In this document: positions 1 to 64,000 of the stretch, in pieces
Numbering within the stretch: position 1 is the first letter of the stretch
How the letters are laid out: each line of letters opens with the position of its first letter
IMG/VR virus record: IMGVR_UViG_3300034104_002622
Coordinates: 9,284-73,283 of that record
Strand: one strand, 5' to 3'
DNA: 64,000 nt
Source: a virus
Translations under genes and position numbers: made by a program
The notes under the pieces: model-generated
Databases searched by the model: none
What the model was told of the DNA's origin: nothing
What the model saw: the letters and a program-made list of their open reading frames with translations, nothing else

Positions 1-2004
1 GTTACTCCTGTTGTAAAAGGTTCTAATCCAAGCGCGGAACAACAATGGTGGTATGCTGCTAAGCGTGAGAATCAGGACGACTACAACTTCTCTTATACAA
101 AAGCCGACATCGGTGGCACAAGATTCGACGCTGTAGCTCGCACCTACGTCACGCTCCGTTCAGCGTTCACGCCAGACACTCCAGCAATGGGAGCGACTAT
201 GCCGAACGACCCTGAGTCCCTTTTTACTGGAGCTTACGTCCTCGCCGAGAAACGGCAGACTCGTATCGGTGAGCAGGAACTCGATTCTCTCTACGTCGCG
301 GAAACGCACGTTTATGTGAAAAGGGCAACAATCACCAACAACGGTTTCAACGAAGCCCTCGGCGTGAATCTTTCCCGCACCACCACCCTGTATTACCGGG
401 GCGAGACGGTTAGCGGAGTCGCTATCGAGACACTAGTGGCCGACGACAAAAACGCCTATTGGGGGACGCAAGTGAACCTCAAGATTTCTCGCTCTGGCGA
501 GCAGCTTTCCGATAACTGGTTCGCCGTTACTGAGCAGCAGATCACCCTCAAGCGCGAAACTAGCGGGGCACTCACCGATGATTGGCCGATTGGGCAAGTC
601 AAGAGTAAGGCCAGAGAAAACCCCACTCCACAGAAGTTCCGCGCAAGCACGAATGTAGTGCAGACCACCACCCCCATTGATCTTGCGGCGGCCAACGTGG
701 ACAACCTTCCGGCACCCGCTACACCTACCGGCGATGAGGTGGAGGTTCAAGTAACCAAGATCAATGATTACCGATACGAAAAGAAGATCACAACGGAGAC
801 AATCGACACGGATAACCCTTTGACGGGGACTGAGTGGGTTGCAGCTTTTGGCGGAGGAATCTTGACTACGGAGGAAACACTCGCATCTGAAAGAACGAAT
901 GCCGCAGGTGGATTTAGCATTATCAAAAGCAAAGTCACACCAATTGGTCAAGGTAAGTTCATTGAGGAAGTTGGGACGATGGATTCTTTCCCTTCATTAT
1001 CAGGCTCCAAGTATGACGCCGATCTTGACATCAATCTGCCATTTACCGAGCAAGTTGTTCAGGCGGGGACTAATAGTCCGGGTAGTGACACTGAACCTAT
1101 TGACGAATACCGCTCTAAGGAACGCACCGTAGACCGTTCTGCTGTCCAAGCTGCACTAGCCGGGATTCATCTCACCCTGCCATCTCAGGAGAACATCCAA
1201 CTCCCCAATGTCTTGAAGAGCGTTTCGGTTTTAGCGTCTCGTTCGGTAGGTAACGGCAACACTTACGGATGGGGTAACTCTTACAGCGGGTCAAACACTA
1301 GCTCGTTAGCCGTCAGTGCCGATCTGACTTACGAGATTGAAGAGGGGTATAGTGGGCCAGTTGCTTCCGAGATTCATGTGTTTTTCCTACCGTTAGGTGG
1401 ATCATCTCCGGGAGATATACTGGCTGCGGTAAATGCCGAACCGTGGCCAATGTATCGGCCTATCTCATCTCGCATCGTCATTTCTGGCAACGGAGGAAAA
1501 CGATCTTTCTCAGAAAGTGTATCGGATAATTCTGCCTCGGCCAGTGAGAGTTCTTTGGTTTCTGCATTTACAAATGTAGGCGTACTGCCTGCAACTCTAC
1601 ACGGTACAATGGAAATTGGAGTAACATACTCCGATTTTACATCTCCAGCAGGGCTACTAGACGCGACTTGGGCAGCGAATGTTGCAGCCAATGAAGCGCG
1701 TGTTCAGGCTGTCCGCAATGCTCTTGAAACAATTCCTCCAACTTATGCGGGGGAAGCAGTAACGCCCTTACAAAAGCAACTCCTACTGACGAAGCTAGAA
1801 ACTATTGAGAGCACTATGACCGTCAAAACCGACTTTGATCCCACTGATGCTGAAGTGATTGTATCACCTGATACTTTAGCAGCTACATCTCCGACAGGCA
1901 TACAATACGGACGCTTCGTCAAATCTAGTTCCGCAAGCATTTATGGCTACGGAATGGTGCGCGTTACCGCAGTGGTTGTGGATCTCTCAGTTCTAGCCCC
2001 CTAA
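1..2004 (+). CDS. Putative virion structural/tail protein (5'-truncated by window)
   Basis: Frame 1 is open from base 1 through the listed ATG at 187 to TAA at 2004; Thr/Ser/Val-rich; first gene of the rightward structural block. Confidence 0.55.
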   Translation, partial: VTPVVKGSNPSAEQQWWYAAKRENQDDYNFSYTKADIGGTRFDAVARTYVTLRSAFTPDTPAMGATMPNDPESLFTGAYVLAEKRQTRIGEQELDSLYVAETHVYVKRATITNNGFNEALGVNLSRTTTLYYRGETVSGVAIETLVADDKNAYWGTQVNLKISRSGEQLSDNWFAVTEQQITLKRETSGALTDDWPIGQVKSKARENPTPQKFRASTNVVQTTTPIDLAAANVDNLPAPATPTGDEVEVQVTKINDYRYEKKITTETIDTDNPLTGTEWVAAFGGGILTTEETLASERTNAAGGFSIIKSKVTPIGQGKFIEEVGTMDSFPSLSGSKYDADLDINLPFTEQVVQAGTNSPGSDTEPIDEYRSKERTVDRSAVQAALAGIHLTLPSQENIQLPNVLKSVSVLASRSVGNGNTYGWGNSYSGSNTSSLAVSADLTYEIEEGYSGPVASEIHVFFLPLGGSSPGDILAAVNAEPWPMYRPISSRIVISGNGGKRSFSESVSDNSASASESSLVSAFTNVGVLPATLHGTMEIGVTYSDFTSPAGLLDATWAANVAANEARVQAVRNALETIPPTYAGEAVTPLQKQLLLTKLETIESTMTVKTDFDPTDAEVIVSPDTLAATSPTGIQYGRFVKSSSASIYGYGMVRVTAVVVDLSVLAP

Positions 2005-2008
2005 CACC

Positions 2009-2689
2009 ATGGACGCAGGAAACTTACAAGCAATCATAGACGAAGCGCTGAAGTCCGCCTCGGATGAAGCGAACCGCCGCTTGGCTGCGCAGGATAAAAA
2101 ACTACCACCGATCAATACTACGGTTGAAGCGTCAGGCCAGACAAACTACCGTCAACCTGCACAGCTTGAGCAGCGTGTTACAGAGATGCGTTTCGACCCC
2201 CCACCGCCCGTAGCACCTAAGCCGGAAGGAGTAATAGGTGACACCCTTCTACTCAGCGCCGGGAGCGGCGATGGGCAGGCTCATCAATGGAAGGTCACAG
2301 CCGCGACGAATCAAGGAGTGAACGTGACGGGTGGCGTTTTTCGCAGTCAAGGGGATTTCGACCAAGCGGATGTGCCCGATGTTGTTGAGTTGGAAGTAGG
2401 GGCTAGTGGGTATGTAATCCTTACCGTTATCCGCGACATTGATTCCCGCGAAGTAGTTGAGATACCAGAAATCTCGTATGTTGAAGGCGACCTGCCCGAA
2501 TCAGATTACAACAATCAAATTATCCCGCTCGCCAAAGTCACCTTTGAAGATGGAGTAATAACCAACATCCTCCAACTAAAATTTGAAGAGTTGCATGTAT
2601 TCGAGGATCTGGTGGTGGTCAATGGGGAATTTAGGTTTGCTGAGTTGCTGATGGCTGGGCGCAAAATTTACGAGCTACCACCACCATGA
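2009..2689 (+). CDS. Hypothetical virion-associated protein (226 aa)
   Basis: Tightly packed in the structural operon; ATGA overlap with the next gene. Confidence 0.55.
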   Translation: MDAGNLQAIIDEALKSASDEANRRLAAQDKKLPPINTTVEASGQTNYRQPAQLEQRVTEMRFDPPPPVAPKPEGVIGDTLLLSAGSGDGQAHQWKVTAATNQGVNVTGGVFRSQGDFDQADVPDVVELEVGASGYVILTVIRDIDSREVVEIPEISYVEGDLPESDYNNQIIPLAKVTFEDGVITNILQLKFEELHVFEDLVVVNGEFRFAELLMAGRKIYELPPP

Positions 2690-3684
2690 GTCAGGGAGTC
2701 TATACACGGATGAAGCGGTTTGAGTTTGTCAAAGGCTGGGTTACTGGTGGGACAGATCCAGCGGACGGCAGTGTGGAGTGTGGAGATGGAACACACTATC
2801 CCCTAGAAGCTACGCTCGACCAGATTGCAGAAATTTATTATAGGGCTAGGGATTCCTATTTGACCGGATCAATAACCACAACATACACATCTAGTTCTGC
2901 TCCTGAATTACTAGCAATAACGACAACTGGATTTACAGGGACACCCTCGACCGATTTAGTTGAGTCTGGGGTAACGTCTGAGGGGGAAACTACTTTATCA
3001 CAAAGAGCTTACTCAACAGGGGACGTTGCTGGTTTTGCTCAGTATTTTGGAAGTGCTTACAGTGTTAATGGACAGGATTTCTATGATGCAAATAGTGAGT
3101 TAGCTATCTACTCGTTGCCGTTCAATAGTTATAACTCTAGATCTGGATTGACTCAGAATTTTTTTACTACTTTTTCAGAGGATGCGGTTCGCTTTCACCC
3201 TATAACTATGCCGTCTTTCTATTCGGCGTATCACGAAATCTATCGTAATGATACTACTGCCCCCCAGTCAGGCATATACATTTACGAAGCAATCTCTTCC
3301 TCAACAGGAGCATTCTCTTCCTCAGGAGGAGTGCAAATAGCGTGGATTGATGATAACGAATCTGGAAATCCATTAGATCCGTTAAATAGAAAATTTATCA
3401 ATTTTCATTTTGCGCTTCGACAAAATTTTATATATGGTGGCGCTGAGCCATCTTATTCGACATTTCAGAGCTACGATACTTCAAATACTTTAGTCAATTT
3501 TAATGTAGAGCTTTCCACTTCAACTCTTAGTTGCCCACTTTACGCTGGGAATCGTGGTTATGCCGCGTTTGACGGAATAACTCATTCAGGAGGAATAAAT
3601 TTAGTGGTGACTAAATGGTGGCCATACGCCAAGGACTCCCCCGCTGTCCCTGTCTGGGACGCGGATACGGGGTTAAAACTCTAA
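2686..3684 (+). CDS. Putative tail-associated protein (332 aa) with Ser/Thr/Tyr-rich core
   Basis: Operon position; central part visibly more AT-rich than its ends. Confidence 0.45.
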   Translation: MSQGVYTRMKRFEFVKGWVTGGTDPADGSVECGDGTHYPLEATLDQIAEIYYRARDSYLTGSITTTYTSSSAPELLAITTTGFTGTPSTDLVESGVTSEGETTLSQRAYSTGDVAGFAQYFGSAYSVNGQDFYDANSELAIYSLPFNSYNSRSGLTQNFFTTFSEDAVRFHPITMPSFYSAYHEIYRNDTTAPQSGIYIYEAISSSTGAFSSSGGVQIAWIDDNESGNPLDPLNRKFINFHFALRQNFIYGGAEPSYSTFQSYDTSNTLVNFNVELSTSTLSCPLYAGNRGYAAFDGITHSGGINLVVTKWWPYAKDSPAVPVWDADTGLKL

Positions 3685-3817
3685 TTTGACACGCTCGCGT
3701 AATCTGCTCTTTCAAACAAATCAAATAGGGTGACAATCCCTAAAACTTTATTGGATTTTAATTATTTTCAATCTTCTCTTGTCTTTTAAGCAAGGGGTAA
3801 TTACTATTTCTCAAAAG

Positions 3818-4480
3818 ATGGCAAAGCAAATCACATTAGAAGAGGCGATTGTTCAGTTTGGGCCGCTTGTTTCCACAAGGGTAGAAATTGAAGATGCAAT
3901 TCGTGAGGCGGTTACTCGCATTTATGAAATGGGTCGTTACCCCGGTACCATTCGCGAACTTTCTTTTAGTGATGGAGATTTTGTTAATGAAGATGATTTG
4001 ATGTTTTTGTATCTGGATGATTCTCTTTACGATGGAATGATTGGTTTCCGTAACAAGAATAGGGGTTGGTCAATCATGGATCAAAGCATTCTCTATTTGA
4101 ATAAATTGAATGGAGGCGATATGTCGCTGATTGACATGGGACAGGTTGAAATCACTGTTGATTCCCAGCTTGTTTTACGCAGGAAATACCGTATGCCTCT
4201 TGGATTCACCATATCTGGTGGACCTTATTACGCGTTAATGAAGCTGGAAGCTCCTACACTTCTGCATAATACTATTATTCCAATTCACTCAATTGGAGCT
4301 TTGAAGGCTGCGATCATAGCAATTAGTTATGAGTATGTGAATGATGATGAAAGAGCTCAATTCAATTGGAGTAAATTTACTCAACTAATGCAACTTTCCG
4401 AAAGGCAAGTTGAAGGATCTAAAAAATACCACATCGGCATGGACTCAAGTCTACGCCGTCGTCCAACTCAATTCATGTAA
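3818..4480 (+). CDS. Hypothetical virion protein, possibly head-tail adaptor/tail tubular-like
   Basis: ATG at 3818 within the listed ORF; size and position before ejection-type genes; function is inference. Confidence 0.4.
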   Translation: MAKQITLEEAIVQFGPLVSTRVEIEDAIREAVTRIYEMGRYPGTIRELSFSDGDFVNEDDLMFLYLDDSLYDGMIGFRNKNRGWSIMDQSILYLNKLNGGDMSLIDMGQVEITVDSQLVLRRKYRMPLGFTISGGPYYALMKLEAPTLLHNTIIPIHSIGALKAAIIAISYEYVNDDERAQFNWSKFTQLMQLSERQVEGSKKYHIGMDSSLRRRPTQFM

Positions 4481-4484
4481 AAAT

Positions 4485-6146
4485 ATGAGTGAACGTAATT
4501 CACGCTTAAACGAAGACATTGCACCAAGGCTGGGGCAAGATCCCGGACTGCCCACAAAGCAGGAGAGGACTGAGATTGCACAGGCGCGGAGAAGGGAGCA
4601 GGATATTGGTAAGTTTGCCCGTGAAGCTAAGAGGAATGGCGACTTGCGAGGGTATCTTGAAGCTGTTAGAGCGGGTTATACGAATCGTGGGATAGAAAAC
4701 ACTAAGGACAAGGATGCTCGTTACCGCGAGACTGGATACCAGCGCTTTGTAGCGGGTTCTACGGGGGTTGGCGGACAGCAGCCCGCTGGAGGCGCACAAC
4801 CAACATCTCGCCTAGATGCCAGCCCCACGCCGAGACTGGACGCACAGGGAGCTGCTGGGACATCCCCAGAGAACCCCAGAAGCGCTGCACAGGGATCTAG
4901 TGGTGGCCAATGGGTGAATGTAGGTGGAGCACCATCAGCAGCCCCTGTAGGCACTACAGCGCCAGTAGCAGGGCAACCAGCAGCGCCAACCAAGCCTAAG
5001 TCATTCTTTGAGGAGAGAGCTTCTGGCAGACAGGCATTTGTGGACACCGTTGGAACTCTTCGCGGTAAGCAAGGCGGAATGACTCCAAAAGAGACTGAAC
5101 AAGCTAAGGCTCGTGGAGCAGCGCTTGGCCTTACCCCTCAGCAGATACAGGAAACACTGGACGGGCAAACCGATCTTTCTCCTGAGGCTATTGCTGGCAG
5201 AGCCAAGGGGAGGAAAGAAGAGGCTTACCAGAAGGAATTTGGGGACAGTGATAAGCAATGGGCTAAGCTTCTTGAGAAGTATCCTGATCAAAAAGCAATG
5301 CTAGAAGGGCTCACTCCTCAGCAGAAAAAAGACGCTTTGGCAAAAGGCAAAGAAAATGCTGGAGAAAAGATTGCTAGTGCAAAAGCAAAAGGGGGTCGGG
5401 CAGGTAGAGAAGTTCAAGATTCTTTGGATAGAATTGATGCCTTCATGGAAAAAGCTGATGATGCCTCAGCCACAAGAGAAGGATTCAAAGATTCTCGCTC
5501 AAAAAGACTATCTGAAAAACCAATGCTCGTAGGGGGTAAGGATGTTGCGAAAGCTACGGATGAGGATCGTCGTATGTGGGCGGAAGAGAGCCAACGCAGG
5601 AAAGTGGACGCTAATCGTCCTTCGTTAAATCAATTCATGGATTCATTAGATGATTCCCCTGGCCCTCTTGATAAGCGTCCTGAGATGGACGCTCGTGGAA
5701 TGCTAGCTGATCAACAGCCTATTCTTAATGAAACTGCATTACGTAGTGACGCAAAACCGAAAACATTGAGAAATGATTTAGAGGCTACATTAAAAGGCGC
5801 TTATGATGTGACAATCGGAGACTACCAAAGATACAACATCAAAAACAACGCCGAAGCAAACAAAGCAAAAGAACAAGGAAAACTTAAAGAGAATGATGCG
5901 TTGATCAATGCCATAAATTACACTCATGGGAATACGGGTGACGCAAAAATACCAACCAGTGAGGATATTTCTGCCTACGCTCAAAAAAACAAAGTGTCAG
6001 TGAAGGAAGCTGGTAAAATATTAAAGAAGAAATCCGCCGAGGCTAGAGGCGAGGCCCCCACAGCACAAATTGACACAAGCAAAGCCTCTAAGGAATTTCG
6101 CTCTGGTTACGACAACCTCAGAGCGCTAGAATCATTCACTATTTAA
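4485..6146 (+). CDS. Putative internal virion/ejection protein
   Basis: ATG at 4485 just after the previous stop; Ala/Gly/Gln/Lys-rich and low complexity; first of three consecutive large genes, as in podovirus-type ejection modules. Confidence 0.45.
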   Translation: MSERNSRLNEDIAPRLGQDPGLPTKQERTEIAQARRREQDIGKFAREAKRNGDLRGYLEAVRAGYTNRGIENTKDKDARYRETGYQRFVAGSTGVGGQQPAGGAQPTSRLDASPTPRLDAQGAAGTSPENPRSAAQGSSGGQWVNVGGAPSAAPVGTTAPVAGQPAAPTKPKSFFEERASGRQAFVDTVGTLRGKQGGMTPKETEQAKARGAALGLTPQQIQETLDGQTDLSPEAIAGRAKGRKEEAYQKEFGDSDKQWAKLLEKYPDQKAMLEGLTPQQKKDALAKGKENAGEKIASAKAKGGRAGREVQDSLDRIDAFMEKADDASATREGFKDSRSKRLSEKPMLVGGKDVAKATDEDRRMWAEESQRRKVDANRPSLNQFMDSLDDSPGPLDKRPEMDARGMLADQQPILNETALRSDAKPKTLRNDLEATLKGAYDVTIGDYQRYNIKNNAEANKAKEQGKLKENDALINAINYTHGNTGDAKIPTSEDISAYAQKNKVSVKEAGKILKKKSAEARGEAPTAQIDTSKASKEFRSGYDNLRALESFTI

Positions 6147-6149
6147 CCA

Positions 6150-7541
6150 ATGCCATACGAAACCTACACAAATGATTCGGACGCTCAGTTTGCAGCGCAG
6201 ATTGACCGTTACAAGCTTGGACCGGGAGTAAGTCCGGGTGGTAATGCTTTTGCTGCTTCTGAAGCCATGATGGATTCCTTGGGGAATGACAACATGAACG
6301 TGGCTAAGTTGATGCAAGCAAGGGCTGCGTTGCACGGAAGCTCAATGGATACGAGGAAGTTGATCAGTGATGACCGGATGCTGAAGCAGGATTTGGACGA
6401 GTTTGATTCTTACAGTAAGATGATGGAAGCTGGTGTCACTGGCGACCCGCTAGAGGACGCAAAGCTTCGCAAGAGGGCTGTATTGCAGTTTGGTGACAAT
6501 GAGCGCGTGAATAGGCATTTGAGCGCCTTTGCTGCGGCAGATGCGGGAGTGATCCAAGGACGTAAAGCTATTTCTGAAAACCGACAGCTTGATTACGAGG
6601 ATGAAACTTGGGACGAGCGTAGGGATCTTGATCGTCAGATGCTCTCAATAAGTAAGCAAAAAAATGATTTGGAAATGGTTAGGCAGAATGATCTTATGAC
6701 TGCTACTAACGAGAATGTTGGGACGCTTGTGTATGGGAGTGCTGGAGCAATGATTGATAAGAATGGCGCTCTTGCTTCATCAATAACGAAGGCAGCTTAT
6801 CATTTAAGGGATGACCTTGAGATGAGTAAAGCTCTTGGAAAAGCTTCTTCAGTAATGTCTCAGACTTACGGATTGGAGTCAGTGTATGCTGAGCGTCACA
6901 AGAAAAACGCCCCAGCCATGGCGGTAATATCCCAAAAGGTTGGAATGAATGCTGATGACATTGACGATCCGGCGATGTATGACGTTTTTTTAGCCAAGGC
7001 TAAAGCTGTGATTGAAAGTGGGCCAGAGAATGAAAAGGAAGGAGCTTTAGCGGCTCTTGATAACCACGCTTCGATGAAAGGGATTTTCTTGCAGAGAAGT
7101 GCCTTGGAAAAAGATTTCAACTCCCACCTAGATAAAAGGCCAGCAAACCTATCCAGTCCTCAAGGGGAGGAGTGGAAGGCTGGGCTTGTAGCTCTTAGGG
7201 AGAAAGCAACATTTATTGGTGGTCATATCGCCAAGAAGCAAGAAGAGCTCAACGACCAGCTTTCTAAGCAGGATGCGTATACGAAGGCTGCACTTCAGAT
7301 TCAACGGATGAAGAAAAATGACGCTGAGATGAAAAATTCAGCATCTCGCATTATGTTAGCTGAGCGCGCTCATGAATGGAACGTAGAAAAATTTAGCAGG
7401 ACGGAGAAGTTAAGGCTTTTGCAAATGGCTATGCCTGATAAGAAAAAAGCAGAACTTGAAGTTGAATTGGAACTTCTTAAGAATGAATTTGAGGAGATGG
7501 AGTTGAACTCCTCTTCTGGAAATGGCTCGCTTATTGATTGA
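6150..7541 (+). CDS. Putative internal virion/ejection protein (463 aa, helical)
   Basis: Ala/Asp/Met-rich helical composition; directly precedes the giant gene. Confidence 0.45.
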   Translation: MPYETYTNDSDAQFAAQIDRYKLGPGVSPGGNAFAASEAMMDSLGNDNMNVAKLMQARAALHGSSMDTRKLISDDRMLKQDLDEFDSYSKMMEAGVTGDPLEDAKLRKRAVLQFGDNERVNRHLSAFAAADAGVIQGRKAISENRQLDYEDETWDERRDLDRQMLSISKQKNDLEMVRQNDLMTATNENVGTLVYGSAGAMIDKNGALASSITKAAYHLRDDLEMSKALGKASSVMSQTYGLESVYAERHKKNAPAMAVISQKVGMNADDIDDPAMYDVFLAKAKAVIESGPENEKEGALAALDNHASMKGIFLQRSALEKDFNSHLDKRPANLSSPQGEEWKAGLVALREKATFIGGHIAKKQEELNDQLSKQDAYTKAALQIQRMKKNDAEMKNSASRIMLAERAHEWNVEKFSRTEKLRLLQMAMPDKKKAELEVELELLKNEFEEMELNSSSGNGSLID

Positions 7542-7559
7542 TAACTATTACATAAAACA

Positions 7560-10500
7560 ATGAATTTCGATAATTATGACTACGGTAGCAATACAGATCA
7601 ACTTCAAGAAGATCAGCCAATTAAGGCTCCTGTGGAGTTTGATTTCACTGATGCACTGGGAATTGTTAAGGCCGATAAATGGGTTGGAGCAAACCAAACT
7701 CGCCGCATAGCCACTGTAGACAAGGCTTTTGAAAAGATTGTCGAACAAGCCGAATCAGACAAATCACGTAAGATTAAATGGAATCGCCTTGGTGGAAACA
7801 AGGAGCTAGTCGAAATGCCTTTGTTTCATTCGGATGGAAGCTGGACATCCCAAGGGAAAGAATGGCTTGGTCAGCAAAGGAATTATCTAGAAGCTGCCGC
7901 TAATGACGAAACTGGTGGGATGGTAGTAAATCCTTTGTCTGGAGAATTTGAGATTGCTTCGCATTTGGCCCCGCTACTTGGAAGGAAGCAAAAACAATTT
8001 GATCCATTCAAGGATTTTGACGACATCAAACAAGATGTGGAAAGTGAAGTCGTTGATGGCAAGCCACGAGATTTTACATATGAAGCATTTCTTGAGCGAG
8101 TTAATCAAGGTAAAGATCCTGATTCTCCATCTGCAATTGATCCTGATAACAAAGCGATGCGTGAGCAGTTTGAATCGCGTAAAAGATTAAATGATTTTGA
8201 TCCTTCTACAATGGGCAACACTCCATTTTTAATGAAAGAGGGAGTCCCTATTTTCAATCCCAAAATGCTCAATGAGCCAACAAAAATTGAAAGCGCTATT
8301 GAAACTTCTGAATTGTCTGTTGCTGATAAGAAAATGGCCCTTATCAATTTTCGTGACACTTACAATAAACTTGGTGCCGGAATAGTTAATGAGGTTTCAG
8401 ATGCAGATGATATGCAGATGCACAAGATGCCTTTGAATGCAATTGCTGATATTTTTGGCGTTGACCGTAATAATATTAGCAAACGCTTTCGTGACCATAT
8501 GGCTCAGGAAGGTGGCAAGGGTTCACTGTATACTTTCATTAAAGAGAATGAAGCTGAGTTTAGTGGTGAACAGTTTGGATGGGCTGATAAACTCAATAAT
8601 GCTTTTTGGAATGCTAACCGCTCAACAGGTGGTGGTGCGTTATGGCTACTTACTGCTGGACAGAATAAAGGAGTGAATCAATTTCTTTCTGATTCAGCTC
8701 GTTCTTCCGATAGTGCTTTTGAAGGAATGGGAGGAGTTGAGAACTACCGTGTGCTTGGAATGGATTTCACCAACAAGGGCATGTATGACATGGCTGGGCA
8801 GGTTGCTTCAATGCTTGCTACTGGCGGTGCTAGTTTGGCTTTGAAGGGTGGTATCAAAGCGGCTGGCACAGTTGCTGGCGCTACTGCTGGTTCTCTTGTT
8901 CCTAAAGCTGGTGTTCTTGGAGCTGCGGCAAAAGGAGTGATGGCTTCAGATGAGGCTATTTTAGCCGCGACTAAAGCTCTTGCCCCAAACACTGCTAAGA
9001 ATTTAACGATCAAAGCGCTTCGTGATCCATCTGCTTACATTGGTGGTCTTCAAGCTTCGGGTATGTCTTTTGGTTCCACCTTTAATCAAGTGATGGAAGA
9101 AACTGGTGACTATGATTTAGCTACTAAAAAAGCTAACATCGAAGGTATTTCCAGTGGTCTTTCTGCTTTTATTGCTACATCTGTTTTCAACCGGATTGCT
9201 CCGGGTGCTGAAAAGATGATGACAGGGGTTGAGGGATCGTTGAGCGGCAGCATTGCGTCAAGGATAGCATTTGCCAAGGCTAGTGGCAGCTCCGCTACAA
9301 GAAAGGCGACTATTAAAGCCTTTGAAGACTTAGCTACAGACGAGGTGACCCGTAAGCTCTTATCTAAGGGAATGGCTGAAGCGGCGGATAAAGCTGCTAA
9401 ACAAGCTGGACTAAAGGGATTTGGTCCTGCTGCTGGCGTTGTTTCGGAGTTCTTTGAGGAATCTACAGATACAGCACTCAATGATGTCATTAGCGCCGTA
9501 TTGGATGATTCCAAGACTTGGACGGATACTGTCTGGGACAACATCGGGGAGAAGTTTAGCGAGTATATGGCTGCTGGTGTAATGGGTGCTTTTGGTGGCG
9601 CTATGGGTGAAAGCGTTGGTGGTCTTACTTCGTTCTCCAAAGCCAGTCGAGAACAGCGAGCCAAAGCCGTAAAGGAACACGCATTTGCCAAATGGGAGAC
9701 GATAAAAGGAAACATTGATAGTTTTGGTGAATCAGAGATTGCTGACAAGGATGGTAAGTTTCGCCCTATTGCTGAGTTTTTAGCTTGGGATGGAGCTACT
9801 TCAGAAGAGAAAAGTAAGGCATTGGTAAATGCCGCTAGGGAGCGCACAGGGCTCCAGATCTCTCTTGAAGGGCGAGCAGTCGCTCCGGTAGTCGCAAAGC
9901 CCCCTGAGGCAGTAGAGAAGCCCAAGGAGGGAGCTTCTATAATGGATGACCTATTTGAGTCCAGACCAAAGGACGAGAATGGTAACGACATGGAATGGCA
10001 GGAAGCTAAGATCACCTACGGACCAGAGCATAAGCTTGTGTTGGGTGGCAAGGAGGTAACGATGCAGCAGGTTGACCTTCCAAGGGATGAAGGGGTGGGA
10101 GCTCTCATTACCGATGCTGACGGCAAGAAGACGCACATCTCGGCTGCAAAGGCGAAGAAGATGCTAGAGGAGTCTAAGCCCCTTAAGAAAGGGCTTCGCG
10201 TCGGAGCTAGTCCTGAGATGAAGCAAAGAGCAGCAATGCTTGAAAGATTTTCCGCTGATTCAAACCCAGCGCAATATGCAAAGAAAAATGAAACCAGTAA
10301 ACAAAGCACAACAGTTGATGCAGATAATAAGCAAATCGCACCTCCCAGCGAAACGCGTTCAAGAGATAGCGCTCCGCCCCAAGATGACGGCGATAGCGGA
10401 ATTGCAGGGGATGGCGGGGCTAAGCAGACACGACAGTCAGACATTGGTGCACCTACTTCAACAACCCTAATTCCAGCGGCACAGAAACTTTTAGATGAAA

Positions 10501-13500
10501 AGGTTTCTGAAGAACGTCTTATTGAATTAGCTTCTTGGAAAAAAGAATCCGGAAGCCTAGATCCAAGCAACGAGCAAAAAACCCTTAATCAAATTGCAGC
10601 GAAGGCTGTATTAAAAAGCCAAGGCAAATGGGATGATGCTAACAATTCTCCATTAGCCCAGACTAAATCAGAGACACCCGCTCCAGTATCCACTGAAGCA
10701 GCCCCAGAGGTTAAGGACACAGAGGAAGATCCTCCATTTCGTCCTGTGAATGATCCTGAAGAAATTGCTTATCGCAAAAATAAAACGATTGCTTGGGCGA
10801 AAAATACTGAGTCAGAAAGAGGTTCAAATGTTGGCAGAAAAACCATCTTTGAAAAGATTGCAGCGCTCTTTGATTCATCTCCAAAGACGGGGAATAAAGA
10901 AGAGGTTCTCGAAAGACTAAAGAAATTTGGCGCGATGGGTCATGTTTCTGGATGGTTGAATGAAGATGCTATTCGTGAGGATTATCGCTCAGGACTGAAA
11001 TACATACGTGGTGAAGTTGCTGATTCTAAGGGATCGGAACAAAAGAAACTTCTATTTGAAAGAATGGGAATCACTCCTGATGAGTTTCTTTCGTTCATAA
11101 ATGATCATGGTGGAGAAGAGGCTTACGTCGAATTCATTAAGGCCCATGAGATGGGGCATATTGCTAGCGGCCATCGTGGTCAGAAAACCATCAATCAGGG
11201 TGATCTTTTAGATGATCAACACATGGGTTGGGAAACTGAGGCTAATCATTGGGCTCTAGAAACACTTGGCTTTTACGAATGGAGAAAACAACAACCAAAC
11301 AAACCAAATGAAAAACAAACCGAAAACCAAGGTGACGAAGCCAAAGGGCCGCAAGTAGGTAAGATTCACAGGCCCGCTAATTCCAACGGGCTTACTGGTG
11401 ATATTGTTGCGAAGTTTGCCAAAGACGGAAACAGCATCATCGTGGCAGACAATGAGACTGCGGCAAACAATGAGATCAAAAGGCAAGGCCTTGAGGGTCG
11501 TCCTGTTCTCGTGGTGAACGCAGCTACCGCTAGTAACCGCGCAGCCGTGGAAGATGCCATTGAGGACTTCCAGAGTGGTGATAAACAGCTTGGTTCCGAA
11601 GTGGAGAGCAACACTCCCGCAATGGTTGATCCGTTAATGGAAGACCCAACCGCACCTAAGTTTTTTGCTGACATTAGTAGTCTTGATACTGAAGACAAGT
11701 TTGGTGGCAAGTGGTATAAGTCAGGAGATACTTATACTTACACTCCAACGCAAGGTAAAGTGTTGCCTATTGGCTTAAACTCTGTTGTGGCTATTGATGG
11801 TGAACCGGATGCTGTCTTGCTTCTTGTTGGTGAAAAAGATGGTGTCTATGAATTCCGCAAGGTGGATTACAAGGTGATGGCGAAGACCCTAGGTGAGGAC
11901 TTCAAGGGATACGGGAAGTTCTCTAAGGATTGGAATGATAACAGACTTAAGGAAGCAGGAAGGCACATTGAAGCTCATTTAGATAAACTCTTCAGCGGCA
12001 AGCTGAGTGAAAAAGAGTTTGATTCTATGCTCCGCAAGATTATGGCGGTTGTTGCTCCGGGTGTTCGCTTAGAGTCGATTGCTTTTGAGAAGCTTGAAAA
12101 CGGTGAGTTTTTTGTAGCCCGCAGAACAACTCCTAAAGATGGAGATGGTAATGCAACGGGATTAGCCCAGACTAAAATTGTGTTAGATCGGCAAGCTTTC
12201 ATGGCGAATCTTGCGAAGGTCTTCCGTGGCTATCGCACAGGTCAGGATGCGTTCTACAACAAGCTTGTAGGTAATGAGGTTGCTCGCCAGTTAGCTGCTC
12301 ACGTTGACGAAGAGCTCACCCACGTCGTTGGGATGAAGGAATTCAAAGACATCGAGGTGATTGGTTTGTTTGATGAGTTGGTTGCGTTGTCTAGAAAGGG
12401 TAAGCAGAAATTCATTTCCAGCGTGTTTAATCAGATTGCTGCAAGGCGCGTTAAGGGAAAAACCTTGGACTCTTTCACTGAGGACGAGAAATACATGGTG
12501 GGAGCAGAGACGCTACGTGCGCTCAATCAAATCCTCACCACTGGTTCATGGACGGAAGAGCAAACCAACGACGCTAAGAGGCTTCTCTTTGCGTTGAATG
12601 AGGATGCTGCTGAGGCCAAGGGGCCGCTCAAGACAGTGATCGAGCTTCTACGCCGCTACATGCTGAAGATTCGTAGGATGCTGCATATGCGCCTTCTCAT
12701 GGGTCAACTGCCTCCAAACCTTCAGGCGATGCTGAAGCGTCAGGAAACTGCTTACGTCAGGGCTAATTTGTTCGGTGACGTAGACATGATCAAAGACAAG
12801 AACGCTCAGGAAAAGATGGAGATGGCTAGGGAGTCTCTTCTTTCCAGCCGTAAGATGATCGGCAAGGTTGCAATGAAAAATACTGGAGCTTTAGTTGAGC
12901 TAAAGAGAATTGTTAAAACACTAAATCTAAATATCGAAGACATAATTGAAATTGATTACCGCAATGGAACAATCCGTTTGATAGATGATAGTAAGAAAGC
13001 ATTCAACGGAATGAGCTTTCAAGATTTAATCAAAAGGTATGAGCCAGATGTTAACCTTGAAGATATTAATAAAGCTCTTTCGGAACTGGAAATGGAAGGT
13101 TCTGTTTTTGCTATTATGCAGGATTTGGGTTTGGCATATCGCGCTCTTGAGGCCGCTCGCAATCTTACGCCTGATCTTCTCCCCATTCTTGATGATTCGT
13201 ATGGGTTGTCCGTGAGTGAAGGTGATGAAGAAGGAGCTACGCGCAGCGATAAGGAAGATGCTGCTGAGACTGAAAAGTATCGGGTGATGCAGATGTTGGT
13301 GGCCGCTGCCCCAGCGTTTGATAACGGCAGTGCATTCATTAAAAGAAAGATGGCTGAGGTTGATTCTCTTGCGAAGAACGATTCGTTAGTTCTTTCGCAA
13401 ATGAACCTTGATGTGATTGCGGTTGTTGCTGAACTTGATTTAGGCGTTGCTAATGATGCAATCAAATTATCTAGAATTGCTGAGATGGTGAAGTATTCGC

Positions 13501-16500
13501 CGGGGCAAGAGGTGATGGATTTAAATATGGCAGCTCCTGACTTCCGGAAAAACTTGCTTAAGCGCCTCCATGAAAGGGCTACTATTAATTCGACTGATTC
13601 ACTCAATTACGATGGTGAGTCACTGATTGGTGTTCATAGGATTCTCTTTGGCAAGAGGCCTGACTACAAACCATTTGTTTCTACACGTATGAAAAGGCGT
13701 GAGATGTTGGAGGATTTAGAAGCCTTCCGTCTTGCACAAATGACCGAAGCTCAAGCTGATCGTCTTCAAGCAGAACAGCTAACGCCAGAGCAAGTTAAGT
13801 CGCTCAAGCTTCTTCGTGACGCTCAAGTGGAGTCAGCTATTGCGGCTGGTCAATATGAGCAGTATGGAAGCAGCGCATTCGTAGAAAGAGCAAGGCTGAG
13901 GGCTCGTCGTATGCGTTCTGAGGCAGGAGTGAACATGGAAGTGGCGAATCGCCTTTACCAAGATTACCTCACCTACACAAAAGCATTGGATGACTACAAC
14001 AAGCTGGCTACTACAGCCATCCGTGAGATGATCGGTGAAGAGTCACTGGACACAAAAGGTTTTGGTATGAGTCATCAGGACTACAACTATAACATGGATG
14101 AGTTGGTAAGCCAAAAACCAGAAAATGTAATTCAAGTTCAAAAGGATATGTTGGCACGGCGCAGAGGAAAGATGTTTTCCGAAGCTGAGTATGAAACAGT
14201 AACTCCAGTCCGCGCAGGATTACCAAAGGAACAATCTCATAGCATAGCTCATGGTTATCCTTATAAAGATGTAGCTTGGAACGTCGCCAATAAAGACAAA
14301 TCAATGACTTTAATAACGGTCACTCAAAGTGATCCTATTACTCCTTGGTTTCCAAAGAAAGAAGGTGATCAACCTCCCAGCGATTCATTCAAAGTCACTG
14401 CGCTTCCAACTTCTAGCAATCCTTTATTTAAAAGAGGAATTCTATCTAGTGCTGCTTTTCGTGGAAACATCAATGCAATGCAGTTTTTGCAAATGCTTGA
14501 TCGTGGTATCACGGGAGACACGGCTGAGCGCTACATGGCTACTTTGGGATACGTTTCTGAGGTTGTTGAAAACGAGGATTTTGATGACATCCAATACGAA
14601 AGTATTGATAGGATACTGCCTCGCTACGCAGTCTCTAGGCTTTATGCTTTTCAAAAGGAAGAACTTTATCTTGGTAGCAGTAACGGAAAAAACCGTGCCT
14701 TAGGAATTAAAGATTTGAACAAGACATTTGGATCTAATTTAGATAAAAATCATCCTGATTACAAAAACTCAATACAAAGTTTAATTGACTCAATTCGTGA
14801 CTACGCTACAAAACTTAGTCGCTCCACTAATCCTGATCTTACGATTAATGATATTGATGGACTTCAGACTCTTGCGGGAAGAAGTGCTCCGGTTATTAAC
14901 GATAGAGCTAGTGAGGTTCTAAAATATCTAGCTGAGTTTGAAGCTGAGGTAAATTCTATTTCATATGCAATTAGAACTGCTGGTGAAAAAGCAACCCGTA
15001 ATGAGATGGTTGGATTTTCTTCTAGGCTTTTTGCTCTTTTTAACACTAAGACAAATAGCGCTTTTGAAAATCTTGATGTTGCTATTCGTTTAGCAAACGT
15101 AAGCTCTGAAATTGCAAGGCAGGAAGCCAACTCGTTTAAGCGCATTATTCCTAATGTAATCCGAGAAAAAACTAGAACGGCTCGTGACGCTGGTTATGCT
15201 TCTAGCGAACTCTTCAGAGAGACTCGTGACAGCATGATTGATCCGGTCACGTTGACAAACATGAAGTGGTGGATTAACCGTTTTGGTAAAGATTCTCTTG
15301 CTTCGGTTGGGGGAACGTGGGCTATTGATTTAATGGAGCGGGCTGGTCGGATTGGTTTTGGCACAGCTGGAGAAATGCTGGTTACTGATGCTGCATGGGT
15401 TTGGACTCAGGCTCCAGTGTTTGAGTTTGATTCAAACGGTGATGTTGTGATGGAGCCTTTGCTTGATGAAGACGGCAAGCCTGTCATGGAGTTTTACATT
15501 GAAGATGGTCTCCAGAAAATTCAGCCAGCCATGAAGTTCAAGGCTAAGCTTGATGAGTTTGGAGAGCCTCTTACGGAGCTTCGCCAAGTTCACATAGATA
15601 TGAGCGATGATGACGCAATTGCTTACTTGATTTCCGAAAAAGACAATGCTGGTCGTGCTCCTATAAGTAGCAATATGAATGAAATTGGCTCTTCCGTTAA
15701 AGATGCGAAGATCGGACGTTCTAGTAGCGAATCAAAGCAGTCTCCTTACGAAAAAAGTTTGCGTCAGATGGATGTGGAGAGGCAGCTTCAAAAGAAGTTT
15801 ATTACTGAGGCTGGTCTATTGATCGGCTTGCGTATTGGTGTGGATAAGAGCGCTGACGATGCTCAAGATTTTTTGAATAGGCTTTTAGCTTTGGATAGTG
15901 ATTCATCTAGTTATAATGATGTCCTTCGGGATGGACTGTCTGGTTTGTTTGGTATTGATCCATCTAATGTTGGCGAACTGATTGGAAAATTCAAAGATTT
16001 CCAACAAGGGATTTTTGAAATTAAAAGCGCACCTATTACTTCAAGGACTGAAGAGTTTGTAACTCAGAAAAAATTAGACTTATTTTCTCCATCAGGAACA
16101 ATTGCAGAAAATAGAATTGATCCCTTCTCTTTTTTAATGGAGATGATTGAGTTCAAGTCTCGGTTTGAGCGTGATCTTATTGATGCTGCACGGGTTGGTT
16201 CTGTTGACTTAGAGACAGGTGAACTTATAAGTGGTGGAAGGGGAGACTTCCGGCTTACTGAAGCGCTTAGAACGCTTTCTAACCACGCTACAGCAGGAGG
16301 ACAGAATCCTCAACTTCGTGATGATTTGGCCGCAATGAATGAATCAATGATTAGGAAGGGTCGTAAGACTCTTTTCTCTGAGGTGGGTTTAGCCCAGACT
16401 AATCAGGAAGAAGCCGCTGTGATCGCTAAAATGCTTCATGATGAAAGCTTAGGAAAGGGTGAGGTTTACCTGTATGACGCGAACACGTTTGCTAAGATGG

Positions 16501-19500
16501 GTGACCAAGGAATTATTTCAACTAACGAAACAATCAACCTTATTCTCCAAAACATCCCAGACGCAATCCTCTACAAACCAACCAAGCAAACAAAAGCCAA
16601 AAACGAAGCCTACTTTGGGACGCGGTTTTTTGTTCCTATGGATGGTTCTCCTCCGGTGATCTACGTGGGAGACACGAGCAATCAGGAGGACAACAGGGTT
16701 CTCATCGAGCAAGCGCTTGGTTATCTCACCCGCCAGAAGACCGCAGAGGCCGATTTGATCGCTCAGAGGCTTATTCAGACGGCTTCCAGCATCCGGCTGG
16801 CACTAAGTCCCATAACGCACCTAGAGGAGCTAATACGCGGCCTAGGAAACAAAGCTGATTCCATCGACAATTTTATCCGTCAATACACAGATGAGCTCGC
16901 CCTAGCTAATCCAGCCTCAATGGATGGTTTAGACGAGGCTAAAAAGGCTGAGTTAAGTGGAATGATCAGAGCCTACTTCATGAAGATGCAGGACATCGGA
17001 TTGATCAACACCGCCCAAAAAGCGGAACTAAACAAGATCACCGCGCTTCTGAACGAGACATCCCCTGAAGACAGCCGGAATTCTTATTCCACAGAGCGCT
17101 CACTTCTCAGTGATTCTGACCAACGTGCAGTTGAAAGAGAAAGGGACTATATAAGGCTTATGGCGGCAGACCCAATCAATGATTCAATTTCTTTGATTGC
17201 TGAAGTTTGGAGCAATCCAGAAGCTAAACGACTGTTGGATCGTGTGATGATTGGGGATAACATCGTCAACACGCTCGACTCTCTTTCCGATCAAACCCTT
17301 GCCCGTGGCATTCAAGCCGTGAAGCAAATGGGTGAATCCAATCCAGAGGATCAGACAATCGCTGATCATTTTGATTCCGTTAATTCCCAAGAAGTGGCTC
17401 AGGACAACCTCAATGAAGAGGGTTCTGAGGACATCGACAACAGGGACGTTGACACATGGGCTGATGAGTATGACAAAGCCCTAGAGCAAGCTAGGAAAGA
17501 GGCTGGTGAGCAATCCGATCTTGAGAAACCACAGGAGCTTTCTACTGAAGACAAGGAAAAGTTTCTTGCTCTTGTTCCATCGGCAAACAACATCCGTCGA
17601 TTCTTCCGTGCTCGCTTGTTCGACAAGGCCGAGTTTGGCCCAATGGACGACAAGTTAGCTGCTATTGTTGAGGATTACTCCCAGAATGGGGGGTTGAGCC
17701 CAGCAGATGCGTTGCTCTTCAATACCTTGATGGATGTGGTGAGCGTTCAAAAGACGCTACAAGCTCCCGTTATTGTGGATAACAACAGCGATGTCACTCC
17801 GGGTCGTGAAATTCTTGGTGATCTTGGCACTCGTGATGGCGCAAATCCTATAGTTGGAAACAACGAGGGATCAAAATGGAGGGGTCGCCGTGGTGAGCGA
17901 GCTCCGTTTGTTGGGGCATGGCACACGTTAATGACTGGAAGACAGAACGGAAGAACCGCTCCTACTCTTGTTTTTGAACGGAAACGCTATCAAAAGTTTG
18001 CTGGTGGATTTCTTGATCGTGTTCCTTTTATTAATGAGATAATTCAGACTCAAGCTGAAAAATCAATTAATGAAGCTGTCGATAATTACAATGAAGCTAA
18101 GCATAAGAATTTGCCTAATTTTATTTCTTATCCACGTGCATACGTTGACATCCCGCTAACTCAGGAGGTTTACGAGCAGATTGGTTCTTACCTGCCTACT
18201 GGCAAGCTTGCTGCGGCTGAGGCCGAAGTAAGGGAGAATATCCAGAAGATGTTTAAGTTGCGCGAGAACGCAGAGAGACAGCGGGATAAGGCCAAGGCTG
18301 TAATCGAGGAGTTTGAGAATCGGGCTCTGGAGAATCCATTGTTTGAGCGTATTCAGCAATGGCAATTCCAAGGAAACGTCCGTAGCATGATTGAGGCTCA
18401 AATCTTGGATGAGGCCTACAATACAGCTTTGGAGGTTAAGTCTGCTGCTGGTGGGGATACAAGGCTTGAGAAACTGCTGAACACCTACGCTACAAAATCA
18501 CGTTTTCAGAGTGATCGTTACAAAGAAGTTTTCAACGACATTCAACAGGATGCTATTCGCCTTCGTCAGTTGATTGCTAATGCTGATGCGCTGATTGAGG
18601 CAGAGCAAGAGGCTACTGGTGAGATTGTGAAAGATCGTGGGGTCGTTTACTACGCTGATCCAAAAATTTTTCTTCAGCAGAAATTATTGAATAGCAATAT
18701 CCAGAAGCTCAATCAGATCGTTAACAAGGACATGGAATCCGTATGGCGGCTTGTTATCGAGGATGACAATAACGCTAAGTCGGTATTCTCTGAGAACTCC
18801 AAGAAGTTCATCAAGATTAATGAAGTGGAAGACCTTTTCAAATTTAGGTTTGGAATGCTTGAAGATGATTTAACGAGGATGTTTTCTCGTGATGGTTTGC
18901 GTAATGTGTTTCTTCGTCCGTTGGTTGAACAAGCGGTTGGCGGGTTTGGTCGGGAAACTTCTTCTCTTGCTTCCCGCGAGATGCAGATGCCGACGAAGAC
19001 CACGGCTAAGAAAAAATCGAAAGAGATTGAAGCAGTAAGGCTGCAAGCGAAGCGTCAACGCAGAAAGATGATTTCTCGCCTTGTCAATATGATTAAGCAG
19101 GGCAGCACACGTAATGAGATTAAAATGTATCTGACTCGTCAGCTTGAAGGTCGTTTTAACGCGCTAGAAAGTAATGCGAATAGTCCATTCAATGATTCTT
19201 TTCGCGCTATGCTGGATGAGATTTCAATGCCTAGTGATGCGCTTGTTGAAATCCTTCGCTATGACGAAGGAGTTAAGAGTACGGAAGAAGCAGCAAGGCT
19301 TACAAAAGCAGAGAACGTCTTATTAAAAAGTGAGCGCTTACTGGCTCAGATGAACGACCCAAACGTCACAGTTAAATCTGGTGGATATTTTTCTCGTCTG
19401 GCTTTTAATAATACAAGCGATGCTCTCGCTGGTATCCACACTCACATCGGTAGCGATCAATCTTTAAATCCGCTTGGTGGTCGCCACAAAGTCCCTATCA

Positions 19501-22500
19501 CCATGACGTTTGTCCCTGAGGACGCGTTAAGTCCAATGGTCACTGAGATGACCCGCAAGGATGAGCTTGCGGCCTACCGCTCTAAGTGGAACAAGGAGTT
19601 TAAGGATGCAGCTAATCCGTATGAGTTTTACATTAGGCAACAAGCTATCTCTCGCGCATTGAGCGACTACGCTGAAAAAGCTGACGTTCTGCACCGTGCA
19701 ATTAAGCAACAAGAAACCTATATCAACAACTACAACCCAGCAGCCATCATCCAACAAGTTACGGATACGATGGCTATTCAGGACAGGCTCTCACAAGAGC
19801 GGATTAACCGTATCAAAGCTGATTCTGAAGGAGTGAGCCATCATGCTGTTGCACCGGACGTAGTAGCCCTCTTAGCCGTCCCTGAAGAGCAGAGCTTCTA
19901 CTCTGTGAGTAACGTGAAGGAACTCAACAAGCTCGCTGATAAGGCGAAGCAGAAAGGCCTTGAGTTATCGAAGGCTATTGATGAAGTGAAGGGTTACGAG
20001 ACGCGGATTGCACAAGCAAAGAACAAAGGCCAATTCATGCAAGCCGACAAGCTTGGAGTTCTTTTAGTTAAGGCTAAAGCAAATAGGGATGGCATTGCCG
20101 ACGATCTTAAGACCATTGGGAAACGTCGTGTGGCTCTTCGGGCTGCACGTAGGGTTTCTAGGCACACGATTCCAGAGAACATGAAAGAGCGCCGCGAGTT
20201 GGTTGCTCACCTTGTTAATGATGGCGAATGGTTGCTTCTTGGTTCCATCACCGCAGCGCAGGACTTGAAGAACCGATTCGTAGTTCAGAGCGGGAAAGCC
20301 CAAAGTGGAGAGTCAATGATGCGTGACATCGTATTGAGTTCCGTTCCTGAAGAAGATGAATCAGAAGACGGGACAGTTCACCTCCAGAACAGGATGGGCT
20401 TTACTTCCGTATACAGGAATGAAGCATGGACTCACACTGATTTCACATCTCCCGCTTGGAGTCTCGCTGCAAATTCAACCAGAGAAAGCGCATCAAAACA
20501 ATTTGCTGCTCGCTATTCATCGAACGTAGTTGAACGAGCCAATAGAAGGCTGGCAGAAAGAAGGAATGATCCACTTGCTCGCGCTGGAGACGAAGACAGG
20601 AAGATTGACACGAACAACACTTTCGTTAAAAAACAACTGGAGATGTTTGAGTTCTACGTTGAATCCATTGCTCTTGCCTATGACCGAAACACTTTGAGTG
20701 GGGAAACAAGGAAAAGGGTTTTTGATTTCCTGAAAACGCTAGCGGATGGAAAGATTGCCCAATCGAATGATGCTGCTGAGTCTGTCGATCTCATTGATCT
20801 TTATGCCTCGGTTGTTTCTGAGATTGAAGGACCGGAGGCTATGAAGCTGCTGATTGCTGGTATCGTGCCGCTGTCGGGACCTGCTCGCTTCTCAATGAAG
20901 GCTTTGCACCACCATGAGTCTAAGCTAAGAATGACGTTTATGAAGACCCATATTGCTCAGATGGAGGCCCGTAGGCTTCATGGATACCTTGAGCACGGCT
21001 TCGACCTGAAATCAGGACGCAACACCCACACAAACGAATTCAACAAAGCAAAGGCAAAACTAGAAGAAAAGGCAAAGCTCTTAGGATTGGATTCTTTGCA
21101 GCAGTCAATTCCTTATGTGATTGCTAGTCTAAAGGGTTTGACTAAAACTAGATCGGCTTCTCTTGCTGGCAATCTTTCGATGTGGGCTAGTGATTTCCAA
21201 ACAGGATCGCGTGATCTTAAGCAGTTGTTTGATTCTCAAAATGAATTAGCAGCGGGACAAAAGTTTGGGAAGATACGCAAGTATTTCACAGCGGAGCATG
21301 TGGATGTCATTCGTGACTACGCAATGGTCAAAGAAGTGTATGAAACCATTCGCCCTATTTTGCGTGATGTTGGAACGAGCCCGTCTGGAACTGATAAGAA
21401 CGCTCATGCTTTGGAATTGATCAATAAAGCTATCGCTGCGCTAGAGGAAAAGATTCCAGCGAACTTGCAACAAGCATCCAAAGACTACTCTGACACTTTA
21501 GGAACAACTTTCAAAGGCTTATCGGATGCTTCTGAGTTGACATTGATTATGATGAGTCATCCTGATGCCACTCCAGATGAAGGACAGGCTTACCAGAAGT
21601 GGTTGCATGGAGGATTAAGAGGTGACGCTACGTTCGTGACTACAGTTCCTCTTCGCTACGGACACGCGGCCAATCCTAAGTCTATTGGTAAAAGTTTTGA
21701 ACCCCGCCAATACAAGGAAGACCCATTAGAAGAGGTTGGCATGATGAGTCTTTCGCTTTTGGGTGGTCCGGGAAAACAAGCTAGAACTCGTAAAGATAAC
21801 GAAGATGCTCAAACTTACCGCCCAATCAATCTCAATGGGCTGTCTGGGACTATCGCTCTTTTGGATGATACTCTTTACCGCCTTAACGTAACTCCTACCT
21901 ACTCTATTCTCAGGAAGATTGTAGGAAAGGAGGAAGTGAATCAGCGGAATCAGGGTGAGGTTGTTGGATCAAAGGTGATGGCTAAGCTTGGTGATTCTCC
22001 CGAAGGTGAAATAGCTAGGAAGTGGCGTGTGGCGCTTGGTGCAATCTCGGAAGAAATGGACATCAAGGTTGCTAACGACATGAAGTTTGGAGTGGCGAAC
22101 ACTGCTTTCTCTGAAACCCTCAATTACCTTTCATCGTTGATGATGGTTAGGTCGTTGTTTTCTTTCCAGCAGTTCTGGAACCAATCTGGTCCATCAGTAT
22201 TGGGATACATTGTGAAAAAGTCTGTGACGGGGAATTACAAGGATGCTATTCAGATGGTTCGCCTACTATCTAAGATTATCGCTTCAAAAGCTGGAGGTGA
22301 TTCTCAATTTAACGACGAAGCTAAGCAGTTTGTAGCGAATGTTGCTACTTGGGTAAACTTCCGTGGTGCTGATGGCATTGATAAGCTTGACCAACTTCGC
22401 AGGAAGCAAGTCAGGCATGGCGCTGGGCTTGGTAAAAAATGGTCAGGATATGCTCTTAATCAGATTACCAACCTTGGAGAAAAGTCTCTTGACTTTAGTA

Positions 22501-23621
22501 TAGCTAAAGTTGAGCGGGCTTTATCTCGCTCTATTTTCATTACTGAATTGTTAGCTGAACTTCGATGGATGGAAAAGAACGGACAAATTGAAAAGGCTCC
22601 AAAGGACGAAATGGAATTGATTGGCAGGAAGGATTTTAAAAACATTCCCATGGAAGCTGTTCAATACGCTGAGGCGAAAGTGAGCGATCACATGGGGGTT
22701 GCTGACCAAGCCAAGAAAGCAATGCCTTTCCAAAATCTCACTAGGTCTCCTTCGTGGAATGCCTTGATCCGCACCATATCTAGGTTCTCTAATCACCAAG
22801 CCTCCACTTCAAGCGGTATGGCTGCTATGCTGCCGATGATCTGGAAGGCTGAGACAGGAGAGGATGGTAAGCTCACAATTGGTGGTCAGAGAGCGAGACA
22901 AGAAGCCATCGAGAACATTACGGGAACGGTAATCCAAAACAGCTTGTTCCACATTATGAAGCTCAAGGTGCTTGTTCCAATTGTTTTGTCGGTGATTTAC
23001 GGAATGGGTGACGACGATGACGAGGAAGCTCAAGTTAGGGCTCAGGAGATGGCCGACAAATTAATGGCCCCGGACGAAGAGGGTAATCCAATAGTCAATG
23101 CGGCCAAAGCGGTGATTTTTGGAAAGCAGTCCCAATTTTTCAGGGACGAAAAAACACCCGAGGCTGCGGCGGCTTCGGCATATGCTTCGCTAGGATCGAG
23201 CATTGTGTCTGAAATAATCCCTATGGCTCACCCGCTAACTGCGGCATTTGGGTTTTATCCTGCGCATTTTGCGTTTAAGGCAGCGATTACGAACCAGTTG
23301 ATTCAAGATGCTACAGCAAAAATGACTGGATTAGATTCAGCACAAAGCAGATGGGAAGATGATGCGGTTTACATTTACGAGCGAGAAGAAGGTGGGGTGC
23401 AGACTGCTATGGGCATGACTGCTCCTAGTTCTGTTGTTTACGACTTGGGTGCTGCGGCCGCATTATCAACAGAAGCTGCTTTCGCAGAAGAATCTAATGT
23501 CTTAGACATTATTGCTTACATGATAAGCGAAGTCGTTCCGGTTACTCGTGAACTTCGCGGAAGGTTGAAGCAGAAGGTTGAAGAGTCTGTCTGGGAACAG
23601 CGTTCAGAAGATAATCGTTAG
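7560..23621 (+). CDS. Giant (5353 aa) internal virion/polyvalent-type protein with zincin-like motifs
   Basis: 16-kb uninterrupted ORF; Gly/Ala-rich hydrophobic helices near the N-terminus; HEMGH...E motif at aa 1196-1200; degenerate EELTH at aa 1584-1588. Confidence 0.7.
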   Translation: MNFDNYDYGSNTDQLQEDQPIKAPVEFDFTDALGIVKADKWVGANQTRRIATVDKAFEKIVEQAESDKSRKIKWNRLGGNKELVEMPLFHSDGSWTSQGKEWLGQQRNYLEAAANDETGGMVVNPLSGEFEIASHLAPLLGRKQKQFDPFKDFDDIKQDVESEVVDGKPRDFTYEAFLERVNQGKDPDSPSAIDPDNKAMREQFESRKRLNDFDPSTMGNTPFLMKEGVPIFNPKMLNEPTKIESAIETSELSVADKKMALINFRDTYNKLGAGIVNEVSDADDMQMHKMPLNAIADIFGVDRNNISKRFRDHMAQEGGKGSLYTFIKENEAEFSGEQFGWADKLNNAFWNANRSTGGGALWLLTAGQNKGVNQFLSDSARSSDSAFEGMGGVENYRVLGMDFTNKGMYDMAGQVASMLATGGASLALKGGIKAAGTVAGATAGSLVPKAGVLGAAAKGVMASDEAILAATKALAPNTAKNLTIKALRDPSAYIGGLQASGMSFGSTFNQVMEETGDYDLATKKANIEGISSGLSAFIATSVFNRIAPGAEKMMTGVEGSLSGSIASRIAFAKASGSSATRKATIKAFEDLATDEVTRKLLSKGMAEAADKAAKQAGLKGFGPAAGVVSEFFEESTDTALNDVISAVLDDSKTWTDTVWDNIGEKFSEYMAAGVMGAFGGAMGESVGGLTSFSKASREQRAKAVKEHAFAKWETIKGNIDSFGESEIADKDGKFRPIAEFLAWDGATSEEKSKALVNAARERTGLQISLEGRAVAPVVAKPPEAVEKPKEGASIMDDLFESRPKDENGNDMEWQEAKITYGPEHKLVLGGKEVTMQQVDLPRDEGVGALITDADGKKTHISAAKAKKMLEESKPLKKGLRVGASPEMKQRAAMLERFSADSNPAQYAKKNETSKQSTTVDADNKQIAPPSETRSRDSAPPQDDGDSGIAGDGGAKQTRQSDIGAPTSTTLIPAAQKLLDEKVSEERLIELASWKKESGSLDPSNEQKTLNQIAAKAVLKSQGKWDDANNSPLAQTKSETPAPVSTEAAPEVKDTEEDPPFRPVNDPEEIAYRKNKTIAWAKNTESERGSNVGRKTIFEKIAALFDSSPKTGNKEEVLERLKKFGAMGHVSGWLNEDAIREDYRSGLKYIRGEVADSKGSEQKKLLFERMGITPDEFLSFINDHGGEEAYVEFIKAHEMGHIASGHRGQKTINQGDLLDDQHMGWETEANHWALETLGFYEWRKQQPNKPNEKQTENQGDEAKGPQVGKIHRPANSNGLTGDIVAKFAKDGNSIIVADNETAANNEIKRQGLEGRPVLVVNAATASNRAAVEDAIEDFQSGDKQLGSEVESNTPAMVDPLMEDPTAPKFFADISSLDTEDKFGGKWYKSGDTYTYTPTQGKVLPIGLNSVVAIDGEPDAVLLLVGEKDGVYEFRKVDYKVMAKTLGEDFKGYGKFSKDWNDNRLKEAGRHIEAHLDKLFSGKLSEKEFDSMLRKIMAVVAPGVRLESIAFEKLENGEFFVARRTTPKDGDGNATGLAQTKIVLDRQAFMANLAKVFRGYRTGQDAFYNKLVGNEVARQLAAHVDEELTHVVGMKEFKDIEVIGLFDELVALSRKGKQKFISSVFNQIAARRVKGKTLDSFTEDEKYMVGAETLRALNQILTTGSWTEEQTNDAKRLLFALNEDAAEAKGPLKTVIELLRRYMLKIRRMLHMRLLMGQLPPNLQAMLKRQETAYVRANLFGDVDMIKDKNAQEKMEMARESLLSSRKMIGKVAMKNTGALVELKRIVKTLNLNIEDIIEIDYRNGTIRLIDDSKKAFNGMSFQDLIKRYEPDVNLEDINKALSELEMEGSVFAIMQDLGLAYRALEAARNLTPDLLPILDDSYGLSVSEGDEEGATRSDKEDAAETEKYRVMQMLVAAAPAFDNGSAFIKRKMAEVDSLAKNDSLVLSQMNLDVIAVVAELDLGVANDAIKLSRIAEMVKYSPGQEVMDLNMAAPDFRKNLLKRLHERATINSTDSLNYDGESLIGVHRILFGKRPDYKPFVSTRMKRREMLEDLEAFRLAQMTEAQADRLQAEQLTPEQVKSLKLLRDAQVESAIAAGQYEQYGSSAFVERARLRARRMRSEAGVNMEVANRLYQDYLTYTKALDDYNKLATTAIREMIGEESLDTKGFGMSHQDYNYNMDELVSQKPENVIQVQKDMLARRRGKMFSEAEYETVTPVRAGLPKEQSHSIAHGYPYKDVAWNVANKDKSMTLITVTQSDPITPWFPKKEGDQPPSDSFKVTALPTSSNPLFKRGILSSAAFRGNINAMQFLQMLDRGITGDTAERYMATLGYVSEVVENEDFDDIQYESIDRILPRYAVSRLYAFQKEELYLGSSNGKNRALGIKDLNKTFGSNLDKNHPDYKNSIQSLIDSIRDYATKLSRSTNPDLTINDIDGLQTLAGRSAPVINDRASEVLKYLAEFEAEVNSISYAIRTAGEKATRNEMVGFSSRLFALFNTKTNSAFENLDVAIRLANVSSEIARQEANSFKRIIPNVIREKTRTARDAGYASSELFRETRDSMIDPVTLTNMKWWINRFGKDSLASVGGTWAIDLMERAGRIGFGTAGEMLVTDAAWVWTQAPVFEFDSNGDVVMEPLLDEDGKPVMEFYIEDGLQKIQPAMKFKAKLDEFGEPLTELRQVHIDMSDDDAIAYLISEKDNAGRAPISSNMNEIGSSVKDAKIGRSSSESKQSPYEKSLRQMDVERQLQKKFITEAGLLIGLRIGVDKSADDAQDFLNRLLALDSDSSSYNDVLRDGLSGLFGIDPSNVGELIGKFKDFQQGIFEIKSAPITSRTEEFVTQKKLDLFSPSGTIAENRIDPFSFLMEMIEFKSRFERDLIDAARVGSVDLETGELISGGRGDFRLTEALRTLSNHATAGGQNPQLRDDLAAMNESMIRKGRKTLFSEVGLAQTNQEEAAVIAKMLHDESLGKGEVYLYDANTFAKMGDQGIISTNETINLILQNIPDAILYKPTKQTKAKNEAYFGTRFFVPMDGSPPVIYVGDTSNQEDNRVLIEQALGYLTRQKTAEADLIAQRLIQTASSIRLALSPITHLEELIRGLGNKADSIDNFIRQYTDELALANPASMDGLDEAKKAELSGMIRAYFMKMQDIGLINTAQKAELNKITALLNETSPEDSRNSYSTERSLLSDSDQRAVERERDYIRLMAADPINDSISLIAEVWSNPEAKRLLDRVMIGDNIVNTLDSLSDQTLARGIQAVKQMGESNPEDQTIADHFDSVNSQEVAQDNLNEEGSEDIDNRDVDTWADEYDKALEQARKEAGEQSDLEKPQELSTEDKEKFLALVPSANNIRRFFRARLFDKAEFGPMDDKLAAIVEDYSQNGGLSPADALLFNTLMDVVSVQKTLQAPVIVDNNSDVTPGREILGDLGTRDGANPIVGNNEGSKWRGRRGERAPFVGAWHTLMTGRQNGRTAPTLVFERKRYQKFAGGFLDRVPFINEIIQTQAEKSINEAVDNYNEAKHKNLPNFISYPRAYVDIPLTQEVYEQIGSYLPTGKLAAAEAEVRENIQKMFKLRENAERQRDKAKAVIEEFENRALENPLFERIQQWQFQGNVRSMIEAQILDEAYNTALEVKSAAGGDTRLEKLLNTYATKSRFQSDRYKEVFNDIQQDAIRLRQLIANADALIEAEQEATGEIVKDRGVVYYADPKIFLQQKLLNSNIQKLNQIVNKDMESVWRLVIEDDNNAKSVFSENSKKFIKINEVEDLFKFRFGMLEDDLTRMFSRDGLRNVFLRPLVEQAVGGFGRETSSLASREMQMPTKTTAKKKSKEIEAVRLQAKRQRRKMISRLVNMIKQGSTRNEIKMYLTRQLEGRFNALESNANSPFNDSFRAMLDEISMPSDALVEILRYDEGVKSTEEAARLTKAENVLLKSERLLAQMNDPNVTVKSGGYFSRLAFNNTSDALAGIHTHIGSDQSLNPLGGRHKVPITMTFVPEDALSPMVTEMTRKDELAAYRSKWNKEFKDAANPYEFYIRQQAISRALSDYAEKADVLHRAIKQQETYINNYNPAAIIQQVTDTMAIQDRLSQERINRIKADSEGVSHHAVAPDVVALLAVPEEQSFYSVSNVKELNKLADKAKQKGLELSKAIDEVKGYETRIAQAKNKGQFMQADKLGVLLVKAKANRDGIADDLKTIGKRRVALRAARRVSRHTIPENMKERRELVAHLVNDGEWLLLGSITAAQDLKNRFVVQSGKAQSGESMMRDIVLSSVPEEDESEDGTVHLQNRMGFTSVYRNEAWTHTDFTSPAWSLAANSTRESASKQFAARYSSNVVERANRRLAERRNDPLARAGDEDRKIDTNNTFVKKQLEMFEFYVESIALAYDRNTLSGETRKRVFDFLKTLADGKIAQSNDAAESVDLIDLYASVVSEIEGPEAMKLLIAGIVPLSGPARFSMKALHHHESKLRMTFMKTHIAQMEARRLHGYLEHGFDLKSGRNTHTNEFNKAKAKLEEKAKLLGLDSLQQSIPYVIASLKGLTKTRSASLAGNLSMWASDFQTGSRDLKQLFDSQNELAAGQKFGKIRKYFTAEHVDVIRDYAMVKEVYETIRPILRDVGTSPSGTDKNAHALELINKAIAALEEKIPANLQQASKDYSDTLGTTFKGLSDASELTLIMMSHPDATPDEGQAYQKWLHGGLRGDATFVTTVPLRYGHAANPKSIGKSFEPRQYKEDPLEEVGMMSLSLLGGPGKQARTRKDNEDAQTYRPINLNGLSGTIALLDDTLYRLNVTPTYSILRKIVGKEEVNQRNQGEVVGSKVMAKLGDSPEGEIARKWRVALGAISEEMDIKVANDMKFGVANTAFSETLNYLSSLMMVRSLFSFQQFWNQSGPSVLGYIVKKSVTGNYKDAIQMVRLLSKIIASKAGGDSQFNDEAKQFVANVATWVNFRGADGIDKLDQLRRKQVRHGAGLGKKWSGYALNQITNLGEKSLDFSIAKVERALSRSIFITELLAELRWMEKNGQIEKAPKDEMELIGRKDFKNIPMEAVQYAEAKVSDHMGVADQAKKAMPFQNLTRSPSWNALIRTISRFSNHQASTSSGMAAMLPMIWKAETGEDGKLTIGGQRARQEAIENITGTVIQNSLFHIMKLKVLVPIVLSVIYGMGDDDDEEAQVRAQEMADKLMAPDEEGNPIVNAAKAVIFGKQSQFFRDEKTPEAAAASAYASLGSSIVSEIIPMAHPLTAAFGFYPAHFAFKAAITNQLIQDATAKMTGLDSAQSRWEDDAVYIYEREEGGVQTAMGMTAPSSVVYDLGAAAALSTEAAFAEESNVLDIIAYMISEVVPVTRELRGRLKQKVEESVWEQRSEDNR

Positions 23622-23632
23622 CCTAGACTAAA

Positions 23633-23878
23633 TCACCAAGTTGAAACATCTGGAATTGGAACGGAGAAAACCGAACCTTCTCCACCCACTACTAAGTCAA
23701 TAACCTCGATGTTACTGCATAGTCCGTGGTCAATGTAGGTGTATTTCCACCTGCTCATGGAGTTGACGCAATTGTCGTAATCGTGATCAGGGCGTGTAGC
23801 CATCCATTGTTTGACTAAGTGAACGTCTTCTTTGTGGATTAGGCGAGGCAGGGTTATTGGGATGCTGGTTGCTTTCAT
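23633..23878 (-). CDS. Hypothetical protein
   Basis: Last gene of the leftward arm; internal ATG (MKATSIP) just after the upstream stop. Confidence 0.55.
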   Translation of the reverse strand: MKATSIPITLPRLIHKEDVHLVKQWMATRPDHDYDNCVNSMSRWKYTYIDHGLCSNIEVIDLVVGGEGSVFSVPIPDVSTW

Positions 23879-23880
23879 AA

Positions 23881-24195
23881 TTACCGATGGAACGAGGAAC
23901 TTAAGTGCCAGCTTTTGCAAGTGTCGCAAAAATACTGCCTAAGCTTTCCTACATTGGCTGAGTTGCGAAGTCTGTGCTTGGCTCCAGCTTTTGCGTTAGA
24001 CTCACTAGAGTAGCACACTTTATTGCATTCGTTGTCGAGACGGACTCCTGATCGCGTTTCAATCTCAACTCCTTCCATTTCAGCCAACATCCTAGCTTCT
24101 TCTATGCTGGTAGGTGGAGCCCCAGCGTCTTCTCCTAGTAATTCTAGGAGGCGCTTTTTGGATTCGGCTTTTTTTTTGCCGGGGCTTATTTTCAT
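23881..24195 (-). CDS. Small Cys/His-containing (Zn-finger-like) phage protein
   Basis: KVCY...YFCDTCKSWHLSS motif. Confidence 0.55.
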   Translation of the reverse strand: MKISPGKKKAESKKRLLELLGEDAGAPPTSIEEARMLAEMEGVEIETRSGVRLDNECNKVCYSSESNAKAGAKHRLRNSANVGKLRQYFCDTCKSWHLSSSFHR

Positions 24196-24752
24196 TGCAG
24201 GGCTTTTATGAGCTCTTCCAGACGTGTAATCCTGAGATTTAAGATCGCACAGGTTTTAAGAGGCAGGTTTCTAGCTTTCTGAGATAGCCATTTAATAGCA
24301 TCTACGGCCTGTTCTAGGCGCTCTACGGAGTCTTTGGGTAGATTGTAGCTGAATTGAATTGAACTGGCTTTAGGGGCATCCTCAGCTTCAGCAACAGACT
24401 CCTCTAGGGACATTGCTGCTTTATCTGTTTCGACAACCTTAATATCATCAATCGAATGCCAGTATCCGGGTTTAATTGCAGTTTCTTGGGTCTCTCCTTG
24501 CGCTAGAGGCACGTTGTTTGCTTTTGGAGCATAGGGCTCCCACTCATCTGCGTCTAGGTTGCTATTTGTTGGTGGAGGCAAATGGATTCCATCGTCATCA
24601 TGACTTTGAAAATCTGCTGCTTTTATGGTTTCGTTTACTGGTTGTGTTTCAAGAACCTCTTTAAACATTGCTGCTTCCTTTTTAGCTTTTTTATTGGCTA
24701 GGTAACGTTTGTTTGATTCGGCCTTGGTCATTGCTTTTTTTCTTGCTGGCAT
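24192..24752 (-). CDS. Hypothetical protein (186 aa)
   Basis: Packed ORF with A-rich leader; basic N-terminus. Confidence 0.6.
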   Translation of the reverse strand: MPARKKAMTKAESNKRYLANKKAKKEAAMFKEVLETQPVNETIKAADFQSHDDDGIHLPPPTNSNLDADEWEPYAPKANNVPLAQGETQETAIKPGYWHSIDDIKVVETDKAAMSLEESVAEAEDAPKASSIQFSYNLPKDSVERLEQAVDAIKWLSQKARNLPLKTCAILNLRITRLEELIKALQ

Positions 24753-24770
24753 TGTTTTATTTTATTTGAA

Positions 24771-25427
24771 TTATTGTTTGATTCCTTTGTGTTCGTCTCC
24801 TTCAAGTGTTGCCTTAAAGCCTATGTTTCCTGCTACATGAAATAGAATGATTCCTTCTGGTTTCATAAAGCCCGGTGCTGCTACACTTCCATTAGTTCTT
24901 AGTAGCTCTAGGCATTGTTCTGCTTTATATGTATCAAACAGTCCTTGATAGATAACTGGGACTAGATGGCAGCACTCTGGAAGGACTTCTTGCATTTTCA
25001 CAATGCGTGGATCAGCAGTTGGTATTTGTTTAGGTTCTGTTCCATGGAGCACCCAACGCTGCGTATTAAATAGGCTGAAACGCTTTTCTTTCATCCCATA
25101 TTTTCTTTGGATGCCTTGTCCCCACCATTCGCCAAAATGTTGACCAACTCCAAGATTGATAAGCTCATCTCTGTTTTGATTTACCCATGCGGCAAATTCA
25201 AAGTTGTCATCACTTGGCGTGATCCATCTATTTCGGCTTCCGGCGCGAATAGTTAAATCGCCAACAATAGCAATGATACCTTGGGAATCCCAAGATTCGG
25301 AACCTTTTTCATCAACAGTTGTTTTAGTAATCATAATGGAAGCATTTGTTCCATCAATTTTTTCACTTATGATTACTTCCCTTAAAAGGCGCGGCATTTT
25401 GGGAAACCCTTTGAATTCTAATTTCAT
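24771..25427 (-). CDS. RNA ligase (Rnl2-type nucleotidyltransferase domain)
   Basis: Motif I EKIDGTN, GSRNRW, GEWWG, FSLFN, PEGII, and a C-terminal FK. Confidence 0.85.
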   Translation of the reverse strand: MKLEFKGFPKMPRLLREVIISEKIDGTNASIMITKTTVDEKGSESWDSQGIIAIVGDLTIRAGSRNRWITPSDDNFEFAAWVNQNRDELINLGVGQHFGEWWGQGIQRKYGMKEKRFSLFNTQRWVLHGTEPKQIPTADPRIVKMQEVLPECCHLVPVIYQGLFDTYKAEQCLELLRTNGSVAAPGFMKPEGIILFHVAGNIGFKATLEGDEHKGIKQ

Positions 25428-25491
25428 ATATATTTGTATGTGTTGAGATTTTGGTATTTAACTGAAATGTTTTTTAACTTGTTACCTTAGA

Positions 25492-25875
25492 CTACTGGCA
25501 GGATTCGCACACTTCACCATCAGTGCAAGTGCGTTCTGGAAGCGGATCATTAAAGTCGTCGTCAGGTAAGTCTTTAACAAATGCGCCATCTACAATCTTG
25601 CCAGTGCGTTCTTTGATTTCATTGTATGCGCTGAGAAGGCAGTCTTCAAACTTTACTCCAGCCAATTCAGAAAGTAGAATTAGAACAACTGTGCAGTCAC
25701 CGACCGCATCTACAAGTTCATCATGGTTAGGAATGGCAATCGCGACATTGAGTTCTTCGACTTCTTCGAGCAGCTTAACAAATTGAGTTTGTGTAGTTGC
25801 TTTTGCATTTGTTCCGATAATGTTGCGTTCTTCACCCCATGTGCGGATGGCTTCGATTAGTTCTTGTGTTGTCAT
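25492..25875 (-). CDS. MazG-like NTP pyrophosphohydrolase
   Basis: KLLEEVEEL...DAVGD...AYNEIKERTG; Cys-rich C-terminal tail CTDGEVCESCQ. Confidence 0.8.
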   Translation of the reverse strand: MTTQELIEAIRTWGEERNIIGTNAKATTQTQFVKLLEEVEELNVAIAIPNHDELVDAVGDCTVVLILLSELAGVKFEDCLLSAYNEIKERTGKIVDGAFVKDLPDDDFNDPLPERTCTDGEVCESCQ

Positions 25876-25888
25876 TTTTGTTTATTGT

Positions 25889-26176
25889 TTAGAGTTGGAT
25901 TTCGTCAGAAAAAATATTGAGGTCTTCTGCGTTGCGTTGGATTTCAGATGCAATTCCGAGAAGGCGTTCTACAAATTGTGAATTAGTTAATTGGTTTTTA
26001 TCTTTATCAGTGGCAGGATAAGCAGGAGACGTGATTCGGATTTTATCTGTTTTTATTCCAATTCGAGTAACTGCTTCGGCAAGAATAGTTAATAAGTGGT
26101 CGATTTCACGAAACGCTTTTTCTGCTGGTGATTGGGATTCTGTTACACATTCTCCTTTGTATTGTTGTGTGTTCAT
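25889..26176 (-). CDS. Hypothetical protein
   Basis: Internal ATG (MNTQQY) with an A-rich leader typical of this genome. Confidence 0.5.
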   Translation of the reverse strand: MNTQQYKGECVTESQSPAEKAFREIDHLLTILAEAVTRIGIKTDKIRITSPAYPATDKDKNQLTNSQFVERLLGIASEIQRNAEDLNIFSDEIQL

Positions 26177-26316
26177 TTTTGTTTTTGTTGTTGTTTGGTT
26201 AATTTGGTTGAATTTAAAACTTGTGTGTGATGGCGCTAGCTGGTCAGGCCAATTGTCTGAGTTGAACATCTCCCTTGCTGCCCATGAGTAAACTGATTCG
26301 ATTCCGTTCCATTCTT

Positions 26317-26574
26317 TCATAATTGCTGGTTGGTTTCTATTCTGTTTTTGAGATAAGCGCGTGATCCTATAATCGGCCTTAGCATAGCTCGGCAGTTGCG
26401 GATTTCCTGTGCGGTAAGTTCCCCCATTCGGAGACGTAACTCGCTGTCTGACATGTGCAGCCACTCCCAGCAACGGGAATGCACCGCTTCCATCTCATCC
26501 ACTTCCACGGAGGAGAGCTTGAGCTTGATGTATTTCTTCCCGATTTTGCCGTAGAGGGGTCCTTCGTATTTCAT
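26317..26574 (-). CDS. Hypothetical protein
   Basis: ATGA-coupled to the upstream ORF. Confidence 0.55.
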   Translation of the reverse strand: MKYEGPLYGKIGKKYIKLKLSSVEVDEMEAVHSRCWEWLHMSDSELRLRMGELTAQEIRNCRAMLRPIIGSRAYLKNRIETNQQL

Positions 26575-26828
26575 GGCTTGATTTTATTTATGAACCGAAG
26601 GGCTCGTTCTCCAGCTTGATGAGCTTTGTTCCAAGTTCTGAACTTCTTTTTGAAGCGGCGATCCCCAAAGTCTCCTTTGCTGGCGAAGTAGCGGAACGAA
26701 ACGGTAAACCCGTCATTTTGACCTACGTAATCAGCACCGGGGGAAACAAAGGGGCAAACTGTATTGTCCCACTCAAGATACCCGCCATAAGGCAATATCC
26801 ATGTCCATTTATGTCTCAGGATTCTCAT
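26571..26828 (-). CDS. Hypothetical protein
   Basis: Coupled start/stop overlaps on both sides. Confidence 0.55.
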   Translation of the reverse strand: MRILRHKWTWILPYGGYLEWDNTVCPFVSPGADYVGQNDGFTVSFRYFASKGDFGDRRFKKKFRTWNKAHQAGERALRFINKIKP

Positions 26829-27343
26829 TAGTCAGGGCTAAATTGTTTCAGGATTATAAGAGGATAGAAGCATGGGAAAGGCCACCTAGCTACCAACCCC
26901 ACTGCGTCTGCATAGGTGAAGACTTTACTGTTACGTCCTTTCCAGAGGAGGCCTTGTTCTTGAGCCCACAGGGGGTTTTCATGGACTTTGCGGTGACATT
27001 GGCTATGGAGCAACACGGTGAAGCAGAACGCTGTTTTACGTCGTCCGGCCGGATGGTGTCTTTCCATTGTGGAGGACTGGGCTTTAACCCCGCAGACGGC
27101 ACAAATGGCTTCAGTTGGTAGCAACGCACCACTTGCCCTGTAATCGGATTCAAGTTTGGCTCTCCTACAAGCGGCATCACTCTTGTTCTTTGTAGGTGTC
27201 GAAGCGGGCTTGTTCGGTTTCTTCTTCACTTGGGCTGAAGAGTTTAGCAAATCCCCCAATGCCTTGTTCCACGAGGGCTTTTTGTGCTGCTTGCTCTGCT
27301 TCAATGTTGAGAAATTCTTCGAGAGCTTTTTGGGAGTATTCAT
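26828..27343 (-). CDS. HNH-type nuclease (start uncertain)
   Basis: CAVC...ERHH...LHSQCHRKVH. Confidence 0.65.
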   Translation of the reverse strand: MNTPKKLSKNFSTLKQSKQHKKPSWNKALGDLLNSSAQVKKKPNKPASTPTKNKSDAACRRAKLESDYRASGALLPTEAICAVCGVKAQSSTMERHHPAGRRKTAFCFTVLLHSQCHRKVHENPLWAQEQGLLWKGRNSKVFTYADAVGLVARWPFPCFYPLIILKQFSPD

Positions 27344-27515
27344 GTATGATAGAAAGTTCTAAGAATTCTTTTCCACGGTTTGGTGTTGCCATCGCTATAC
27401 GAGCTATTACTAGCCCCATTGCTTGTTGGATAGTTTTATAATCAGGCTCTTCATGAAACAAAGGCCCTAAAGCGTATGTCATGGATTCGACTAGGTTGTG
27501 TGTTTTACTTAACAT
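27177..27515 (-). CDS. Hypothetical protein (112 aa)
   Basis: Helical, protein-like composition; overlaps the HNH ORF in another frame. Confidence 0.5.
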   Translation of the reverse strand: MLSKTHNLVESMTYALGPLFHEEPDYKTIQQAMGLVIARIAMATPNRGKEFLELSIIHEYSQKALEEFLNIEAEQAAQKALVEQGIGGFAKLFSPSEEETEQARFDTYKEQE

Positions 27516-28531
27516 ATTTTTGATTAAATTCGTTTTCTAGTTTTTTTGCAGTTGTTAAAGCGCATACATAATTGTCTGAGTCTTTTATTCCTACAAGCTT
27601 TTTAAGCTCAAGAGATAAACAACTTAAACAAATATTGCTACCGCGAGCGTTATTGCCACATTTCTTTTCACAATAACCCCATGTTGAAATTCCTTCGTAT
27701 GCTTGATAATGAATTTCACTAATTAAAGCTTTTAACTTTTGATGCTTTTCTTTTTTAGTCATTGTTATTTTTGCTTTCTGGGGGGCATTGGTATCCACAT
27801 TTTTTACACCAGTTCATTTCTGTGTGATACGGAGCAAGATGATCCATCTTATGATACCATTTACCACAAAGGCAAATAGCAATTTCTGAACCAGTCCATT
27901 TTTCATTTACTTCTAACCATGCTTTTGTATCAGCGGGAATCCTTCCTACAGGTCGCTTAATATTATTCTTTGGTTTCATTTTAATTGATAATGAAATTGG
28001 TTATGCTTTTAATTGTCGTAGTAGTCGCGCTGCGGTGGGTCTTGGATAATCATCTCGTATACTTCGTCACGCTCATCGTCGGTTAGCTCAATTCTATCGC
28101 CGTCAACGTGTGCTCCAATGATTTCGACGTTAGCGTGTTCCTCCGGCTGCAAGTGGGTTGCAGGTGTGCCAGAGAAATAGTGAACCTTGACTTCAATCTC
28201 AACCTCGCGGATTATTGTAACTGTCGTTCTCATAGATTGGTTTCTATAGTAAATTGTGGAACGTTTTTTGGGATGCGTTACCTTTCCCCTTTGCCCCTGC
28301 TCGTCGGGTCATCCCAATCTGCGAGGAAATTGTTTATTGGGCAAACTCATCCATCCAGAATGTTGTAGGCTTTACAGTTTGAGTTATTCCTACGCACATA
28401 AGGATTTCAAATGCGTCTCCTTTGTGCTGTTCTGATAGGCGCAGCGACTCTTTATGAGCTGATGCTATGGTGTTGTGTTTTACTGTTGCTTTTTGTCCGT
28501 CTGTTTTTTGCACGTAGTAGTATGGTTTCAT
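27505..28531 (-). CDS. Cluster of four small hypothetical genes (27505-27798, 27755-27979, 28009-28233, 28334-28531)
   Basis: Consecutive leftward ORFs of 65-97 aa with A-rich leaders; two are Cys-rich. Confidence 0.5.
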
Positions 28532-28544
28532 ATAGTTTTGTTTT

Positions 28545-30380
28545 TTATTTCCAAGGACATTCAGAATACATTGGCATTGGACCAGATGGTTTTGATGTGA
28601 ACCTTTTTGTTTCTTTGTGAAACCAAAAATTAGTCAATGGTGTTTCTCCTGTAGTTCTTTGCTTTCTTACAATTAATTTTCCGCATGGAGTAGACTCAAA
28701 GAATCTTTCAATATCAGAACTGTCAAAGTCACTGTCAGTCATTTCAGCCATGCGTTCACTTTTTGCCATGTCGCGCCATACTGTGATAATGTTATGTGGC
28801 ATATCGCCCCACTCTGATGCTCCTCGAATTTCTGCCATTCCGGGTGGTTTGGATGTGTTTTCGGGAGGCTTGCGTGGATGAGCTACAATCATTAAATGAA
28901 CTGGATACTTGGAAACAAATACACGCAGTCCGTCAATTGCTTCTGCTTGAGCTGTATTATCACCACGGTCAATGTTCATTGTCATTACGTTGTCGATTAC
29001 AAATGTATCGACTCCATAACGTTTATGAGCATGGATGAATGTTGATATTAGGTGTTTTGGGTCAGCTCTCTCCATACTTTTATACATGAACACTAAATTG
29101 CTCAGGTGATCATAAGCCAACTCAAAGTCATCCGTATATGGAAGATTGGGATAAGCTGTGAACTGTGTAAGTATTTGAGAGAAGGTAAGCTCAGGTGGTT
29201 GCTCGAATGAAGCAACGCATACTTGCTTTCCTTTCGCCGCAAGTGATGCAACTTGATTAGCCACAGCAACAGATTTACCATGGAAAGAAAAACCAAACCA
29301 CAAAGTAATCTCATGCTTTCTGAATGATAGGTCAAAATTAGGCAAGAAGAATGGATCGCCATCAACAAGATGGTCTCCCTTCATGTAAGAGCGAACACCT
29401 TCTCGCATTGATGTTGGATCAACAATTTCAGCAATTGGTTCTGGCGCAGTGTTTTCAATCACTGTAGCAATTTCTTTACCTCTGCCAGCACGGAGCATAT
29501 CATTTGCATCCTTGAGTGGTAGTGTAACAATAAGGCATCGTTCTTGACCGAGCCTTGCTGCTGCATCTTTTGCTGCTTTCTTACCTGCTTGATCGTTATC
29601 AAACAACAATACAATCTCATCGTAATGAGAAAGAAATTGATAGTCTTCTGTGATCCATTGTGTATTAGAACAACCCATTGGTATGCTTACCGCTGGAATG
29701 CCCATTTCCCAACAAGCCATTGCATCCCATTCGCCTTCAGTAATTACTAGTTTCTGAATGCCGGTATCTGGATCGCAAACATCTTTTCCAAATAAAGACA
29801 TGATAGGATCGGAGCTTGTCCATGTATCTTTTTTGCCATCTGGTTTCAACGTAAGCCCCCAATGCTTAATCATGCCAAGCCTTCCATAAGCGTCATAATA
29901 TGGAAATGAGATTTTCCCTTGAGCATCTGTGCCTACTCCATACTTAAGCAATGTTTCTTCACTGATCCCGCGATTCTTTGCATATTCAATACAAGATGGG
30001 GACAAGGTGCGTATATCCTTAGCTAATTTTTCTGGGTCTTTTGATTTACTTACAGTTCCAAAGGATTGAATTGGTTTGATGTTAAGGAAGTTAGCAAGCC
30101 ACTGAAGTCCTTCCTTGAAAGACATTGACTTGTTGAGTGATACAAGTCTCCATGCTTTTCCTTTTTCCCCTGTAGCGAAATCAATGAAGTAACCAGCATT
30201 ATTAGCTCGTGTGCTAATAAGCATTGAGTCACCTTTTTCACCGTTTATATTACCAATTCGATACCCTTGGCTTTCTCGTTTTGCATTAGGGTAAATGGTA
30301 AGAACAAATTCATCTATCCTGCTAGCTAATGCGCTTTTGATTTCTTCTAAGTCGTAGAAGCGACCTTCTTGTTCATTCAT
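28545..30380 (-). CDS. Primase-helicase (TOPRIM + SF4/DnaB-like; T7 gp4/Twinkle-like)
   Basis: TOPRIM ITEGEWDAM and FDND; KDAND; Walker A GFSFHGKS; FVIDN; VAHPRK; IRGAS; KQR. Confidence 0.93.
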   Translation of the reverse strand: MNEQEGRFYDLEEIKSALASRIDEFVLTIYPNAKRESQGYRIGNINGEKGDSMLISTRANNAGYFIDFATGEKGKAWRLVSLNKSMSFKEGLQWLANFLNIKPIQSFGTVSKSKDPEKLAKDIRTLSPSCIEYAKNRGISEETLLKYGVGTDAQGKISFPYYDAYGRLGMIKHWGLTLKPDGKKDTWTSSDPIMSLFGKDVCDPDTGIQKLVITEGEWDAMACWEMGIPAVSIPMGCSNTQWITEDYQFLSHYDEIVLLFDNDQAGKKAAKDAAARLGQERCLIVTLPLKDANDMLRAGRGKEIATVIENTAPEPIAEIVDPTSMREGVRSYMKGDHLVDGDPFFLPNFDLSFRKHEITLWFGFSFHGKSVAVANQVASLAAKGKQVCVASFEQPPELTFSQILTQFTAYPNLPYTDDFELAYDHLSNLVFMYKSMERADPKHLISTFIHAHKRYGVDTFVIDNVMTMNIDRGDNTAQAEAIDGLRVFVSKYPVHLMIVAHPRKPPENTSKPPGMAEIRGASEWGDMPHNIITVWRDMAKSERMAEMTDSDFDSSDIERFFESTPCGKLIVRKQRTTGETPLTNFWFHKETKRFTSKPSGPMPMYSECPWK

Positions 30381-30732
30381 GTGTTGAGTTGTTGATTTGT
30401 TGAATTTTCTCGCCTACAATAACCATTGAATCAGCGAGCGTAGGATTGCCTGTTATTGATGAATGTGTGGCAATTACATTCATTATGATGTTTACTCCAT
30501 AGCTTTCAGCTATAGCCATAGAAACAATAAAATCTCTTACGCTTTTATTTAAGCTTTCTACAATTTCATGGTCTGGCTTATTGATTATTTTTTCTATCCG
30601 AGTCCTAATTTTTGGACTCATTACTAAAGCTATAGCAATTTCATTTTGTATAGCTTGAGTAAATTGCGTCATTCCAAACATCATTTCCTCAAAGCTTTCA
30701 TTTTCATTAGCTTCTTGAATGTATTCTGACAT
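30373..30732 (-). CDS. Hypothetical protein
   Basis: Overlaps the primase start. Confidence 0.55.
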   Translation of the reverse strand: MSEYIQEANENESFEEMMFGMTQFTQAIQNEIAIALVMSPKIRTRIEKIINKPDHEIVESLNKSVRDFIVSMAIAESYGVNIIMNVIATHSSITGNPTLADSMVIVGEKIQQINNSTHE

Positions 30733-30738
30733 TTGAAA

Positions 30739-31749
30739 TTAAGCTTTGCTTTTTTTGATTTCTACAGGTTCTCCGTTATTTGCTCTTGCTGTCCAGTTTT
30801 TTAAGTCGATTACAACTTTACCTTGCGGGATAGATGATGCGGTTCCGCTAATGCGTCTCCAACCATCATCAAAAACAAGATAGGTTACTTTGTTTGATTT
30901 GTGCGCTAGAATAAGGTTTTCTGCTTGTTGCTTGCTTCGGATGTTTTTAATCACCTGATCGTCTCCCATAGTCTTGACGATGCAGGCTAGGTGGCGAATT
31001 GGTTTTGGTCCAAGCTTGAACACTTCTGCCTTGTGAAGAATTAGATGCTTTGATTCATCTGGAATCTTTTGATGGAACGCTTCTTTGTGGGATGAGAATG
31101 ACAGCTTGTAACGCTTTTTCTTGAATGCACGATAGACGCTAACGGTTGTCCAGATGGTATTCAAGGATTTGTCTGTGGTTTCTGCTACTTGTCCTACTTC
31201 GAAGTTTTCTCCATGCAGATTTTCAAGCTCATCAATGATTGATCCAAGCATCCATGAGGTCTTGTCTTCCATTTTAGGAGCTAGGTCGCGTAGCTTCAGG
31301 ACGTTTGCAACTACTTCGTATGACTCAATAAGTGAAGGAGGTGAGCTTTTGTTAATCGTGCAAATTCCATCTTCGGTAATAATGAAGCTTCCAGTTTTGG
31401 TTTCGGACATGGCTTGCATCAAAGAAATTGCAGCGTGTTCAACAATGTCGTCTTCTTCGCTTACAGGGAGCGGTTCTAGGCTTTCTTGCTCTTCTTTGGG
31501 GCTTTCTACCACGGACTCTTCTTGAGCTTCCTCAGAGGGCTTTTCTGGCTCAAGAGAAATGTTATCTACCATTTGGCCGATTCTTTGTCGGATGGTTCCT
31601 GTGTATGAAGCCCAATTTGGGAATCCGTCTTCTTGCATTTGCTCAATGACTTCAGCAACAGTGTCGTAAGGAACACGGAATCTTTCTGAAAGATCGGAAA
31701 AATCTTCTGGTTGGATAAGGCAGTTTTGGTAATATAGTGGTTTGTTCAT
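30739..31749 (-). CDS. Hypothetical protein (336 aa), possible DNA-binding domain
   Basis: WMLG...LSFSSH pattern reminiscent of helical DNA-binding phage proteins; not verified. Confidence 0.5.
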   Translation of the reverse strand: MNKPLYYQNCLIQPEDFSDLSERFRVPYDTVAEVIEQMQEDGFPNWASYTGTIRQRIGQMVDNISLEPEKPSEEAQEESVVESPKEEQESLEPLPVSEEDDIVEHAAISLMQAMSETKTGSFIITEDGICTINKSSPPSLIESYEVVANVLKLRDLAPKMEDKTSWMLGSIIDELENLHGENFEVGQVAETTDKSLNTIWTTVSVYRAFKKKRYKLSFSSHKEAFHQKIPDESKHLILHKAEVFKLGPKPIRHLACIVKTMGDDQVIKNIRSKQQAENLILAHKSNKVTYLVFDDGWRRISGTASSIPQGKVVIDLKNWTARANNGEPVEIKKSKA

Positions 31750-31800
31750 TTGTTATTTTGGTGAGAATGAAAACGGTCAATATGGTATTGATCAGTTTGT

Positions 31801-32997
31801 TTAGTTGTCGATTTTATAATGGGTGATTACAAAGTCCTCACCTGTTTCTTTGCCAAGTGACTCAGCGATTTCGGACTCGGTTAACCCGTAAAAGAAGATG
31901 CTGTCGTCATCCTCTTCGATGTCATTGGATTGGGATATGACATACCCCTCGAACTTGGTGCGGTCGTTTACCCAGTAGCCATCTACGATGATGTGAGGGA
32001 GGCCCCAGCAGTCATCTACGATGATGTGAGGGAGGAGTGTAATGGTGTTGCTCATATTTTTAGTCAAGGCTAAAAGAATTTTACTTCTGGGGGTTCATCG
32101 ACTTTATAAGAATCGCAATACCCAAATGCTTCGGTAATGTCTTCTGACTTGTTTGCATAGGCTAATGTTAAATCTACAATTCTTTTTTGCAGTCCAGCAA
32201 TTAATTGAATTGCTGGGACATCTTCAGGTAGCTCCCAAGGTCCTTCGACCGTGAAAGCTACGTCGAACATAAAGTTGGTTTTCATGGCTTTTGTCCAGTG
32301 GCTAGGTTGATGGCGGAGCGAGCAAGCTTGACGGCGGCTGCGGAGTCGTCGTCGTATTGTTCGTGGGCGCAAAACATGGAATACATTTCCTGAAGCGCCG
32401 AAAGAAGGTCAGGGCTGGACGCTATAAGGCGGGCGTTGGCTTCAATATTACAAGGAGTGATAATTGCAAGATGGCTTTTGTCTTTTGCGACAATGTGCGT
32501 TGTAATGCAAAATTCTCCTTGTTTTGTTCGATTTTCAATTCCCCATGGTCCGGGCGTGAATGAGGTTTTCATAAAGTATTATTTTTAGATTTTCCATCCG
32601 AAGAAAGTATTTGGATTAGATGCTTCTCTAAAAAATCCAAAGCGTTTGTCGTCTTGGTATCCAAGAAAAATAGCTAATGTGCCATCAGACAGGATAATTT
32701 GATCATTTATGTTCATAGATTCAGAGTTTAATTAAGTGGCGAGTTGTCTGAAGCCCACGCTTGAAAGAATGTGATTTTGTCTCTAATCTTCATTAAAGAG
32801 TTAATCATTGTGCAGATTGCTTCTTTTGAGGCTTTAGCTTCTTTTAAGCACAATTCTTCATTGTTATCATAATCGCCAGCTCTATACGCATTGCGAAGAC
32901 TTGCTGTGATAAACGATAAGTCATGAATTAAATCATATCCGTCTAGTCTCGCCTCTCCAAGAAGATCAGCGCATGGAAATTCTTTTTTTTTCTTCAT
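31801..32997 (-). CDS. Cluster of small early genes (31801-32055, 32070-32285, 32282-32572, 32728-32997)
   Basis: 32282-32572 carries the common phage TPGPW...NARLIASSPDLL motif; the others are hypothetical. Confidence 0.55.
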
Positions 32998-33000
32998 GAT

Positions 33001-34008
33001 TTAAACGGTTAGCATTTCTTCGGTAAGGAGCTTTTCACCATGTCTTACATGGCGTGTCCAGTCTTTCTCCAGTCCGGCAATTGCGAGCGTTTTTACTTGA
33101 GCCGATGTTCCCCACTCTGAGGAGTAGTATTGAGAGCCATTGCTTTTGCGGTTGGAAGATTCATGACTATGGAACTCTGTGAGGGCTGAGAATGCGTCAA
33201 GGCGTGTGCGTCCTACGTTTCCTCGTCCACCAGTGAACAGTTCCATCATTCTTGCTCCTTTTTGTTTGAGTCCGTTGGAGAGATTTTCAGTATTCCGCCC
33301 TTCGATACCAGTGAGCCATGCGCGAGCTTCGTCTGGTGAGCATACTGTGCGATCAGCCTGACTCAAGACTTCTTGGTAAACTTTACTTGTTCCCATGAAG
33401 TTTTTCATGGCTACAACAAGCCGTTCGATGTTTACATCAAGGTTGAGTGTGTGCTTGGCTTTACCGATGGTCTGTCCGGTTTGCATGGATGCTGCGAACG
33501 TATTGGCGCAAACTACGCAGATATTGGTGTAGCGGGCTTGGAAGCTAGTGCTTTTGTCGTAGGAGTCGATTACTGTGATAAAGTCGTTGAACTCACGATC
33601 ACCGATCTTGAATCCATCTGTTACTTTAAGAGAGGCAAATAGCTTGCAGCGGTTGTCTACCGTGCCAGCGGAAGCAATCTCGAACGGAATTTCCTCCATT
33701 CCTTTAGCAATGACGTTCCAGAACGTCTCTACCGTGGAGGGGTGGTAGCTGCTACCATACGGTTCTCCGATTGGGAGAAAATCGTCATTAGCAATGAGTT
33801 GCTTGAACTCAGGGGATTCGATCATCACGTCCTGATAAAAGTCAGGAATTGTGTCGTGTGGCTTTTGCACTTTGTAGTAGATAGGGCTTTCTACTACGTC
33901 GAATGGCATGGAGTTTTCCCGTGTTACCGTATCTACGATGGTAGTTAGTCCGTGCCAAGCTTGTGTTGATGCTGCTTGAATGTCGCGTTCAGTTATATTG
34001 TGGCTCAT
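33001..34008 (-). CDS. DUF932-like protein
   Basis: AWHGL...SAG...S(Y)D.S...VVCANT...KHT...G.T...AFSALTEF pattern. Confidence 0.8.
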   Translation of the reverse strand: MSHNITERDIQAASTQAWHGLTTIVDTVTRENSMPFDVVESPIYYKVQKPHDTIPDFYQDVMIESPEFKQLIANDDFLPIGEPYGSSYHPSTVETFWNVIAKGMEEIPFEIASAGTVDNRCKLFASLKVTDGFKIGDREFNDFITVIDSYDKSTSFQARYTNICVVCANTFAASMQTGQTIGKAKHTLNLDVNIERLVVAMKNFMGTSKVYQEVLSQADRTVCSPDEARAWLTGIEGRNTENLSNGLKQKGARMMELFTGGRGNVGRTRLDAFSALTEFHSHESSNRKSNGSQYYSSEWGTSAQVKTLAIAGLEKDWTRHVRHGEKLLTEEMLTV

Positions 34009-34035
34009 TGTTGTTTGTTTTTTTCTTGGTTGTTG

Positions 34036-34254
34036 TTATTGAGAGTGTTTGTTTTTTATTTGTTTTCCTATTTCCGGATCATCTAGCATGACCACAGCTT
34101 CTAGGATAGAGTAAATTCCTGCTCTAGCTACTTGCCAGTAAGGTTCGCCTAAGCGTTGTGTGATGGGTTCATAGATGCTCCAAACTTCTTGATATGCTCG
34201 GAACAAAGCGTGTGCTTCTGAAGATAGATGATTAGGAAGATGTAGTTCATTCAT
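34036..34254 (-). CDS. Hypothetical protein
   Basis: 72-aa ORF immediately downstream of the 34260 hairpin. Confidence 0.55.
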   Translation of the reverse strand: MNELHLPNHLSSEAHALFRAYQEVWSIYEPITQRLGEPYWQVARAGIYSILEAVVMLDDPEIGKQIKNKHSQ

Positions 34255-34259
34255 AAATA

Positions 34260-34277
34260 CCTCCAGCCCGAAGGGCT
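34260..34277 (-). promoter_or_regulatory. C-GAA-G triloop hairpin element 1 (candidate promoter for leftward genes)
   Basis: + strand CCTCC-AGCCC-GAA-GGGCT, intergenic. Confidence 0.55.
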
Positions 34278-34691
34278 CTATGAAAGCAGCTTGTTAAACT
34301 GTCTTCCGATACGTTCTTGCGCTGTTATTTCGCCGTGGCACTTTTTGCAGACGACACGAAATCCTTCTGCGGGACAAAACAGCCTCTGAATAAACCGATC
34401 CCATGAGACGAATCCTTCTGATCCGACAACTGGGATGATATGATCCGCTTGAACAGCGTTTTGGGGGAATAGATTTCCGCATACGGAGCATTTGTGTAGC
34501 TTGCATTTGCGCCCAGTGGCGGGGTTGATTCCGTGCTCGACGAAGGCAAGGTTGATAGCTCGGTATTTCTCGGGCCACCTAGCTCCTCGCAAGGCGCTTT
34601 TGATAAAGCTAATGTATCTTGCTTCTGTCCATTCTCCATTGCAGTAGGGGCGTTCGATGTCGGTTCTTTTTTTTGTCGATTTTTTAGCCAT
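34278..34691 (-). CDS. HNH-type endonuclease
   Basis: FIKSALR...CSVC...QADHIIPV...VCKKCH. Confidence 0.8.
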   Translation of the reverse strand: MAKKSTKKRTDIERPYCNGEWTEARYISFIKSALRGARWPEKYRAINLAFVEHGINPATGRKCKLHKCSVCGNLFPQNAVQADHIIPVVGSEGFVSWDRFIQRLFCPAEGFRVVCKKCHGEITAQERIGRQFNKLLS

Positions 34692-34811
34692 GACTAAATA
34701 AAAAGTGAAGCCAGTTACCGTATCTGGCGCTAGCTTGACGCTACTAGCGGTTTCATAAATACCACATATTTCAGAGGGTTTCTTAGTTTATGCTTAAGGC
34801 AACGTCTTTCC

Positions 34812-35100
34812 GTTGTGTCACTATTTTACCAGCTTTTGTCAATTGTTTTGACGCATTTTCGGACTACTGGTTTCCGAGCCGTGCCTTCCGTCTCGTTGCG
34901 GCTATGCGCTTCCGTTTATGATCCCAAGGGAGCTTATACAGGGACGACGCAGAAATTGTCCAGCTTACCGTTTACTGGGACGGCATTACGCTCCGTCGGT
35001 TCCGTTTCAATCCTTGGAGCACCATGCAACTCTAGGTATTTATCCGTATTCTCGTTTTACCGTAGTCTCTTGGTTCTATCTGCTGCACGGTTAACACAAC
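34812..35100 (-). ncRNA. Candidate structured RNA or ssDNA element with repeated ACGGA motifs
   Basis: Intergenic; closing stem GTTGTGT (34812)/ACACAAC (35094); several internal hairpins; six TCCGT copies. Confidence 0.4.
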
Positions 35101-35109
35101 AGCAAGAGA

Positions 35110-35580
35110 TTATTCTGCTTTTGCACCTTGAAGCATTGCATTGGCAGCGAAAGTGAATGCTACTTCTGCAAGTTCAGGGCGTTCTTTGCGGATCATGTAA
35201 TCGGCTGCTCTTATTCCAGTTTCAAGACATTCTTTGATTGTTGGCTTCTCAACTGGCTTTTGGATGTCTTCAGGCTTAACTGCTACTGCTCCTTCAGGTT
35301 TTGATAGCTCATCACAATTAAGACTTGCTGATCCATTGAAGGTGTTTTTTGTAAACCTTCCTCGCAGTGTCAGTGTTTCTCCTAGTGGTAGTTTCCATTC
35401 AGCGGCTGTTTCCCACATTGTCATGAACATTTCGTCTGATCCGCTTTTCAATACTACGGATGAGAAGATTTTATTGTTCTTTGCTGTTTTGGGATTGAAC
35501 TGCTTGTGAATGGTTACTGGGCCAATTGAAATGAATGTCTCTCCATCTTTGGCCGAGGCTACTTGGTGGAGAGTGCTCAT
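35110..35580 (-). CDS. OB-fold, SSB-like protein
   Basis: Beta-rich VVLK...MTMWE...GETLTLRG...FNG...LN pattern; next to ERF. Confidence 0.5.
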   Translation of the reverse strand: MSTLHQVASAKDGETFISIGPVTIHKQFNPKTAKNNKIFSSVVLKSGSDEMFMTMWETAAEWKLPLGETLTLRGRFTKNTFNGSASLNCDELSKPEGAVAVKPEDIQKPVEKPTIKECLETGIRAADYMIRKERPELAEVAFTFAANAMLQGAKAE

Positions 35581-35874
35581 TTAGAATGCTTCTTCTGAAC
35601 TGCCGCTATTTGCTGCAATTTCTTTTGCTGTTTTGATGTCACCTTTTGAAAACACAACCTTACCATTACCTAGATAGGTTTTGGTTTTCTTTGCTTCGCG
35701 ATCTTCTTGGCTTTGAGAAAGCTGAACGGATACGTTATTTCCATAATTGTCATTCTTGTCATCGACAAAAATGGACAAAGGAATGAATGTGGCGGTTTTA
35801 CCTTTGATCATTTGATCTTCGGTGAGTTTTGCGATGTCTTCTTTTTTGATGCTGGCGCTAATAATAAGTCCCAT
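35581..35874 (-). CDS. Small phage SSB-like protein
   Basis: DNYGNN.SV..SQSQE.RE...YLGNGKV with acidic C-terminus ending in Phe (EEAF). Confidence 0.55.
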   Translation of the reverse strand: MGLIISASIKKEDIAKLTEDQMIKGKTATFIPLSIFVDDKNDNYGNNVSVQLSQSQEDREAKKTKTYLGNGKVVFSKGDIKTAKEIAANSGSSEEAF

Positions 35875-35902
35875 ATTTTTGTTTTTCTTGTTTGTTTGTT
35901 GT

Positions 35903-36493
35903 TTACTTAATGAAAACTGAAGCGCATTCTGAATAAGCTGCGACTACGAGTGGTTCTTTCCCATAGGGAGTGTTTCTGGCTTTTTCCATCTTGGCATTTA
36001 GATCCTCTAAGGATTTTTGGATCTTAAAGGATTCGATGATTTTGTCCATCATTCCGTCACTTTTTTGCGAGGTGGCTTTACTTTGATCAGAATTGTCCTT
36101 TCCGTGCGTTTCCGTAGCGTCTGCGTCTTTGGTGTCATCAATGCAGAACAAGCCGTTCAGGGCGTATTTACGGGCGTAGGAGGAGCAAGCGCCCGTCACT
36201 TGAGCGTCATCCATACCTTTTTTGCTTTCAGCTTCACGAGCAAATGCTGTGGTGGAGATGCTTTCTCCTGCATGAGTGAATGTTGCTGTAGCTTTTACGT
36301 AAACACGCCCACCAACTTCAACAATTTCATCGCTGATGGTTAGGATTGCGTCCACTGCATGAAGAAATGGCTTGAGGGCTTCAAGAATTCCCTCTGCGGA
36401 TCTGTATTTGTAATTTCCAAATTTGTTCTCAAGGTTTTTTGGAGCGTTGAGGTCAACTTGGATTGTTCTTAGTTTGTCTGCTGCTTTTTGCAT
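35903..36493 (-). CDS. erf: ERF-family single-strand annealing protein
   Basis: APK...N.FG.YKYRSAEGILEALKP; KKGMDDAQVTGACSSYARKYALNGLFCIDDTKDAD. Confidence 0.92.
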   Translation of the reverse strand: MQKAADKLRTIQVDLNAPKNLENKFGNYKYRSAEGILEALKPFLHAVDAILTISDEIVEVGGRVYVKATATFTHAGESISTTAFAREAESKKGMDDAQVTGACSSYARKYALNGLFCIDDTKDADATETHGKDNSDQSKATSQKSDGMMDKIIESFKIQKSLEDLNAKMEKARNTPYGKEPLVVAAYSECASVFIK

Positions 36494-36531
36494 TTATTTA
36501 TTTGTTTTGATTTAGTTAAGGCTAAAATATA

Positions 36532-36585
36532 TTCGAACAGTTCGATACACTGAACGCTGCGCATCAGTGATCTTAGCTGTTATCC
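36532..36585 (+). mobile_element. attC-like site 1 (short family, left end of array A)
   Basis: R'' TTCGAAC ... R' GTTATCC; imperfect inverted repeat. Confidence 0.75.
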
Positions 36586-36776
36586 AAAGAAATCAGCAGT
36601 TTGGCGGCGCGTTCCAGTTCAGGATTGAGCCAGTCCCTCTTTTGCGGTAGATCCGTAAGGATGTTGCGAATCACATAGAGCGCATCCGCTAGGCGGTCAG
36701 CGGCTTCATTCGATGGGCGATAGACTCCCGAGCTATTGTCTCGGAGCCATTTGATTAGTTCAGCGTTTGATTTCAT
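36573..36776 (-). CDS. Cassette ORF (LPQKRDWL module)
   Basis: Ends inside attC1; C-terminal half similar to 43645-43920. Confidence 0.65.
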   Translation of the reverse strand: MKSNAELIKWLRDNSSGVYRPSNEAADRLADALYVIRNILTDLPQKRDWLNPELERAAKLLISLDNS

Positions 36777-36789
36777 AATTTCGGAAGAT

Positions 36790-36880
36790 GGATAACAAGT
36801 TTGTAGAGGCGACGACGGGCAGCGTCCCCATTCAGGTTGGTAGTCCTTTCCCGTCGTCGCGCCTCACATCGGCGTTAGCG
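36790..36880 (+). mobile_element. attC-like site 2
   Basis: R'' GGATAAC (complement of the site 1 R') ... R' GTTAGCG; arms CGACGACGGG/CCCGTCGTCG. Confidence 0.85.
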
Positions 36881-37071
36881 GAAGATTTCAGAATGGCTTC
36901 CAGTTTCCATTTAACGTGATAGAACCAGTCCTGACTGATCCGCCCTGAGAAGGTTGCCATGTCTCCATCGTCCTCAACGTCCGAGTAGTCCAACTCGTCA
37001 AGAATCCCGAAGATCGCTAACAAGTCATGCGAGGCAACCTCTACAACGTCTTTTGGTGGATTCTGGCTCAT
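36832..37071 (-). CDS. Cassette ORF
   Basis: Starts in the attC3 loop and ends in attC2. Confidence 0.6.
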   Translation of the reverse strand: MSQNPPKDVVEVASHDLLAIFGILDELDYSDVEDDGDMATFSGRISQDWFYHVKWKLEAILKSSANADVRRDDGKGLPT

Positions 37072-37101
37072 GCGTTCGGTGCCTCCATATTTGCGTTAGG
37101 C
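37015..37101 (+). mobile_element. attC-like site 3
   Basis: R'' CGCTAAC ... R' GTTAGGC; GAGGCAACC/GGTGCCTC arms. Confidence 0.8.
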
Positions 37102-37358
37102 AGAATTAAATCTTCACGTTCGCGCCAGAATGCCAGTTGTTCAGACCAATCGCCGGCAAACATCTCCAACGGATATATTTCGTCGTTTTTCCGGTGCAGT
37201 TCCCTCCATGAGGATTCAAAATCCTCAAGGGATTTGAGTTGCTCAAATATAAACTCGTCTAACGTCAAAGAATGCCGAACAAGACGTGAGACGCAATCCC
37301 CACTAGTCTCCTGTTGGGTTAGGGTTTTCTGCTTCGGTGGTGATTTATCGTTTGGCAT
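37068..37358 (-). CDS. Cassette ORF
   Basis: Starts in the attC4 loop; stop overlaps the next ATG inside attC3. Confidence 0.65.
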   Translation of the reverse strand: MPNDKSPPKQKTLTQQETSGDCVSRLVRHSLTLDEFIFEQLKSLEDFESSWRELHRKNDEIYPLEMFAGDWSEQLAFWREREDLILPNANMEAPNA

Positions 37359-37405
37359 GGTCTTGGGGTATAAGTGGTGGGGATGCGTCTACATTGACGT
37401 TCGTA
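37274..37405 (+). mobile_element. attC-like site 4
   Basis: R'' GCCGAAC ... R' GTTCGTA; AGACGCAATCCCCAC/GTGGGGATGCGTCT arms. Confidence 0.85.
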
Positions 37406-37620
37406 GGTGAGAATTGCAGTTCATCCAGCATATCGCTTGGATTGTTATTTCCGTTTGCCATCGCTTCAATCCATCGCGCTGGGTCAATCGTTGCGGTGTG
37501 CTTCCATCCTTTATCTAAAAGTTTTGCTTCTACTTCTTGAAGCTCTTGGTCTGAGTAACATTTTATCATTCCATCAAGAGCGTAAATAAAAAGCATTCGA
37601 TCTAATCTAATTGTTTTCAT
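37345..37620 (-). CDS. Hypothetical protein ending in attC4
   Basis: Internal ATG (MKTIRLD); C-terminus encoded by the attC arm. Confidence 0.6.
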   Translation of the reverse strand: MKTIRLDRMLFIYALDGMIKCYSDQELQEVEAKLLDKGWKHTATIDPARWIEAMANGNNNPSDMLDELQFSPTNVNVDASPPLIPQDHAKR

Positions 37621-38471
37621 GTGTTTTGGGTTTTGCTGGTAAAACATTAAATATTTCAACTACTGGCTTTCCTGTCTCTGGATGACTAATCATTTTAAAC
37701 TCAACATCAAATTTTTTGATGCGTTCTCTAAAGTTATAAGCCATGTCAAAATCTGGAAACTCAACGTAAAGGTTAGAGTCGCGTTGGCTTACTTCTTCTT
37801 CAAGTCCAGAGTCTTCTAAAGCTCGCTGAAGGTAATAAGGTAAGTATTGGATGACACTCATTTTTTAAGTTGTTTTAGGTTTTCGATGAATTGCGCTGCT
37901 TCTGTTGCTGTTACCGTAATGTTAGAGCCGGGGTCGATAGTTGTTTGTGCTCCTCCTGTCCAAGAGTTGCCTATTCGTTTAGCTGGAGAAGGCATAGACA
38001 TTATCTTCCAATGGACAACTGAGCATTCTGATACTTTCCATGAATAGGGATTACCAGCTTGCCATTCATGATAGATGGCTGATGCCGACTGTTTAAGTGA
38101 CCATTCAACCACTTTATTTTCTTTAAGTAGTTCTTGGGTGTAACGCATAGCATTTAGCCAAAGCTTCTGCTTGGCTACTTGATGCAGCGATTCGATTAGA
38201 TTCACACTCATGACAATCAATCCTCTAGCCCCGAAGGGGCTTTGCGCGCTATTAGCATTGCGTCGGCGATTGAGTATGCTCCTTTGGCAACGTCGCAATT
38301 CCAGTTGTAAGACATTGCGGCTCTTCCGGACGCTACCATGATGGCAATAGCGATATTTTCACTTTGCATGGCTTGCCCAGCGAACCAGTCGCGCAGACTC
38401 ATGCCGCGTAATGCGTCGTCTCTTTCGTGCATCGGGAACGCTTGCCCGCCGTTGTCTTGTGGTGTGTTCAT
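37607..38471 (-). CDS. Three small early genes (37607-37861, 37858-38211, 38217-38471)
   Basis: 38217-38471 has the common phage GG.AFP...GMSLRDWFAGQA motif. Confidence 0.55.
38222..38241 (-). promoter_or_regulatory. C-GAA-G triloop hairpin element 2
   Basis: CCTCT-AGCCCC-GAA-GGGGCT. Confidence 0.5.
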
Positions 38472-38473
38472 TT

Positions 38474-39316
38474 TTATTTTGATTCACGTTTGTATTGTTC
38501 GCAAACATCTTTGAATCCACAGAATGAATTGCAGAATGTTTTTTCACCTTTGCGAATTTCTACTGTTTGATTTGGTTTTTTGAGTTCTTCTGCTTCTGAT
38601 AGCGTGTCGCATAGTTTTGAAGCTCGCTTGGCTCCGGGCGACATGATTGCGTAAACTGATGGCTTTTCCCATTGCTCTTCTGCTGTGCATGGGCGTGGTG
38701 AGCCATTATAAGCCTTCCAGTGGTCTTCTACGGTCTCTTTAATTAGCTTGGCTGCGAAGTCTTGATCATAGGGTTCTACGTAGATAGCAAAGGGTGTTTG
38801 CGGATACGTGGGGTCGAAGGTTGAGCGCATGTAGGACCAATCACGTTGAAGGTAAACAATTGAAACGTGTTCTACTTCATATCCATTTTTTTCTGCTAAC
38901 CATCCATTGATTTGAATTTGTTGGCGATGTTCTGGTTTCATTTTTTCCTGAAAACCAGCAGTGTTTTTGTAGTCGAACACTGTTTTATTTTCGTAGAAGT
39001 CTATTTGTCCTGAAATTGCAATGGTCTCTCCAAGATATGGATACTCATAGTGAAGTCGTTCTTCTGCTACTTCTCCGTTTTCAGTATCTACGTTATCTTC
39101 TAGGATGGAATGAATAGCTGTTCCCATCAAAGCATGGAACATAGTGTAGGGATTTTCTTGCTTTTCGTGGTTCTTTGCCAGCCATGTGCGTTGCGGAGGA
39201 GAGATTAACTGCGTGGTTGAAAATAAAGACTTTCCTTTTTCATACTTGTCTTTTGACAAAGCGCGAATGAACGGGCTAGGAAAGCTTTTGAGGTAGGATG
39301 CTGGTGTTTGTTTCAT
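38474..39316 (-). CDS. PD-(D/E)XK (Cas4/RecB-like) exonuclease
   Basis: GTAIHSILE...EER...SGQID...DYK...Q...C..FC.FK..C. Confidence 0.85.
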   Translation of the reverse strand: MKQTPASYLKSFPSPFIRALSKDKYEKGKSLFSTTQLISPPQRTWLAKNHEKQENPYTMFHALMGTAIHSILEDNVDTENGEVAEERLHYEYPYLGETIAISGQIDFYENKTVFDYKNTAGFQEKMKPEHRQQIQINGWLAEKNGYEVEHVSIVYLQRDWSYMRSTFDPTYPQTPFAIYVEPYDQDFAAKLIKETVEDHWKAYNGSPRPCTAEEQWEKPSVYAIMSPGAKRASKLCDTLSEAEELKKPNQTVEIRKGEKTFCNSFCGFKDVCEQYKRESK

Positions 39317-40001
39317 TGTTCGATAATAGTGTATTCGTTTTTTTCGAGCAGGAATCCCGGTAATGGACCGATGAAGATCAATTCTCTTTCTTTCCAGTCA
39401 GGAATATTCATTGCGTAGACTGCCGTATAAATTTTTTGTGGATCAAGCTCTAAGTCAGTTCCTAAGAGCTTGTAAGCTTTGTCTGGTTTTACTTTGAATT
39501 TTTTGGATCTCATTTATTTAATCTTGAGCTTCTATAATTACGTTCCAGATTGAGTCAGGTATCATATCTCTAACTGCTGTGTCTGCGTATCTTGCTAGAT
39601 TTCCAGCTTCTTTCCACTTTTTTGATTTGTAAAAAAAAAGGATTTTTCTTAGGATTTTTCTGTCTTCTGTATACATTTTTCTTATGCTTTGATCTTCATC
39701 ATGCTCAGCTTGGTGATTTTTAATGATGTGCTTAAAAAGTTTGATTGCGTTTTCATCTATTGTCATTTTGAATTCTTTTTTTATTTAGTCAGGCTAAATT
39801 TTAATCGAGCACACTGCGTCCACATAGCATTATAATGGTGTAATATGGCGGGAAATCATCTCCTGCACACATTTCTATTCCCTTCAGCAACCCAAATTCA
39901 ATGCAATTTGCGTTGATGCTGTTTTTTCTGAATCCTGAATTTTTAATCAGTTTTTCCAGTTTGTTTTTTATTTCTTCTTCTGTCGGTATGTTTTTATTCA
40001 T
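39313..40001 (-). CDS. Three small AT-rich hypothetical genes (39313-39513, 39518-39766, 39801-40001)
   Basis: Consecutive short leftward ORFs. Confidence 0.5.
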
Positions 40002-40048
40002 TGTGATTTTAGCGTTGACAAATTTTTTGATTGCTTTAGGTAGCGCTC

Positions 40049-40291
40049 ATGGAAAAGAGATTCAAGAAAGTAATCACTAACCCTGCGACTGGTCGCAAGA
40101 AAACTGTGAAGTTTGGACAGGCTGGCAAGGCTGCTGACGGTGGGGATCGCATCAGGCCGGGAACTTCTAAGGGTGACGCTTATTGCGCTCGCTCTGCTAA
40201 GATTAAAGGTGATTGGAAGTCCAATCCTAATTCGCCTAACAACCTTTCACGCCGGAAATGGAAGTGCAAAGGCAGCAAGTCTATGAAGTAA
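40049..40291 (+). CDS. Small basic protein common in aquatic phages
   Basis: K.VKFGQ...YCARS...SPN..SR.KW.C; TTGACA at 40015 upstream. Confidence 0.7.
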   Translation: MEKRFKKVITNPATGRKKTVKFGQAGKAADGGDRIRPGTSKGDAYCARSAKIKGDWKSNPNSPNNLSRRKWKCKGSKSMK

Positions 40292-40317
40292 TTGCTTTCT
40301 GAATCAGAAACAGCTTT

Positions 40318-40494
40318 ATGAAAAAAAAATCTACTGTCAACTCTTCTGGTAACTACACAAAGCCTACCATGAGAAAAGCCTTGTTTAATCGCATTAAAGC
40401 TGGCACGAAAGGCGGTGATCCCGGCGAGTGGAGCGCCAGAAAAGCTCAGCTTTTAGCTTCTGAGTATAAGAAAAAAGGCGGAGGCTACAAATAA
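40318..40494 (+). CDS. Small basic protein (58 aa; DUF5872-like N-terminal part), not in the ORF track
   Basis: MKKKSTVNSSGNYTKPTMRK...GG.PGEWSARKAQLLASEYKKKGGGYK. Confidence 0.7.
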   Translation: MKKKSTVNSSGNYTKPTMRKALFNRIKAGTKGGDPGEWSARKAQLLASEYKKKGGGYK

Positions 40495-40527
40495 CAACTC
40501 TCATTAAACGTAAACTAAAATAAAAAT

Positions 40528-40689
40528 ATGAAAGCAAAACCAAAGAAAGCAATGGTGTCTCCTAAGTCTAAAAAAGCAATGTCCAAGCCAATGTTAAAAG
40601 CAGCGGCTTCGAAAAAGATGGCCAAGAAAATGCCTAAGAGTATGGCAATGGGCATGAAGATGGGAATGCCTAGCAATATGGGATATTAA
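40528..40689 (+). CDS. Lys/Met-rich peptide (53 aa), not in the ORF track
   Basis: MKAKPKKAMVSPKSKKAMSKPMLKAAASKKMAKKMPKSMAMGMKMGMPSNMGY; A-rich leader. Confidence 0.55.
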   Translation: MKAKPKKAMVSPKSKKAMSKPMLKAAASKKMAKKMPKSMAMGMKMGMPSNMGY

Positions 40690-40704
40690 TCCTATTTTGA
40701 TTGA

Positions 40705-40935
40705 ATGAAAGCACCTCAACAATCCTTGAAAGATTGGACAGCCCAAAAATGGCGAACCTCTGATGGTAAGCCAAGCAAGGGCAAAAAGAGGTATTTGCCT
40801 GATTCTGCGTGGAAGTCTTTGACGGCTTCTGAAAAGGCTTCCACGAATCGGGCAAAGGCTAAGGGTAATGCTCAAGGCAAGCAGTTTGTTAAGCAACCTA
40901 AGTCGATAGCTAGAAAAACATCAGCACACAGATGA
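40705..40935 (+). CDS. Small basic protein (DUF5872-like C-terminal part)
   Basis: QQSLKDWT.QKWRT.DGK...RYLP..AW..L. Confidence 0.7.
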   Translation: MKAPQQSLKDWTAQKWRTSDGKPSKGKKRYLPDSAWKSLTASEKASTNRAKAKGNAQGKQFVKQPKSIARKTSAHR

Positions 40936-41564
40936 GAAACGCCAACCTACCAAAGTGTCGAGTTTACGTCCGTTGTGATGCCTTTGGTGGCAGTGAGACA
41001 GAGTTTGAACCTGCGTGGTTAGTCAGCGTCCGAGCGATGCGTAATCGTCCATTTTGTTTTCAAGTTTGGGTAGATAAATACGCTGCTTGCTTTGACAAGA
41101 TTCCGCCACAGTGCATCTACCATTACGAGCCGGATGGGAATCAAGCTAACTTACCGCTTCACAAGGTGCAAATGTGGGAGTGTTTATCTGGCAGCATTGA
41201 AGTCTGGCAGAAGAGTCAGCTTTGCGATGTGCCGATGCTTGTCAACATGGGTAAGGGTTTTGCTCCGATGACTGGGCATTACTGGTTTACGATTGATTTT
41301 TTACCCGAACATCAATGTGCAGGAATACTGGACATTGGTGACGTTGAGTTGCTGGAAGAGCACAAAGAGGGAAACGTGGTAAAGTTGTCGAACGGACAGA
41401 TTGCCATCTACCCAAATAATAGGCTTAAATGGTTGCCTATAAGCCTTGTGAAAGAAGGCGCGGCAGAACGCATCCCTAGCTGGGAGGTTGCCACAAACGA
41501 GCAATGGGACGACTGGTGGCAAGACTCATCAGAAATCCTCGGAGACTCCAAGTGGGCTTACTAA
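40932..41564 (+). CDS. Conserved phage hypothetical protein (210 aa)
   Basis: ANLP...Q.W.C...G.Y.FTID...EHK...NGQ.A.YPNNR pattern. Confidence 0.7.
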   Translation: MRNANLPKCRVYVRCDAFGGSETEFEPAWLVSVRAMRNRPFCFQVWVDKYAACFDKIPPQCIYHYEPDGNQANLPLHKVQMWECLSGSIEVWQKSQLCDVPMLVNMGKGFAPMTGHYWFTIDFLPEHQCAGILDIGDVELLEEHKEGNVVKLSNGQIAIYPNNRLKWLPISLVKEGAAERIPSWEVATNEQWDDWWQDSSEILGDSKWAY

Positions 41565-41760
41565 TATTTAATTGTTTAGCTTTAATTTGTAGGTCTTTTG
41601 TTGTTTTTTCCATGTGCTCAAGAAGAATGTCTTGCATCCAATATGGAGGACAGCGTCTTCCTGACCTCCAATCGTAAGCTGTTGGCATAGAGCATCCAAT
41701 TTTTTCAGCAATTTGCTTAGCTGTGTATTTTGATATTTTTTGTTTGAATGTTTTTTTCAT
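41476..41760 (-). CDS. Small helix-turn-helix protein
   Basis: AKQIAEKIGCSMPTAYDWRSG (XRE/Cro-like). Confidence 0.65.
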   Translation of the reverse strand: MKKTFKQKISKYTAKQIAEKIGCSMPTAYDWRSGRRCPPYWMQDILLEHMEKTTKDLQIKAKQLNISKPTWSLRGFLMSLATSRPIARLWQPPS

Positions 41761-41768
41761 GTTTTTAA

Positions 41769-42938
41769 TTACAGGTCAATTTCCAAATGAATGCTCCATG
41801 CTTTAACAAGTTCGTTCATTAGAAATTGCTCAAAACGTCTTGATTCGTCTGAATAGCCAATTGTATGACAATGCTCTTCTAGCAGCGTGGTAATCAAAAA
41901 AAACAATCCTTGGTCAAAAGAACGTTCTGTTAAGTGGATAATTTCTGAATGAACAAAAGCGATGTTTAAGTTATCTTCATTTGAGATATATTTGATTTTT
42001 GCTTTTACGTCGTATCCCATTTTTGCCAAAAACTCTTTAGCCTTGGCTAACATCCGTTCGTGGCGCTCAGGCATTTCAATTTGATTGAACTCAGCGTCAG
42101 GCAATTGGCTGCGTATTTGGTGTTGGAGATTACTGATTAGTTTGGTGGGGGATTCTTCCCAGATTTCAGCTACAACTTCTTTCATTGTTACTCCCCACGT
42201 GCCGTAATATCCACGGTCAGCTTCCCAATTAGGTTTTTTCGCTGTAAATAAGTGTTTTAAGATAGACTTATTCGTTAGTTTTTCGATGCCTCTTTCAATA
42301 GACCGATAGACATCGTAGATATTAAAGATAGTGCGATCTTCTGTAAGTTTTACTTCATCTAGCAATTCGTAAGAATACATCGCTTCTTCGATGAAGCCTA
42401 CCTTAACTCCACGATAAAATATTTCGCCATCTCCTTTGTAAATGTTGATTTTGTCGGAAGAGGCAATAGGGACGCGAGCACCTACGAAAATGTTTTCGTG
42501 ATTGTCATAGCACTCTGCAAATTTTTTGTGAGTGATATAGATAGTGCTGTCTTGTATTGAAACTGGGTGGCGACCCCATTCTCCTCCTTCGTCTATTGTA
42601 TTCGAAACAAGCTCACGGTAGGCTCCTTCTAGCTCCCACTGCTTTCCAAGTTCTGTTGTAAATCCAAGCTCACGATCATTGCAAGTAATTACATCAAATG
42701 TTTTTCCACGGAATTCTTTAGTTTCTTTTCCAAATTCATATATCCCATTGGGAGTGATGATGCTGACTGTTGCGTTTTCACGAATGAGAACAGCTAAGGC
42801 TAATTTCATTCCGGTTCCAAAGAAGCCAATTGGAGAATTATTATCTGGTTTAGCATTAATTCCCATAATACTCCAGCTTTCAGGGTGAAGAATGCCAGGA
42901 GTGGTAAGCATTATTGTATTTGAACAATCTGTATTCAT
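41769..42938 (-). CDS. GHKL-like ATPase N-terminus plus zincin-like C-terminus
   Basis: IGFFGTGMK; C-terminal TLLEEHCH...DESR.F. Confidence 0.6.
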   Translation of the reverse strand: MNTDCSNTIMLTTPGILHPESWSIMGINAKPDNNSPIGFFGTGMKLALAVLIRENATVSIITPNGIYEFGKETKEFRGKTFDVITCNDRELGFTTELGKQWELEGAYRELVSNTIDEGGEWGRHPVSIQDSTIYITHKKFAECYDNHENIFVGARVPIASSDKINIYKGDGEIFYRGVKVGFIEEAMYSYELLDEVKLTEDRTIFNIYDVYRSIERGIEKLTNKSILKHLFTAKKPNWEADRGYYGTWGVTMKEVVAEIWEESPTKLISNLQHQIRSQLPDAEFNQIEMPERHERMLAKAKEFLAKMGYDVKAKIKYISNEDNLNIAFVHSEIIHLTERSFDQGLFFLITTLLEEHCHTIGYSDESRRFEQFLMNELVKAWSIHLEIDL

Positions 42939-42970
42939 TGTTTATTTGTTTATTTGTTGTTACAAATCAA

Positions 42971-42988
42971 CCTCAAGCCCGAAGGGCT
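42971..42988 (-). promoter_or_regulatory. C-GAA-G triloop hairpin element 3
   Basis: CCTCA-AGCCC-GAA-GGGCT, intergenic. Confidence 0.55.
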
Positions 42989-43023
42989 TTAAGTTTATTG
43001 ATTTATGATTTATTTGTAATTGT

Positions 43024-43155
43024 TCAGTATCTCTTTGAGCAATTAGAGCAAACGCTCTGTCCGTGCTTTGTGAAGATCAAGGGTGTTTTGCAGTCGCGGC
43101 AAAAGCCGAAGAACTTGCAGGGTTTTCTGAGGTAGTAGCGTAGTTTGCATCTCAT
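43024..43155 (-). CDS. 43-aa Zn-ribbon peptide, copy 1 (not in the ORF track)
   Basis: MRCKLRYYLRKPCKFFGFCRDCKTPLIFTKHGQSVCSNCSKRY; paralogue at 47540-47671. Confidence 0.7.
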   Translation of the reverse strand: MRCKLRYYLRKPCKFFGFCRDCKTPLIFTKHGQSVCSNCSKRY

Positions 43156-43169
43156 GGTGTTTGTTGTTG

Positions 43170-43223
43170 TTCAAACAGGTTGATGCACTGAACGCTTTGC
43201 GTCACCGATCTTGGCTGTTCGGA
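43170..43223 (+). mobile_element. attC-like site 5 (short family, left end of array B)
   Basis: R'' TTCAAAC ... R' GTTCGGA; similar to sites 1 and 14. Confidence 0.75.
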
Positions 43224-43429
43224 ATAAAAACTCGCATCCAGAATGCGACGGGCTGAGACGATGTTTGTCCGCGCCACCCGAATCTTTTGCTCCATGATCC
43301 TTTGTCCCACCAACCGTCAGCGCGGATGATGACTACTTGTTCACCGTCATTCGGCAATGTTGAATCGGCAGAAAAGATTTCCGAACAATTCGTGAGAGGC
43401 AACGCCTCGGAGTTTTCTTGTGTATTCAT
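43202..43429 (-). CDS. Cassette ORF (DUF551-like)
   Basis: LP...VVI...W...W...V.FWM; starts in attC6 and ends in attC5. Confidence 0.6.
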   Translation of the reverse strand: MNTQENSEALPLTNCSEIFSADSTLPNDGEQVVIIRADGWWDKGSWSKRFGWRGQTSSQPVAFWMRVFIPNSQDR

Positions 43430-43465
43430 AGTCGTTAAGGGCGTGCCTCCACAGAGGCGTTCGAC
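43380..43465 (+). mobile_element. attC-like site 6
   Basis: TCCGAAC-AATTC-GTG[A]GAGG ... CCTCCAC-AGAGGC-GTTCGAC: canonical 5/8 and 7/6 spacing with an extrahelical base. Confidence 0.92.
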
Positions 43466-43624
43466 TTACTCATAGAAGGCCAGCTTGATCTTTTGTTGTG
43501 TCACATCCAGACTCAGCAATGACCAAGAGTGCCCGGTGTTGAAGTTTTGGACATCAATGACTGAGATTCTCCAGCCACCGTCAGGCCGGATGTAGAGTTT
43601 GAAGAGTTGTATTTCGATTTCCAT
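43466..43624 (-). CDS. Cassette ORF (52 aa)
   Basis: MEIEIQ...; lies wholly between attC6 and attC7. Confidence 0.5.
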   Translation of the reverse strand: MEIEIQLFKLYIRPDGGWRISVIDVQNFNTGHSWSLLSLDVTQQKIKLAFYE

Positions 43625-43644
43625 GTTAGTGTGGTGTGTTGTCG

Positions 43645-43920
43645 TTACAAAGTCGAACAAGGCGCGGCAGATAACCGCTCTGGGCTATCTGTCGTATTTG
43701 CCACGTCCTGGGTTCGCGGTATCTGCGCTTGGGCGTTAGCCTGAAGAATAAATTTTGCCTCACGCTCAAGCTGCGGGTCGAGCCAATCCCTTTTTTGCGG
43801 AAGGTCATTGATGATTCGCCGCAAGACCGATTCGACCGATCCAGCAAATGCAATCATGTCTTCGATGGCTCGCGGCTTAGGGATGCGGCTTCGTATTTCG
43901 TCTCGTATTGGTGTATTCAT
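43645..43920 (-). CDS. Cassette ORF (LPQKRDWL module)
   Basis: Reads through the whole of attC7. Confidence 0.6.
   Translation of the reverse strand: MNTPIRDEIRSRIPKPRAIEDMIAFAGSVESVLRRIINDLPQKRDWLDPQLEREAKFILQANAQAQIPRTQDVANTTDSPERLSAAPCSTL
43652..43741 (+). mobile_element. attC-like site 7
   Basis: R'' GTCGAAC ... R' GTTAGCC; GCG[G]CAGATAACCGC/GCGGTATCTGCGC arms. Confidence 0.9.
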
Positions 43921-43930
43921 AATTCAAAGA

Positions 43931-44021
43931 GGCTAACAAGTGGATGCTGGCAACGGCGGGAGTTGCCCTGTTGGTTTATTCGGAGTCCAGCGCCCGCCGC
44001 GCCAGATCCTTGTCGTTCGGC
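43931..44021 (+). mobile_element. attC-like site 8
   Basis: GGCTAAC-AAGTG-GAT[G]CTGG ... CCAGATC-CTTGTC-GTTCGGC. Confidence 0.92.
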
Positions 44022-44251
44022 TTAGAAAGCATGAGTAGCGTCCATGAGATTGTAACCAGCACCAAGATACCCAACGGGAGTCCGATCTTAGCGGTATTGC
44101 CTGAGTCCAGACGGGTCAGCACCGATGAGAGAAGAAAGCCCATCTGGAAGGTTACAATCAGTGTCGTGATTAGCCACGCTTTGAAACGTGCCGAACAAAG
44201 CGTAGATGGCGATTCCGAGGAATCGCTCTGTTCAAGTTTTGGGGTAGTCAT
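43976..44251 (-). CDS. Cassette ORF, two-TM membrane protein
   Basis: Two hydrophobic stretches; starts in attC9 and ends in attC8. Confidence 0.6.
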   Translation of the reverse strand: MTTPKLEQSDSSESPSTLCSARFKAWLITTLIVTFQMGFLLSSVLTRLDSGNTAKIGLPLGILVLVTISWTLLMLSKPNDKDLARRALDSE

Positions 44252-44313
44252 AATGTTTGATTGATGTTGAGAGAGTCACTGAGCCTCGGAACCGCCATTA
44301 CTCGACGTTCTGG
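44190..44313 (+). mobile_element. attC-like site 9
   Basis: R'' GCCGAAC ... R' GTTCTGG; ATGGCGATTCCGAGG/CCTCGGAACCGCCAT arms. Confidence 0.88.
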
Positions 44314-44552
44314 CCATACAATGCAGACAAGATGGCATCGACGCGCCCTTGCGCTGGATCGGTTCCTTTGCGCCGGTGTTCGTGCAGATCCTCGTCCTCC
44401 ATGAATGGGACTTTCACGATGACTATCAACTCGCCCGCTTCGTCTCGGAGCCATCCCCAATCAGCATGTTTGGATCGGTCATGGGAGAGACGCCCAACCC
44501 AGCCAGAACAAGTCGTGAGAGGCAACGCCTCGGAGTTTGTTGGTGTATTCAT
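44298..44552 (-). CDS. Cassette ORF
   Basis: ATG (MNTPTNSEALPL) in the attC10 loop; ends in attC9. Confidence 0.6.
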   Translation of the reverse strand: MNTPTNSEALPLTTCSGWVGRLSHDRSKHADWGWLRDEAGELIVIVKVPFMEDEDLHEHRRKGTDPAQGRVDAILSALYGQNVE

Positions 44553-44588
44553 AGTCGTTATTGGCGTGCCTCCACAAAGGCGTTGTAG
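44503..44588 (+). mobile_element. attC-like site 10 (close paralogue of site 6)
   Basis: CCAGAAC-AAGTC-GTG[A]GAGG ... CCTCCAC-AAAGGC-GTTGTAG. Confidence 0.92.
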
Positions 44589-44598
44589 CAAAGAATGC

Positions 44599-44904
44599 TC
44601 ATTTGCGGCGATCTCCGAGGATTCCAAGCATGGAGGTTGTGCCGCGTTGCCGTGGCATCAAGACCCGCTCTCCGGGTTCGCCGCGATCCCCTCCGCATTG
44701 GGCGTGTGTCCCATCCTCGAATCGGGCAAGGGTCATTACATCCGTTCCCACGTATCCCCAATTCGTGCCCTCTTTGACGACCTTCCTGACGATTGCGGGT
44801 TCGTCCACGTAGTAAGGCATTACAGACATTGCCTCCAGCCCGAATCCGAAGACTGCTATTGCGGATGCGCAGAGCGCGGCGATTCCAAGGTGTTCAAGTT
44901 TCAT
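44599..44904 (-). CDS. Cassette ORF with N-terminal TM/signal segment
   Basis: LGIAALCASAIAVFGFG; between attC10 and attC11. Confidence 0.6.
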   Translation of the reverse strand: MKLEHLGIAALCASAIAVFGFGLEAMSVMPYYVDEPAIVRKVVKEGTNWGYVGTDVMTLARFEDGTHAQCGGDRGEPGERVLMPRQRGTTSMLGILGDRRK

Positions 44905-44937
44905 ATTTTATCGGAGTTTGAGATTGGTTCGGAAGAG

Positions 44938-45037
44938 CTACAACAAGCGGATCGTGGCAACCCGCTCCCGCCCGCCATTTTAGATTTGATCGGGCTTCAC
45001 TGGTGCGGGATCGGTTGCCACATCCTCGGCGTTCTCG
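44938..45037 (+). mobile_element. attC-like site 11
   Basis: CTACAAC-AAGCG-GAT[C]GTGG ... CCACATC-CTCGGC-GTTCTCG. Confidence 0.92.
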
Positions 45038-45222
45038 GATAACTTGTTGAGGGCGCGGCGGTGGTGCTTGTAGCGGTTGTCGTGGTGGCATGATCCATCG
45101 GAGCAAGTGAAGGTCACGGGGTCGCCTACTCTTTCGAGGTGGTAACACGCCCACACTGAATGCCAGCTTCCGAGAACAAGGCGTCGCACGCCGACGCCGC
45201 GAAGTTTTGTGATGATTTTCAT
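44980..45222 (-). CDS. Cassette ORF
   Basis: Starts in the attC12 loop and ends in attC11. Confidence 0.55.
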   Translation of the reverse strand: MKIITKLRGVGVRRLVLGSWHSVWACYHLERVGDPVTFTCSDGSCHHDNRYKHHRRALNKLSENAEDVATDPAPVKPDQI

Positions 45223-45258
45223 GGTTTATTTTCGGCGCGGGTGGACTCGACGTTCGCA
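45171..45258 (+). mobile_element. attC-like site 12
   Basis: CGAGAAC-AAGGC-GTC[G]CAC ... GTGGAC-TCGAC-GTTCGCA. Confidence 0.85.
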
Positions 45259-45542
45259 GAAATAAGGCCCGCGACGAGTTCGGGGACTTTCAGAGCCAGA
45301 ACGTCTTCCTGTATGCTCCCATCGTCCGATGTCTTTGCTGCCTCGCCGAACATCTCCCCTATCTGGGTGACGATTCCGTGATAGAACGCCTCGTTCCGTG
45401 AGAACTGAGCGGCAGAGTCCATCCATGCGGCAATCCGCTTTGCCACGGCTTCCGCAAGGACAACGTCCATTTCAATGTGCTTGGTTTCATCGTCGCACCA
45501 GCATTGGGCGGCGATCTGTCTTGCTTCTTCGATGTATGTCAT
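45219..45542 (-). CDS. Cassette ORF
   Basis: MTYIEEARQIAAQCWCD...; stop overlaps the next ATG inside attC12. Confidence 0.65.
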   Translation of the reverse strand: MTYIEEARQIAAQCWCDDETKHIEMDVVLAEAVAKRIAAWMDSAAQFSRNEAFYHGIVTQIGEMFGEAAKTSDDGSIQEDVLALKVPELVAGLISANVESTRAENKP

Positions 45543-45554
45543 AAGATAAAATTC

Positions 45555-45653
45555 TGCGAACAAGGCGGTCCACGGAACGGCTACCCGTTGGACGCTTTGG
45601 GTGAAGGTTGAGTCTCAGCCACGGGTAGCCGCGCGTGGCCTTGTTCGTTCGGG
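45555..45653 (+). mobile_element. attC-like site 13
   Basis: R'' TGCGAAC ... R' GTTCGGG; CGGCTACCCGT/ACGGGTAGCCG arms. Confidence 0.88.
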
Positions 45654-47169
45654 GTTAGGGATTGGAGGGCATCACAAATCATGGATTGCAGTGCCTGACG
45701 TGCAAACAGAGCTTGATCTTCGCCTCCGCATTCTCGGCAACTTGTCCCATCCGCTATTAGACGCAGTTTCTCCGCCAGCCTGTCGCGCTGCTCGGTGACT
45801 GTCTTATTTTCCATCATCAGGGATAAAGCGGTTGTCTCTATATTTGCATATTTGTTTTTTAGAATATCCAGTTCTTCTGCAATCTGATACCAAGATTTAC
45901 CGCTAAGGCATAGAGCCTTCCATCTTTCGTTTGTGGTTGGTGTATTGTTCATGCTTCCTTCGGGGTTAGGGATTGGAGGGTTGTTTCGGCAAGGTCTTTT
46001 GCTGATTGTGGGTCTTCGTGAATCAAATTGAAAACACTACAAAGATTATCCGCCAGCCTGTCCCGCTGTGCGGTGACGGTGGCGAGTTCCTCCTGTGCCT
46101 TGGCGAATCCGTAGTCCATAAACTCGCGGGTTCGGATTGTCTCCTCCCGTGCCTCGTCCCGCTCGCGTTCTAACCTTCTGGCGAAGTCTATGCTAACTCT
46201 ACCTGTCCCAAACTGGGCTTCGTCGGTTTCTGGTGTGTCGCTCATTTCGCGCCCTCCAATGCTTTTTCTGCTTTGATTTGTGATCTATCCCATCCAACTC
46301 CGTAAAGGTCGCCGTGAACTTGCCTAATGTATCGCCAGCCAGATAGCATATCGCGCAAAGCCTCCCGCGCCTTGTCCCGCTCGCGTTGCAATGTCTTAGC
46401 ATGATCCCAGATAGTTCCGTTGGGGTCGCGGAGTTCGCAACCAAGGTCTTTGTTTTGTTGGATGTATTTTGCCTTCCATTCGTCGCGTTCGCGTTTGAGT
46501 TCTGCGTTGGTTTCCTTTAGGAATTGCTTGTATGCTTTTATGTCCTCTATGTTGGTTGCTTTTAACGTAGATTCGTCCGTCTCAGGTGTGTCAGTTTTCA
46601 TGGCTTCTGGGTTAGGGATTGGAGGGCTTGCTGGGCTTTTTCAAATGCTTCTGGCATGGATACTGGCATAAAATCAACGCTGTCAATACAGTTGCAAGAT
46701 TCTATCAAGTCTTGTAGTGCCTCCGCCAGCCTGTCCCGCTGTGCGGTGATGGTGGAGAGTTGGTGTTTGAGTCTTGTTATGATTTGACTAATGTAACATG
46801 CGACTGCAATGATTGTAATGGCTGGGGCAATTATGTCTAAATAGTTCATGGCTTATGGGTTAGGGATTGGAGGGCTTCGGTTGCAACAAATCTAGCTCCG
46901 TGACCATTATCGCATTGGAGGTCTGAGTAATCGAATGTCGTAATCATTTGCAACGCTTCCACCAGCCTGTCGCGCTCGTCTAATGTCTGTGCCAGTTTCT
47001 TGCCCATGCGCTCGTTGGCATCGTTTAGTTCTCGGCAAACACTCGACATCCTCCATTGCTCCCGTGCCTCGTCCCGCTCGCGCCTTGCTTCTTTTAAGAG
47101 TTCCCATGCAGCCAGTTCACATTGAAGGTCGTTCTCAGCATCCGTCTTAGGTGTTGGTTGTGTATTCAT
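45581..47169 (-). CDS. Five tandem paralogous coiled-coil genes (45581-45952, 45949-46245, 46242-46601, 46598-46849, 46846-47169)
   Basis: Shared TPETD, RERDEARE, QRDRLA and LQSLT modules; all ATGA-coupled. Confidence 0.7.
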
Positions 47170-47528
47170 GGTTCTTTGTTCGGGTTGGTTGTCCACTTTC
47201 TAATCGTGCGAAAGAAAGCTTCTGCGCGTTGGGCGGCGGTTGCGGTAATGCACATATCAAAATCCATTTGTGCTTTTGTTACTCCAGCTTCTCGGCGGAT
47301 CGCTTTTTTGATTTGTTGCGTGTATTTCTTTGGGAGATTCGGGTCGCCATAAAGCATTTTCTCGGCTTCGTGCATCGCGTTTAAGTCGTTGCAGTAGTCG
47401 GGAAGCTGGTGAACGTCACGCGATAGACGCGCTTGTGGCGGTCGCCAGTATCGAATCTGTGAATTTCCCACGTGGGAAATCCATCCGCACGACTCAGCGA
47501 TGGCGATTCTTTGCGCTTTTGGTTTCAT
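47166..47528 (-). CDS. ABA-sandwich-like phage protein, copy 1
   Basis: RIAIAESCGW...LPDYCNDLNAMHEAEK...ATAAQRAEAF. Confidence 0.6.
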   Translation of the reverse strand: MKPKAQRIAIAESCGWISHVGNSQIRYWRPPQARLSRDVHQLPDYCNDLNAMHEAEKMLYGDPNLPKKYTQQIKKAIRREAGVTKAQMDFDMCITATAAQRAEAFFRTIRKWTTNPNKEP

Positions 47529-47539
47529 ATTTTTGTAGT

Positions 47540-47671
47540 TCAATATCTCTTTGAGCATCTAGGGCAGATGCCCTGTCCGTGTTTTGTGAACATCAAGGTC
47601 GCCCTGCAATCGCGGCAGAAACCGAGAAACTTGCAGAGTTTTCCGAGGTAGTATCGTAGTTTGTATTTCAT
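47540..47671 (-). CDS. 43-aa Zn-ribbon peptide, copy 2 (not in the ORF track)
   Basis: MKYKLRYYLGKLCKFLGFCRDCRATLMFTKHGQGICPRCSKRY. Confidence 0.7.
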   Translation of the reverse strand: MKYKLRYYLGKLCKFLGFCRDCRATLMFTKHGQGICPRCSKRY

Positions 47672-47689
47672 TGTGATAATTGAATTATA

Positions 47690-47741
47690 ATCGAACAGGT
47701 TGATGCGGTGAACGAAGCGTCACCGATCTTGGCTGTTCTCG
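47690..47741 (+). mobile_element. attC-like site 14 (short family, left end of array C)
   Basis: ATCGAAC-AGGTT-GAT[G]CGGT-GAAC...GTC-ACCGATC-TTGGCT-GTTCTCG. Confidence 0.85.
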
Positions 47742-48025
47742 GAAGAAATTTCCGCAGCCATCTTGTCCATGACAGCTTCAGCCGCCACATGCCCGCGATG
47801 TTTCAGCAGTTGCCGGATGCGGTGCTTTAGCTTGTTTTCGCTGCGTTCGAGCGCCTTGGCGTGTTCCTCCATCTTTTCGAGGTTGTGCCAGTCTTGCCAG
47901 TTGTTCCGCTTTATCTCTTCGGAGAGAGCGGCGGTCTTGGGAGTTTCGCGGAGTCGCTCGGACAAAGAAGACCGAGAACAAGTCGCCGCACGCAACGGGC
48001 TATCACTTTTCAATTTCTTTTTCAT
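47720..48025 (-). CDS. Cassette ORF
   Basis: ATG (MKKKLKSD) in the attC15 loop; ends in attC14 with NSQDR, identical to the end of 43202-43429. Confidence 0.6.
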   Translation of the reverse strand: MKKKLKSDSPLRAATCSRSSLSERLRETPKTAALSEEIKRNNWQDWHNLEKMEEHAKALERSENKLKHRIRQLLKHRGHVAAEAVMDKMAAEISSENSQDR

Positions 48026-48066
48026 GGTCGTTTCAGGTTCGCCCGTGCGTGGGCTAGGCGTTAGCA
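47973..48066 (+). mobile_element. attC-like site 15
   Basis: R'' CGAGAAC ... R' GTTAGCA; CACGCAACGGGC/GCCCGTGCGTG arms. Confidence 0.88.
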
Positions 48067-48329
48067 AGATGAAGTTTCACGTAGTCCATCGCCGCCCGTT
48101 TCGCTTTGTCCTCGGAGAGAGGTTCGTCGTTGCAGGAATTGTAAAGCGGCACACTTTTGCCTCTTGCCACCCAATACCAACCTTGCTTCCCGCTGTGTCG
48201 GCGAGAATACTCGTAGGCGTTGGCGTATTCCTCCCCTCCCATGTTGAGCGAGTGTCCGGGATGACCGCTGCATACACCCGCAAGCCCTGTCGGACGCGGA
48301 TTCTTTTTCCATCTCAATGCCTGTTTCAT
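48054..48329 (-). CDS. Cassette ORF
   Basis: MKQALRWKK...GWYWVA; ends in attC15. Confidence 0.6.
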   Translation of the reverse strand: MKQALRWKKNPRPTGLAGVCSGHPGHSLNMGGEEYANAYEYSRRHSGKQGWYWVARGKSVPLYNSCNDEPLSEDKAKRAAMDYVKLHLANA

Positions 48330-48360
48330 ATTTGTTTGGAGTTTTGGGGTTATTCGGTTT

Positions 48361-48445
48361 CGCTAACAAATCGCCGTATCCAACGGCGGCCAGATCTTTA
48401 TTTTAGTCGGCGTCCTTTCCGCCGTGGATAGGTTCGGCGTACACT
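48361..48445 (+). mobile_element. attC-like site 16 (R' degenerate)
   Basis: R'' CGCTAAC; TATCCAACGGCGG/CCGCCGTGGATA arms; GTA in place of GTT at 48439. Confidence 0.65.
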
Positions 48446-48599
48446 TTTGGACTTCGATGCAAAGCTGTTCGTAAATCATGGTCGCTTTATAAGGGTGTAG
48501 TGTGACCCCTCGGGCTTTGAAATTCGCCACGATTCGGTGGCGTTCTTCCGAGAGAAAACGAATGAGGCTGTCCGGCTACGGGGGCGGTACTGTATTCAT
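48363..48599 (-). pseudogene. Possible interrupted ORF (in-frame TAG at codon 8)
   Basis: MNTVPPP*PDSLIRFLSEERHRIV...; TAG at 48576-48578. Confidence 0.4.
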
Positions 48600-48621
48600 T
48601 TGCTGAATTTTTTTATTGAAA

Positions 48622-49080
48622 TTATACTTTGATAACTAAATGTTCTTTTGAATTGAAAATAGACTCTAATAAATTTTCTAAAGCAATTGAAAGATCTGGG
48701 TTATCAAGCAATGGGTTAGGGCTTTTTAATGATTCTTTAATTTTATTTTTGGTTTCATTTTTATCGAAATATCCAATTGAATCAGCTTTTTGGTATTTTT
48801 CTCCAAGTTTATTGAACAACGAGTCATTCATAACAAATCTGATGCTTACATCTCCCCGGTAATTTACTTCTACTTCAAGTTCGTTTAGTCGCTTTGGGAT
48901 AGCGATTATTGCCTTTTCTTTGATTTCTTCTATGATTTTTTCTTGTTTGATGTTGGCTTCTTCTTTTTGCTTATTGAACTTTTCTTTAGCTTTTACAACT
49001 AAAGCTTCGATAAGTTGAGATTTAGTGGGTTTAGGTTGTGTTTTTTTGATTTTGTTTGGCAGTATTAGTGTTGTATTCAT
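48622..49080 (-). CDS. Hypothetical protein (152 aa, AT-rich)
   Basis: Leftward ORF with A-rich leader. Confidence 0.6.
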   Translation of the reverse strand: MNTTLILPNKIKKTQPKPTKSQLIEALVVKAKEKFNKQKEEANIKQEKIIEEIKEKAIIAIPKRLNELEVEVNYRGDVSIRFVMNDSLFNKLGEKYQKADSIGYFDKNETKNKIKESLKSPNPLLDNPDLSIALENLLESIFNSKEHLVIKV

Positions 49081-49103
49081 ATCGTTTGATTTTATTTTGT
49101 GTT

Positions 49104-49559
49104 TTATTTGGAAAGAGTTTTTACGAAAGCTTCTGCGCGTTGCGCGGCGGTTGCGTCAAGTAAAGTTTCTGCATCCCATTCGTTACGATTTACTTTTCGC
49201 TTTTTTATTATGTTGGCTAAGTGGTCGTTAAAAATACTTCGGAAGCTCCAGTCCATTTCCCAAAGCACTTTTTCCGCTTCGTGCATCGCGTTGAGGTCGC
49301 TGAGGTAGTCGGGTAAGTTTTCTACAACGAAGCATTTTTCTTCTTTGCGAAAAAGCAGGGTTTTAACTGGTTCGTATCCTCCTTGGTAACTATTAAGGGA
49401 GGCGTTCCACGTTGGGACATCGGCGTATTCACGAGTCCACCCACACGCTTCTGCTATGGCTATTCTGATCGCAGATTTGCTGTTTTGCTGGTCGATCTCT
49501 TGCTGGAGTTTGTGCTCTTTGGCCAGACCCATATCATCTTCTTCGGGGAATCCGTTCAT
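49104..49559 (-). CDS. ABA-sandwich-like phage protein, copy 2
   Basis: RIAIAEACGW...LPDYLSDLNAMHEAEK...ATAAQRAEAF. Confidence 0.6.
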   Translation of the reverse strand: MNGFPEEDDMGLAKEHKLQQEIDQQNSKSAIRIAIAEACGWTREYADVPTWNASLNSYQGGYEPVKTLLFRKEEKCFVVENLPDYLSDLNAMHEAEKVLWEMDWSFRSIFNDHLANIIKKRKVNRNEWDAETLLDATAAQRAEAFVKTLSK

Positions 49560-49708
49560 GGTTGGTAGTCTTGGTGTATTTTTGTGTCGTGATCAAAAGA
49601 TTCGTAGATTTCTTTTTTTATTGATTGAATTAATAGTTTTGTATCTTCAATCATTAGTTGCAGTATTAGTATTAGCATTCCTGTTAATGCGAATGTTAGA
49701 GTTATCAT
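49556..49708 (-). CDS. Small membrane peptide (50 aa), not in the ORF track
   Basis: MITLTFALTGMLILILQLMIED...; ATGA-coupled to the next gene. Confidence 0.45.
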   Translation of the reverse strand: MITLTFALTGMLILILQLMIEDTKLLIQSIKKEIYESFDHDTKIHQDYQP

Positions 49709-49829
49709 ATTATATTGTTTTGGGAAAGCGTCTCCCCTAGAAATTCTTTATTTAGCCGAGGCTAAAAACCCAGTAACTAGGGAATTCGAATTGCTAGAGG
49801 AGACATTTACACACACACTGAGAAAGTGA

Positions 49830-50600
49830 TTGCCACTGGAGGTAGAGGGCGAGCTACTTGCGCCTCACTCATTCGTTCCATCTCCAGCGGCAAATTGATT
49901 GCTTCGCCCATGTTCTAGTTAGCATGGCTCAACCTGAGGCTTAGTGACTGCTGCTAAAGTCTACTTATTGCCTACGAAGCAAAGGGGTTTTGGTTGTACA
50001 AGTTACGTCTCCAAGAGTGGGATTGCACCATCTAGTATTCACTGGCATACGCCCTTACTGTTTTCACTTTACAACCAAAATTCATTACGTTTTTGAAAGT
50101 GGCAGTCTTTGTCAGCAATTGGCGTGTGGAGACGCCTACGTTTTACACAGCAACCAAAGAGCTTATCATACTCATTTGGCTCTTTGCACCCGCTCCGTAT
50201 CGTGATTACCGGATGCTGACTCACTGACAAAGACCTTTAGATAGCAGCTTACGGCTGCAAGTCGTAACGACTATGCTCAAACGGTCGTTAAGCGTCAGTG
50301 TGGGAGGAGTATTTTCTGCGTGGCTGCGAGGGCGCATACTCCATGGATATTTCTCACTCTTTAGCCATGACCTCATTTAAGCACCACATCTCAACCTTTG
50401 GTCAGGTCGCTCACGTATCAGACCTCTGCCTACATGCTGTGACTGATAGCTAATCAGTTTGCCAAGGTGGGTTGAATGGGGCTGGCAAGTGTTCTTTTTT
50501 ACCCTAAGTAAGATCGTCAGGTCATGCCCTCACTGCAAAGGCTGAAATGTGGTGACTGCTTACGCCAGTCAATCGAAGTGATGTTTTTTGTAGGCTCACT
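49830..50600 (-). ncRNA. Cluster of candidate structured non-coding RNAs
   Basis: No leftward ORF. Consecutive stem-closed domains at 49830-49893, 49899-49982, 49988-50080, 50105-50234 and 50296-50535. Confidence 0.55.
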
Positions 50601-50617
50601 TATTTATCCCAGATTGT

Positions 50618-50830
50618 TTAGAACAAAGTGTTTGGAGCAAATTTGAATTTATGCCATCCAGCTTTGTGCTTTTCTTGCGCAAGTGCTTTGCGTTCTTTGT
50701 GATCTTGCAACATGGCTTGATGTTTTTCATGCCTGTCTTGACATTTTTGCGGTGTTTCTTTTGCTTTGAATTGCGGAGTCCATTTTGTTATGAATTCGAT
50801 TTTATCGCTGTATTTTACTGGGTTTGTCAT
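50618..50830 (-). CDS. Hypothetical protein
   Basis: 70-aa leftward ORF. Confidence 0.5.
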   Translation of the reverse strand: MTNPVKYSDKIEFITKWTPQFKAKETPQKCQDRHEKHQAMLQDHKERKALAQEKHKAGWHKFKFAPNTLF

Positions 50831-50865
50831 GATTGAGTTGGTTAAAAAAAGTGGAGATGGGAGAG

Positions 50866-51405
50866 TTACCTATTGGTAAGAGTTCTGTATTTTCCGGTTT
50901 TTGACAATTGGTAAGATAGTGATGAAGGGCTAATTCCGTATTTTAATTTTAGTTTTTTGTATCCGAGTCCAGCTTTGTGATCTGCTCGAACTTCCGCCCA
51001 TGTTTCATCTGTGTGACGGCTTGCTGATCTTGATGCTTTTTGTGCGTGAAGTCTTCTTTCTTTTGGGCATCTATCCATTGCATTTTCCGATCCTGTTCCT
51101 AAGCGGATGTTTTGAGGAGTGTTATTTAGGGAGTTCCCATCAAGATGTCTTGTGTGTATGGAATTTTTTAAAGCATCTTCGCCAAATAGCTGAAAAGCTA
51201 GTAGTCGATGCACTTTTACTGGGTAGCGTTTGGAATTACCTATTCCTACGTTGAAAACATAATACGGGATTGGGTTTTGTCCTGTTCCTGATTTTGTGAT
51301 TTGTAGTTTTCGGGTTTTTCCTATTGCATTGCATACACTTCCATCATTCATTACTCGATAGCCTTTCTTGAACGCTATTCTGATTGCTTCTTTTGTTTTA
51401 GACAT
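50866..51405 (-). CDS. HNH homing endonuclease
   Basis: VHRLLA...RHLDGNSLNN...NI..GT.SEN plus a C-terminal HTH. Confidence 0.88.
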   Translation of the reverse strand: MSKTKEAIRIAFKKGYRVMNDGSVCNAIGKTRKLQITKSGTGQNPIPYYVFNVGIGNSKRYPVKVHRLLAFQLFGEDALKNSIHTRHLDGNSLNNTPQNIRLGTGSENAMDRCPKERRLHAQKASRSASRHTDETWAEVRADHKAGLGYKKLKLKYGISPSSLSYQLSKTGKYRTLTNR

Positions 51406-51453
51406 GTTCAAACTTACTTGATTAAGGGTTTGATGCAAGTCTTAATTTGGAAC

Positions 51454-51845
51454 TGGAGCTGGCGGGAGTCGAACCCGCGTCCACAACACTGTTAAATACA
51501 TTTTCTACAAGCTTAGTCCTTTCGGACATTGGGGACGCTGGTTAGGCGACCTTCCACCACTCAGTTTTTACGCCGCTGAGTTGCGTTGTTTGCCTTACTG
51601 TTTCAGGTCATCCGCCCGAAGGCACGGCGTAGGATGATCTTACCCGGTTTGTTTCCCTTCGTAGAGCGAGCGTTTCGGAGGGCGTGTTTTGCTTAGGCTA
51701 CGAGAGCAACTGTGTTGCTTCCGAAGTTTCCGCGAATGACGTTGTTGCCATTTGTTTGTTTTGAGCGGCTTATTAAAGAGGCCAGCCGATCAACCTCTAC
51801 TTGCTTATGTATCCTATCGCGTTGTGTCGAAACCATTACAGCCCC
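51454..51845 (-). ncRNA. ssrA: tmRNA
   Basis: 5' GGGGCTGTAATGGTTTCGAC; 3' GGACGCGGGTTCGACTCCCGCCAGCTCCA; acceptor stem with G3:U pair; tag ORF 51749-51693 GNNVIRGNFGSNTVALVA*. Confidence 0.93.
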
Positions 51846-51862
51846 GTAAGATTGATATTGCT

Positions 51863-51908
51863 AAAAAAAGTGATAGCTCCACCCAAGATTTTGTCAAGGG
51901 TGGAGCTA
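51863..51908 (-). terminator. Intrinsic terminator-like hairpin upstream of tmRNA
   Basis: TAGCTCCACCC/GGGTGGAGCTA stem followed on the minus strand by TCAC and a T7 run; the loop contains TTGACA. Confidence 0.55.
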
Positions 51909-51915
51909 GGTATGA

Positions 51916-52368
51916 TTAGAACGCTACGTCAAGCGATGTTGGAGCTGTGAAAGCTGCGTCCAACTCGTCAAGATCAACGTCTTCAGCTTCTGTGCTGTTG
52001 TCTGGACCGACATAGCGAACTTTGGCTTGGATGCGTCCATTGTATTCTTCGTGTTCGATGCGTAGTGCGCATTTCTGATTTACAATTTGTGCAACGTCTT
52101 TGAAGGACTCGATGCTGAATGCTTCTTTGACTTGTTTTGCTGTGTTTTGCGCTGCTGCTGGTGTCGAGCAATACATTTCGTGGTTCACGATGCGCGTTCC
52201 TGTGTCGCAATCAAGTGCAAGGTGAAGCTTGCCGTTGCGATTACGGCGCATTGCTGCACCAATTACGACTGCATTGTGAATCCCGGGCTTAATAAGTCCG
52301 ATGAACGGTGCGTTGGTGATGTTAGGTGCTGCTGCTGTTTCGATTTGTTCTGTAGTTTCAGTGTTCAT
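51916..52368 (-). CDS. DUF669-like/SSB-like protein
   Basis: LIKPG.H.A...C.L.I.HEEYNG; acidic C-terminus ending VAF. Confidence 0.55.
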   Translation of the reverse strand: MNTETTEQIETAAAPNITNAPFIGLIKPGIHNAVVIGAAMRRNRNGKLHLALDCDTGTRIVNHEMYCSTPAAAQNTAKQVKEAFSIESFKDVAQIVNQKCALRIEHEEYNGRIQAKVRYVGPDNSTEAEDVDLDELDAAFTAPTSLDVAF

Positions 52369-52458
52369 TGTTTTTCCTTTTTGTTTGTTTTAGATTGTGC
52401 GTTGTCGTTGTGTCGCACCCCACTGCTTGTTCTATTTCGTATCTTTTACATACTATAA

Positions 52459-52476
52459 CCTCAAGCGCGAAGCGCT
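52459..52476 (-). promoter_or_regulatory. C-GAA-G triloop hairpin element 4
   Basis: CCTCA-AGCGC-GAA-GCGCT. Confidence 0.55.
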
Positions 52477-52481
52477 CCCGA

Positions 52482-54209
52482 CTAACTCAGGAGTGCGTCG
52501 AGTGTAGAGGCGAATTCTTTTGCTGCGGCTTTTTCACGAATGAGCATACCGAAGCGGTTATGAGTGATGCTGTTTTCTACTGCTTTGCGACGGCGAAGCT
52601 GTTTTGCATCATTTAAGGTGCATGAAATCACTTTGCGGTTCATGTAGCGTGATGGCGACATGATGAACGTGGTTTCAGGCTCAATGTTGTTATCTGGTGC
52701 AATGGTCATGCACGGCAGGGTTTTGACTGGCTCCATCACGGATTTCTCCGTTCTTCCCATTGTCCACATATTGTGGGTTTGGGGATACCAGTAGCGACTT
52801 ACATCTTGGGATGAGGACTCAGTGCAGAATGCGTTGTGCAGTGTTGTGAGGCGTGTAAGGCGCTCAATCTTCTCTTGCATCCATTCGATGATTTGCTCGC
52901 TAAGCTCATTCGGCTCCTGCTTCATGCAACGCTCGATGGTTGCTTTGGCGCTCTCAATGCCTTCGTGGAGGTAGTCCTCGGTGAAGGCTTTGGATTGCGC
53001 GTCTCCCATCGTGATGCCGCTCTCAGACCGCTCTATGACGCTGGAAACAGCGCGGAACAGTTCAAGCTCGTCATCATCTTCGGCAAACTTGGATAGATCA
53101 ATGAAGACTTGATCGTCCTCACGCTGTGGAAAGCAGGTTAGGAACTCTTCTTCTTCGTTCATGAAGTCCACAACTTCGCCGTTTTCGTTCTCAATTGCCA
53201 AGTCTGAGCTTTCGCTGAGTAAGTGGTAATCAAGCTGTGAAAGGCTTAATGGAGCCTGATACGCTTCGTGGCCTTCAGGAATACCCTTGTTGGGGTTGTC
53301 CTGTGTAAGCTCGTTGTTTGCATCAACCCAATAGCTAGATGGTGTGCATTTTGGATTCAACCTCCAGCCGATGTAAACCAGCCAGACGTTGCCTTGCCAT
53401 GCCGATGTGTAGCTTGGGAGCCACTTGTAGCATTGTTCAATCTCACCCTTGTCGTTTGTCCACTCAATGAGCGGTGCTTCTAGGATTTGATTGAGGACTG
53501 CGGTGTCTCCACCTACAGGCACGATTCCTATGCGCGTAGCGATGTTTCTAAGAGCCCTTGACGGATACTTGTTCAGTATCGGAGCCAAGGAGCCTTGCGA
53601 AGCTCCTAGGTTGACGATACGGCCATCTGGGAGCTTCATCGCATAGTAGGCTTCAGCGTGTGCCTTGCCTTTAACTGCTGGTGGCAACTCGTGAATCACC
53701 GAATCAACCCATTGGAACCGATCTCCAACCTTTTCCTTTTTAGCCACGGCTAAATTAGCATAGTTGGATGGTGTTTGATGCTTGGATTGTTCTGCTTTCC
53801 ACGCTTTGCGCGACTTTACCGACTCAACTGCGTAGCAAGCTGCTGCCAGCCTGTCTTCTACGCTTTCAAGTCCTTCTTTGGCACGGTCAATGATGGCAAT
53901 CTCATCTTTCTCCAGCCCGTAACGGCCAAAGTTGCGATAGATCATCAGCTTTTGCTGCCACATTGCGTTTGCGAGCTGCCGGGATTCGGCAAATTTCGCC
54001 ATTTCATCAGCCATTGAACTCATCACTGGGTCGTTGGCGATTAGTTCATTCAGTGGCACTCGCGGTGCAAGCTGGATAAACGGTGCTGGTTTGATGAAGT
54101 TGCGAGCGAACGCTTCTTCCAGTTGGCACACGATGTCGTGTGGGGTGACGCTATTCTCTGCCAGAGCGTCAATTGCGGCGTTAGGATATGCTGTAACCGA
54201 TTTTGTCAT
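52482..54209 (-). CDS. Large hypothetical early protein (about 575 aa)
   Basis: Long ORF (ATG at 54209 or 54245); acidic central stretch; no motif recognised. Confidence 0.75.
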   Translation of the reverse strand: MTKSVTAYPNAAIDALAENSVTPHDIVCQLEEAFARNFIKPAPFIQLAPRVPLNELIANDPVMSSMADEMAKFAESRQLANAMWQQKLMIYRNFGRYGLEKDEIAIIDRAKEGLESVEDRLAAACYAVESVKSRKAWKAEQSKHQTPSNYANLAVAKKEKVGDRFQWVDSVIHELPPAVKGKAHAEAYYAMKLPDGRIVNLGASQGSLAPILNKYPSRALRNIATRIGIVPVGGDTAVLNQILEAPLIEWTNDKGEIEQCYKWLPSYTSAWQGNVWLVYIGWRLNPKCTPSSYWVDANNELTQDNPNKGIPEGHEAYQAPLSLSQLDYHLLSESSDLAIENENGEVVDFMNEEEEFLTCFPQREDDQVFIDLSKFAEDDDELELFRAVSSVIERSESGITMGDAQSKAFTEDYLHEGIESAKATIERCMKQEPNELSEQIIEWMQEKIERLTRLTTLHNAFCTESSSQDVSRYWYPQTHNMWTMGRTEKSVMEPVKTLPCMTIAPDNNIEPETTFIMSPSRYMNRKVISCTLNDAKQLRRRKAVENSITHNRFGMLIREKAAAKEFASTLDALLS

Positions 54210-54256
54210 GTTATCATCCTTTCTATTTTGTCCATACACTCGCATGGACGCTGGTA

Positions 54257-54274
54257 TCTCAAGCGCGAAGCGCT
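54257..54274 (-). promoter_or_regulatory. C-GAA-G triloop hairpin element 5
   Basis: TCTCA-AGCGC-GAA-GCGCT. Confidence 0.55.
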
Positions 54275-54506
54275 CGAAACCCAGTCCTATCGCCTCTCAG
54301 TGTGAACCAAGAGACGAATGGACTAGGCTTTAGTTAGGCTAAATACTGATTTAGGTCGTGGTGCTTCCTTAGCGATCTTAGTAGCAGTAGTTCCTTGGCG
54401 AGCTTGTTTCTAAGTGATGGTTTTTTTGGGTTGGTAGCTAGATTAGCTCTAGCTTCTTTTACCATTTGCCTGTGGTGGTGCTTTACGTAGTGGTAGTCTT
54501 TTGGAC

Positions 54507-54953
54507 TCATGGGATTAGTGTTGTTGAAGGGATGAACTTGAATGACATTCTGACTTCATCGTAGTCGCAGTTGTCGTTTGCTACGTCTTCATAGTGCCTG
54601 TTCCGCAGCCATTTCATTCGATCAAGGATTTGCTTGGCGGTTCTTGATGGGTAGATAATTTCGGGTTTGCCCCATTTGTCAAAGTAGCGTTTTTCAACCT
54701 GTATTCTCCATGGATAGTGTGGACTTTGGGTTTCGTATTTCAGATTACCTCTGGGGCGTTTTACCTCTTTTGCTTTGTAGATTTCTTCCATCCGCCTATA
54801 GGCTGCGTTTTGGTTTACGCGAACCTTTAAGCGTTCCATTAGATCAAGAAGCATCTCGTATTCAAACGAGTGTCTCCCATCTGAGTATGACGCTTCACCT
54901 TTTGTGATGAGCCATTCTAATCGCTTTATGTCTATTATTGGTTTTGTTTTCAT
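54507..54953 (-). CDS. Hypothetical protein (148 aa)
   Basis: Leftward ORF with ACAC-rich leader. Confidence 0.6.
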   Translation of the reverse strand: MKTKPIIDIKRLEWLITKGEASYSDGRHSFEYEMLLDLMERLKVRVNQNAAYRRMEEIYKAKEVKRPRGNLKYETQSPHYPWRIQVEKRYFDKWGKPEIIYPSRTAKQILDRMKWLRNRHYEDVANDNCDYDEVRMSFKFIPSTTLIP

Positions 54954-54965
54954 AGTGTGTATGTT

Positions 54966-55346
54966 TTAGTTTGGTTTCCATTCTCCATCTTGCGTTTCGC
55001 GGTAGCCGCATTCAGTCACTAAGAACTGTGCGATTTCACGCTCTCCTACGTTGTAGTTGCGGTTGCGGTCATACTGCCCATCTGTGATGAACGTCACGCC
55101 CGCGATGGCCGCTTTCTTGATTTCGTGGAAGTTGGGCGGAATCCTTCCCCCGCGATTACCCTCGACTGAGACAAACACAACGTCTTGCGCTGTGTATTCC
55201 CCTTTGTTCGCCAATGCTCCCCAAGCGAGCATGTAGGCGTGTGTCGAAGAACGAGCTGATCCCCTGCCTATGAAGCAGGTTGCGCGGTCACTCTTCGCTT
55301 GGTCTTTGGCAAGGTAAGGGCTGCTACCCTGTAGTTTCACTTTCAT
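54966..55346 (-). CDS. Hypothetical protein, possibly SLOG-like nucleotide-binding fold
   Basis: FIGRG...VVFVS.EG.R...FITD...YNVGERE; fold assignment is tentative. Confidence 0.5.
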   Translation of the reverse strand: MKVKLQGSSPYLAKDQAKSDRATCFIGRGSARSSTHAYMLAWGALANKGEYTAQDVVFVSVEGNRGGRIPPNFHEIKKAAIAGVTFITDGQYDRNRNYNVGEREIAQFLVTECGYRETQDGEWKPN

Positions 55347-55411
55347 GGTGTGTTTATGTTTTATTGGACCAAACACGGGTTAGTCCTTTCCCGTCTTGAC
55401 GCACTCGCGTC

Positions 55412-55924
55412 TTAAAATGTAATTGCTTCAAATCGGTCGTCTAAATGGGTTTGAAGCAACGCTTCAATCTCACACCATTCAAGTTCACCCGCTCCGCATC
55501 CGGGGCGTGGGAGCACAATGCGTTGCCAGCGGAACTTATCTGCCATTTCGACAAGCTGCTTTGCTGATTCGGTGATGATTTCATGCTTAGCTTTACAAGC
55601 CCATCCCGGTATTTTTTCGCCAACCTTGAATTTGGATGCCATGTGTCCAACCGCATTACTACCATCAAACACTCCGAAGATTGGTTTGACGGGGAAGGCG
55701 ACAAGACAGCACGATTCCGTTGCCTTTCCAATGATCATGGCTCTATTTCCATGCTTGGCTATTAGTTGGCCGTATTTGAACTGGATTCCCGGCCAGCGCT
55801 TGACTGCTTCTGCCGCGCATCCTCTTCCCATTACGCACGATCCATCCGACTTCGTAAAGCCGTTGGTGGTGATGCAGATTGCATCGCATTCCTGATCGAA
55901 CAGGTTTCCTTTAATGTTTTTCAT
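55412..55924 (-). CDS. Macrodomain protein (ADP-ribose binding/hydrolase)
   Basis: GNLF...ITTNG...VMGRGCA...FPVK...LPRPGCGAGELEW. Confidence 0.85.
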   Translation of the reverse strand: MKNIKGNLFDQECDAICITTNGFTKSDGSCVMGRGCAAEAVKRWPGIQFKYGQLIAKHGNRAMIIGKATESCCLVAFPVKPIFGVFDGSNAVGHMASKFKVGEKIPGWACKAKHEIITESAKQLVEMADKFRWQRIVLPRPGCGAGELEWCEIEALLQTHLDDRFEAITF

Positions 55925-56001
55925 AGTGTGTTTTAGTCAGGCTAAATGCACGTAGCCTTTTCGTGTTTGACCTTTCGGTCGGAGAATCTTATACGTTCAT
56001 C

Positions 56002-56529
56002 ATGTCCGATGAACAACCACCCACTCAATCGTCTCAGGATGCCCCACAAGCGGCTCCTGAAATGCTTCTGTCACGTATGCCTCACAAGAAGGTAAGGGAC
56101 TCTGACTGGCCTGTCATACGCTCTCTTGCTGAGAAGGGCGTAACCTATGGAGAGCTCGCTAAGAACTATGGTGTCACCGCCCAACTCATTCGCGCTCGCT
56201 CCTGTAAAGAGAAATGGCTTACGAAACAGCGTTTAGCCATGACTAAAAACGAGACTATCGCTTCCGATCCTGCCACTGCCGCTGTATTAGGCTTGTGGGA
56301 GACAAGGCAACAAGACGCTCGTGAACAAGTGTATCAAGGCGCTCAGAAAGCTCTCGCTCGCTTTTTCGCTATGTCACCTGTCCCACAAACTTTTGCTGAA
56401 GCCGCAACCGCTAATAAGCTAATGAAGGACGCAATTGATCCCTCAGGCTCCACTCCCTCCAACGGCTCCACAACCGTAAACATCCTTGCAACTCAAGGCT
56501 TTTCACCTCGCCCGACCATCGACATCTAA
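56002..56529 (+). CDS. terS: Putative terminase small subunit
   Basis: DW..IR...G....ELAK.YGV....IR.R...EKW HTH; TTGACC-17bp-TATACG upstream (55967-55995). Confidence 0.65.
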   Translation: MSDEQPPTQSSQDAPQAAPEMLLSRMPHKKVRDSDWPVIRSLAEKGVTYGELAKNYGVTAQLIRARSCKEKWLTKQRLAMTKNETIASDPATAAVLGLWETRQQDAREQVYQGAQKALARFFAMSPVPQTFAEAATANKLMKDAIDPSGSTPSNGSTTVNILATQGFSPRPTIDI

Positions 56530-57019
56530 TCCTTAGTAATCCACTCAAGTTACTTTTTTAACTTTTATGCTTTACTTTTTTCTCCACTCCTCCTTAAAAT
56601 CGAAGAGAGGAAGACAGTGAATAGAATATGTAGCCAAACCTCAGATTTAGCCCATTCCTAAACCCTACGCTCACCATTCCCCAAAATGAGCCCAAATCAC
56701 CCCAAAGGAGCCCTAAAGACCCCCAAATCAACCCTAAAGGCATCTCTGAGAGATAAAAGCTCACAAAAGAATGATCTCTGAGGTATAAAAGCTCTTAAAG
56801 CTCTCCGTATGAGAGGGATAAAGCGGTTAGAAGCTTCAGATAAGGTAACAAAGTTTGATTGTTATTATCTTAATAAAGCATCAAGCGAAGCCCACAACGG
56901 AGATTAAATACAATAAGACCACAATCGCCGAAGGCAACCCAACGATTGAGTGCGGAAAAACAATCTGCCGGTATGATGGGGATGGGAAGTGAGAGGTTTC
57001 TCTAACTCCCGAATAAGAG

Positions 57020-57496
57020 CCACCGATCAGTTACGACCGATGGCTCTGGGTTCGAGTGTTAGAGTTATTAGTCAGGATCAATTCCTGACCATGTTTTCTT
57101 ATAGTAGAAGGCTTCATCGTCTATATCGTCAAAGCCGAGCGCTTCCTTTTCCATCGTGCTATAAATAAGCGATGATTCCAGGTTTAACCCTTCGCTAACG
57201 CCAGTGAAGAAAACTAACGATCCCCTCAACTTAATGAGGTAAGACTCGTCAATCTTCTGATCGAATACATCGCGCTTTGTTTCAAGATCGCTGATGTCAT
57301 TTTCTATTTCTTCAATCCATTCGAATACGATGGTTTGGAGGGTTTCTAGTTGCTGCATTGTTTTCATATGTGTATTCCTCTTCCTGAGGGCTCAGTGGAG
57401 ACCAGCGAGCTGGGAAGATGCCTGTTGTGCGGTCAGGCTCCGCAAATGAAAACCACCGATCATTCACGACCGATGGCTCTGGGTTCGAGCGTTAGA
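57020..57496 (-). repeat. Duplicated 44-bp hairpin/terminator-like element (57020-57063 and 57453-57496)
   Basis: CCACCGATCA..(T/C)ACGACCGATGGCTCTGGGTTCGAG(T/C)GTTAGA; each copy lies at the stop of a leftward gene. Confidence 0.7.
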
Positions 57497-58177
57497 CCCT
57501 ATCGTAGAGGGACAGGAATTCACGAATGGTTCTGGTGTAGGTTTCCCCGTCCTCCCGGTATTTGACTCCGAGGTTCCAGTTGGCCACCCAGACCACCGTG
57601 CATCGCCTACCGCTATTTTTGGCTACATATAGCCCCGGAAAAGCCTCAACAGGCTCAGGAGCAATTGTAGCCGCCTTAGCGATTACTGACATCGCGTGGT
57701 CAACCCACGCTTCGTCATAAACAGATGGCCAAGCGCTCATGGGATAATGCTCCTTTCGATTGGAACATTTCCTTTCATCCCCGTGTCGGCCCACGCACAG
57801 AAGCGCAGGACGATCAGGCCGACGACGATCCAAAAGATCGCCACAACTATTGTTAGTATTATTCTCATACTTGTATCCAATCAATCCCGATTGGGCTGAG
57901 GACTTACGCACGGCTATACCGTGCTGCCCCAGTGGAGGGATTAGTTGATAGTTACTAATCCGTTGACCTCAAGGGCCAACAGTTCTTCATGGCTTAAGTG
58001 CCATGTTTTCCCCATGTTTGGGGGGCGACCGATCAGGGCTTCGAGCTGCTGCTCGTCCTCATCGCCGCAAAATGCGGCAATGGTTTTGTTTCCAGACTCC
58101 AGCTTGATGCCGTTTCCGGCAGGAGATGGCAGGAGCGAAGGTGCCCAGATGTTTACGTATACTTCTACTTTCTTCAT
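57068..58177 (-). CDS. Four small leftward genes between terS and terL (57068-57367, 57492-57740, 57737-57868, 57941-58177)
   Basis: Short ORFs with ACAC-rich leaders; 57737-57868 encodes a single-TM peptide. Confidence 0.5.
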
Positions 58178-58407
58178 ATGTGTGTCTTTCTATACAGCCT
58201 CGATATCCTGCGAGGAGTCAGGCCAGCGCGTTCAACGCTGGGAAAGTGTTTAGATACAAACATAATTGTTTAGGCAGTGCTCTACGTTGGTGTAGGAGCA
58301 GTGCAAGGTGGTATCACTACATGAGGCTATCACTACCGAGGGGCCACGGGGGGGGTAGGCGCTGACCAACTCGTTTCACTCAACGCACATGACTGAAAGG
58401 GTTCTTC

Positions 58408-58488
58408 GTGAGGAAAAAAAATAAAACTTCGTGGGGAAAAAAATAAAACCAAGTGAGGAAAAAATAAAATTTTGCGGGGAAAATAAAG
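58408..58488 (+). repeat. Four phased G(T/C)GRGG-A(n)-TAAA repeats
   Basis: Starts at 58408, 58431, 58453, 58474 (21-23 bp period); G8 tract at 58348-58355. Confidence 0.75.
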
Positions 58489-58491
58489 TGT

Positions 58492-58521
58492 TTGACGGCG
58501 AGTGTTGTGGGTTGGTATATG
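58492..58521 (+). promoter_or_regulatory. Sigma70-like promoter for tRNA/terL
   Basis: TTGACG-18bp-TATATG with a TGn extension. Confidence 0.4.
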
Positions 58522-58526
58522 GTTTT

Positions 58527-58600
58527 AGCGCGGTGTTGAAAAGGTATCATGCGAGCCTCATAAGCTTGAGTTACGAGTTCGATTCTCGTCTGCGCAACCA
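58527..58600 (+). tRNA. tRNA with CAT anticodon (Met/fMet-like)
   Basis: Cloverleaf; CGAGC-CTCATAA-GCTTG anticodon arm; TTCGATT T-loop; encoded CCA; A1:A72 mismatch. Confidence 0.88.
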
Positions 58601-58609
58601 ATTTAAATT

Positions 58610-60388
58610 ATGAGTGTTAATGGTAATGCTGTGAGGGGGCCTGTTGTTTGTGGGATGGAGTTTCCGGTGGGGAGTTCGGAGATAGATGCTAATTTGTGGA
58701 TGTTTTCGAGGGGAGAGATAAGTCCTAATCAGAGATTTGATTGTTTTAAGAGGGCGGTTGATTTGGCGTTCAACTGTGAGGGGAGTATTAGGGAGGTTGT
58801 GTGGAATGAGTGGACTGAGTGGATTGTGAGGGAGTTGATAGGGGATTGGTCGAATCATCAGTTTCTTAGTCTTGCTGGTTGTTCTTCGTCGGGGAAGAGT
58901 GATGCGGTTGCCTTGTATGGCTTGATGAGTTATTGGAGTCGGCCGACGGACACTTACTTTATTGTAATGAGCACGACAAAGTTGTCGGCGCGGGGGCGGA
59001 TATGGAAGAGTATCAATCAGTTTTGGAGTCAGGCTGTTGAGAAAGGATGTCCGGGCAAGCTGATTGATTCGGATGGATACATTAAGGGGATTAACGCCAA
59101 GGGGCAGTTAACGAGGAATAGTGGTATCATTTTGATGGCGGCTGGGGGAACAGAGGCGGCAACGGCTTGTAAGGACTTGCAGGGCTTAAAAAATCCTAAC
59201 TTCTTGGTTGCGGCGGATGAGTTTGCTTACTTGGGTGAGGGGATATTGAGAACATCTAGACAGAACCTTACGTCGAATGAGCGGCTAACCTTTTGTGGGA
59301 TGAGTAACCCGGATAGGATTAGTGATTCTTTTGGGGATTTGAGTGAGCCAGAAAATGGCTGGAAGTCGATTACAGAGGAAGATGAGAGTTGGAAGACGAA
59401 GTATGGAAGGTGTATTCGGTTGAATGCTGAAAAGAGTCCAAGGATTATGAATCCTGACTTGGTTGATGAGAGGGGTAGGCATAAGTATTTCTGGCAACCC
59501 AATCAAGAATTGTGCGATTTGGTTGCGGAGGAGCGGGGCGGCAAGGATTCTCGTGGTTATTACCAGTTCATTAAAGCTTTCTGGTGTCCTGACGGTGCAA
59601 CAAATTCCATTTATTCAGAGCTAGAGTTCTTGAATCATGGGGTATTAGATCAAGATGAGCCTGCATGGGATGACAGGCCAATAGTTTTGACGGCTTTGGA
59701 TGAGAGCTTTTCTAGGGAAGGGGATAGGTCATTCTGTGCTTTTGCTCGATTAGGCAAGGTTAACAGTGTTGACCATTTGCATTTTTGTTATGAGGGCGCT
59801 TTAGAAGAAGACGTAAACAACAAAGAAACACCGCATACATTCCAGATTGTAGATCAATGGATGAAGCTGGCGGGGGATTTTGGAGTTAATCCAAACCACG
59901 CTATTATGGACAACACTGGTGGAGGTCAGGCATTTGGCCACATTGTAGATAAGCTATGGAGTCCAGCCGTTCAGAAAGTCAACTTTCAAGGAAAAGCTAG
60001 TGACAGAACAGTTGTGTTTCGAGAGCAGAACACGCCTTTCTACAACAAGAATAGTGAATTGTGGATACAGCCAAAGGAGTTTATTCGAGGTAGACAGATT
60101 AGTGGATTGTCCAAAGAAACAATGGCCGAGTTAATTGAACGTGAGTATCACAAAAAAGAAATAAAGGCACTAAGGGTTGAAAGCAAAGAAGAAGCAAAGA
60201 AAAGACTCAAAAGAAGTCCTGACCGCGCTGACGTATTCAATATGCTTGTAGAAAAAGCAATTACGCTAGGGCGCTTTAATAGTTTTGAAGTCAAGCAAGT
60301 TGCGCGTATGGTGAATAATGGGTGGGCTAAAGCAGGAGCAACAAGAGCTCTCGGAAGTTCATGTGGTAGGAAAATGAGAATTGGATAA
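58610..60388 (+). CDS. terL: Terminase large subunit
   Basis: Walker A GCSSSGKS; Walker B VAADE; MSNP; nuclease motifs ALD...GD, D.TGGG and SPDRAD. Confidence 0.93.
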   Translation: MSVNGNAVRGPVVCGMEFPVGSSEIDANLWMFSRGEISPNQRFDCFKRAVDLAFNCEGSIREVVWNEWTEWIVRELIGDWSNHQFLSLAGCSSSGKSDAVALYGLMSYWSRPTDTYFIVMSTTKLSARGRIWKSINQFWSQAVEKGCPGKLIDSDGYIKGINAKGQLTRNSGIILMAAGGTEAATACKDLQGLKNPNFLVAADEFAYLGEGILRTSRQNLTSNERLTFCGMSNPDRISDSFGDLSEPENGWKSITEEDESWKTKYGRCIRLNAEKSPRIMNPDLVDERGRHKYFWQPNQELCDLVAEERGGKDSRGYYQFIKAFWCPDGATNSIYSELEFLNHGVLDQDEPAWDDRPIVLTALDESFSREGDRSFCAFARLGKVNSVDHLHFCYEGALEEDVNNKETPHTFQIVDQWMKLAGDFGVNPNHAIMDNTGGGQAFGHIVDKLWSPAVQKVNFQGKASDRTVVFREQNTPFYNKNSELWIQPKEFIRGRQISGLSKETMAELIEREYHKKEIKALRVESKEEAKKRLKRSPDRADVFNMLVEKAITLGRFNSFEVKQVARMVNNGWAKAGATRALGSSCGRKMRIG

Positions 60389-60502
60389 AGATATTCTTGA
60401 CAACTTGGTTGAATTAAGAGATTCAATCAGCAACTTACTAATTTTGATTTAGGAAATATGTTCTAAGAACATCTGGCAGGTAAATTAAATTCAACAAGAA
60501 AA

Positions 60503-62839
60503 ATGGCTCTATTTTCAGATACGGAACAAGCTTTGGACGATCTCAAGTTGCTTGATGACGAAACACTAGAAGCGCCACCAGAAAGAATAAGCACTCCTGA
60601 AGCTGCTCGTGGAATCTTTAGGAAGATGGAATCTGATGATGAATCAGGTTCCTTTAATCGCTCGTTGGTTCAGGGCTTAATGGATTTCATTCCTCCGCAT
60701 GATGAAGAAGAGCTAGAGAACAAAGGGCAGTCTGATAGGTTCAATATTACTACAGGGGAAGGACCGGCAATCAAGAACGAAGCTGTTTCAGCCTATCTTG
60801 ATATTTACGCCAATCCAAAAACTCTGGCGGAAATTCCTCTTTCAAAAGAAATAGATGAGAACTACGCTGATACGTGGTCTCAAATTATGGCTGAAGAGTT
60901 TACTACGATGGATCGTAGCGATGACAAAAGCCTTCCGTTGCATTTGCAGTTATCAGACACTTATGTCACTCATGGAGTTGGAGTTGCTTTCTTTGACGAT
61001 AAGCAAACGATGCAATACTCAGTAGCTGGACTTGATAAATTCAAATTTCCAAGAAGCACTGGTATTGTTTCAAGTGGCGTTGAGGTTGCAGCAGCTTCAG
61101 GAACAATGACTGTAACTGATTTGTATGGGAAAATTGGAGAAGGCGCTCTTGATGGATGGAATGAAAAAGCCGTAAAAAGGGCTATTGTTAACACTACATC
61201 CAAAATCAAAAGCCAGACATGGGGTAACTGGGAGCAAGTCCAGCGAGACATTAAATCTAATGAGGTTTATGTTTCCACTGTGGCTGAACCAGTCGAAGTT
61301 ATTTTCCTTTGGGTAAAAGAATTTAATGGAAAAATTAGTTTTTACATTACCACATTAGACGCTGCTGAAGGAGGAAAGGGCAAAGAAGAATTTTTGTTTA
61401 AGCAACGTGATTTCTACGATTCCGTTGACGAGGCTTTTCAGCTTTTCACCTTTAATGTCGGCAATGGTGGACTTTTGTATACAGTTCGTGGTCTTGGTTA
61501 TCTCATTTACCAGCTTTGCACTGCAATGGATGTAATGCACTGTAAGCTTCTGGACAATGCTAGGATTGGATCATCGCTTATTGTTCAACCTTCAAGCGTT
61601 GAAGACCTTCAGGATTCTCAATTGATTGATGCTGGCGGCTTTATTTGTCTACCTCCAACAATGAAGATTCCAGAGCGGCAGATGAGCCAGAACTTGAACA
61701 ACTCATTGATTCCTGCAATTGAAGAAAGCCGAAGGATTTTGAATCGCGCCACTGGTGGTTTGGCTTCTGGTAACATGGTAATGAATCCAGAGCAAGATCG
61801 CAGAACGAAGCTAGAAGTGAGTTCGCAGCTAGATTACATTAACAAGCTGAACAGTTTTGCAATCAATCTTTTTTATGGCCCGTATGATAAGATCATGAGG
61901 GAGAAAGTTAAACGTGCTTTCACTGTCAGGCAGAAAGACAAGCAAGCTAGGAAGCGAGTTAATGAAATGAAAGCTCGGTGTGTTGCTCGTGGTGTTCCTG
62001 CTGACATCTTTAGTCAGATTGATTTCAAGCGAGTTAAAGCAACTCGGATTATTGGAACAGGTTCTCGTGCAAGTCGAATCATGTTGCTTGACCAAGTTCA
62101 GCAACTCTACTCTACATTTGATGCAGTTGGTCGTTCCAACTTTGAATATGATTACCTTGTTGAGCTTTTAGGAGTTGATAAGGCGGAGCGATACACAGGG
62201 AAACCAAATGAGAAGCGCCTTCCTTACGACTTCAAGATTGCAGAGCTTGAAAATATGGAGCTTCTTGAGAGTGATTACATTGCTCCTACGGATGGAGAGA
62301 ATCATATGGTGCATCTATCTGCTCACATTCCGGCTCTTGAAGCAGGTTTGGAAGGCGTTGAAACTGGTGAAGTTGATCTGATCGAATGGACAATGAAGTA
62401 TCAAATGCTCTACAAGCATTGCGTTGACACATTGGCAGTTACTACTGTCTATAAGGGTATTCAACCTGAATTGAACAAGTATCAAGAACTGGTTCAGCAA
62501 ATTGGCGAGATTGTCGTAAATGGCATGAAAGCAATGGAGAAAAAGGTTAGAGACGGTGAAATGGAAGATCCACAGAAAGCTCAAGATGGAATGAGTCCAG
62601 AGGATACAGCTCTACAAGCCCAAGCAAAAGCAACGCAAGCAAAGCTTCAAGAAAAGGATATGCTTCATAAGCAAAAACTCCAACAAATGATGGAGGCTCA
62701 TGTAGCCAAGCTTCAGATGATTAAAGAGATAGGGGCTCAGACGCAAGTTCAAGCAGCTCAAAAAGCAATGTCTTCAATCATTACAAGAGACGCTGAGACA
62801 CAAGCAAAAATGACTCGTCTTAAGTCCACGCAAATTTAG
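60503..62839 (+). CDS. Portal protein
   Basis: 778 aa directly after terL; HGVG...RGLG...T..EV pattern; Gln-rich C-terminal tail. Confidence 0.8.
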   Translation: MALFSDTEQALDDLKLLDDETLEAPPERISTPEAARGIFRKMESDDESGSFNRSLVQGLMDFIPPHDEEELENKGQSDRFNITTGEGPAIKNEAVSAYLDIYANPKTLAEIPLSKEIDENYADTWSQIMAEEFTTMDRSDDKSLPLHLQLSDTYVTHGVGVAFFDDKQTMQYSVAGLDKFKFPRSTGIVSSGVEVAAASGTMTVTDLYGKIGEGALDGWNEKAVKRAIVNTTSKIKSQTWGNWEQVQRDIKSNEVYVSTVAEPVEVIFLWVKEFNGKISFYITTLDAAEGGKGKEEFLFKQRDFYDSVDEAFQLFTFNVGNGGLLYTVRGLGYLIYQLCTAMDVMHCKLLDNARIGSSLIVQPSSVEDLQDSQLIDAGGFICLPPTMKIPERQMSQNLNNSLIPAIEESRRILNRATGGLASGNMVMNPEQDRRTKLEVSSQLDYINKLNSFAINLFYGPYDKIMREKVKRAFTVRQKDKQARKRVNEMKARCVARGVPADIFSQIDFKRVKATRIIGTGSRASRIMLLDQVQQLYSTFDAVGRSNFEYDYLVELLGVDKAERYTGKPNEKRLPYDFKIAELENMELLESDYIAPTDGENHMVHLSAHIPALEAGLEGVETGEVDLIEWTMKYQMLYKHCVDTLAVTTVYKGIQPELNKYQELVQQIGEIVVNGMKAMEKKVRDGEMEDPQKAQDGMSPEDTALQAQAKATQAKLQEKDMLHKQKLQQMMEAHVAKLQMIKEIGAQTQVQAAQKAMSSIITRDAETQAKMTRLKSTQI

Positions 62840-62851
62840 TCCTGACTAAAA

Positions 62852-63106
62852 ATGAATCTTACATTTACTGAAATCGAAAAAGAGCAACTAGCTCATTTAT
62901 TTAATTCTCCGCTACTGCATCGTGGCATTCAACTTTCTCTTATGGAGATTGGTAGGAAAAAGTCTGGTTCAGAAACCATTGAGCAATCTGCCTTGGCTTT
63001 CCATTATCAAGAAGGCGCTCGTGATGTAATTGCAACTCTATTTGGATATGCGGATATAAAGGCGAACCCGCAAGTCCTGCCTAAAAGATTGATCCATCGC
63101 CAGTAA
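62852..63106 (+). CDS. Small conserved-position protein after portal
   Basis: 84 aa; YQEGA pattern; lies between portal and scaffold. Confidence 0.6.
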   Translation: MNLTFTEIEKEQLAHLFNSPLLHRGIQLSLMEIGRKKSGSETIEQSALAFHYQEGARDVIATLFGYADIKANPQVLPKRLIHRQ

Positions 63107-63121
63107 AACAAAGAAAACACA

Positions 63122-64000
63122 ATGTCAGCAACAACAGAAAAAACGTCGGAAGAAATTATGACCGGAGGCCAGAAATGGGCTGATCCAAGTATTGGAGGAA
63201 TCAATGATGCTTTTGAAAAGCTCTTTGATAAGCAGGAAGGCAATGCTGCGTCCTCAGAACCGCTTGAGAAGGAGGCAGCTCCTGCGCCTACGAAGACTCA
63301 AGAGAAGGAAGCAAAGCCCTCTAGCGAAGTCGTGGAAGACAAGAAAGAGGCAAAGGAAAACGATATTAAGTTTGATGACGATTTCCTAGAGGCAGAAACC
63401 CCTCCGGTTAAAGAGAAGACTGAAGAAAAAGTTGGTTTTGACGAAGAATCATTTGATAAAGAAACAGATGAGGCTGTGCAGGGCATGGAAGCTAAGGCTG
63501 GCGACAAGTTCAAAGCTTTGCGTAATGAGCTTAAAGAAGCCAAGCAGAATACAATAAGCCCAGAAGTTCAACAAAAACTAAGTGACTTGGAGCTAAAAGC
63601 TTCGGAGGCTGAAGGTTTGAGACAGCAAATTGCTGAACTTTCTAACCAAAGCGCAAAAATTAAAGTTGAAACATCTGAAGAATTCAAAAGGGAAATCAGA
63701 AAGCCTGTTGATGATCTTTATGATAAGAGCGAAGAGCTCGCTAAATTGTATGAAGGTGATCCCCAAGTGCTGTGGTCTATTATTTCTGAGGGTGATCGCA
63801 AGAAGCAAAATGAACTAATCAAGGAACATCTTAGTGAGTTTTCAGATTATGATAAGTCTGAAGTTTATCGCATTAGCCAAGACCTTACAAGACTTCTTGG
63901 TAAGCGTCAGGAAATGCTTCAAGATGCTGAAAAATACATTCAGAAGATTGAAGCTGACCGTGTAATGCAAACTGAAAAAGCATTGGGAGAAAACAGGAAG
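63122..64000 (+). CDS. Putative capsid scaffolding protein (3'-truncated by window)
   Basis: ATG at 63122, open to the window end; Glu/Lys-rich, coiled-coil; follows portal. Confidence 0.65.
   Translation, partial: MSATTEKTSEEIMTGGQKWADPSIGGINDAFEKLFDKQEGNAASSEPLEKEAAPAPTKTQEKEAKPSSEVVEDKKEAKENDIKFDDDFLEAETPPVKEKTEEKVGFDEESFDKETDEAVQGMEAKAGDKFKALRNELKEAKQNTISPEVQQKLSDLELKASEAEGLRQQIAELSNQSAKIKVETSEEFKREIRKPVDDLYDKSEELAKLYEGDPQVLWSIISEGDRKKQNELIKEHLSEFSDYDKSEVYRISQDLTRLLGKRQEMLQDAEKYIQKIEADRVMQTEKALGENRK

Follow-up and report, generated by a model that had tools for sequence, protein, structure and literature searches.

Hairpin copies in the window and their neighbouring genes

The window (the whole stretch of 64,000 nucleotides analysed) derives from a 73,283-bp genome belonging to a previously undescribed family of phages of ~70 kb from lake water. 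Exact matches to AGCSCGAAGSGCT were found on the + strand at 34265, 42976, 52464 and 54262 (expectation 0.03), and four or more matches were reached in none of 100 dinucleotide shuffles. A fifth hairpin, AGCCCC-GAA-GGGGCT with a stem of 6 bp, lies at 38227-38241, and these five are the only AGCSC(C)-GAA-G(G)SGCT triloop hairpins in the full genome; all are on the + strand, each has a leftward gene start downstream, and their 5-nt 5' flanks, beginning at the first positions listed in Table 1, read CCTCC, CCTCT, CCTCA, CCTCA and TCTCA. An earlier interpretation made from the letters alone (the sequence-only reading) had described these five C-GAA-G hairpins upstream of leftward genes, which was confirmed, as was the covariation of their stems (AGCCC/GGGCT versus AGCGC/GCGCT).

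Table 1. Positions of the hairpin copies and of two associated genes in the window
Feature	Position	Strand	Description
Giant 5353-aa ORF	7560..23621	+	Structural module; occurs with hairpins in all 7 genomes
Hairpin copy 1	34260..34277	+ (template)	CCTCC-AGCCC-GAA-GGGCT; sense (minus): AGCCC-TTC-GGGCT-GGAGG
Hairpin copy 2	38222..38241	+	CCTCT-AGCCCC-GAA-GGGGCT, 6-bp stem; 14 nt before internal ATG at 38212
Hairpin copy 3	42971..42989	+	CCTC-AAGCCC-GAA-GGGCTT; 36 nt before 389-aa gene 41769..42938 (phrog_8203)
Hairpin copy 4	52459..52476	+	CCTCA-AGCGC-GAA-GCGCT; 95 nt before 150-aa gene 51916..52368
575-aa gene	52482..54209	-	Conserved, function not assigned; flanked by hairpins in all 7 genomes
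Hairpin copy 5	54257..54274	+	TCTCA-AGCGC-GAA-GCGCT; 52 nt before ATG 54209 of 575-aa gene

Copy 1 adjoins the stop codon of an HNH gene (34278..34691), with ATG 34254 10 nt away, and its site is also present in the related genome G001. The G001 counterpart of copy 2 has an AGCGC stem and another gene upstream, and the segment around copy 2 (37861-38540) is replaced in a strain variant (run X21). The stop codon of the 575-aa gene lies 5 nt before copy 4, and a tmRNA gene follows the 150-aa gene. Copy 5 is 16 nt from ATG 54245 or 52 nt from ATG 54209, the latter being the start that fits the 575-aa homologues. A predicted structure of the 575-aa protein (AF2, pLDDT 69.7) gave no significant fold match, and the gene is considered here as context only.

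Two shorter copies had also been proposed. The sequences GCGAAGC (56885-56891) and CCGAAGG (56928-56934) do exist, but neither was matched by a covariance model of the hairpin family, which leaves them as candidate members only; the second forms the tip of a longer minus-strand hairpin that resembles a terminator (56922-56948). SCGAAGS heptamers in the window showed a weak excess (42 versus 30.2 +/- 5.8, with 42 reached in 1 of 100 shuffles).

The hairpin is conserved, strand-specific and linked to downstream genes

The element is a d(C-GNA-G) 'mini-hairpin': its stem of 4-6 bp is closed by a C:G pair, its triloop reads G-N-A, and it is carried on the template strand of the leftward genes. Conservation in relatives, which the sequence-only reading had named as a check, was strongly positive, as the element is kept in six further complete phage genomes (~67-80 kb, GC 39-58%). 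When 758 perfect triloop hairpins with stems of at least 5 bp from the seven genomes were compared with 20 dinucleotide-shuffle sets, the class with C-TTC on the sense strand had 36 members (5, 5, 6, 4, 7, 5 and 4 per genome) and the next class 11, while the shuffles predicted 2.0 for the former. Pooled over the genomes, the gene-sense strand carries 36 copies and the opposite strand 2. A scan of IMG/VR with one stem variant retrieved four contigs of ~67-73 kb, all four of which encode the giant protein (E 1e-149 to 4e-237), and this independent recovery of giant-protein phages was counted in favour of a promoter role.

No copies occur in the ~35 kb of structural genes, all being confined to the early/middle gene block. 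The earlier assignment to early genes is not supported by the placement in G000, G001 and G004, where the sense block extends for 3.6-3.9 kb before the first hairpin, a better fit to 'middle' units than to immediate-early ones. At least 20 of the 36 copies fall outside ORFs on a deliberately greedy ORF map that leaves 9% of the sense block uncovered, and a few lie within long sense ORFs, such as the G005 copy at sense position 5480 in a 312-aa ORF. The same orthologous genes follow the hairpins while the upstream neighbours vary. A hairpin is found ~22-63 nt upstream of the 389-aa orthologue in all six genomes that have the gene, and within 400 nt upstream of the DUF932 orthologue in five of seven; copies after the 575-aa gene lie at -17 to +5 nt from its stop codon in 7/7 genomes. 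One G005 copy is 83 nt before a tRNA-Arg gene, and it counts towards a promoter because such a gene requires a promoter and no ribosome site. Sigma-70-like sites showed no excess in the block, with counts of 16 (22.8 expected) and 25 (29.6 expected).

Stem variants comprised AGCCC, AGCGC, AGAGC, AGGCC, AGCAC, AGACC, AGAAGC, AGCCCC and AAGCC, with both sides changing in four of five pairs, and orthologous sites may differ in stem, as after the 575-aa gene (AGCGC in G000, AGCCC in G002). The covariance model additionally recovered the sense-strand loops TCC (two), TGC, TAC and TTT, which correspond to GGA, GCA, GTA and AAA on the template strand and so retain G...A in four of five variants; two of these stand at orthologous positions (TGC before the G007 389-aa gene, TCC before the G002 DUF932 gene). 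The C:G-closed G-N-A format, in which G and A form a sheared pair, is the rule for DNA mini-hairpins according to the accessible text of the Hirao review (PMC13037366), and N4 promoters obey it too. On the sense strand the hairpin is followed by N-G-(A/G)-(G) and then an A/T-rich stretch: +8 from the loop centre is G in 30 of 34 distinct rows, +9 is A in 21/34, +10 is G in 22/34, and +12 to +17 are A+T in 21-30/34 (T alone in 7-18/34). Three of the four exceptions at +8 have 4- or 6-bp stems with the G two bases past the stem, the spacing in these three copies thus following the stem base and not the loop. Predicted energies of the sense RNA hairpins ranged from -7.4 to -11.5 kcal/mol, and nearest-neighbour DNA hairpin energies were modest (-3.9 to -5.8) under a model that has no mini-hairpin term.

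Comparison with N4 and the search for an RNA polymerase

N4-like geometry, as proposed in the sequence-only reading, was upheld. The early promoters of coliphage N4 (Schitoviridae), which gp50, an injected virion RNA polymerase, reads, are likewise template-strand hairpins, with a 5-7-bp stem, a 3-nt loop, C:G closure and G...A, and share the GC-G(A/G)A-GC core; the P1-type copy in the N4 GenBank record reads GTTGC-TTC-GCAAC on the sense strand, its GC-GAA-GC core being that at 52464 and 54262. In N4 and in the present family alike the hairpin is present several times, always in the orientation of the genes. According to the accessible part of PMC4496689, N4 promoters carry -8G, -9C, -10G, a purine at -11 and -12A, with a sheared G:A pair. 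N4 has a four-A run and starts 11 nt from the loop centre, a loop-based ruler, whereas the present family conserves the base of the stem (AG/CT) together with a G placed two bases beyond the stem; its covariance model has no match in N4, and its copies are spread over ~20 kb rather than clustered at the genome end. By N4's spacing of 11 nt from the loop centre, a template C had been counted in three copies; a recount gave four of five (34260, 38223, 42971 and 52459, with T at 54257), but the ruler is not conserved in the family, since the position that N4 would use as +1 (+11) is G in only 10 of 34 rows. The element does not belong to the N4 system.

None of the seven family genomes matched PF00940 in a Pfam search that detected N4 RNAPII (9.6e-15) and vRNAP (0.007) as positive controls. 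The giant virion-module protein (4,650-6,300 aa across the family) has no recognisable domains: none of 13 windows of this protein family exceeded a probability of 0.2% in hhalign against an eight-sequence Schitoviridae mini-vRNAP alignment, profile searches of five blocks against all PDB sequences gave nothing below E 0.019, and neither DxDxD nor T7-like motifs were present. A single D.D.D occurs in a virion-module ORF and lacks conservation, and tblastx against the first 50 kb of N4 showed no similarity. Across Pfam, profile-profile, PDB-profile and tblastx comparisons, these genomes thus appear to hold no recognisable T7-like or N4-like (gp50-like) polymerase. The C-terminal 1104 aa of the giant protein have an all-helical predicted fold (pLDDT 67) with no match at E <= 0.001. 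Given the missing polymerase match and this all-helical block, the earlier proposal of promoters for an injected polymerase is unsupported, although such an enzyme may still be present, folding of the giant protein having covered the C-terminal block and not three further conserved blocks. The sequence-only reading is, overall, partly supported.

Giant virion proteins are known to hide RNA polymerases, namely P23-45 gp96 (5,002 aa), crAss-like phi14:2 gp66 and N4 gp50, and the giant protein here is similar in size and in its lack of recognisable domains, although those enzymes carry DxDxD (two-barrel type) or T7-like motifs and this protein neither. According to the accessible text of bioRxiv 10.1101/2022.12.01.518664, in which the word 'hairpin' does not appear, the P23-45 polymerase is invisible to ordinary sequence searches and its promoters are AT-rich or GC-rich motifs. 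The 5353-aa protein is accordingly mentioned as context, as a candidate carrier of an unrecognised enzyme.

A possible transcription start signal and its alternatives

Most likely, the element marks where transcription units of the early/middle block start. We tentatively favour, with slightly less than even confidence, a template-strand DNA mini-hairpin operating like the N4 and LUZ7 promoters; we infer both its action as DNA rather than RNA and its promoter role. The hairpin would form by extrusion, or remain in place, on the template strand, where a phage-specified transcription machinery would recognise it; RNA synthesis would begin at a short and constant spacing downstream, with G as the probable first base. 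Counted for a promoter were the enrichment and strand bias, covariation, G...A loops, flank, gene link, noncoding preference, LUZ7 precedent and lack of sigma-70-like enrichment; counted against it were the lack of a recognisable polymerase, copies adjoining stop codons, stable sense RNA, modest DNA energies, stem-based G spacing, the unconserved +1 position and the few copies inside ORFs.

Since many copies adjoin an upstream stop codon, including all seven after the 575-aa gene, a 3'-end or intercistronic RNA element would fit that placement equally well. Such an element, AGCSC-UUC-GSGCU-NGAG in a polycistronic sense transcript, could be an intercistronic processing site, a 3'- or 5'-end stabiliser after cleavage, or an operator for a phage RNA-binding protein, and its sense orientation, intergenic placement and RNA stability, together with the lack of a polymerase able to read a DNA hairpin, agree with this. 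We nevertheless consider it unlikely, though far from negligible: most copies keep T...C in the sense loop and G...A in the template loop, matching the documented DNA rule, and we know of no RNA rule for U-N-C triloops; no consistent U-run follows the hairpin; the copies track the downstream gene while upstream genes change; and one stands before a tRNA gene and another (G002, 5100) right where the sense block begins. A Shine-Dalgarno role, also raised by the sequence-only reading, suits only 34265, whose GGAGG flank, a well-spaced ribosome site 5 nt from the ATG, was also counted for the RNA-level element; it cannot account for copies 36-95 nt from the start codon.

A signal for single-strand initiation, read by the phage primase-helicase (28545..30380; phrog_239, 3e-94) or a host primase, is improbable. 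Mini-hairpins are known at exactly such sites: in the accessible text of PMC13037366, RSF1010 ssiA is a CCGAAGG hairpin read by RepB' primase, and in ssiA and the G4/St-1/alpha3 complementary-strand origins the core, on single-stranded DNA, is recognised together with flanking bases. The strict strand specificity would suit replication, and no recognisable DNA polymerase is encoded within the window. Those origins, however, have one or two sites, while here four to seven are linked to gene starts within one gene block, and neither the intergenic preference nor the fixed place before particular genes is needed for priming. The copies would also lie on the leading-strand template if forks move with transcription, and the conserved flank is on the side away from the direction in which synthesis would run. 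In known priming signals synthesis proceeds into the hairpin. A nic site consists of a hairpin with a fixed flank on one strand, a format that the element shares, but recognition by a strand-specific nickase or an enzyme of the HUH type is, like a role as hot spot or boundary for module exchange among phages, very improbable; PHROG and Pfam scans of window ORFs (Pfam on some ORFs only) named no HUH or relaxase-like protein, and the link to particular downstream genes would be left without explanation. The copy at 38227 (G001 5900) does lie at the edge of a G000/G001-divergent segment, the one replaced in run X21, but only one or two of the five copies are near a G000/G001 homology break.

For the transcription start signal, Pseudomonas phage LUZ7 offers a parallel. 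In the accessible text of PMC9163698, ONT-cappable-seq is reported to have mapped nine early promoters of the hairpin type as well as middle ones, with transcription preferentially starting at G; LUZ7 differs in encoding a vRNAP and an RNAPII that read its hairpins and in starting 13-15 nt from the hairpin centre, and it resembles the present family in its many hairpins per genome, GC-rich stems, 3-nt loops and use beyond immediate-early genes.

The hairpin element and its spread

The five C-GAA-G triloop hairpins listed by the sequence-only reading were borne out, with four exact plus-strand matches to AGCSCGAAGSGCT (0.03 expected) and one further plus-strand copy with a 6-bp stem. No other copy was found in the whole 73,283-bp genome, and the minus strand has none. 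In gene-sense orientation, every copy reads AG-N-S-C TTC G-S-N-CT, followed by N-G-A-G-(G/A); since this sense reading shows TTC, the GAA loop is carried by the template strand of the leftward genes. The stem and loop geometry of the promoter hairpins of coliphage N4 (a 5-7-bp stem with a 3-nt loop on the template strand) was observed in all five window copies, whose stems measure 5-6 bp and whose plus-strand loops are GAA. The two shorter copies reported near 56.9 kb do exist, but nothing links them to this family. Contigs of four runs, compared with 34301-54300, yielded no information about the hairpins among the rows listed; an apparent joint from 42991 to 34301 was an artefact of two identical hairpins.

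Among GenBank phages, megablast of 30001-55000 and tblastn of the 587-aa ORF gave no match, and relatives of the primase and the 389-aa gene were only distant and mosaic (approximately 30% identity). Unlike GenBank, IMG/VR contains near relatives. One (G001; 70.6 kb) is mosaic, with 85-98% nucleotide identity, and carries five hairpin copies, four of them homologous to those of the window and one with a different stem in a replaced segment. In another (G002; 79.5 kb, 58% GC) the C-terminus of the giant protein is only approximately 33% identical, and the same hairpin is present on the sense strand of the early block. A blind scan of IMG/VR with one stem variant yielded mostly single matches, presumably due to chance, together with four contigs of 67-73 kb bearing several copies each; because all four encode the giant protein, hairpin and giant protein mark one phage lineage. 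This lineage is barely described. The phage was detected in 24 runs, all of lake or freshwater DNA, and a metagenome scan for further relatives of the giant protein returned 3 loci only.

Seven complete genomes, including that of the window and ranging from 39% to 58% GC, were used for further analysis. Conservation in relatives, which the sequence-only reading had proposed as a check, was confirmed: 36 sense-strand copies were found across the seven genomes, before the same downstream genes. In a census of perfect triloop hairpins (stems of at least 5 bp, no prior choice of loop), the class with C-TTC on the sense strand accounted for 36 of 758 hairpins, compared with 11 for the next class and 2.0 in shuffled sequences, and just two C-GAA-G/C-TTC-G hairpins had the opposite orientation. 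Alignment of the 36 rows revealed changes on both sides in four of the five stem pairs (28 cells versus 7.0 +/- 1.8 in shuffles); the 100% stem pairing is circular, as rows were chosen for perfect stems, and the weight rests on the enrichment and on how varied the stems are.

These rows were used to build a covariance model, which retrieved copies mismatched once at the stem base as well as additional sense-strand copies with the loops TCC (twice), TGC, TAC and TTT. The loop variants were taken as true members because two of them occupy orthologous positions, one upstream of the 389-aa gene in the relative G007 and the other upstream of the DUF932 gene in G002. Template-strand loops are therefore GAA, GGA, GCA, GTA and, once, AAA, i.e. 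G-N-A closed by C:G; by sequence, C-GAA-G is present in 36/36 copies and the G...A of d(C-GNA-G) is kept in four of the five loop variants. Strand, loop rule and position before the same genes are all kept across 39-58% GC, and it is almost certain that the element exists, is conserved and has a function.

Position, flanks and reading of the element

Hairpins were found in front of the 389-aa gene in all six genomes having this gene, within 400 nt upstream of the DUF932 gene in five of seven (the G007 copy lies 409 nt upstream) and flanking the 575-aa gene on either side in 7/7, with the genes upstream of conserved hairpin positions varying between genomes. It is likely that the element follows the direction of transcription and belongs with the downstream gene. 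In the relative G005 a tRNA-Arg gene follows one hairpin at a distance of 83 nt, and in G002 one copy stands at the very beginning of the sense block. A point against a strict N4 analogy is the position of the first hairpin in three genomes, 3.6-3.9 kb into the block after several small genes, an offset which fits middle units better than immediate-early ones. Sigma-70-like sites in the block are, if anything, depleted.

When 34 distinct rows were aligned from the loop centre on the sense strand, G was observed at +8, two bases beyond the stem, in 30; in three of the remaining four rows, whose stems are 4 or 6 bp long, G still lies two bases beyond the stem. Beyond this G follow A (21/34 rows) and G (22/34), then an A/T-rich stretch. 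No U-run of the kind that marks an intrinsic terminator was found (T in 7-18 of the 34 rows at +12 to +17); a lax terminator scan marked 34274..34260 on the minus strand, and 42975..42989 solely on the plus strand.

A C:G-closed G-N-A is described in PMC13037366 as an extraordinarily stable DNA mini-hairpin in which G and A form a sheared pair. The same G...A / C:G arrangement is described for the N4 promoter hairpins in PMC4496689, where the promoter is said to need -10G, a purine at -11, -12A (sheared G:A), -9C and -8G. The hairpins in the N4 GenBank record have the identical GC-G(A/G)A-GC core, and an equivalent of the N4 -8G is found in AGCGC-type stems only (18/34 rows). As to the N4-like -11 spacing noted from sequence, an N4-type start, with G 11 nt from the loop centre, would fall on a template C in four of the five window copies; family-wide, the N4 +1 position is not conserved (G at +11 in 10/34 rows). 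Moreover, in N4 the ruler runs from the loop, whereas here the conserved G follows the stem base in the three copies of unusual stem length. In the Pseudomonas phage LUZ7, according to PMC9163698, early as well as middle units start at hairpin promoters and G is the favoured initiating base; this is a precedent for several hairpins spread over a gene block.

Kinship with N4 was not detected. A tblastx search of the whole genome against N4 bases 1-50000 gave nothing at E <= 1e-3, PHROG scans named no RNAPII, DNA polymerase or N4-like structural gene, and neither method found the shared core genes by which membership of the Schitoviridae is judged. On the best reading, the element would work in the manner of the N4/LUZ7 hairpin promoter without belonging to that system, as the defining polymerase and kinship were both sought and neither was found. 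To our knowledge, hairpin promoters read on single-stranded template DNA have so far been seen only in N4-like phages, where a recognisable T7-like polymerase reads them. The N4 type also entails early transcription that starts at the hairpins and resists rifampicin, with hairpin extrusion depending on gyrase and SSB. In a literature search, none of the matches listed reported elements of this sort from phages other than N4-like ones, and a search on GCGAAGC phage promoters gave the mini-hairpin review as the sole relevant item among the matches listed.

The element probably acts as a template-strand DNA mini-hairpin, as its G-N-A loop and C:G closure follow the mini-hairpin rule and the N4 hairpin core, a likeness that is suggestive rather than decisive; for the U-N-C loop of the sense RNA we know of no RNA rule for such triloops. 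Since the sense flank is conserved and copies stay with particular downstream genes, a promoter-like start signal is the best single reading, put forward tentatively at slightly below an even chance. An intercistronic hairpin acting at the RNA level is doubtful in comparison, and would be equally suited by the many copies that touch the upstream stop codon; RNA hairpins are also predicted to fold well, and folding energies did not discriminate between RNA and DNA (the program has no mini-hairpin term). A wobble-pair comparison of RNA and DNA gave noise, with 120 one-mismatch copies on each strand. It is improbable that the hairpin is a priming signal of the ssiA/G4 kind (in RSF1010, the ssiA hairpin is recognised at an origin by a RepB'-type primase), and other DNA-level roles are more improbable still. 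Antitermination of the lambda boxB/N type was set aside, as the purine-rich loop that boxB requires would fall in the antisense RNA, as was T4 RegB-type cleavage at GGAG, a motif found in only one of the five window copies.

The same DNA device is conserved in a lineage that shows no recognisable polymerase and in which no gene shared with the first 50 kb of N4, where the N4 polymerase genes lie, was detected. If the hairpins are promoters, there must be either a polymerase that has escaped recognition or some way, likewise unrecognised, of steering the host enzyme, and the hairpin is a ready bait for finding the enzyme that reads it. If they are not, they represent an intercistronic signal of a new class whose loop is unusually strict.

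Search for a polymerase

The RNA polymerase which the sequence-only reading had supposed to be injected and to read the hairpins was not found by Pfam, profile, PDB or motif searches of the seven genomes or the giant protein. PF00940 was detected in none of the seven genomes by a search which detects N4 RNAPII and, weakly, the N4 virion RNA polymerase (vRNAP, gp50). N4 gp50 did not match the giant ORF (phmmer/blastp), all 13 giant-protein windows scored at most 0.2% probability in hhalign against a profile of eight Schitoviridae mini-vRNAPs, and a PDB search with five family-profile blocks, and with the first 5000 residues as a single sequence, gave no match. The giant protein has no T7-type motif B, DxDxD or DxDGD. 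Among the ORFs of at least 100 aa in the genome of the window DxDxD occurs four times, once in a 732-aa virion-module ORF, where it was rejected as a polymerase motif since the orthologues in G002, G005 and G007 do not have it.

Members of the giant-protein family measure 4,652-6,307 aa. Ten members share conserved blocks at aa ~100-800 (Gly/Ala-rich), ~1400-1850, ~2100-3600 (weak) and ~4300-5350, and the protein is mosaic, as the C-terminus from G001 is nearer to that of P0003 than to that of the window's phage. It matched no PHROG or Pfam family except one weak PHROG of unknown function, and the Atlas gave weak leads only (0.79-0.83; LPD38/LPD39). The fold-level search for a gp50 homologue, which covered the C-terminal block of the giant protein, gave no match of any kind at E <= 0.001. 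The predicted fold of the C-terminal 1104 aa is all-helical, and POLRMT rows at ranks 45 and 47 (TM ~0.10) were noise; on this model the block resembles a component of an ejection apparatus or channel more than it does an enzyme.

The 575-aa protein was modelled as alpha+beta without a recognisable fold. Foldseek returned nothing at E <= 0.001 and VIA-align only a helical hairpin match (Z ~8, residues 403-472), a missing fold match being no proof of a new fold. Its gene is found in 61 public-metagenome clusters, none of them named and none with a Pfam domain, and its true start is likely to be the ATG at 54209 rather than 54245. An invariant acidic motif, N-E-E-E-E-F (approximately residues 351-356), and an L-D-Y-H-L-L motif were observed.

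A preprint on phage P23-45 (bioRxiv 10.1101/2022.12.01.518664) describes gp96 as a giant virion protein whose polymerase is missed by sequence searches, and given this precedent the negative results lower the odds of an injected polymerase without removing them. It is unlikely, though conceivable, that these phages encode an RNA polymerase which is invisible to current sequence and profile methods, is housed in an N-terminal or central block of the giant protein or in the 575-aa protein, and starts at template-strand G-N-A mini-hairpins. If so, the N4 strategy of single-stranded hairpin promoters would have been invented a second time, independently, in a freshwater phage lineage that is widespread.

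Genome setting and neighbouring features

Features of the window (positions in nucleotides of the window)
Feature	Position	Strand or direction	Basis or remark
Structural module	1-23621 and 58610-64000	rightward ORFs	almost nothing recognisable
Giant-protein ORF (5353 aa)	7560-23621	+	
Early/replication block	~58177 down to 23633	leftward ORFs	PHROG/Pfam
Hairpin copy 1	34265	+	
Variable segment	37861-38540		contains hairpin copy 2
Hairpin copy 2	38227	+	
Three rightward ORFs	40049-41564	+	
389-aa gene	41769-42938		
Hairpin copy 3	42976	+	
Small hairpin, first	43396-43408		GAGGC-AAC-GCCTC
Small hairpin, second	44519-44531		GAGGC-AAC-GCCTC
tmRNA gene, complete	51451-51845	-	Rfam RF00023, 137 bits, E 1.6e-53
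Hairpin copy 4	52464	+	
575-aa gene	52482-54209	-	
Hairpin copy 5	54262	+	
Gene-free stretch	56530-57067		540 bp, between divergent genes
Repeated words	56680-56740		CCC(C)AAA type
Word in two copies	56745-56800		TCTGAG-(A/G)-(G/T)-ATAAAAGCTC
tRNA-Met gene, anticodon CAT	58527-58600	+	just before rightward 592-aa ORF

The window spans bases 9284-73283 of a single virus record of 73,283 bp. The early block encodes a phosphatase-like protein, HNH endonucleases, a RecB-type exonuclease, an Erf-type annealing protein, a DUF932 protein, a primase/helicase, MazG and an RNA-ligase-like protein. The primase/helicase is T7 gp4-like (phrog_239), and no other primase was seen; no DNA polymerase was recognisable anywhere in the genome, and no RNA polymerase was named. 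Names in the structural module were limited to an endolysin, a tail-fibre assembly protein and a tail chaperone-like protein, and no terminase, portal or major capsid protein was recognisable with PHROGs/Pfam in window 1-7541 and 58610-64000 or in record 1-9283.

The tmRNA gene lies within the early block, downstream of hairpin copy 4 and a 150-aa gene, and its predicted tag peptide (ARAGORN) is GNNVIRGNFGSNTVALVA; G001 and G004 have a tmRNA at the corresponding place (ARAGORN). Other tRNA genes were seen in relatives (Cys in G001, Arg in G005).

In a contig of run X21, the variable segment was swapped for 1054 other letters, and G001 also differs here; the segment is a variable cassette with the hairpin at one edge. 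The three rightward ORFs set against the leftward block (80 aa, phrog_14910 and the 'ferredoxin'-labelled phrog_3704) may be a moron-like insert. The two identical small hairpins, 1.1 kb apart with similar flanks, suggest duplicated small genes within a GC-richer stretch at 44-48 kb. The gene-free stretch, which includes both sets of repeated words, may be an origin or control region.

Follow-up and report, generated by a model that had tools for sequence, protein, structure and literature searches.

In integrons, attI is the primary insertion site, lies beside intI and is recombined as double-stranded DNA. Cassette acquisition is thought to require attI in this position, and attC clusters without an integrase are usually regarded as passive relics. 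The attC sites usually span ~57–141 bp. Among phages, the closest described systems are CALINs: the parts of Qi et al. 2023 (PMC9892861) considered here describe 17 of them, each with at least 2 predicted attC sites, as well as inverted GTTRRRY motifs at CALIN borders and five DNA methyltransferases in CALIN cassettes. A further comparison is offered by the promoter-early stem-loops (PeSLs) of T4-type phages (Arbiol et al. 2010, PMC2839356; Comeau et al. 2014, PMC4122927).

The window, i.e. the whole 64,000-nt stretch of DNA that was analyzed, comes from a complete 73.3-kb record with a terminal repeat of ~114 nt that represents a lake phage without an integrase. Three arrays of attC-like sites, called with an in-house hairpin scan rather than with IntegronFinder, are each headed on the left by a short site:

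35903–36493, minus strand: Erf gene, separated from short site A by a palindromic TTTAGCC..CTAAA motif
36532–36585, plus strand: short site A, core from AAC to GTT at 36536–36581 (46 nt), left end of array 1
36582–37401, minus strand: array 1, three cassettes, each a minus-strand ORF followed on the right by an attC-like site of its own (36794–36876, 37019–37076, 37278–37401)
37403–37659, minus strand: backbone gene whose C-terminus (..QFSPTN) joins array 1 at an in-frame AAC
43022–43219, minus strand: zinc-ribbon unit 1, a 43-aa Cys-rich (zinc-ribbon-like) ORF (43027–43155) plus short site B
43170–43223, plus strand: short site B, core 43174–43219 (46 nt), left end of array 2
43220–45649, minus strand: array 2, eight cassettes, sites at 43384–43461, 43656–43737, 43935–44017, 44194–44309, 44507–44584, 44942–45033, 45175–45254 and 45559–45649
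47538–47737, minus strand: zinc-ribbon unit 2, ORF 47543–47671 plus short site C
47690–47741, plus strand: short site C, core 47694–47737 (44 nt), left end of array 3
47738–48595, minus strand: array 3, sites at 47977–48062 and 48365–48434; right border put at ~48595, from where the sequence is again homologous to that of the sister phage G001

With 4, 9 and 3 co-oriented sites, respectively, and no PF00589 match in the complete record, the three arrays are CALINs, i.e. integron-type clusters of at least two attC sites in a row without an integrase nearby. All 12 plus-strand hairpin-arm matches at or below −9 kcal/mol fall inside the arrays and none elsewhere in the 64 kb; the minus strand has just 1 match at this threshold. 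The cassette genes are read towards the short-site end, which is thus the promoter-distal end. None of the 14 cassette ORFs of the window matched Pfam or PHROGs, no recombinase was found among the 57 window proteins compared with Pfam, and a megablast search of 28000–36500 against phage records gave no match. The zinc-ribbon units are bounded by GTT (43022–43024 and 43217–43219 for the first, 47538–47540 and 47735–47737 for the second), and their ORFs are 70% identical at the amino acid level. Because sites B and C are each the right end of this repeated ~200-nt unit, they are not independent, and the term array-terminal applies to the hairpins only, not to the cassettes. The backbone gene at 37403–37659 has homologues in 62 viral loci, mostly with no array after them; apart from the window, two of the 62 carry the short family, so that this locus alone is unfit for testing terminality.

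The preliminary description, which was made from the sequence alone, had reported three much shorter sites at 36532, 43170 and 47690, all belonging to a family without internal members, each heading an array and supplying a stop codon within a few codons of an Asn. The positions, the family and the place at the left end of an attC-like array are all borne out: the pattern TGAACG-N5-7-TCASYGATCTTRGCTGTT has 3 matches in the 64-kb window, compared to 0 in 100 dinucleotide-preserving shuffles, and a profile of 25 copies (3 from the window and 22 from viral loci) retrieves sites A, B and C alone (E ≤ 1e-3). The short sites measure 44–46 nt from AAC to GTT (52–54 nt with the outer box bases) and are the shortest natural attC-type structures within this data set. 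The range of 85–132 bp given for the other sites has to be revised to 58–124 nt for the 13 in the window, two of which, with limits set by eye, span just 58 and 70 nt. At all three short sites, the minus-strand junction AAC continues the reading frame of the upstream ORF, with the stop following N-S at site A and N-S-Q-D-R at sites B and C, i.e. 2–5 codons past the Asn; this property is real but not peculiar to the short family, given that the generic sites 37019–37076 and 47977–48062 likewise stop after N-A. The copies were gathered by means of a strict pattern, so that the invariance of the positions it fixes, among them the TCA behind the TGA stop, is circular.

The short site is a minimal attC-type hairpin, built like attC rather than attI. 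Across 31 aligned copies (29 distinct), 94.2% of the cells are paired, compared to 25–45% in slid controls, and covariation is apparent in two adjacent pairs that switch jointly from A-T/C-G to G-C/G-C (14 vs. 11 and 15 vs. 10 sequences). The predicted layout consists of an R box, AACAG/CTGTT, paired in 26–29 of the 29 distinct copies; short unpaired spacers of 3 and 4 nt; an L box with two extrahelical bases on the 5' arm of the plus strand (alignment columns 17 and 24); and a 3-nt loop, with 97.4% pairing over the 12 pairs of the inner helix. Thus, the outer AAC/GTT boxes pair (R''/R'), the L''/L' box is paired and has extrahelical L'' bases, an unpaired spacer and a terminal loop are present, and crossover between G and TT marks the cassette border in three comparisons (L008 with the window, array 1 of G001 with L022, and L010 with L016). 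The strict RYYYAAC/GTTRRRY consensus is only loosely followed, with TYRAAC as the left box and variable bases past GTT, and the length, by either measure, is below the usual attC range. Site C is the best-folding of the three window copies; the single-sequence fold of site B, where the stem has two mismatches and combines a left arm of the CAC type with a right arm of the CCG type, is weak (z = −0.9 and −0.6). At gathering thresholds, Rfam returned only tmRNA and tRNA, and no attC family. According to the rules in the relevant part of PMC5027507, extrahelical bases lie near L'' and the cleaved AAC is in R' of the bottom strand; the unpaired bases on the 5' arm therefore identify the plus strand as the 'top' strand.

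PF00589 is absent from 16 records of the window's lineage, 6 of them rated 100% complete, so the catalyst is unobserved in this lineage. It is also missing from G000 and from 10 other records with the short site, and the 59 ORFs of 140 aa or more in the 30 short-site loci (up to 2 kb on each side) yielded no recombinase family. An IntI-like protein of 321 aa is found in 3 of 10 records that share one of the window's attC types, e.g. encoded by L142:1429–2391. It matches TIGR02249 in one stretch (E = 3.5e-57, model positions 14–314 of 315), with 194 bits against a cut-off of 265, and its best solved relative is IntI4 (2a3v, E = 1.4e-32), to which it aligns over residues 50–317 with small gaps only, through the W-x-x-LFPS region. 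In 5 of 5 loci examined, the IntI-like gene lies at the left end of the array, beside a conserved junction ending in CTGTT, with 2–3 co-oriented sites to the right of this attI-like junction. The attI-like regions next to the phage integrases lack a hairpin fold (z = 0.16 and 0.71).

The polarity of the sites on the plus strand, the GTT breakpoints, and the integrase and attI-like junction at the same end in all five loci together support placement of the short site at the attI-equivalent end of the array. Like attI, it comes first by attC polarity, remains fixed to the platform with constant sequence on one side and varying cassettes on the other, and has its junction between G and TT; with the attI-like junctions of the integrase-bearing phages, it shares the CTGTT end. 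It differs from attI in having no integrase gene nearby, in being a conserved hairpin with extrahelical bases and covariation rather than an unfolded site acting as duplex DNA, and in occurring in up to three copies per genome. The suggestion that it substitutes for attI is thus supported for position but not for structure, and the accompanying idea that cassettes enter at the left end overlooks gene direction, since this end is promoter-distal, the opposite of integron logic.

The short hairpin was identified in 30 distinct phage or metagenome loci from two collections. On the left it lies in 7 conserved contexts, and on the right it is followed by 27 different sequences. Generic sites, which are very diverse relative to the short family and mostly end in CGTT rather than CTGTT, occur 24 times within 40,137 nt on the right side (in 15 of the 30 loci) vs. 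twice within 43,234 nt on the left; in 14 loci, the short site and a backbone terminator hairpin follow each other with no intervening ORF. Array-terminality across phage contigs, as proposed earlier, largely holds by this count but has an exception, the L093/L103 hybrid, which joins a generic-type left half to a short-family right half and, in L103, lies inside an array. Likewise, in a loose end from one lake-metagenome run (X12), a different left half is attached at 43189. At the array-1 locus, cassettes but no short site are present in the sister phage G001, and its homology with the window ends there right after the left-hand CGAAC. A scan of bacterial and archaeal genome contigs with the short pattern gave 0 matches and thus no link to a host or a bacterial integron.

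Comparison of related arrays supports the conclusion that the short site stays with the backbone as the DNA to its right changes. L021, L011, L022 and L017 have in common the short site and the right backbone (98.2–99.8% identity among L011, L022 and L001, the last being identical to L021; 99.7% for L017 vs. L021) but differ in their four inserts, which are 278, 308, 280 and 525 nt long. The left flank is 98.4–99.5% identical among L021, L011 and L022 over at least 612 nt adjoining the short site; the best left matches of L017 do not adjoin it. Most informative breakpoints between related arrays coincide with (C)GTT or lie no more than a few bases from it, and in the same three comparisons that define the cassette border, they fall at the GTT of the short site itself. 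L010 equals L016 minus 1162 nt with an exact join of GTT to CGGCTTAAATTG, leaving the short site fused to the backbone gene with no cassettes; this empty copy has 44 nt of right flank only and stands at a contig end. Array 1 of the window is the L017 array plus one extra cassette beside the short site, the single difference confined to the first position, most related arrays being completely different. Of 28 related pairs, 26 do not have the same first cassette, a count that does not discriminate, as in most of these pairs the distal block held in common is the backbone. Changes occur further in as well: L007 and L090 have the first ~945 nt in common and differ beyond (internal replacement), and one lake contig lacks 1123 nt between the homologous sites 43384 and 44507, with the first cassette kept. 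Lake-metagenome contigs, which in some runs do not cover parts of the stretch, have ends or joints matching the cassette borders at 43931–43935, 44017–44021, 44582–44584, 45030–45037 and 45643–45648. Joints that skip from 43220 to 43935, from 43222 to 45770 and from ~45667–45670 to 45770 were not accepted as deletions because the intervening DNA is 'not known'.

Our preferred reading, to which we assign a probability of about 60%, is that the lake-phage arrays belong to the integron family and that the short hairpin is the resident site anchoring them, with recombination provided in trans. The hairpin would then probably anchor gene capture in phages that have no integrase of their own. Other phages carry complete members of this family, in which the array is accompanied by an IntI-like integrase and an attI-like junction. 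The short site would be resident and non-excisable, at the equivalent of the integrase-proximal end; cassettes, each a minus-strand ORF body with its own site on the right, would lie to its right and join at its GTT; and after loss of all cassettes, the site would remain, fused to a backbone gene. It would also terminate translation of the abutting ORF, as the junction AAC encodes Asn and the reading frame closes 2–5 codons further on. Either the host or a co-infecting phage may supply the recombinase, an IntI-like integrase; the short site may serve as a target through attC × attC exchange; and arrays may be seeded by the short site, by itself or as part of a small founder cassette, for which the zinc-ribbon unit is an example. 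A bolder version, which we consider unlikely, makes the hairpin a portable landing pad, a mobile hairpin-form equivalent of attI that would seed arrays at bare GTT(CGG) cores with an integrase supplied in trans. The 46-nt hairpin would then be either a mini-cassette that has no ORF or the site belonging to very small founder cassettes, inserted at the 3' ends of phage genes in integrase-less lytic phages, and cassettes would be captured and shed by the integrase of co-infecting integron-bearing phages.

It is conceivable, although on balance we doubt it, that the short site is the ordinary terminal attC of the first cassette inserted at a bare GTT, for instance the zinc-ribbon unit, with no docking role. 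Its left position would be kept because excision between two sites always retains the left one, and cassettes could come and go at any site of the array. In its favour are sites B and C as right ends of a GTT-bounded ~200-nt unit, the internal changes in L007 vs. L090 and between 43384 and 44507, the G001 array without a short site, and the fact that what looks like a single gain or loss at the first position is seen among related pairs only for array 1 vs. L017. It does not readily account for the same ~46-nt family heading arrays in 7 unrelated left contexts when generic sites are so diverse, nor for the 14 of 30 loci that have no ORF up to the backbone terminator hairpin and hence no founder gene there, and the CTGTT end common to the short site and the attI-like junctions of all five integrase loci, as opposed to the mostly CGTT generic ends, also argues against it.

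The in-frame stop that each of the three window copies provides 2–5 codons past the junction Asn, together with the location at the promoter-distal end of minus-strand gene rows, with the next gene or a terminator hairpin immediately downstream, could instead point to an expression element (a translation stop, an RNA hairpin or an insulator) closing the small-gene operons at their 3' end, with homologous recombination around it. This we regard as very unlikely: the short site has no T-run, and a terminator scan around site A was empty there; generic sites provide stops too; the breakpoints fall at a fixed GTT with 3–5 nt shared, not in the longer conserved left arms; and the layout agrees with the attC rules in each feature. 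Chance resemblance or an assembly artefact deserves mention, since every related sequence comes from a metagenome assembly and several contigs end in or near the sites; given 0 matches in 100 shuffles, 30 distinct loci from two collections and identical junctions recurring in independent contigs, we consider such an origin extremely improbable.

What sets these loci apart is a conserved minimal hairpin in the attI position across many lytic-type lake phages, a site that persists in an empty array and borders DNA turning over between phages whose flanks are ~99% identical. Should it function as a target, orphan arrays would be active gene-capture platforms served in trans, and phages could trade small accessory genes, including DNA methyltransferases, through a common cassette pool. 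The short site would also be a simple substrate for defining the minimal needs of an integron integrase.

The PeSLs of T4-type phages, as described in PMC2839356, resemble these arrays in that short repeated stem-loops border small, non-essential ORFs within the hyperplastic regions of lytic phages and mediate modular shuffling between close relatives. In that source, however, a PeSL is a promoter and terminator unit that recombines by homology between copies, whereas the sites here are heterogeneous in sequence, exchange at a fixed GTT and are accompanied by an IntI-like integrase in other phages. A scan of 36300–37700 gave no promoter- or terminator-like match on site A, neither a sigma-70 promoter nor a T-run, and both a PeSL-type and a terminator-type identity of the short site were rejected on the absence of promoter and T-run and on the exchange at a fixed GTT. 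Canonical integron cassettes differ in that the ORFs here are on the opposite strand and in frame across the junction AAC, and in that the R boxes, canonically RYYYAAC/GTTRRRY, fit GCCGAAC/GTTCGGC. The resemblance to phage CALINs, as far as the consulted parts of PMC9892861 describe them, extends to imperfect AAC/GTT hairpins between small genes in integrase-less, lytic-type phages, to DNA methyltransferase cassettes (here in L009/L016 and G023) and to crossover at the GTT core; a conserved minimal hairpin heading the array is not described in section 3.4 of that report. Thus, by comparison with these parts of PMC9892861, the system is of a known kind, phage CALINs and integrons, and the array-heading minimal hairpin family is a new variant of it.

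Three short sites were identified at the left ends of arrays 1, 2 and 3 (hairpins A, B and C; window cores 36536–36581, 43174–43219 and 47694–47737), and inspection of the window sequence showed that they are as the preliminary description had them, with a stop within a few codons of the junction Asn (after N-S or N-S-Q-D-R). The pattern that they share matched 3 times in the window vs. 0 times in 100 shuffles, and a profile built from 25 copies found no further family member in the window, as that description had also held; its range of 85–132 bp for the remaining sites was too high, given that, measured from AAC to GTT, the short sites span 46, 46 and 44 nt and the others 58–124 nt. Array sites were called with a purpose-written hairpin scan for AACA[AG]...GTT elements with pairing arms (DNA parameters, 26-nt arms, ≤ −9 kcal/mol), which at this threshold detects 12 of the 16 window sites. 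The 12 matches on the + strand of the window all fell within three blocks:

36.5–37.4 kb, + strand, scan matches
43.15–45.66 kb, + strand, scan matches
47.68–48.6 kb, + strand, scan matches

Outside these blocks, there was no + strand match at ≤ −9 kcal/mol in the window, and the minus strand gave one match. Including sites below the threshold or delimited by eye, arrays 1, 2 and 3 hold 4, 9 and 3 sites. In the minus-strand reading, 15 of the 16 sites have their junction AAC in frame with the longest ORF upstream (at one of these, 43384–43461, the upstream frame has only 13 codons), and a stop codon follows 2–30 codons from this AAC, Asn counted.

In the alignment of 31 copies of the short-site hairpin (29 distinct), 94.2% of the alignment cells are paired in the hairpin as drawn, compared to 25–45% for slid partners, and two neighbouring base pairs change jointly between two alleles; a few copies, including window short site B, are mismatched hybrids of these alleles. 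When folded as single sequences, C folds well (z = −2.6 and −3.4), A fairly and B weakly. Two unpaired bases are kept on the + strand 5′ arm. The part of Nivina et al. (2016, PMC5027507) considered here places extrahelical bases near L′′ and puts the conserved AAC that is exchanged in the bottom-strand R′; by this rule, because the unpaired bases sit on the + strand 5′ arm, the bottom strand is the minus strand, with exchange at the + strand GTT of the short site. Comparisons of arrays also show exchange at this GTT.

The cassette unit was delimited by comparing related contigs. In the sister phage G001 (70.6 kb; backbone mostly 92–98% identical to the window, 71–98% across aligned blocks), the window array-1 cassette 36874–37066 lies immediately right of a B-type short site (99% identity). 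Since window 36874–37402 directly follows the short site in three related loci (L006, L017 and L019), window array 1 has one extra cassette (36582–36876) between short site A and this block. Four loci (L021, L011, L022 and L017) have the short site in common, and the right backbone as well (right backbone identity 98.2–99.8% among L001 [identical to L021], L011 and L022, and 99.7% for L017 vs. L021), and the left flank adjoining the short site is 98.4–99.5% identical among L021, L011 and L022 (the best left-flank matches of L017 do not adjoin the short site); the inserts are four unrelated sequences of 278, 308, 280 and 525 nt. Most informative homology breakpoints between related arrays are located at, or a few bases from, (C)GTT. 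Judging by these comparisons and breakpoints, a cassette extends from just past one GTT to the next, with its own hairpin on the right and its ORF on the minus strand. Cassette borders are independently supported by contig ends or loose ends in lake metagenomes (43931–43935, 44017–44021, 44582–44584, 45030–45037 and 45643–45648), and one 452-nt high-depth lake contig is exactly 44582–45033. A contig of this phage from the lake-metagenome run X12 lacks 1123 nt between homologous sites (window 43389 to 44513) and is a natural variant without four cassettes.

The start of a cassette ORF is often carried by the cassette's own hairpin and its stop is supplied by the left neighbour. Sites 43384–43461 and 44507–44584 (91% identical) each contribute an ATG and a common 17-aa N-terminus (MNT..NSEALPLT.CS), from which the reading frame continues into ORF bodies unrelated to each other; thus, the recombination site supplies the protein start. 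A separate gene group was noted beside array 2:

45581–47196, minus strand, tandem row of five paralogous coiled-coil genes

Start and stop signals of these paralogues overlap as ATGA, the C-terminal ..ALQSLTP is conserved, and array 2, at its rightmost site, is fused to the Asn codon of the last paralogue.

Array 1 is joined to a backbone gene (window 37403–37659, minus strand) with homologues in 62 viral loci, the majority of which have no array; in one related locus (L031), a stop of its own ends the gene and a terminator hairpin directly follows. The terminal ...P-x-N codon (AAC) of this gene is found in both array-bearing and array-less lineages, so that the arrays sit at a native GTT core. 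In locus L010, the short site is present alone, its GTT directly abutting the backbone-gene end, CGGCTTAAATTGAATTTC...; this gene then terminates in ...EIQFKPN-SQDR-stop; this sequence is exactly that of L016 minus 1162 nt of cassettes, with a right flank 44 nt long at the contig end. The array-1 locus of G001 (L023–L026, positions 6380–7672) has cassettes and no short site, and its homology to the window stops just past ...ATCGAAC, i.e. at the left-hand AAC, where an exchange involving the opposite strand would be expected.

With membership in the short family defined by a strict search pattern, TGAACG-N4-8-TCANNGATCTTRGCTGTT, 22 loci were found in viral contigs and 29 in metagenomes (30 distinct after dropping 21 duplicates), and the pattern was absent from 185,579 bacterial and archaeal genomes; all relatives compared are metagenome assemblies. 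Of the 30 distinct loci, 27 differ on the right side of the site, and the left flanks fall into seven contexts.

Left contexts of the short site in 30 distinct loci
Terminator-like hairpin of a convergent gene: 14 loci
GTTGGAGARTAA leader of a coiled-coil gene: 6 loci
End of a convergent gene: 5 loci
Start of another gene: 2 loci
Remaining contexts: zinc-ribbon ORF; Erf; hybrid site

No ORF was found on the left side of the short site in the 14 terminator-context loci. To the left of each of B and C lies a 43-aa Cys-rich ORF (the two are 70% identical), and homology between the two copies begins exactly at GTT (43022–43024 and 47538–47540) and ends at the short-site GTT. Under the GTT-to-GTT rule, this zinc-ribbon unit counts as a cassette that has the short site for its attC and was inserted at a GTT standing alone.

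At ≤ −9 kcal/mol, 24 generic sites (longer attC-like hairpins) lie right of the short site (15 of 30 loci, 40,137 nt) vs. 2 on the left (43,234 nt). One of the latter (L012) reads as an opposite-strand site of a convergent array past the terminator; the other (L103) has to its right a hybrid site with a short-family right half and a generic-type left half, so that this hybrid is internal to its array. In the hybrids of L093 and L103, the short-family right half (TGAACG onward) is joined to differing left halves, and an X12 loose end joins a further left half at window 43189; all these joins are close to the hairpin top and not at GTT.

The virus record containing the window (73,283 nt, terminal direct repeat of ~114 nt, rated 100% complete) has phage-like gene content in the window (a 5353-aa ORF, primase-helicase, Erf, exonuclease and HNH endonucleases), with the minus strand coding from 24 kb to 55 kb. 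No tyrosine recombinase (PF00589) is encoded in the complete 73,283-nt record. Shine-Dalgarno sequences are absent before window genes, as judged by reading gene starts, which suggests a host of Bacteroidota type. Other features include:

7560–23621, plus strand, one ORF of 5353 aa (left out of the Pfam and PHROGs scans of window proteins)
51451–51845, minus strand, full-length tmRNA (scoring 137 bits in Rfam, with tag peptide GNNVIRGNFGSNTVALVA)
58527–58600, plus strand, tRNA-Met
34681–34702, 36505–36530, 39780–39800, 49750–49768 and 53737–53755, palindrome TTTAGCC-N3-5-GGCTAAA, repeated upstream of minus-strand genes

This palindrome could act as a phage promoter or operator.

Exact copies of the left arm of site 43935–44017 are present in 21 viral loci, and among 10 of the corresponding records, 3 encode a 321-aa tyrosine recombinase ~3 kb from a site of this type:

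L142 (phage record G023), 1429–2391, 321-aa IntI-like protein, best family TIGR02249 'integron integrase'

The match to TIGR02249 (E = 3.5e-57) covers model positions 14–314 of 315 in one stretch at 194 bits (cut-off 265); among solved structures, Vibrio cholerae IntI4 (2a3v, E = 1.4e-32) is its best relative, and the alignment to it is unbroken through the W-x-x-LFPS region. Five integrase loci were examined, including three further relatives at 73–79% identity and leaving out a sixth, the 100%-identical copy L150. In all five, the integrase gene occupies the left end in minus-strand orientation, followed by a 40–50-nt region ending in CTGTT and then by 2–3 co-oriented attC-like sites within 2.5 kb. 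These attI-like regions do not fold (z = 0.16 and 0.71), and a stop occurs soon past the Asn of the junction (AAC AGT TAA in G023). The integrase-bearing records G016 and G023 are 99.96% identical as far as the attI-like CTGTT; past it, the first 0.7–1.3 kb differ and, farther on, common cassettes are reshuffled. None of the 6 integrase contigs was among the short-pattern contigs, and no integrase was found in any of the 11 records with a short site that were tested.

The phage contigs L142 and L145–L150 carry a complete integron-like platform of IntI-like integrase, attI-like junction and long arrays of co-oriented attC sites, with cassette ORFs that are antisense to site polarity and point in the same direction as the integrase. 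An N6/N4 DNA methyltransferase cassette adjoins the short site (L009/L016) or the attI-like junction (G023), and the cassette beside the short site of L094 encodes a GmrSD_N (DUF262) protein, suggestive of defence or counter-defence cargo. The first-cassette cargo ORFs are:

L009, 455–1237
L094, 953–1633
L142, 2437–3081

The window arrays are integrase-less members (CALINs, i.e. attC clusters lacking an integron integrase) of a phage-borne integron family, and their short site is an attC-type hairpin of minimal size. In these orphan arrays, it fills the position that attI has in complete ones, with the CTGTT crossover end in common. We consider it likely (0.6) that the short site acts as the array's resident partner in recombination, anchoring it and outlasting its emptying. 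It may further be a preferred entry point for cassettes and might seed arrays, with an integrase presumably supplied in trans by a co-infecting phage or by the host. Because arrays also change internally and one array (G001) has no short site, the observations argue against an exclusive role.

Among known systems, integrons and 17 CALINs have been reported in phages, and IntI1 recombines 5 of 6 phage attC sites; in the part of that report considered here, the borders of phage CALINs are noted for inverted GTTRRRY motifs and nothing further (Qi et al. 2023, PMC9892861). In the literature on phage attC sites, integrons and CALINs, as represented by titles and the beginnings of abstracts and by part of PMC9892861, no paper on a conserved terminal mini-hairpin was found. 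Genes of the arrays read towards the short-site end; therefore, in contrast to integrons, a cassette entering there would be the last in the operon and not the first. The nearest non-integron analogue of the short site appears, from part of the published account (PMC2839356), to be the PeSLs of T4-type phages, which, unlike the short site, are promoter-terminator units that recombine by homology.

What the first reader, a model, noticed from the sequence alone, without database searches (positions are those of the whole stretch)
36573..48329. Cassette genes are inverted and frame-locked to the crossover: all 13 ORFs crossing R' read GTT as an in-frame Asn codon
Seen: spacer lengths and the extra base in L'' define + as the attC top strand, yet every cassette gene is on -, the opposite of normal cassettes. 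Six start inside their own attC loop (37071, 37358, 43429, 44251, 44552, 45222; also 48025). Thirteen run across the R' box of the neighbouring attC, all in the same frame (AAC = N): LDNS, SANAD, PNAN, PTNVN, PNSQDR, QANAQ, KPNDK, GQNVE, SENAE, SANVE, TPNEQ, SENSQDR, LANA. At R'', where no exchange occurs, all three frames are used (CS, LLA, LVR/LVL), which serves as an internal control. Some stops overlap the next start (ATGA) inside the loop (37068-37071, 45219-45222). Inference: any excision or insertion at G|TT keeps the reading frame, swaps C-terminal tails and preserves translational coupling in the leftward operon. Caveat: at GTTA sites one alternative frame is excluded anyway by a TAA.
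Basis: partly seen in the sequence, partly recalled or inferred. Interest (0 to 1): 0.92.

Follow-up and report, generated by a model that had tools for sequence, protein, structure and literature searches.

The report
Backward-reading integron cassettes in a phage
A lake-water phage carries three arrays of integron recombination sites whose small genes all run backwards through them in one shared reading frame, so each time a cassette moves its protein gets a new tail and stop codon from the neighbouring site.

Summary
The window is a complete 73 kb phage with no integrase. It has 15 attC sites in three arrays. Their geometry matches the aadA1 attC of plasmid R100 when read on the + strand, yet every credible gene lies on the – (bottom) strand. 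Thirteen of 15 sites are crossed at R' by a long ORF with AAC as an Asn codon, and two genes stop 4 and 17 nt before R'. By a rule that ignores frame, 34 sites in seven phage loci gave 26 frame 0, 0 frame 1, 0 frame 2, 7 own stop and 1 none. At R'' all phases are used. The same attC type and the same rule occur in Verrucomicrobiota chromosomal integrons, but not in a Vibrio integron. A 96–98% identical phage has different arrays with breakpoints at the R' GTT. Three cassette protein families keep a conserved body up to the Asn and then carry different tails. Best reading: the attC acts as an adaptor between genes. It supplies tail and stop, and often start and leader. A single entry frame keeps cassettes shuffled by a host IntI interchangeable. 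Expression, translational coupling and the reason for frame 0 are untested. New variant of a known kind (phage CALIN).

The parts
36532..36585 (+). short attC s0 (46 nt from AAC to GTT), left end of array 1
   Evidence: Homologous to sites d and s2 (repeat families D12, D14, D16).
36790..36880 (+). attC a
   Evidence: score 12.5
37015..37101 (+). attC b. Its loop holds the ATGA stop/start overlap at 37068-37071.
37274..37405 (+). attC c, right end of array 1. The sequence after its GTT is the same in sister phage G001.
43170..43223 (+). short attC d, left end of array 2
   Evidence: In G001 the equivalent site is followed by window cassette 36874-37066.
43380..43465 (+). attC e, 91% identical to attC i
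   Evidence: (D5). A variant with an e-to-i deletion of 1123 nt is in runs X8 and X11.
43652..43741 (+). attC f
43931..44021 (+). attC g
   Evidence: A contig of run X8 diverges after 44017.
44190..44313 (+). attC h
   Evidence: score 13
44503..44588 (+). attC i
   Evidence: Contigs of run X20 diverge at 44582/44584.
44938..45037 (+). attC j
   Evidence: An X20 contig piece ends at 45037.
45171..45258 (+). attC k. Its loop holds the ATGA overlap at 45219-45222.
45555..45653 (+). attC l, last site of array 2
47690..47741 (+). short attC s2, left end of array 3
47973..48066 (+). attC m. Near-identical attCs occur in other viral contigs (L018, L176).
48361..48445 (+). possible degenerate attC n: TAACAAA and a stem, but no clean R'
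   Evidence: read by eye; not scored by any scan
36573..36776 (-). cassette gene, 67 aa. Crosses R' of s0 in frame 0 (..LDNS*). Paralogue of 43645..43920.
36832..37071 (-). cassette B gene, 79 aa. Starts in the loop of attC b and crosses R' of attC a (..SSAN + tail).
37068..37358 (-). cassette gene, 96 aa. Starts in the loop of attC c and crosses R' of attC b.
37345..37647 (-). backbone gene that reads into attC c in frame 0. Its tail differs in G001.
   Evidence: 86% identity over aa 1-88, then different
43024..43155 (-). 43 aa zinc-ribbon-like gene (CxxC...CxxC) next to short attC d. Its paralogue is at 47540..47671.
   Evidence: (D1)
43202..43429 (-). cassette gene, 75 aa. Starts in the loop of attC e; ends ..PNSQDR*.
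43466..43624 (-). cassette gene with its own stop 4 nt before R' of attC e
43645..43920 (-). cassette gene, 91 aa. Reads through the whole of attC f (29 aa tail).
43976..44251 (-). cassette gene, 91 aa. Starts in the loop of attC h and crosses R' of attC g.
44298..44552 (-). cassette gene, 84 aa. Starts in the loop of attC i and crosses R' of attC h.
44599..44904 (-). cassette gene, 101 aa, with its own stop 17 nt before R' of attC i
44980..45222 (-). cassette gene, 80 aa. Starts in the loop of attC k and crosses R' of attC j.
45219..45542 (-). cassette gene, 107 aa, crosses R' of attC k. Belongs to a large family of unknown function.
45581..47196 (-). five abutting small genes without attC between them; four share repeats. 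The first (45581..45952) crosses R' of attC l in frame 0.
   Evidence: (D3, D4, D8)
47166..47558 (-). 130 aa gene, paralogue of backbone gene 49104..49559
47540..47671 (-). second copy of the 43 aa zinc-ribbon-like gene, next to short attC s2
47720..48025 (-). cassette gene, 101 aa. Starts in the loop of attC m; ends ..SSENSQDR*.
48054..48329 (-). cassette gene, 91 aa, crosses R' of attC m (..LANA*)

Best explanation
WHAT IT IS. These are three clusters of genuine integron attC sites without an integrase (CALIN type) in a probably virulent lake phage. The cassettes carry their genes on the attC bottom strand, the same direction as the surrounding phage genes.

HOW IT WORKS. Read on that strand, each attC acts as an adaptor between genes.
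- The R'-L' arm gives the incoming ORF an Asn (AAC, split AA|C by the crossover), a short meaningless tail and a stop.
- In about half of the cassettes the loop and the L''-R'' arm give the next ORF its ATG and a leader peptide.
- Most cassette ORFs therefore have no stop of their own.
- A host IntI exchanges cassettes at G|TT in R', so the tail and stop are replaced at every move.
- Because all ORFs enter in one frame, every attC of the pool needs a stop in that frame only, and any cassette can sit in front of any attC.
- At R'', which is never separated from its gene, each attC type keeps its own phase.

SHOWN: attC identity and polarity, gene strand, the single frame at R', the several phases at R'', breakpoints at R', and swapped tails.

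INFERRED: that IntI is the recombinase, that the frame rule is kept by selection for interchangeability, that translation into the hairpin helps the next gene, and that the – strand is the one expressed.
For: 1. Geometry equals the aadA1 attC.
2. The same attC type forms at least 28 sites beside an intI scoring over the curated cut-off in a Verrucomicrobiae MAG, with canonical polarity.
3. The phage has no IntI and no tyrosine recombinase.
4. Frames at R' by a rule that ignores frame. Phage loci, 34 sites: 26 frame 0, 0 frame 1, 0 frame 2, 7 own stop, 1 none. Bacterial loci, 52 sites: 13 / 3 / 4 / 17 / 15. At least four of the seven frame 1 or 2 cases lie on cassettes whose longest ORF is a top-strand gene.
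5. Second pattern set, 24 sites: 11 frame 0, 3 frame 1, 8 own stop, 2 none. On inspection, one of the frame 1 picks and two of the own-stop picks have frame-0 ORFs of 84, 111 and 70 codons.
6. Controls.
   - R'' phases of 28 phage genes that start in their own attC are 10 / 16 / 2.
   - Top-strand ORFs cross R'' in all frames: bacterial 10 / 6 / 6, phage 4 / 8 / 3.
   - In the Vibrio integron long top-strand ORFs end at the TAA in R'' at 8 of 27 sites, and the bottom strand shows no preference.
7. Frame 0 is closed inside the attC at 32 of 34 phage sites, against 23 and 12 for frames 1 and 2.
8. Tails.
   - Cassette B: 12 homologues, N66 invariant, 11 tails that differ from the window's.
   - 45219..45542: the three closest relatives share ..LISAN and then differ.
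   - 47720..48025: 13 of 18 homologues share ..EIS..N and then differ, and the leaders differ too.
9. Mobility.
   - G001 has 96-98% identical backbone and other arrays, with junctions at GTT of c, d and a.
   - Metagenome contigs diverge at 44017, 44582/44584 and 45037.
Against: - No RNA or protein data, so direction and translation are untested.
- Only 3 of 15 junctions have overlapping stop and start, so coupling by overlap is not general.
- Seven of 34 phage cassettes have their own stop, so the borrowed stop is not obligatory.
- In the Verrucomicrobiota arrays frame 2 is also closed early (34 of 52). 'Only frame with a stop' therefore cannot be the whole reason.
- A conserved T-rich motif lies 6-12 nt before AAC, also where the gene has already ended (site i). 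That points to a further constraint at DNA or RNA level which could set the register.
- The left end of array 1 in G001 breaks at R'' of s0, not at R'.
- The e-to-i deletion variant has its junction in the left arm, as homologous recombination would give.
- The sites were collected with sequence patterns taken from this window, so the sample covers one attC family.
Confidence: 0.6

Rival explanations
1. The single frame is a by-product of how these cassettes are made or inherited, not of selection for interchangeability. A conserved boundary module (T-rich motif, R' box and attC) is attached to gene ends in a fixed register. The frame is then simply inherited or set by that motif's own function.
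For: - The ATTTCTTCC-like motif sits at a fixed distance before AAC in most of the 33 sites aligned. It is also present at site i, where the gene has already stopped.
- A similar purine-rich motif lies before R'' on the top strand (family D9).
- Within one integron all cassettes share near-identical attCs and leader peptides although the gene bodies differ.
Against: - The gene bodies are unrelated (one search found one paralogous pair among the 13).
- The motif contains no stop in any frame, by my reading.
- No mechanism of cassette formation is known that is aware of reading frame (recalled).
- R'' uses several phases although it belongs to the same module.
Confidence: 0.22
2. The hairpins are phage regulatory or RNA elements that only resemble attC. 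The array differences arise by homologous recombination between repeats, without any integron integrase.
For: - No integrase in the phage.
- The e-to-i deletion variant has its junction inside 26 nt shared in the left arm.
- The left boundary of array 1 in G001 lies at R''.
Against: - Spacing of 5 and 6 nt and bulges at about positions 12 and 19 on the R'' arm, as in the aadA1 attC.
- The same site type lies in arrays beside intI in bacteria.
- Unrelated attCs that share only GTT are joined exactly there.
- Phage attCs have been recombined by IntI1 in the laboratory (PMC9892861, section 3.4 read).
Confidence: 0.08
3. The cassettes are ordinary. The real genes are on the + (top) strand and the – strand ORFs are antisense artefacts of G+C-rich DNA, so the frame rule has no meaning.
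For: Long + strand ORFs exist (44257..45042, 261 aa; 47763..48431, 222 aa). The longest-ORF rule picks them for several cassettes.
Against: - Those + ORFs run across two or three attC sites and are rich in Arg, Ser and Cys.
- Three – strand ORFs have 12, 358 and 21 database homologues with conserved cores (alignments).
- The neighbouring backbone genes are all on –.
- Spurious ORFs in the controls use all frames.
- No + strand ORF was searched for homologues.
Confidence: 0.03
4. Chance, or a bias of ORF calling.
For: At 5 of 15 sites frame 1 is closed by the TAA in the R' GTTA. Some sites are related by descent (e and i; s0, d and s2).
Against: - P(13 of 13) is about 3e-6 at p0 = 0.38.
- 26 of 26 crossing ORFs are in frame 0 in seven phage loci.
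- The result was repeated with a second pattern and in bacteria.
- Frames 1 and 2 are open across R' at 10 and 15 of 15 sites.
Confidence: 0.02

Closest known systems
CALINs (clusters of attC sites lacking an integrase) in phage genomes, Qi et al. 2023, PMC9892861 (abstract and section 3.4 read)
   Same: attC arrays without intI in virulent phages. Cassettes of unknown function. A host integrase is presumed to act, and phage attCs were recombined by IntI1 in the laboratory.
   Different: That paper reports 17 CALINs with at least two sites each and describes same-direction cassettes as the typical structure. In the section I read it says nothing on which attC strand codes, on reading frames at R', or on swapped tails. 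Its supplementary tables could not be seen. Here there are 15 sites in three arrays, all genes are on the bottom strand, and one frame is used.
ORF-11 of attI1, as reviewed in PMC8876359 (passages read)
   Same: A short ORF crosses the integron crossover and takes its stop (TAG in GTTAG) from the R' core of whichever cassette is inserted. Its translation helps the next gene.
   Different: It is a single ORF at attI on the top strand of class 1 integrons. Here every cassette gene does this on the bottom strand at attC, and the attC also supplies starts.
Reverse-oriented cassettes with their own promoters in Vibrio chromosomal integrons (toxin-antitoxin cassettes; recalled, and mentioned in PMC8876359 section 2.3)
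   Same: Genes lie opposite to the attC top strand inside an integron array.
   Different: Those are a minority, self-contained with their own promoter and stop. The Vibrio array examined here showed no frame rule on the bottom strand.
Sedentary chromosomal integron of a Verrucomicrobiae MAG (G002:C8, loci L082, L064, L049)
   Same: Same attC type. Bottom-strand genes start in the loop and cross R' with AAC as a codon. The same gene appears with different tails in two arrays.
   Different: It has intI and mixes top-strand and bottom-strand genes. The phage holds bottom-strand genes only.
attG route of cassette insertion (bioRxiv 10.1101/2022.09.11.507474, passages read)
   Same: It offers a way for a cassette to enter a genome without att sites, at 5'-GWT-3', on either strand.
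   Different: It was shown in E. coli with IntI1. Whether the phage arrays were seeded this way is only a guess.

Membership tests
integron attC site | Inverse core R'' (..AAC) and core R' (GTT....) at the two ends of an imperfect palindrome | tested here: met
   All 15 sites begin with AACA(A/G) and end with GTT(A/C/G).
integron attC site | Asymmetric stem: 5 nt spacer and bulged L'' on one arm, 6 nt spacer and unbulged L' on the other (extrahelical bases near L''; PMC5027507, passages read) | tested here: met
   Ten of 15 sites meet the strict layout on +. Of the 13 sites found by the looser scan, 11 have bulges on the left arm only. The layout is the same as the aadA1 attC.
integron attC site | Recombined by an integron integrase at G|TT of R', bottom strand preferred | not testable with these tools
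   Indirect evidence only: sequence breakpoints at the R' GTT between the window and G001 and in metagenome contigs.
integron attC site | The same site type occurs in cassette arrays next to intI | tested here: met
   G002:C8 has intI at 176651-177613 (357 bits, cut-off 265). At least 28 sites start at 178496, with the top strand pointing away from intI.
CALIN | Two or more attC sites close together with no integron integrase nearby | tested here: met
   The arrays have 4, 9 and 2 sites. There is no TIGR02249 or PF00589 match in the whole 73,283 bp record.
complete integron | intI, attI and a Pc promoter beside the array | tested here: not met
   No intI. attI and Pc were not looked for. The short 44-46 nt attC stands where attI would be.
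canonical gene cassette | One promoterless ORF on the top strand, upstream of its attC | tested here: not met
   All credible ORFs are on the bottom strand and overlap one or two attC sites.

The most novel reading that the evidence does not exclude
In this attC lineage (Verrucomicrobiota integrons and their lake phages) the recombination site is also a coding adaptor with a fixed grammar. On the bottom strand it gives Asn, tail and stop to the ORF that enters, and ATG and leader to the ORF that leaves. Cassettes can therefore be bare ORF bodies without their own stop or start. One entry frame shared across the lineage keeps every body compatible with every attC. Phages use this to swap accessory genes inside their own transcription units with the host's integrase.
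Probability: 0.45. Interest if true: 0.85.

Novelty: new variant of a known kind. Interest (0 to 1): 0.78.

Why it matters
Integron cassettes are taught as self-contained ORFs on the attC top strand, driven by Pc. Here a whole set of cassettes, in phages and in bacterial chromosomal integrons, codes on the other strand and shares a reading-frame rule exactly at the point of exchange. If that rule is maintained by selection, three things follow.

- The recombination site is also a translation module, and cassette shuffling edits protein ends.
- Annotation pipelines that expect top-strand ORFs will miscall these cassettes.
- Phages have a way to re-assort accessory genes, possibly counter-defence genes, with the host's integrase.

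The idea is directly testable with reporter constructs and recombination assays.

Tried and rejected
FUNCTION OF THE CASSETTE GENES
- Pfam on 20 cassette ORFs gave no family above cut-off.
- PHROGs on 20 gave one weak Rz-like match at E 8e-4, not used.
- So the function of the cassette genes stays unknown.

PHAGE BACKBONE
- Pfam and PHROGs on large backbone ORFs gave primase/helicase, an exonuclease, an RNA ligase and two families of unknown function (phrog_1221, phrog_8203).

SCANS THAT DID NOT WORK
- My first attC scans were useless: one too strict, and one by folding energy that flooded the output.
- MAFFT alignments of the sites misaligned the 3' arm, so no covariance model was built.
- The longest-ORF-on-either-strand rule picks junk + strand ORFs in the phage. 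It was replaced by the bottom-strand rule.
- The sigma-70 promoter and terminator scan was uninformative: 12 promoter-like sites against 18 expected.

EXPRESSION AND POPULATION DATA
- No RNA holder was listed among 24 runs, so expression could not be tested.
- Many joints and loose ends in 45770-47400 come from the repeated gene family and were not interpreted.

SECOND VIRAL PATTERN
- It returned 80 listed loci of 85 matching stretches. The third pattern returned 8.
- Of the 87 scanned (G001's own locus left out), only 19 held a site scoring 11 or more, and several of those are hairpins inside long genes.

LITERATURE
- Searches on bottom-strand or inverted cassettes, translational coupling, and frames at attC found no description of the frame rule. 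Supplements were not available.

NOT AVAILABLE
- Earlier findings were not open.

Full report
WHAT THE WINDOW IS

The window is bases 9284-73283 of an IMG/VR virus record of 73,283 bp that CheckV rates 100% complete. It encodes a primase/helicase, an exonuclease, an RNA ligase and a 5353 aa ORF. It has no match to the integron integrase model TIGR02249 and none to the tyrosine recombinase family PF00589. Near-identical sequence is held by 24 lake-water or freshwater metagenome runs from 24 studies. Four of them may be the source of the assembly.

CHECK OF THE OBSERVATION: THE SITES

Fifteen hairpin sites lie on the + strand in three groups: 36536-36581 to 37278-37401, 43174-43219 to 45559-45649, and 47694-47737 to 47977-48062. 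Each begins with AACA(A/G) and ends with GTT. Each group starts on the left with a short site of 44-46 nt (s0, d, s2). The three short sites are homologous to one another.

I tested polarity in two ways.

- A strict pattern asked for AAC, 5 nt, an 8 nt L'' with one bulged base, then a 7 nt L', 6 nt and GTT, with 7 of 7 pairs. Ten of the 15 sites match on + and 3 on –.
- A looser dynamic-programming scan of the whole window found 13 of the 15 sites on + at score 8 or more. Eleven of them scored 10.5 or more, against two places elsewhere at that score. In 11 of the 13 the bulges are on the 5' arm of + only.

As a control I read the aadA1 attC of plasmid R100 on the aadA1 coding strand. It shows AAC, 5 nt, a 3 bp + bulge + 4 bp L'', then a 7 nt L', 6 nt and GTT. 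This is the same layout as the phage sites on +. Published descriptions place the extrahelical bases near L'' and the conserved AAC of the bottom strand in R' (PMC5027507, passages read). So + is the top strand. In a canonical cassette the gene would be on +, to the left of its attC.

CHECK OF THE OBSERVATION: THE GENES

The genes are on –. The – strand ORFs have ordinary protein composition. The + strand ORFs are rich in Arg, Ser and Cys, and the longest run across two or three attC sites.

Three – strand ORFs were searched in the large protein collection. They have 12, 358 and 21 homologues with conserved cores. I did not search any + strand ORF. Pfam and PHROGs give no function for 20 cassette ORFs.

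FRAMES AT R' IN THE WINDOW

For each site I measured, on the – strand, the open codons upstream and downstream of the AAC in all three frames.

- At 13 of 15 sites the frame in which AAC is a codon has 62-129 open codons upstream.
- At e and i the gene stops 4 and 17 nt before R', in the other two frames.
It is open across R' at the other ten. Frame 2 is open across R' at all fifteen. Nothing trivial forbids those frames.

Seven genes start inside their own attC and six more start within about 40 nt after R''. The two ATGA overlaps are present in the sequence.

The R'' phases of the seven genes that start inside their attC are 2, 0, 1, 1, 1, 0, 1.

IS IT MORE THAN CHANCE, AND DOES IT GENERALISE?

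Baseline. In long – strand backbone ORFs, AAC is a codon in 122 of 323 occurrences. That gives about 3e-6 for 13 of 13. Two of the 13 bodies are paralogues.

More loci. I collected more loci with a degenerate pattern that holds no coding information (6 viral contigs; 54 genome contigs). I then applied a rule that does not look at frame: the longest bottom-strand ATG ORF of at least 40 aa that overlaps the first 300 nt of the cassette.

- Phage loci (window, sister phage G001, L013, L014, L017, L018), 34 sites: 26 frame 0, 0 frame 1, 0 frame 2, 7 with their own stop, 1 none.
- Bacterial arrays, 52 sites: 13 frame 0, 3 frame 1, 4 frame 2, 17 own stop, 15 none. At least four of the seven frame 1 or 2 cases lie on cassettes whose longest ORF is a top-strand gene. 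They therefore serve as examples of what spurious ORFs look like.
- A second and third pattern gave 24 sites scoring 11 or more in 19 of 87 loci. The rule gave 11 frame 0, 3 frame 1, 8 own stop and 2 none.
  - Several of these sites are hairpins inside long genes.
  - I inspected four of these sites. The three whose call was not frame 0 (L087, scored frame 1; L176 at 2322 and 11490, scored own stop) have frame-0 ORFs of 84, 111 and 70 codons.
  - The frame 1 pick in L087 is the downstream gene extended to an upstream ATG.

Controls.

- Phage genes that start in their own attC leave R'' in phases 10 / 16 / 2 (28 genes).
- Top-strand ORFs cross R'' in all frames: bacterial arrays 10 / 6 / 6, phage loci 4 / 8 / 3.
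- In a Vibrio chromosomal integron (27 sites beside an intI of 506 bits), long top-strand ORFs end at the TAA inside R'' at 8 sites. The four bottom-strand ORFs of 60 or more open codons are split 2 / 1 / 1.

The rule is therefore specific to the bottom strand, to R', and to this attC family.

ARE THESE REAL, MOBILE CASSETTES?

The same attC type occurs in Verrucomicrobiota. In one MAG an intI of 357 bits (cut-off 265) at G002:C8:176651-177613 on the – strand is followed from 178496 by at least 28 sites, all on +. That is the canonical layout. That array, and a second array in the same MAG (L049, 14 sites), mix top-strand genes with bottom-strand genes. The bottom-strand genes start in the attC loop and cross the neighbouring R' with AAC as a codon.

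The sister phage G001 (70,641 bp, also rated complete) is 96-98% identical in the backbone but has entirely different arrays.

- Window cassette 36874-37066 lies in G001 directly after the short attC of array 2, joined at GTT.
- The right boundary of array 1 is the same after GTT and different before it.
- The left boundary of array 1 in G001 breaks at R'' of s0 instead. The simple model does not explain this.

Contigs of four lake runs were laid on 42900-48700.

- Pieces end or diverge at 44017 (R' of g), at 44582/44584 (R' of i) and at 45037 (4 nt past R' of j). In run X20 cassette j appears as a unit with other neighbours on both sides.
- A variant that skips 43390-44512 occurs in runs X8 and X11. 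Its junction lies within 26 nt shared by the left arms of e and i. That fits homologous recombination better than an IntI event.

SAME BODY, DIFFERENT TAIL

- Cassette B protein (36832..37071): 12 homologues are conserved through ..WKLEAILKSSAN, with N66 invariant. After it there are 11 tails that differ from the window's, and one sequence is identical to the window's.
- Protein 45219..45542: I aligned the best 70 of 120 listed (358 hits). The three closest relatives share ..LISAN and then differ. Ten more distant members of the 70 have N there followed by unrelated tails. Many others end naturally a few residues earlier or later.
- Protein 47720..48025: I aligned 18 of 21 hits, leaving out one identical and two weak ones. 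Thirteen share ..EIS..N and then differ. Five have another C-terminal domain that again ends in EN plus varied tails. The attC-encoded leaders differ too, but all that reach R'' read C-S there.
- The backbone gene 37345..37647 and its G001 counterpart are 86% identical over residues 1-88 and differ after R'. Two genes shared by L049 and L082 also have different tails.

HOW IT MOST LIKELY WORKS

On the bottom strand each attC serves as an adaptor between genes. Its R'-L' arm supplies Asn, a short tail and a stop. Its loop and L''-R'' arm often supply the ATG and a leader. The crossover splits the Asn codon as AA|C, and C is invariant, so the codon is rebuilt at every exchange.

Precise recombination would keep any frame. 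What one shared frame achieves is that each attC needs a stop in one frame only. Frame 0 is indeed closed inside the attC at 32 of 34 phage sites, against 23 and 12 for frames 1 and 2. The longest runs in frames 1 and 2 in the window (86-120 codons) read on into the next gene.

R'' is never separated from its gene, so each attC type can keep its own phase there. That matches the data.

The phage has no integrase, so a host IntI must act. The arrays could have been seeded by insertion at a genomic GWT site on either strand (bioRxiv 10.1101/2022.09.11.507474, passages read). After that, only cassettes coding on the strand the phage transcribes would be useful. These last steps are inference.

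WHAT SPEAKS AGAINST THIS, OR REMAINS OPEN

- Direction of expression and translation are untested.
- Only 3 of 15 junctions have overlapping stop and start.
- Seven of 34 cassettes have their own stop.
- In the bacterial arrays frame 2 is closed early at 34 of 52 sites.
- A T-rich motif lies 6-12 nt before AAC whether or not it is coding. It could be what sets the register. I cannot say why frame 0 rather than another frame was fixed.

COMPARISON WITH WHAT IS KNOWN

CALINs in phages are published, and phage attCs were recombined by IntI1 (PMC9892861). An ORF that crosses the crossover and borrows its stop from the inserted cassette is known for ORF-11 at attI1 (PMC8876359). Reverse-oriented cassettes are known as self-contained exceptions.

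I found no description of the following in six literature searches, with supplements closed:

- cassette sets that code on the bottom strand;
- a single frame at R';
- attC-encoded tails and leaders.

VERDICT

The coupling claim and the selective reason are not shown. This is a new variant of a known kind.

Noticed in passing
window 43024-43155 and 47540-47671 (- strand); repeat 43022-43166 / 47538-47682: Two copies (81% identical DNA) of a 43 aa zinc-ribbon-like gene (CxxC...CxxC). Each lies directly beside a short 44-46 nt attC at the left end of an array, in the place where intI and attI sit in an integron.
   Followed up: partly
window, 6-12 nt right of each R' GTT and left of several R'' boxes (for example 36780-36799, 37005-37024, 44928-44947): A purine-rich top-strand motif (CGGAAGA / AGAAT; bottom strand ATTTCTTCC). 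It is conserved next to R' in most cassettes, also where no gene covers it, and it recurs before R''. Function unknown.
   Followed up: partly
window 45581-47196: Five abutting small genes with no attC between them. Four share repeated segments (GGGTTAGGGATTGGAGGG at the gene junctions and a 40 nt internal repeat). This stretch is highly variable between G001 and the lake metagenome contigs.
   Followed up: partly
window 43390-44512: A variant lacking these 1123 nt (between the 91% identical attCs e and i) is carried by long contigs in two runs of different years.
   Followed up: yes
window 7560-23621 (+): A single ORF of 5353 aa, about a quarter of the genome. Not analysed.
   Followed up: no
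L082 2173-8114 (G002:C8, about 179173-185113): Two identical copies of a roughly 3 kb element lie inside consecutive cassettes of the bacterial integron. Each carries a 373 aa ORF and a partial match (about half the model) to the integron-integrase family.
   Followed up: no
L082 and L049 (Verrucomicrobiae MAG): Several top-strand genes read into their own attC and end with the same attC-encoded peptide (..NKSEMATPRKPSD). Several unrelated bottom-strand genes share an attC-encoded leader (..ASSASPSPTC..).
   Followed up: partly
window 48361-48445: A possible sixteenth, degenerate attC (TAACAAA and a stem, but no clean GTT at the expected place), before the backbone resumes at about 48612.
   Followed up: no
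L012 reverse complement 4322-4450 (G001): In G001 the homology with the window at the left end of array 1 stops right after the AAC of R'' of site s0, not at R'.
   Followed up: partly
window 40049-40935 (+): Four small + strand ORFs sit as an island inside a long run of – strand genes, between arrays 1 and 2. The two that I read are lysine-rich.
   Followed up: no
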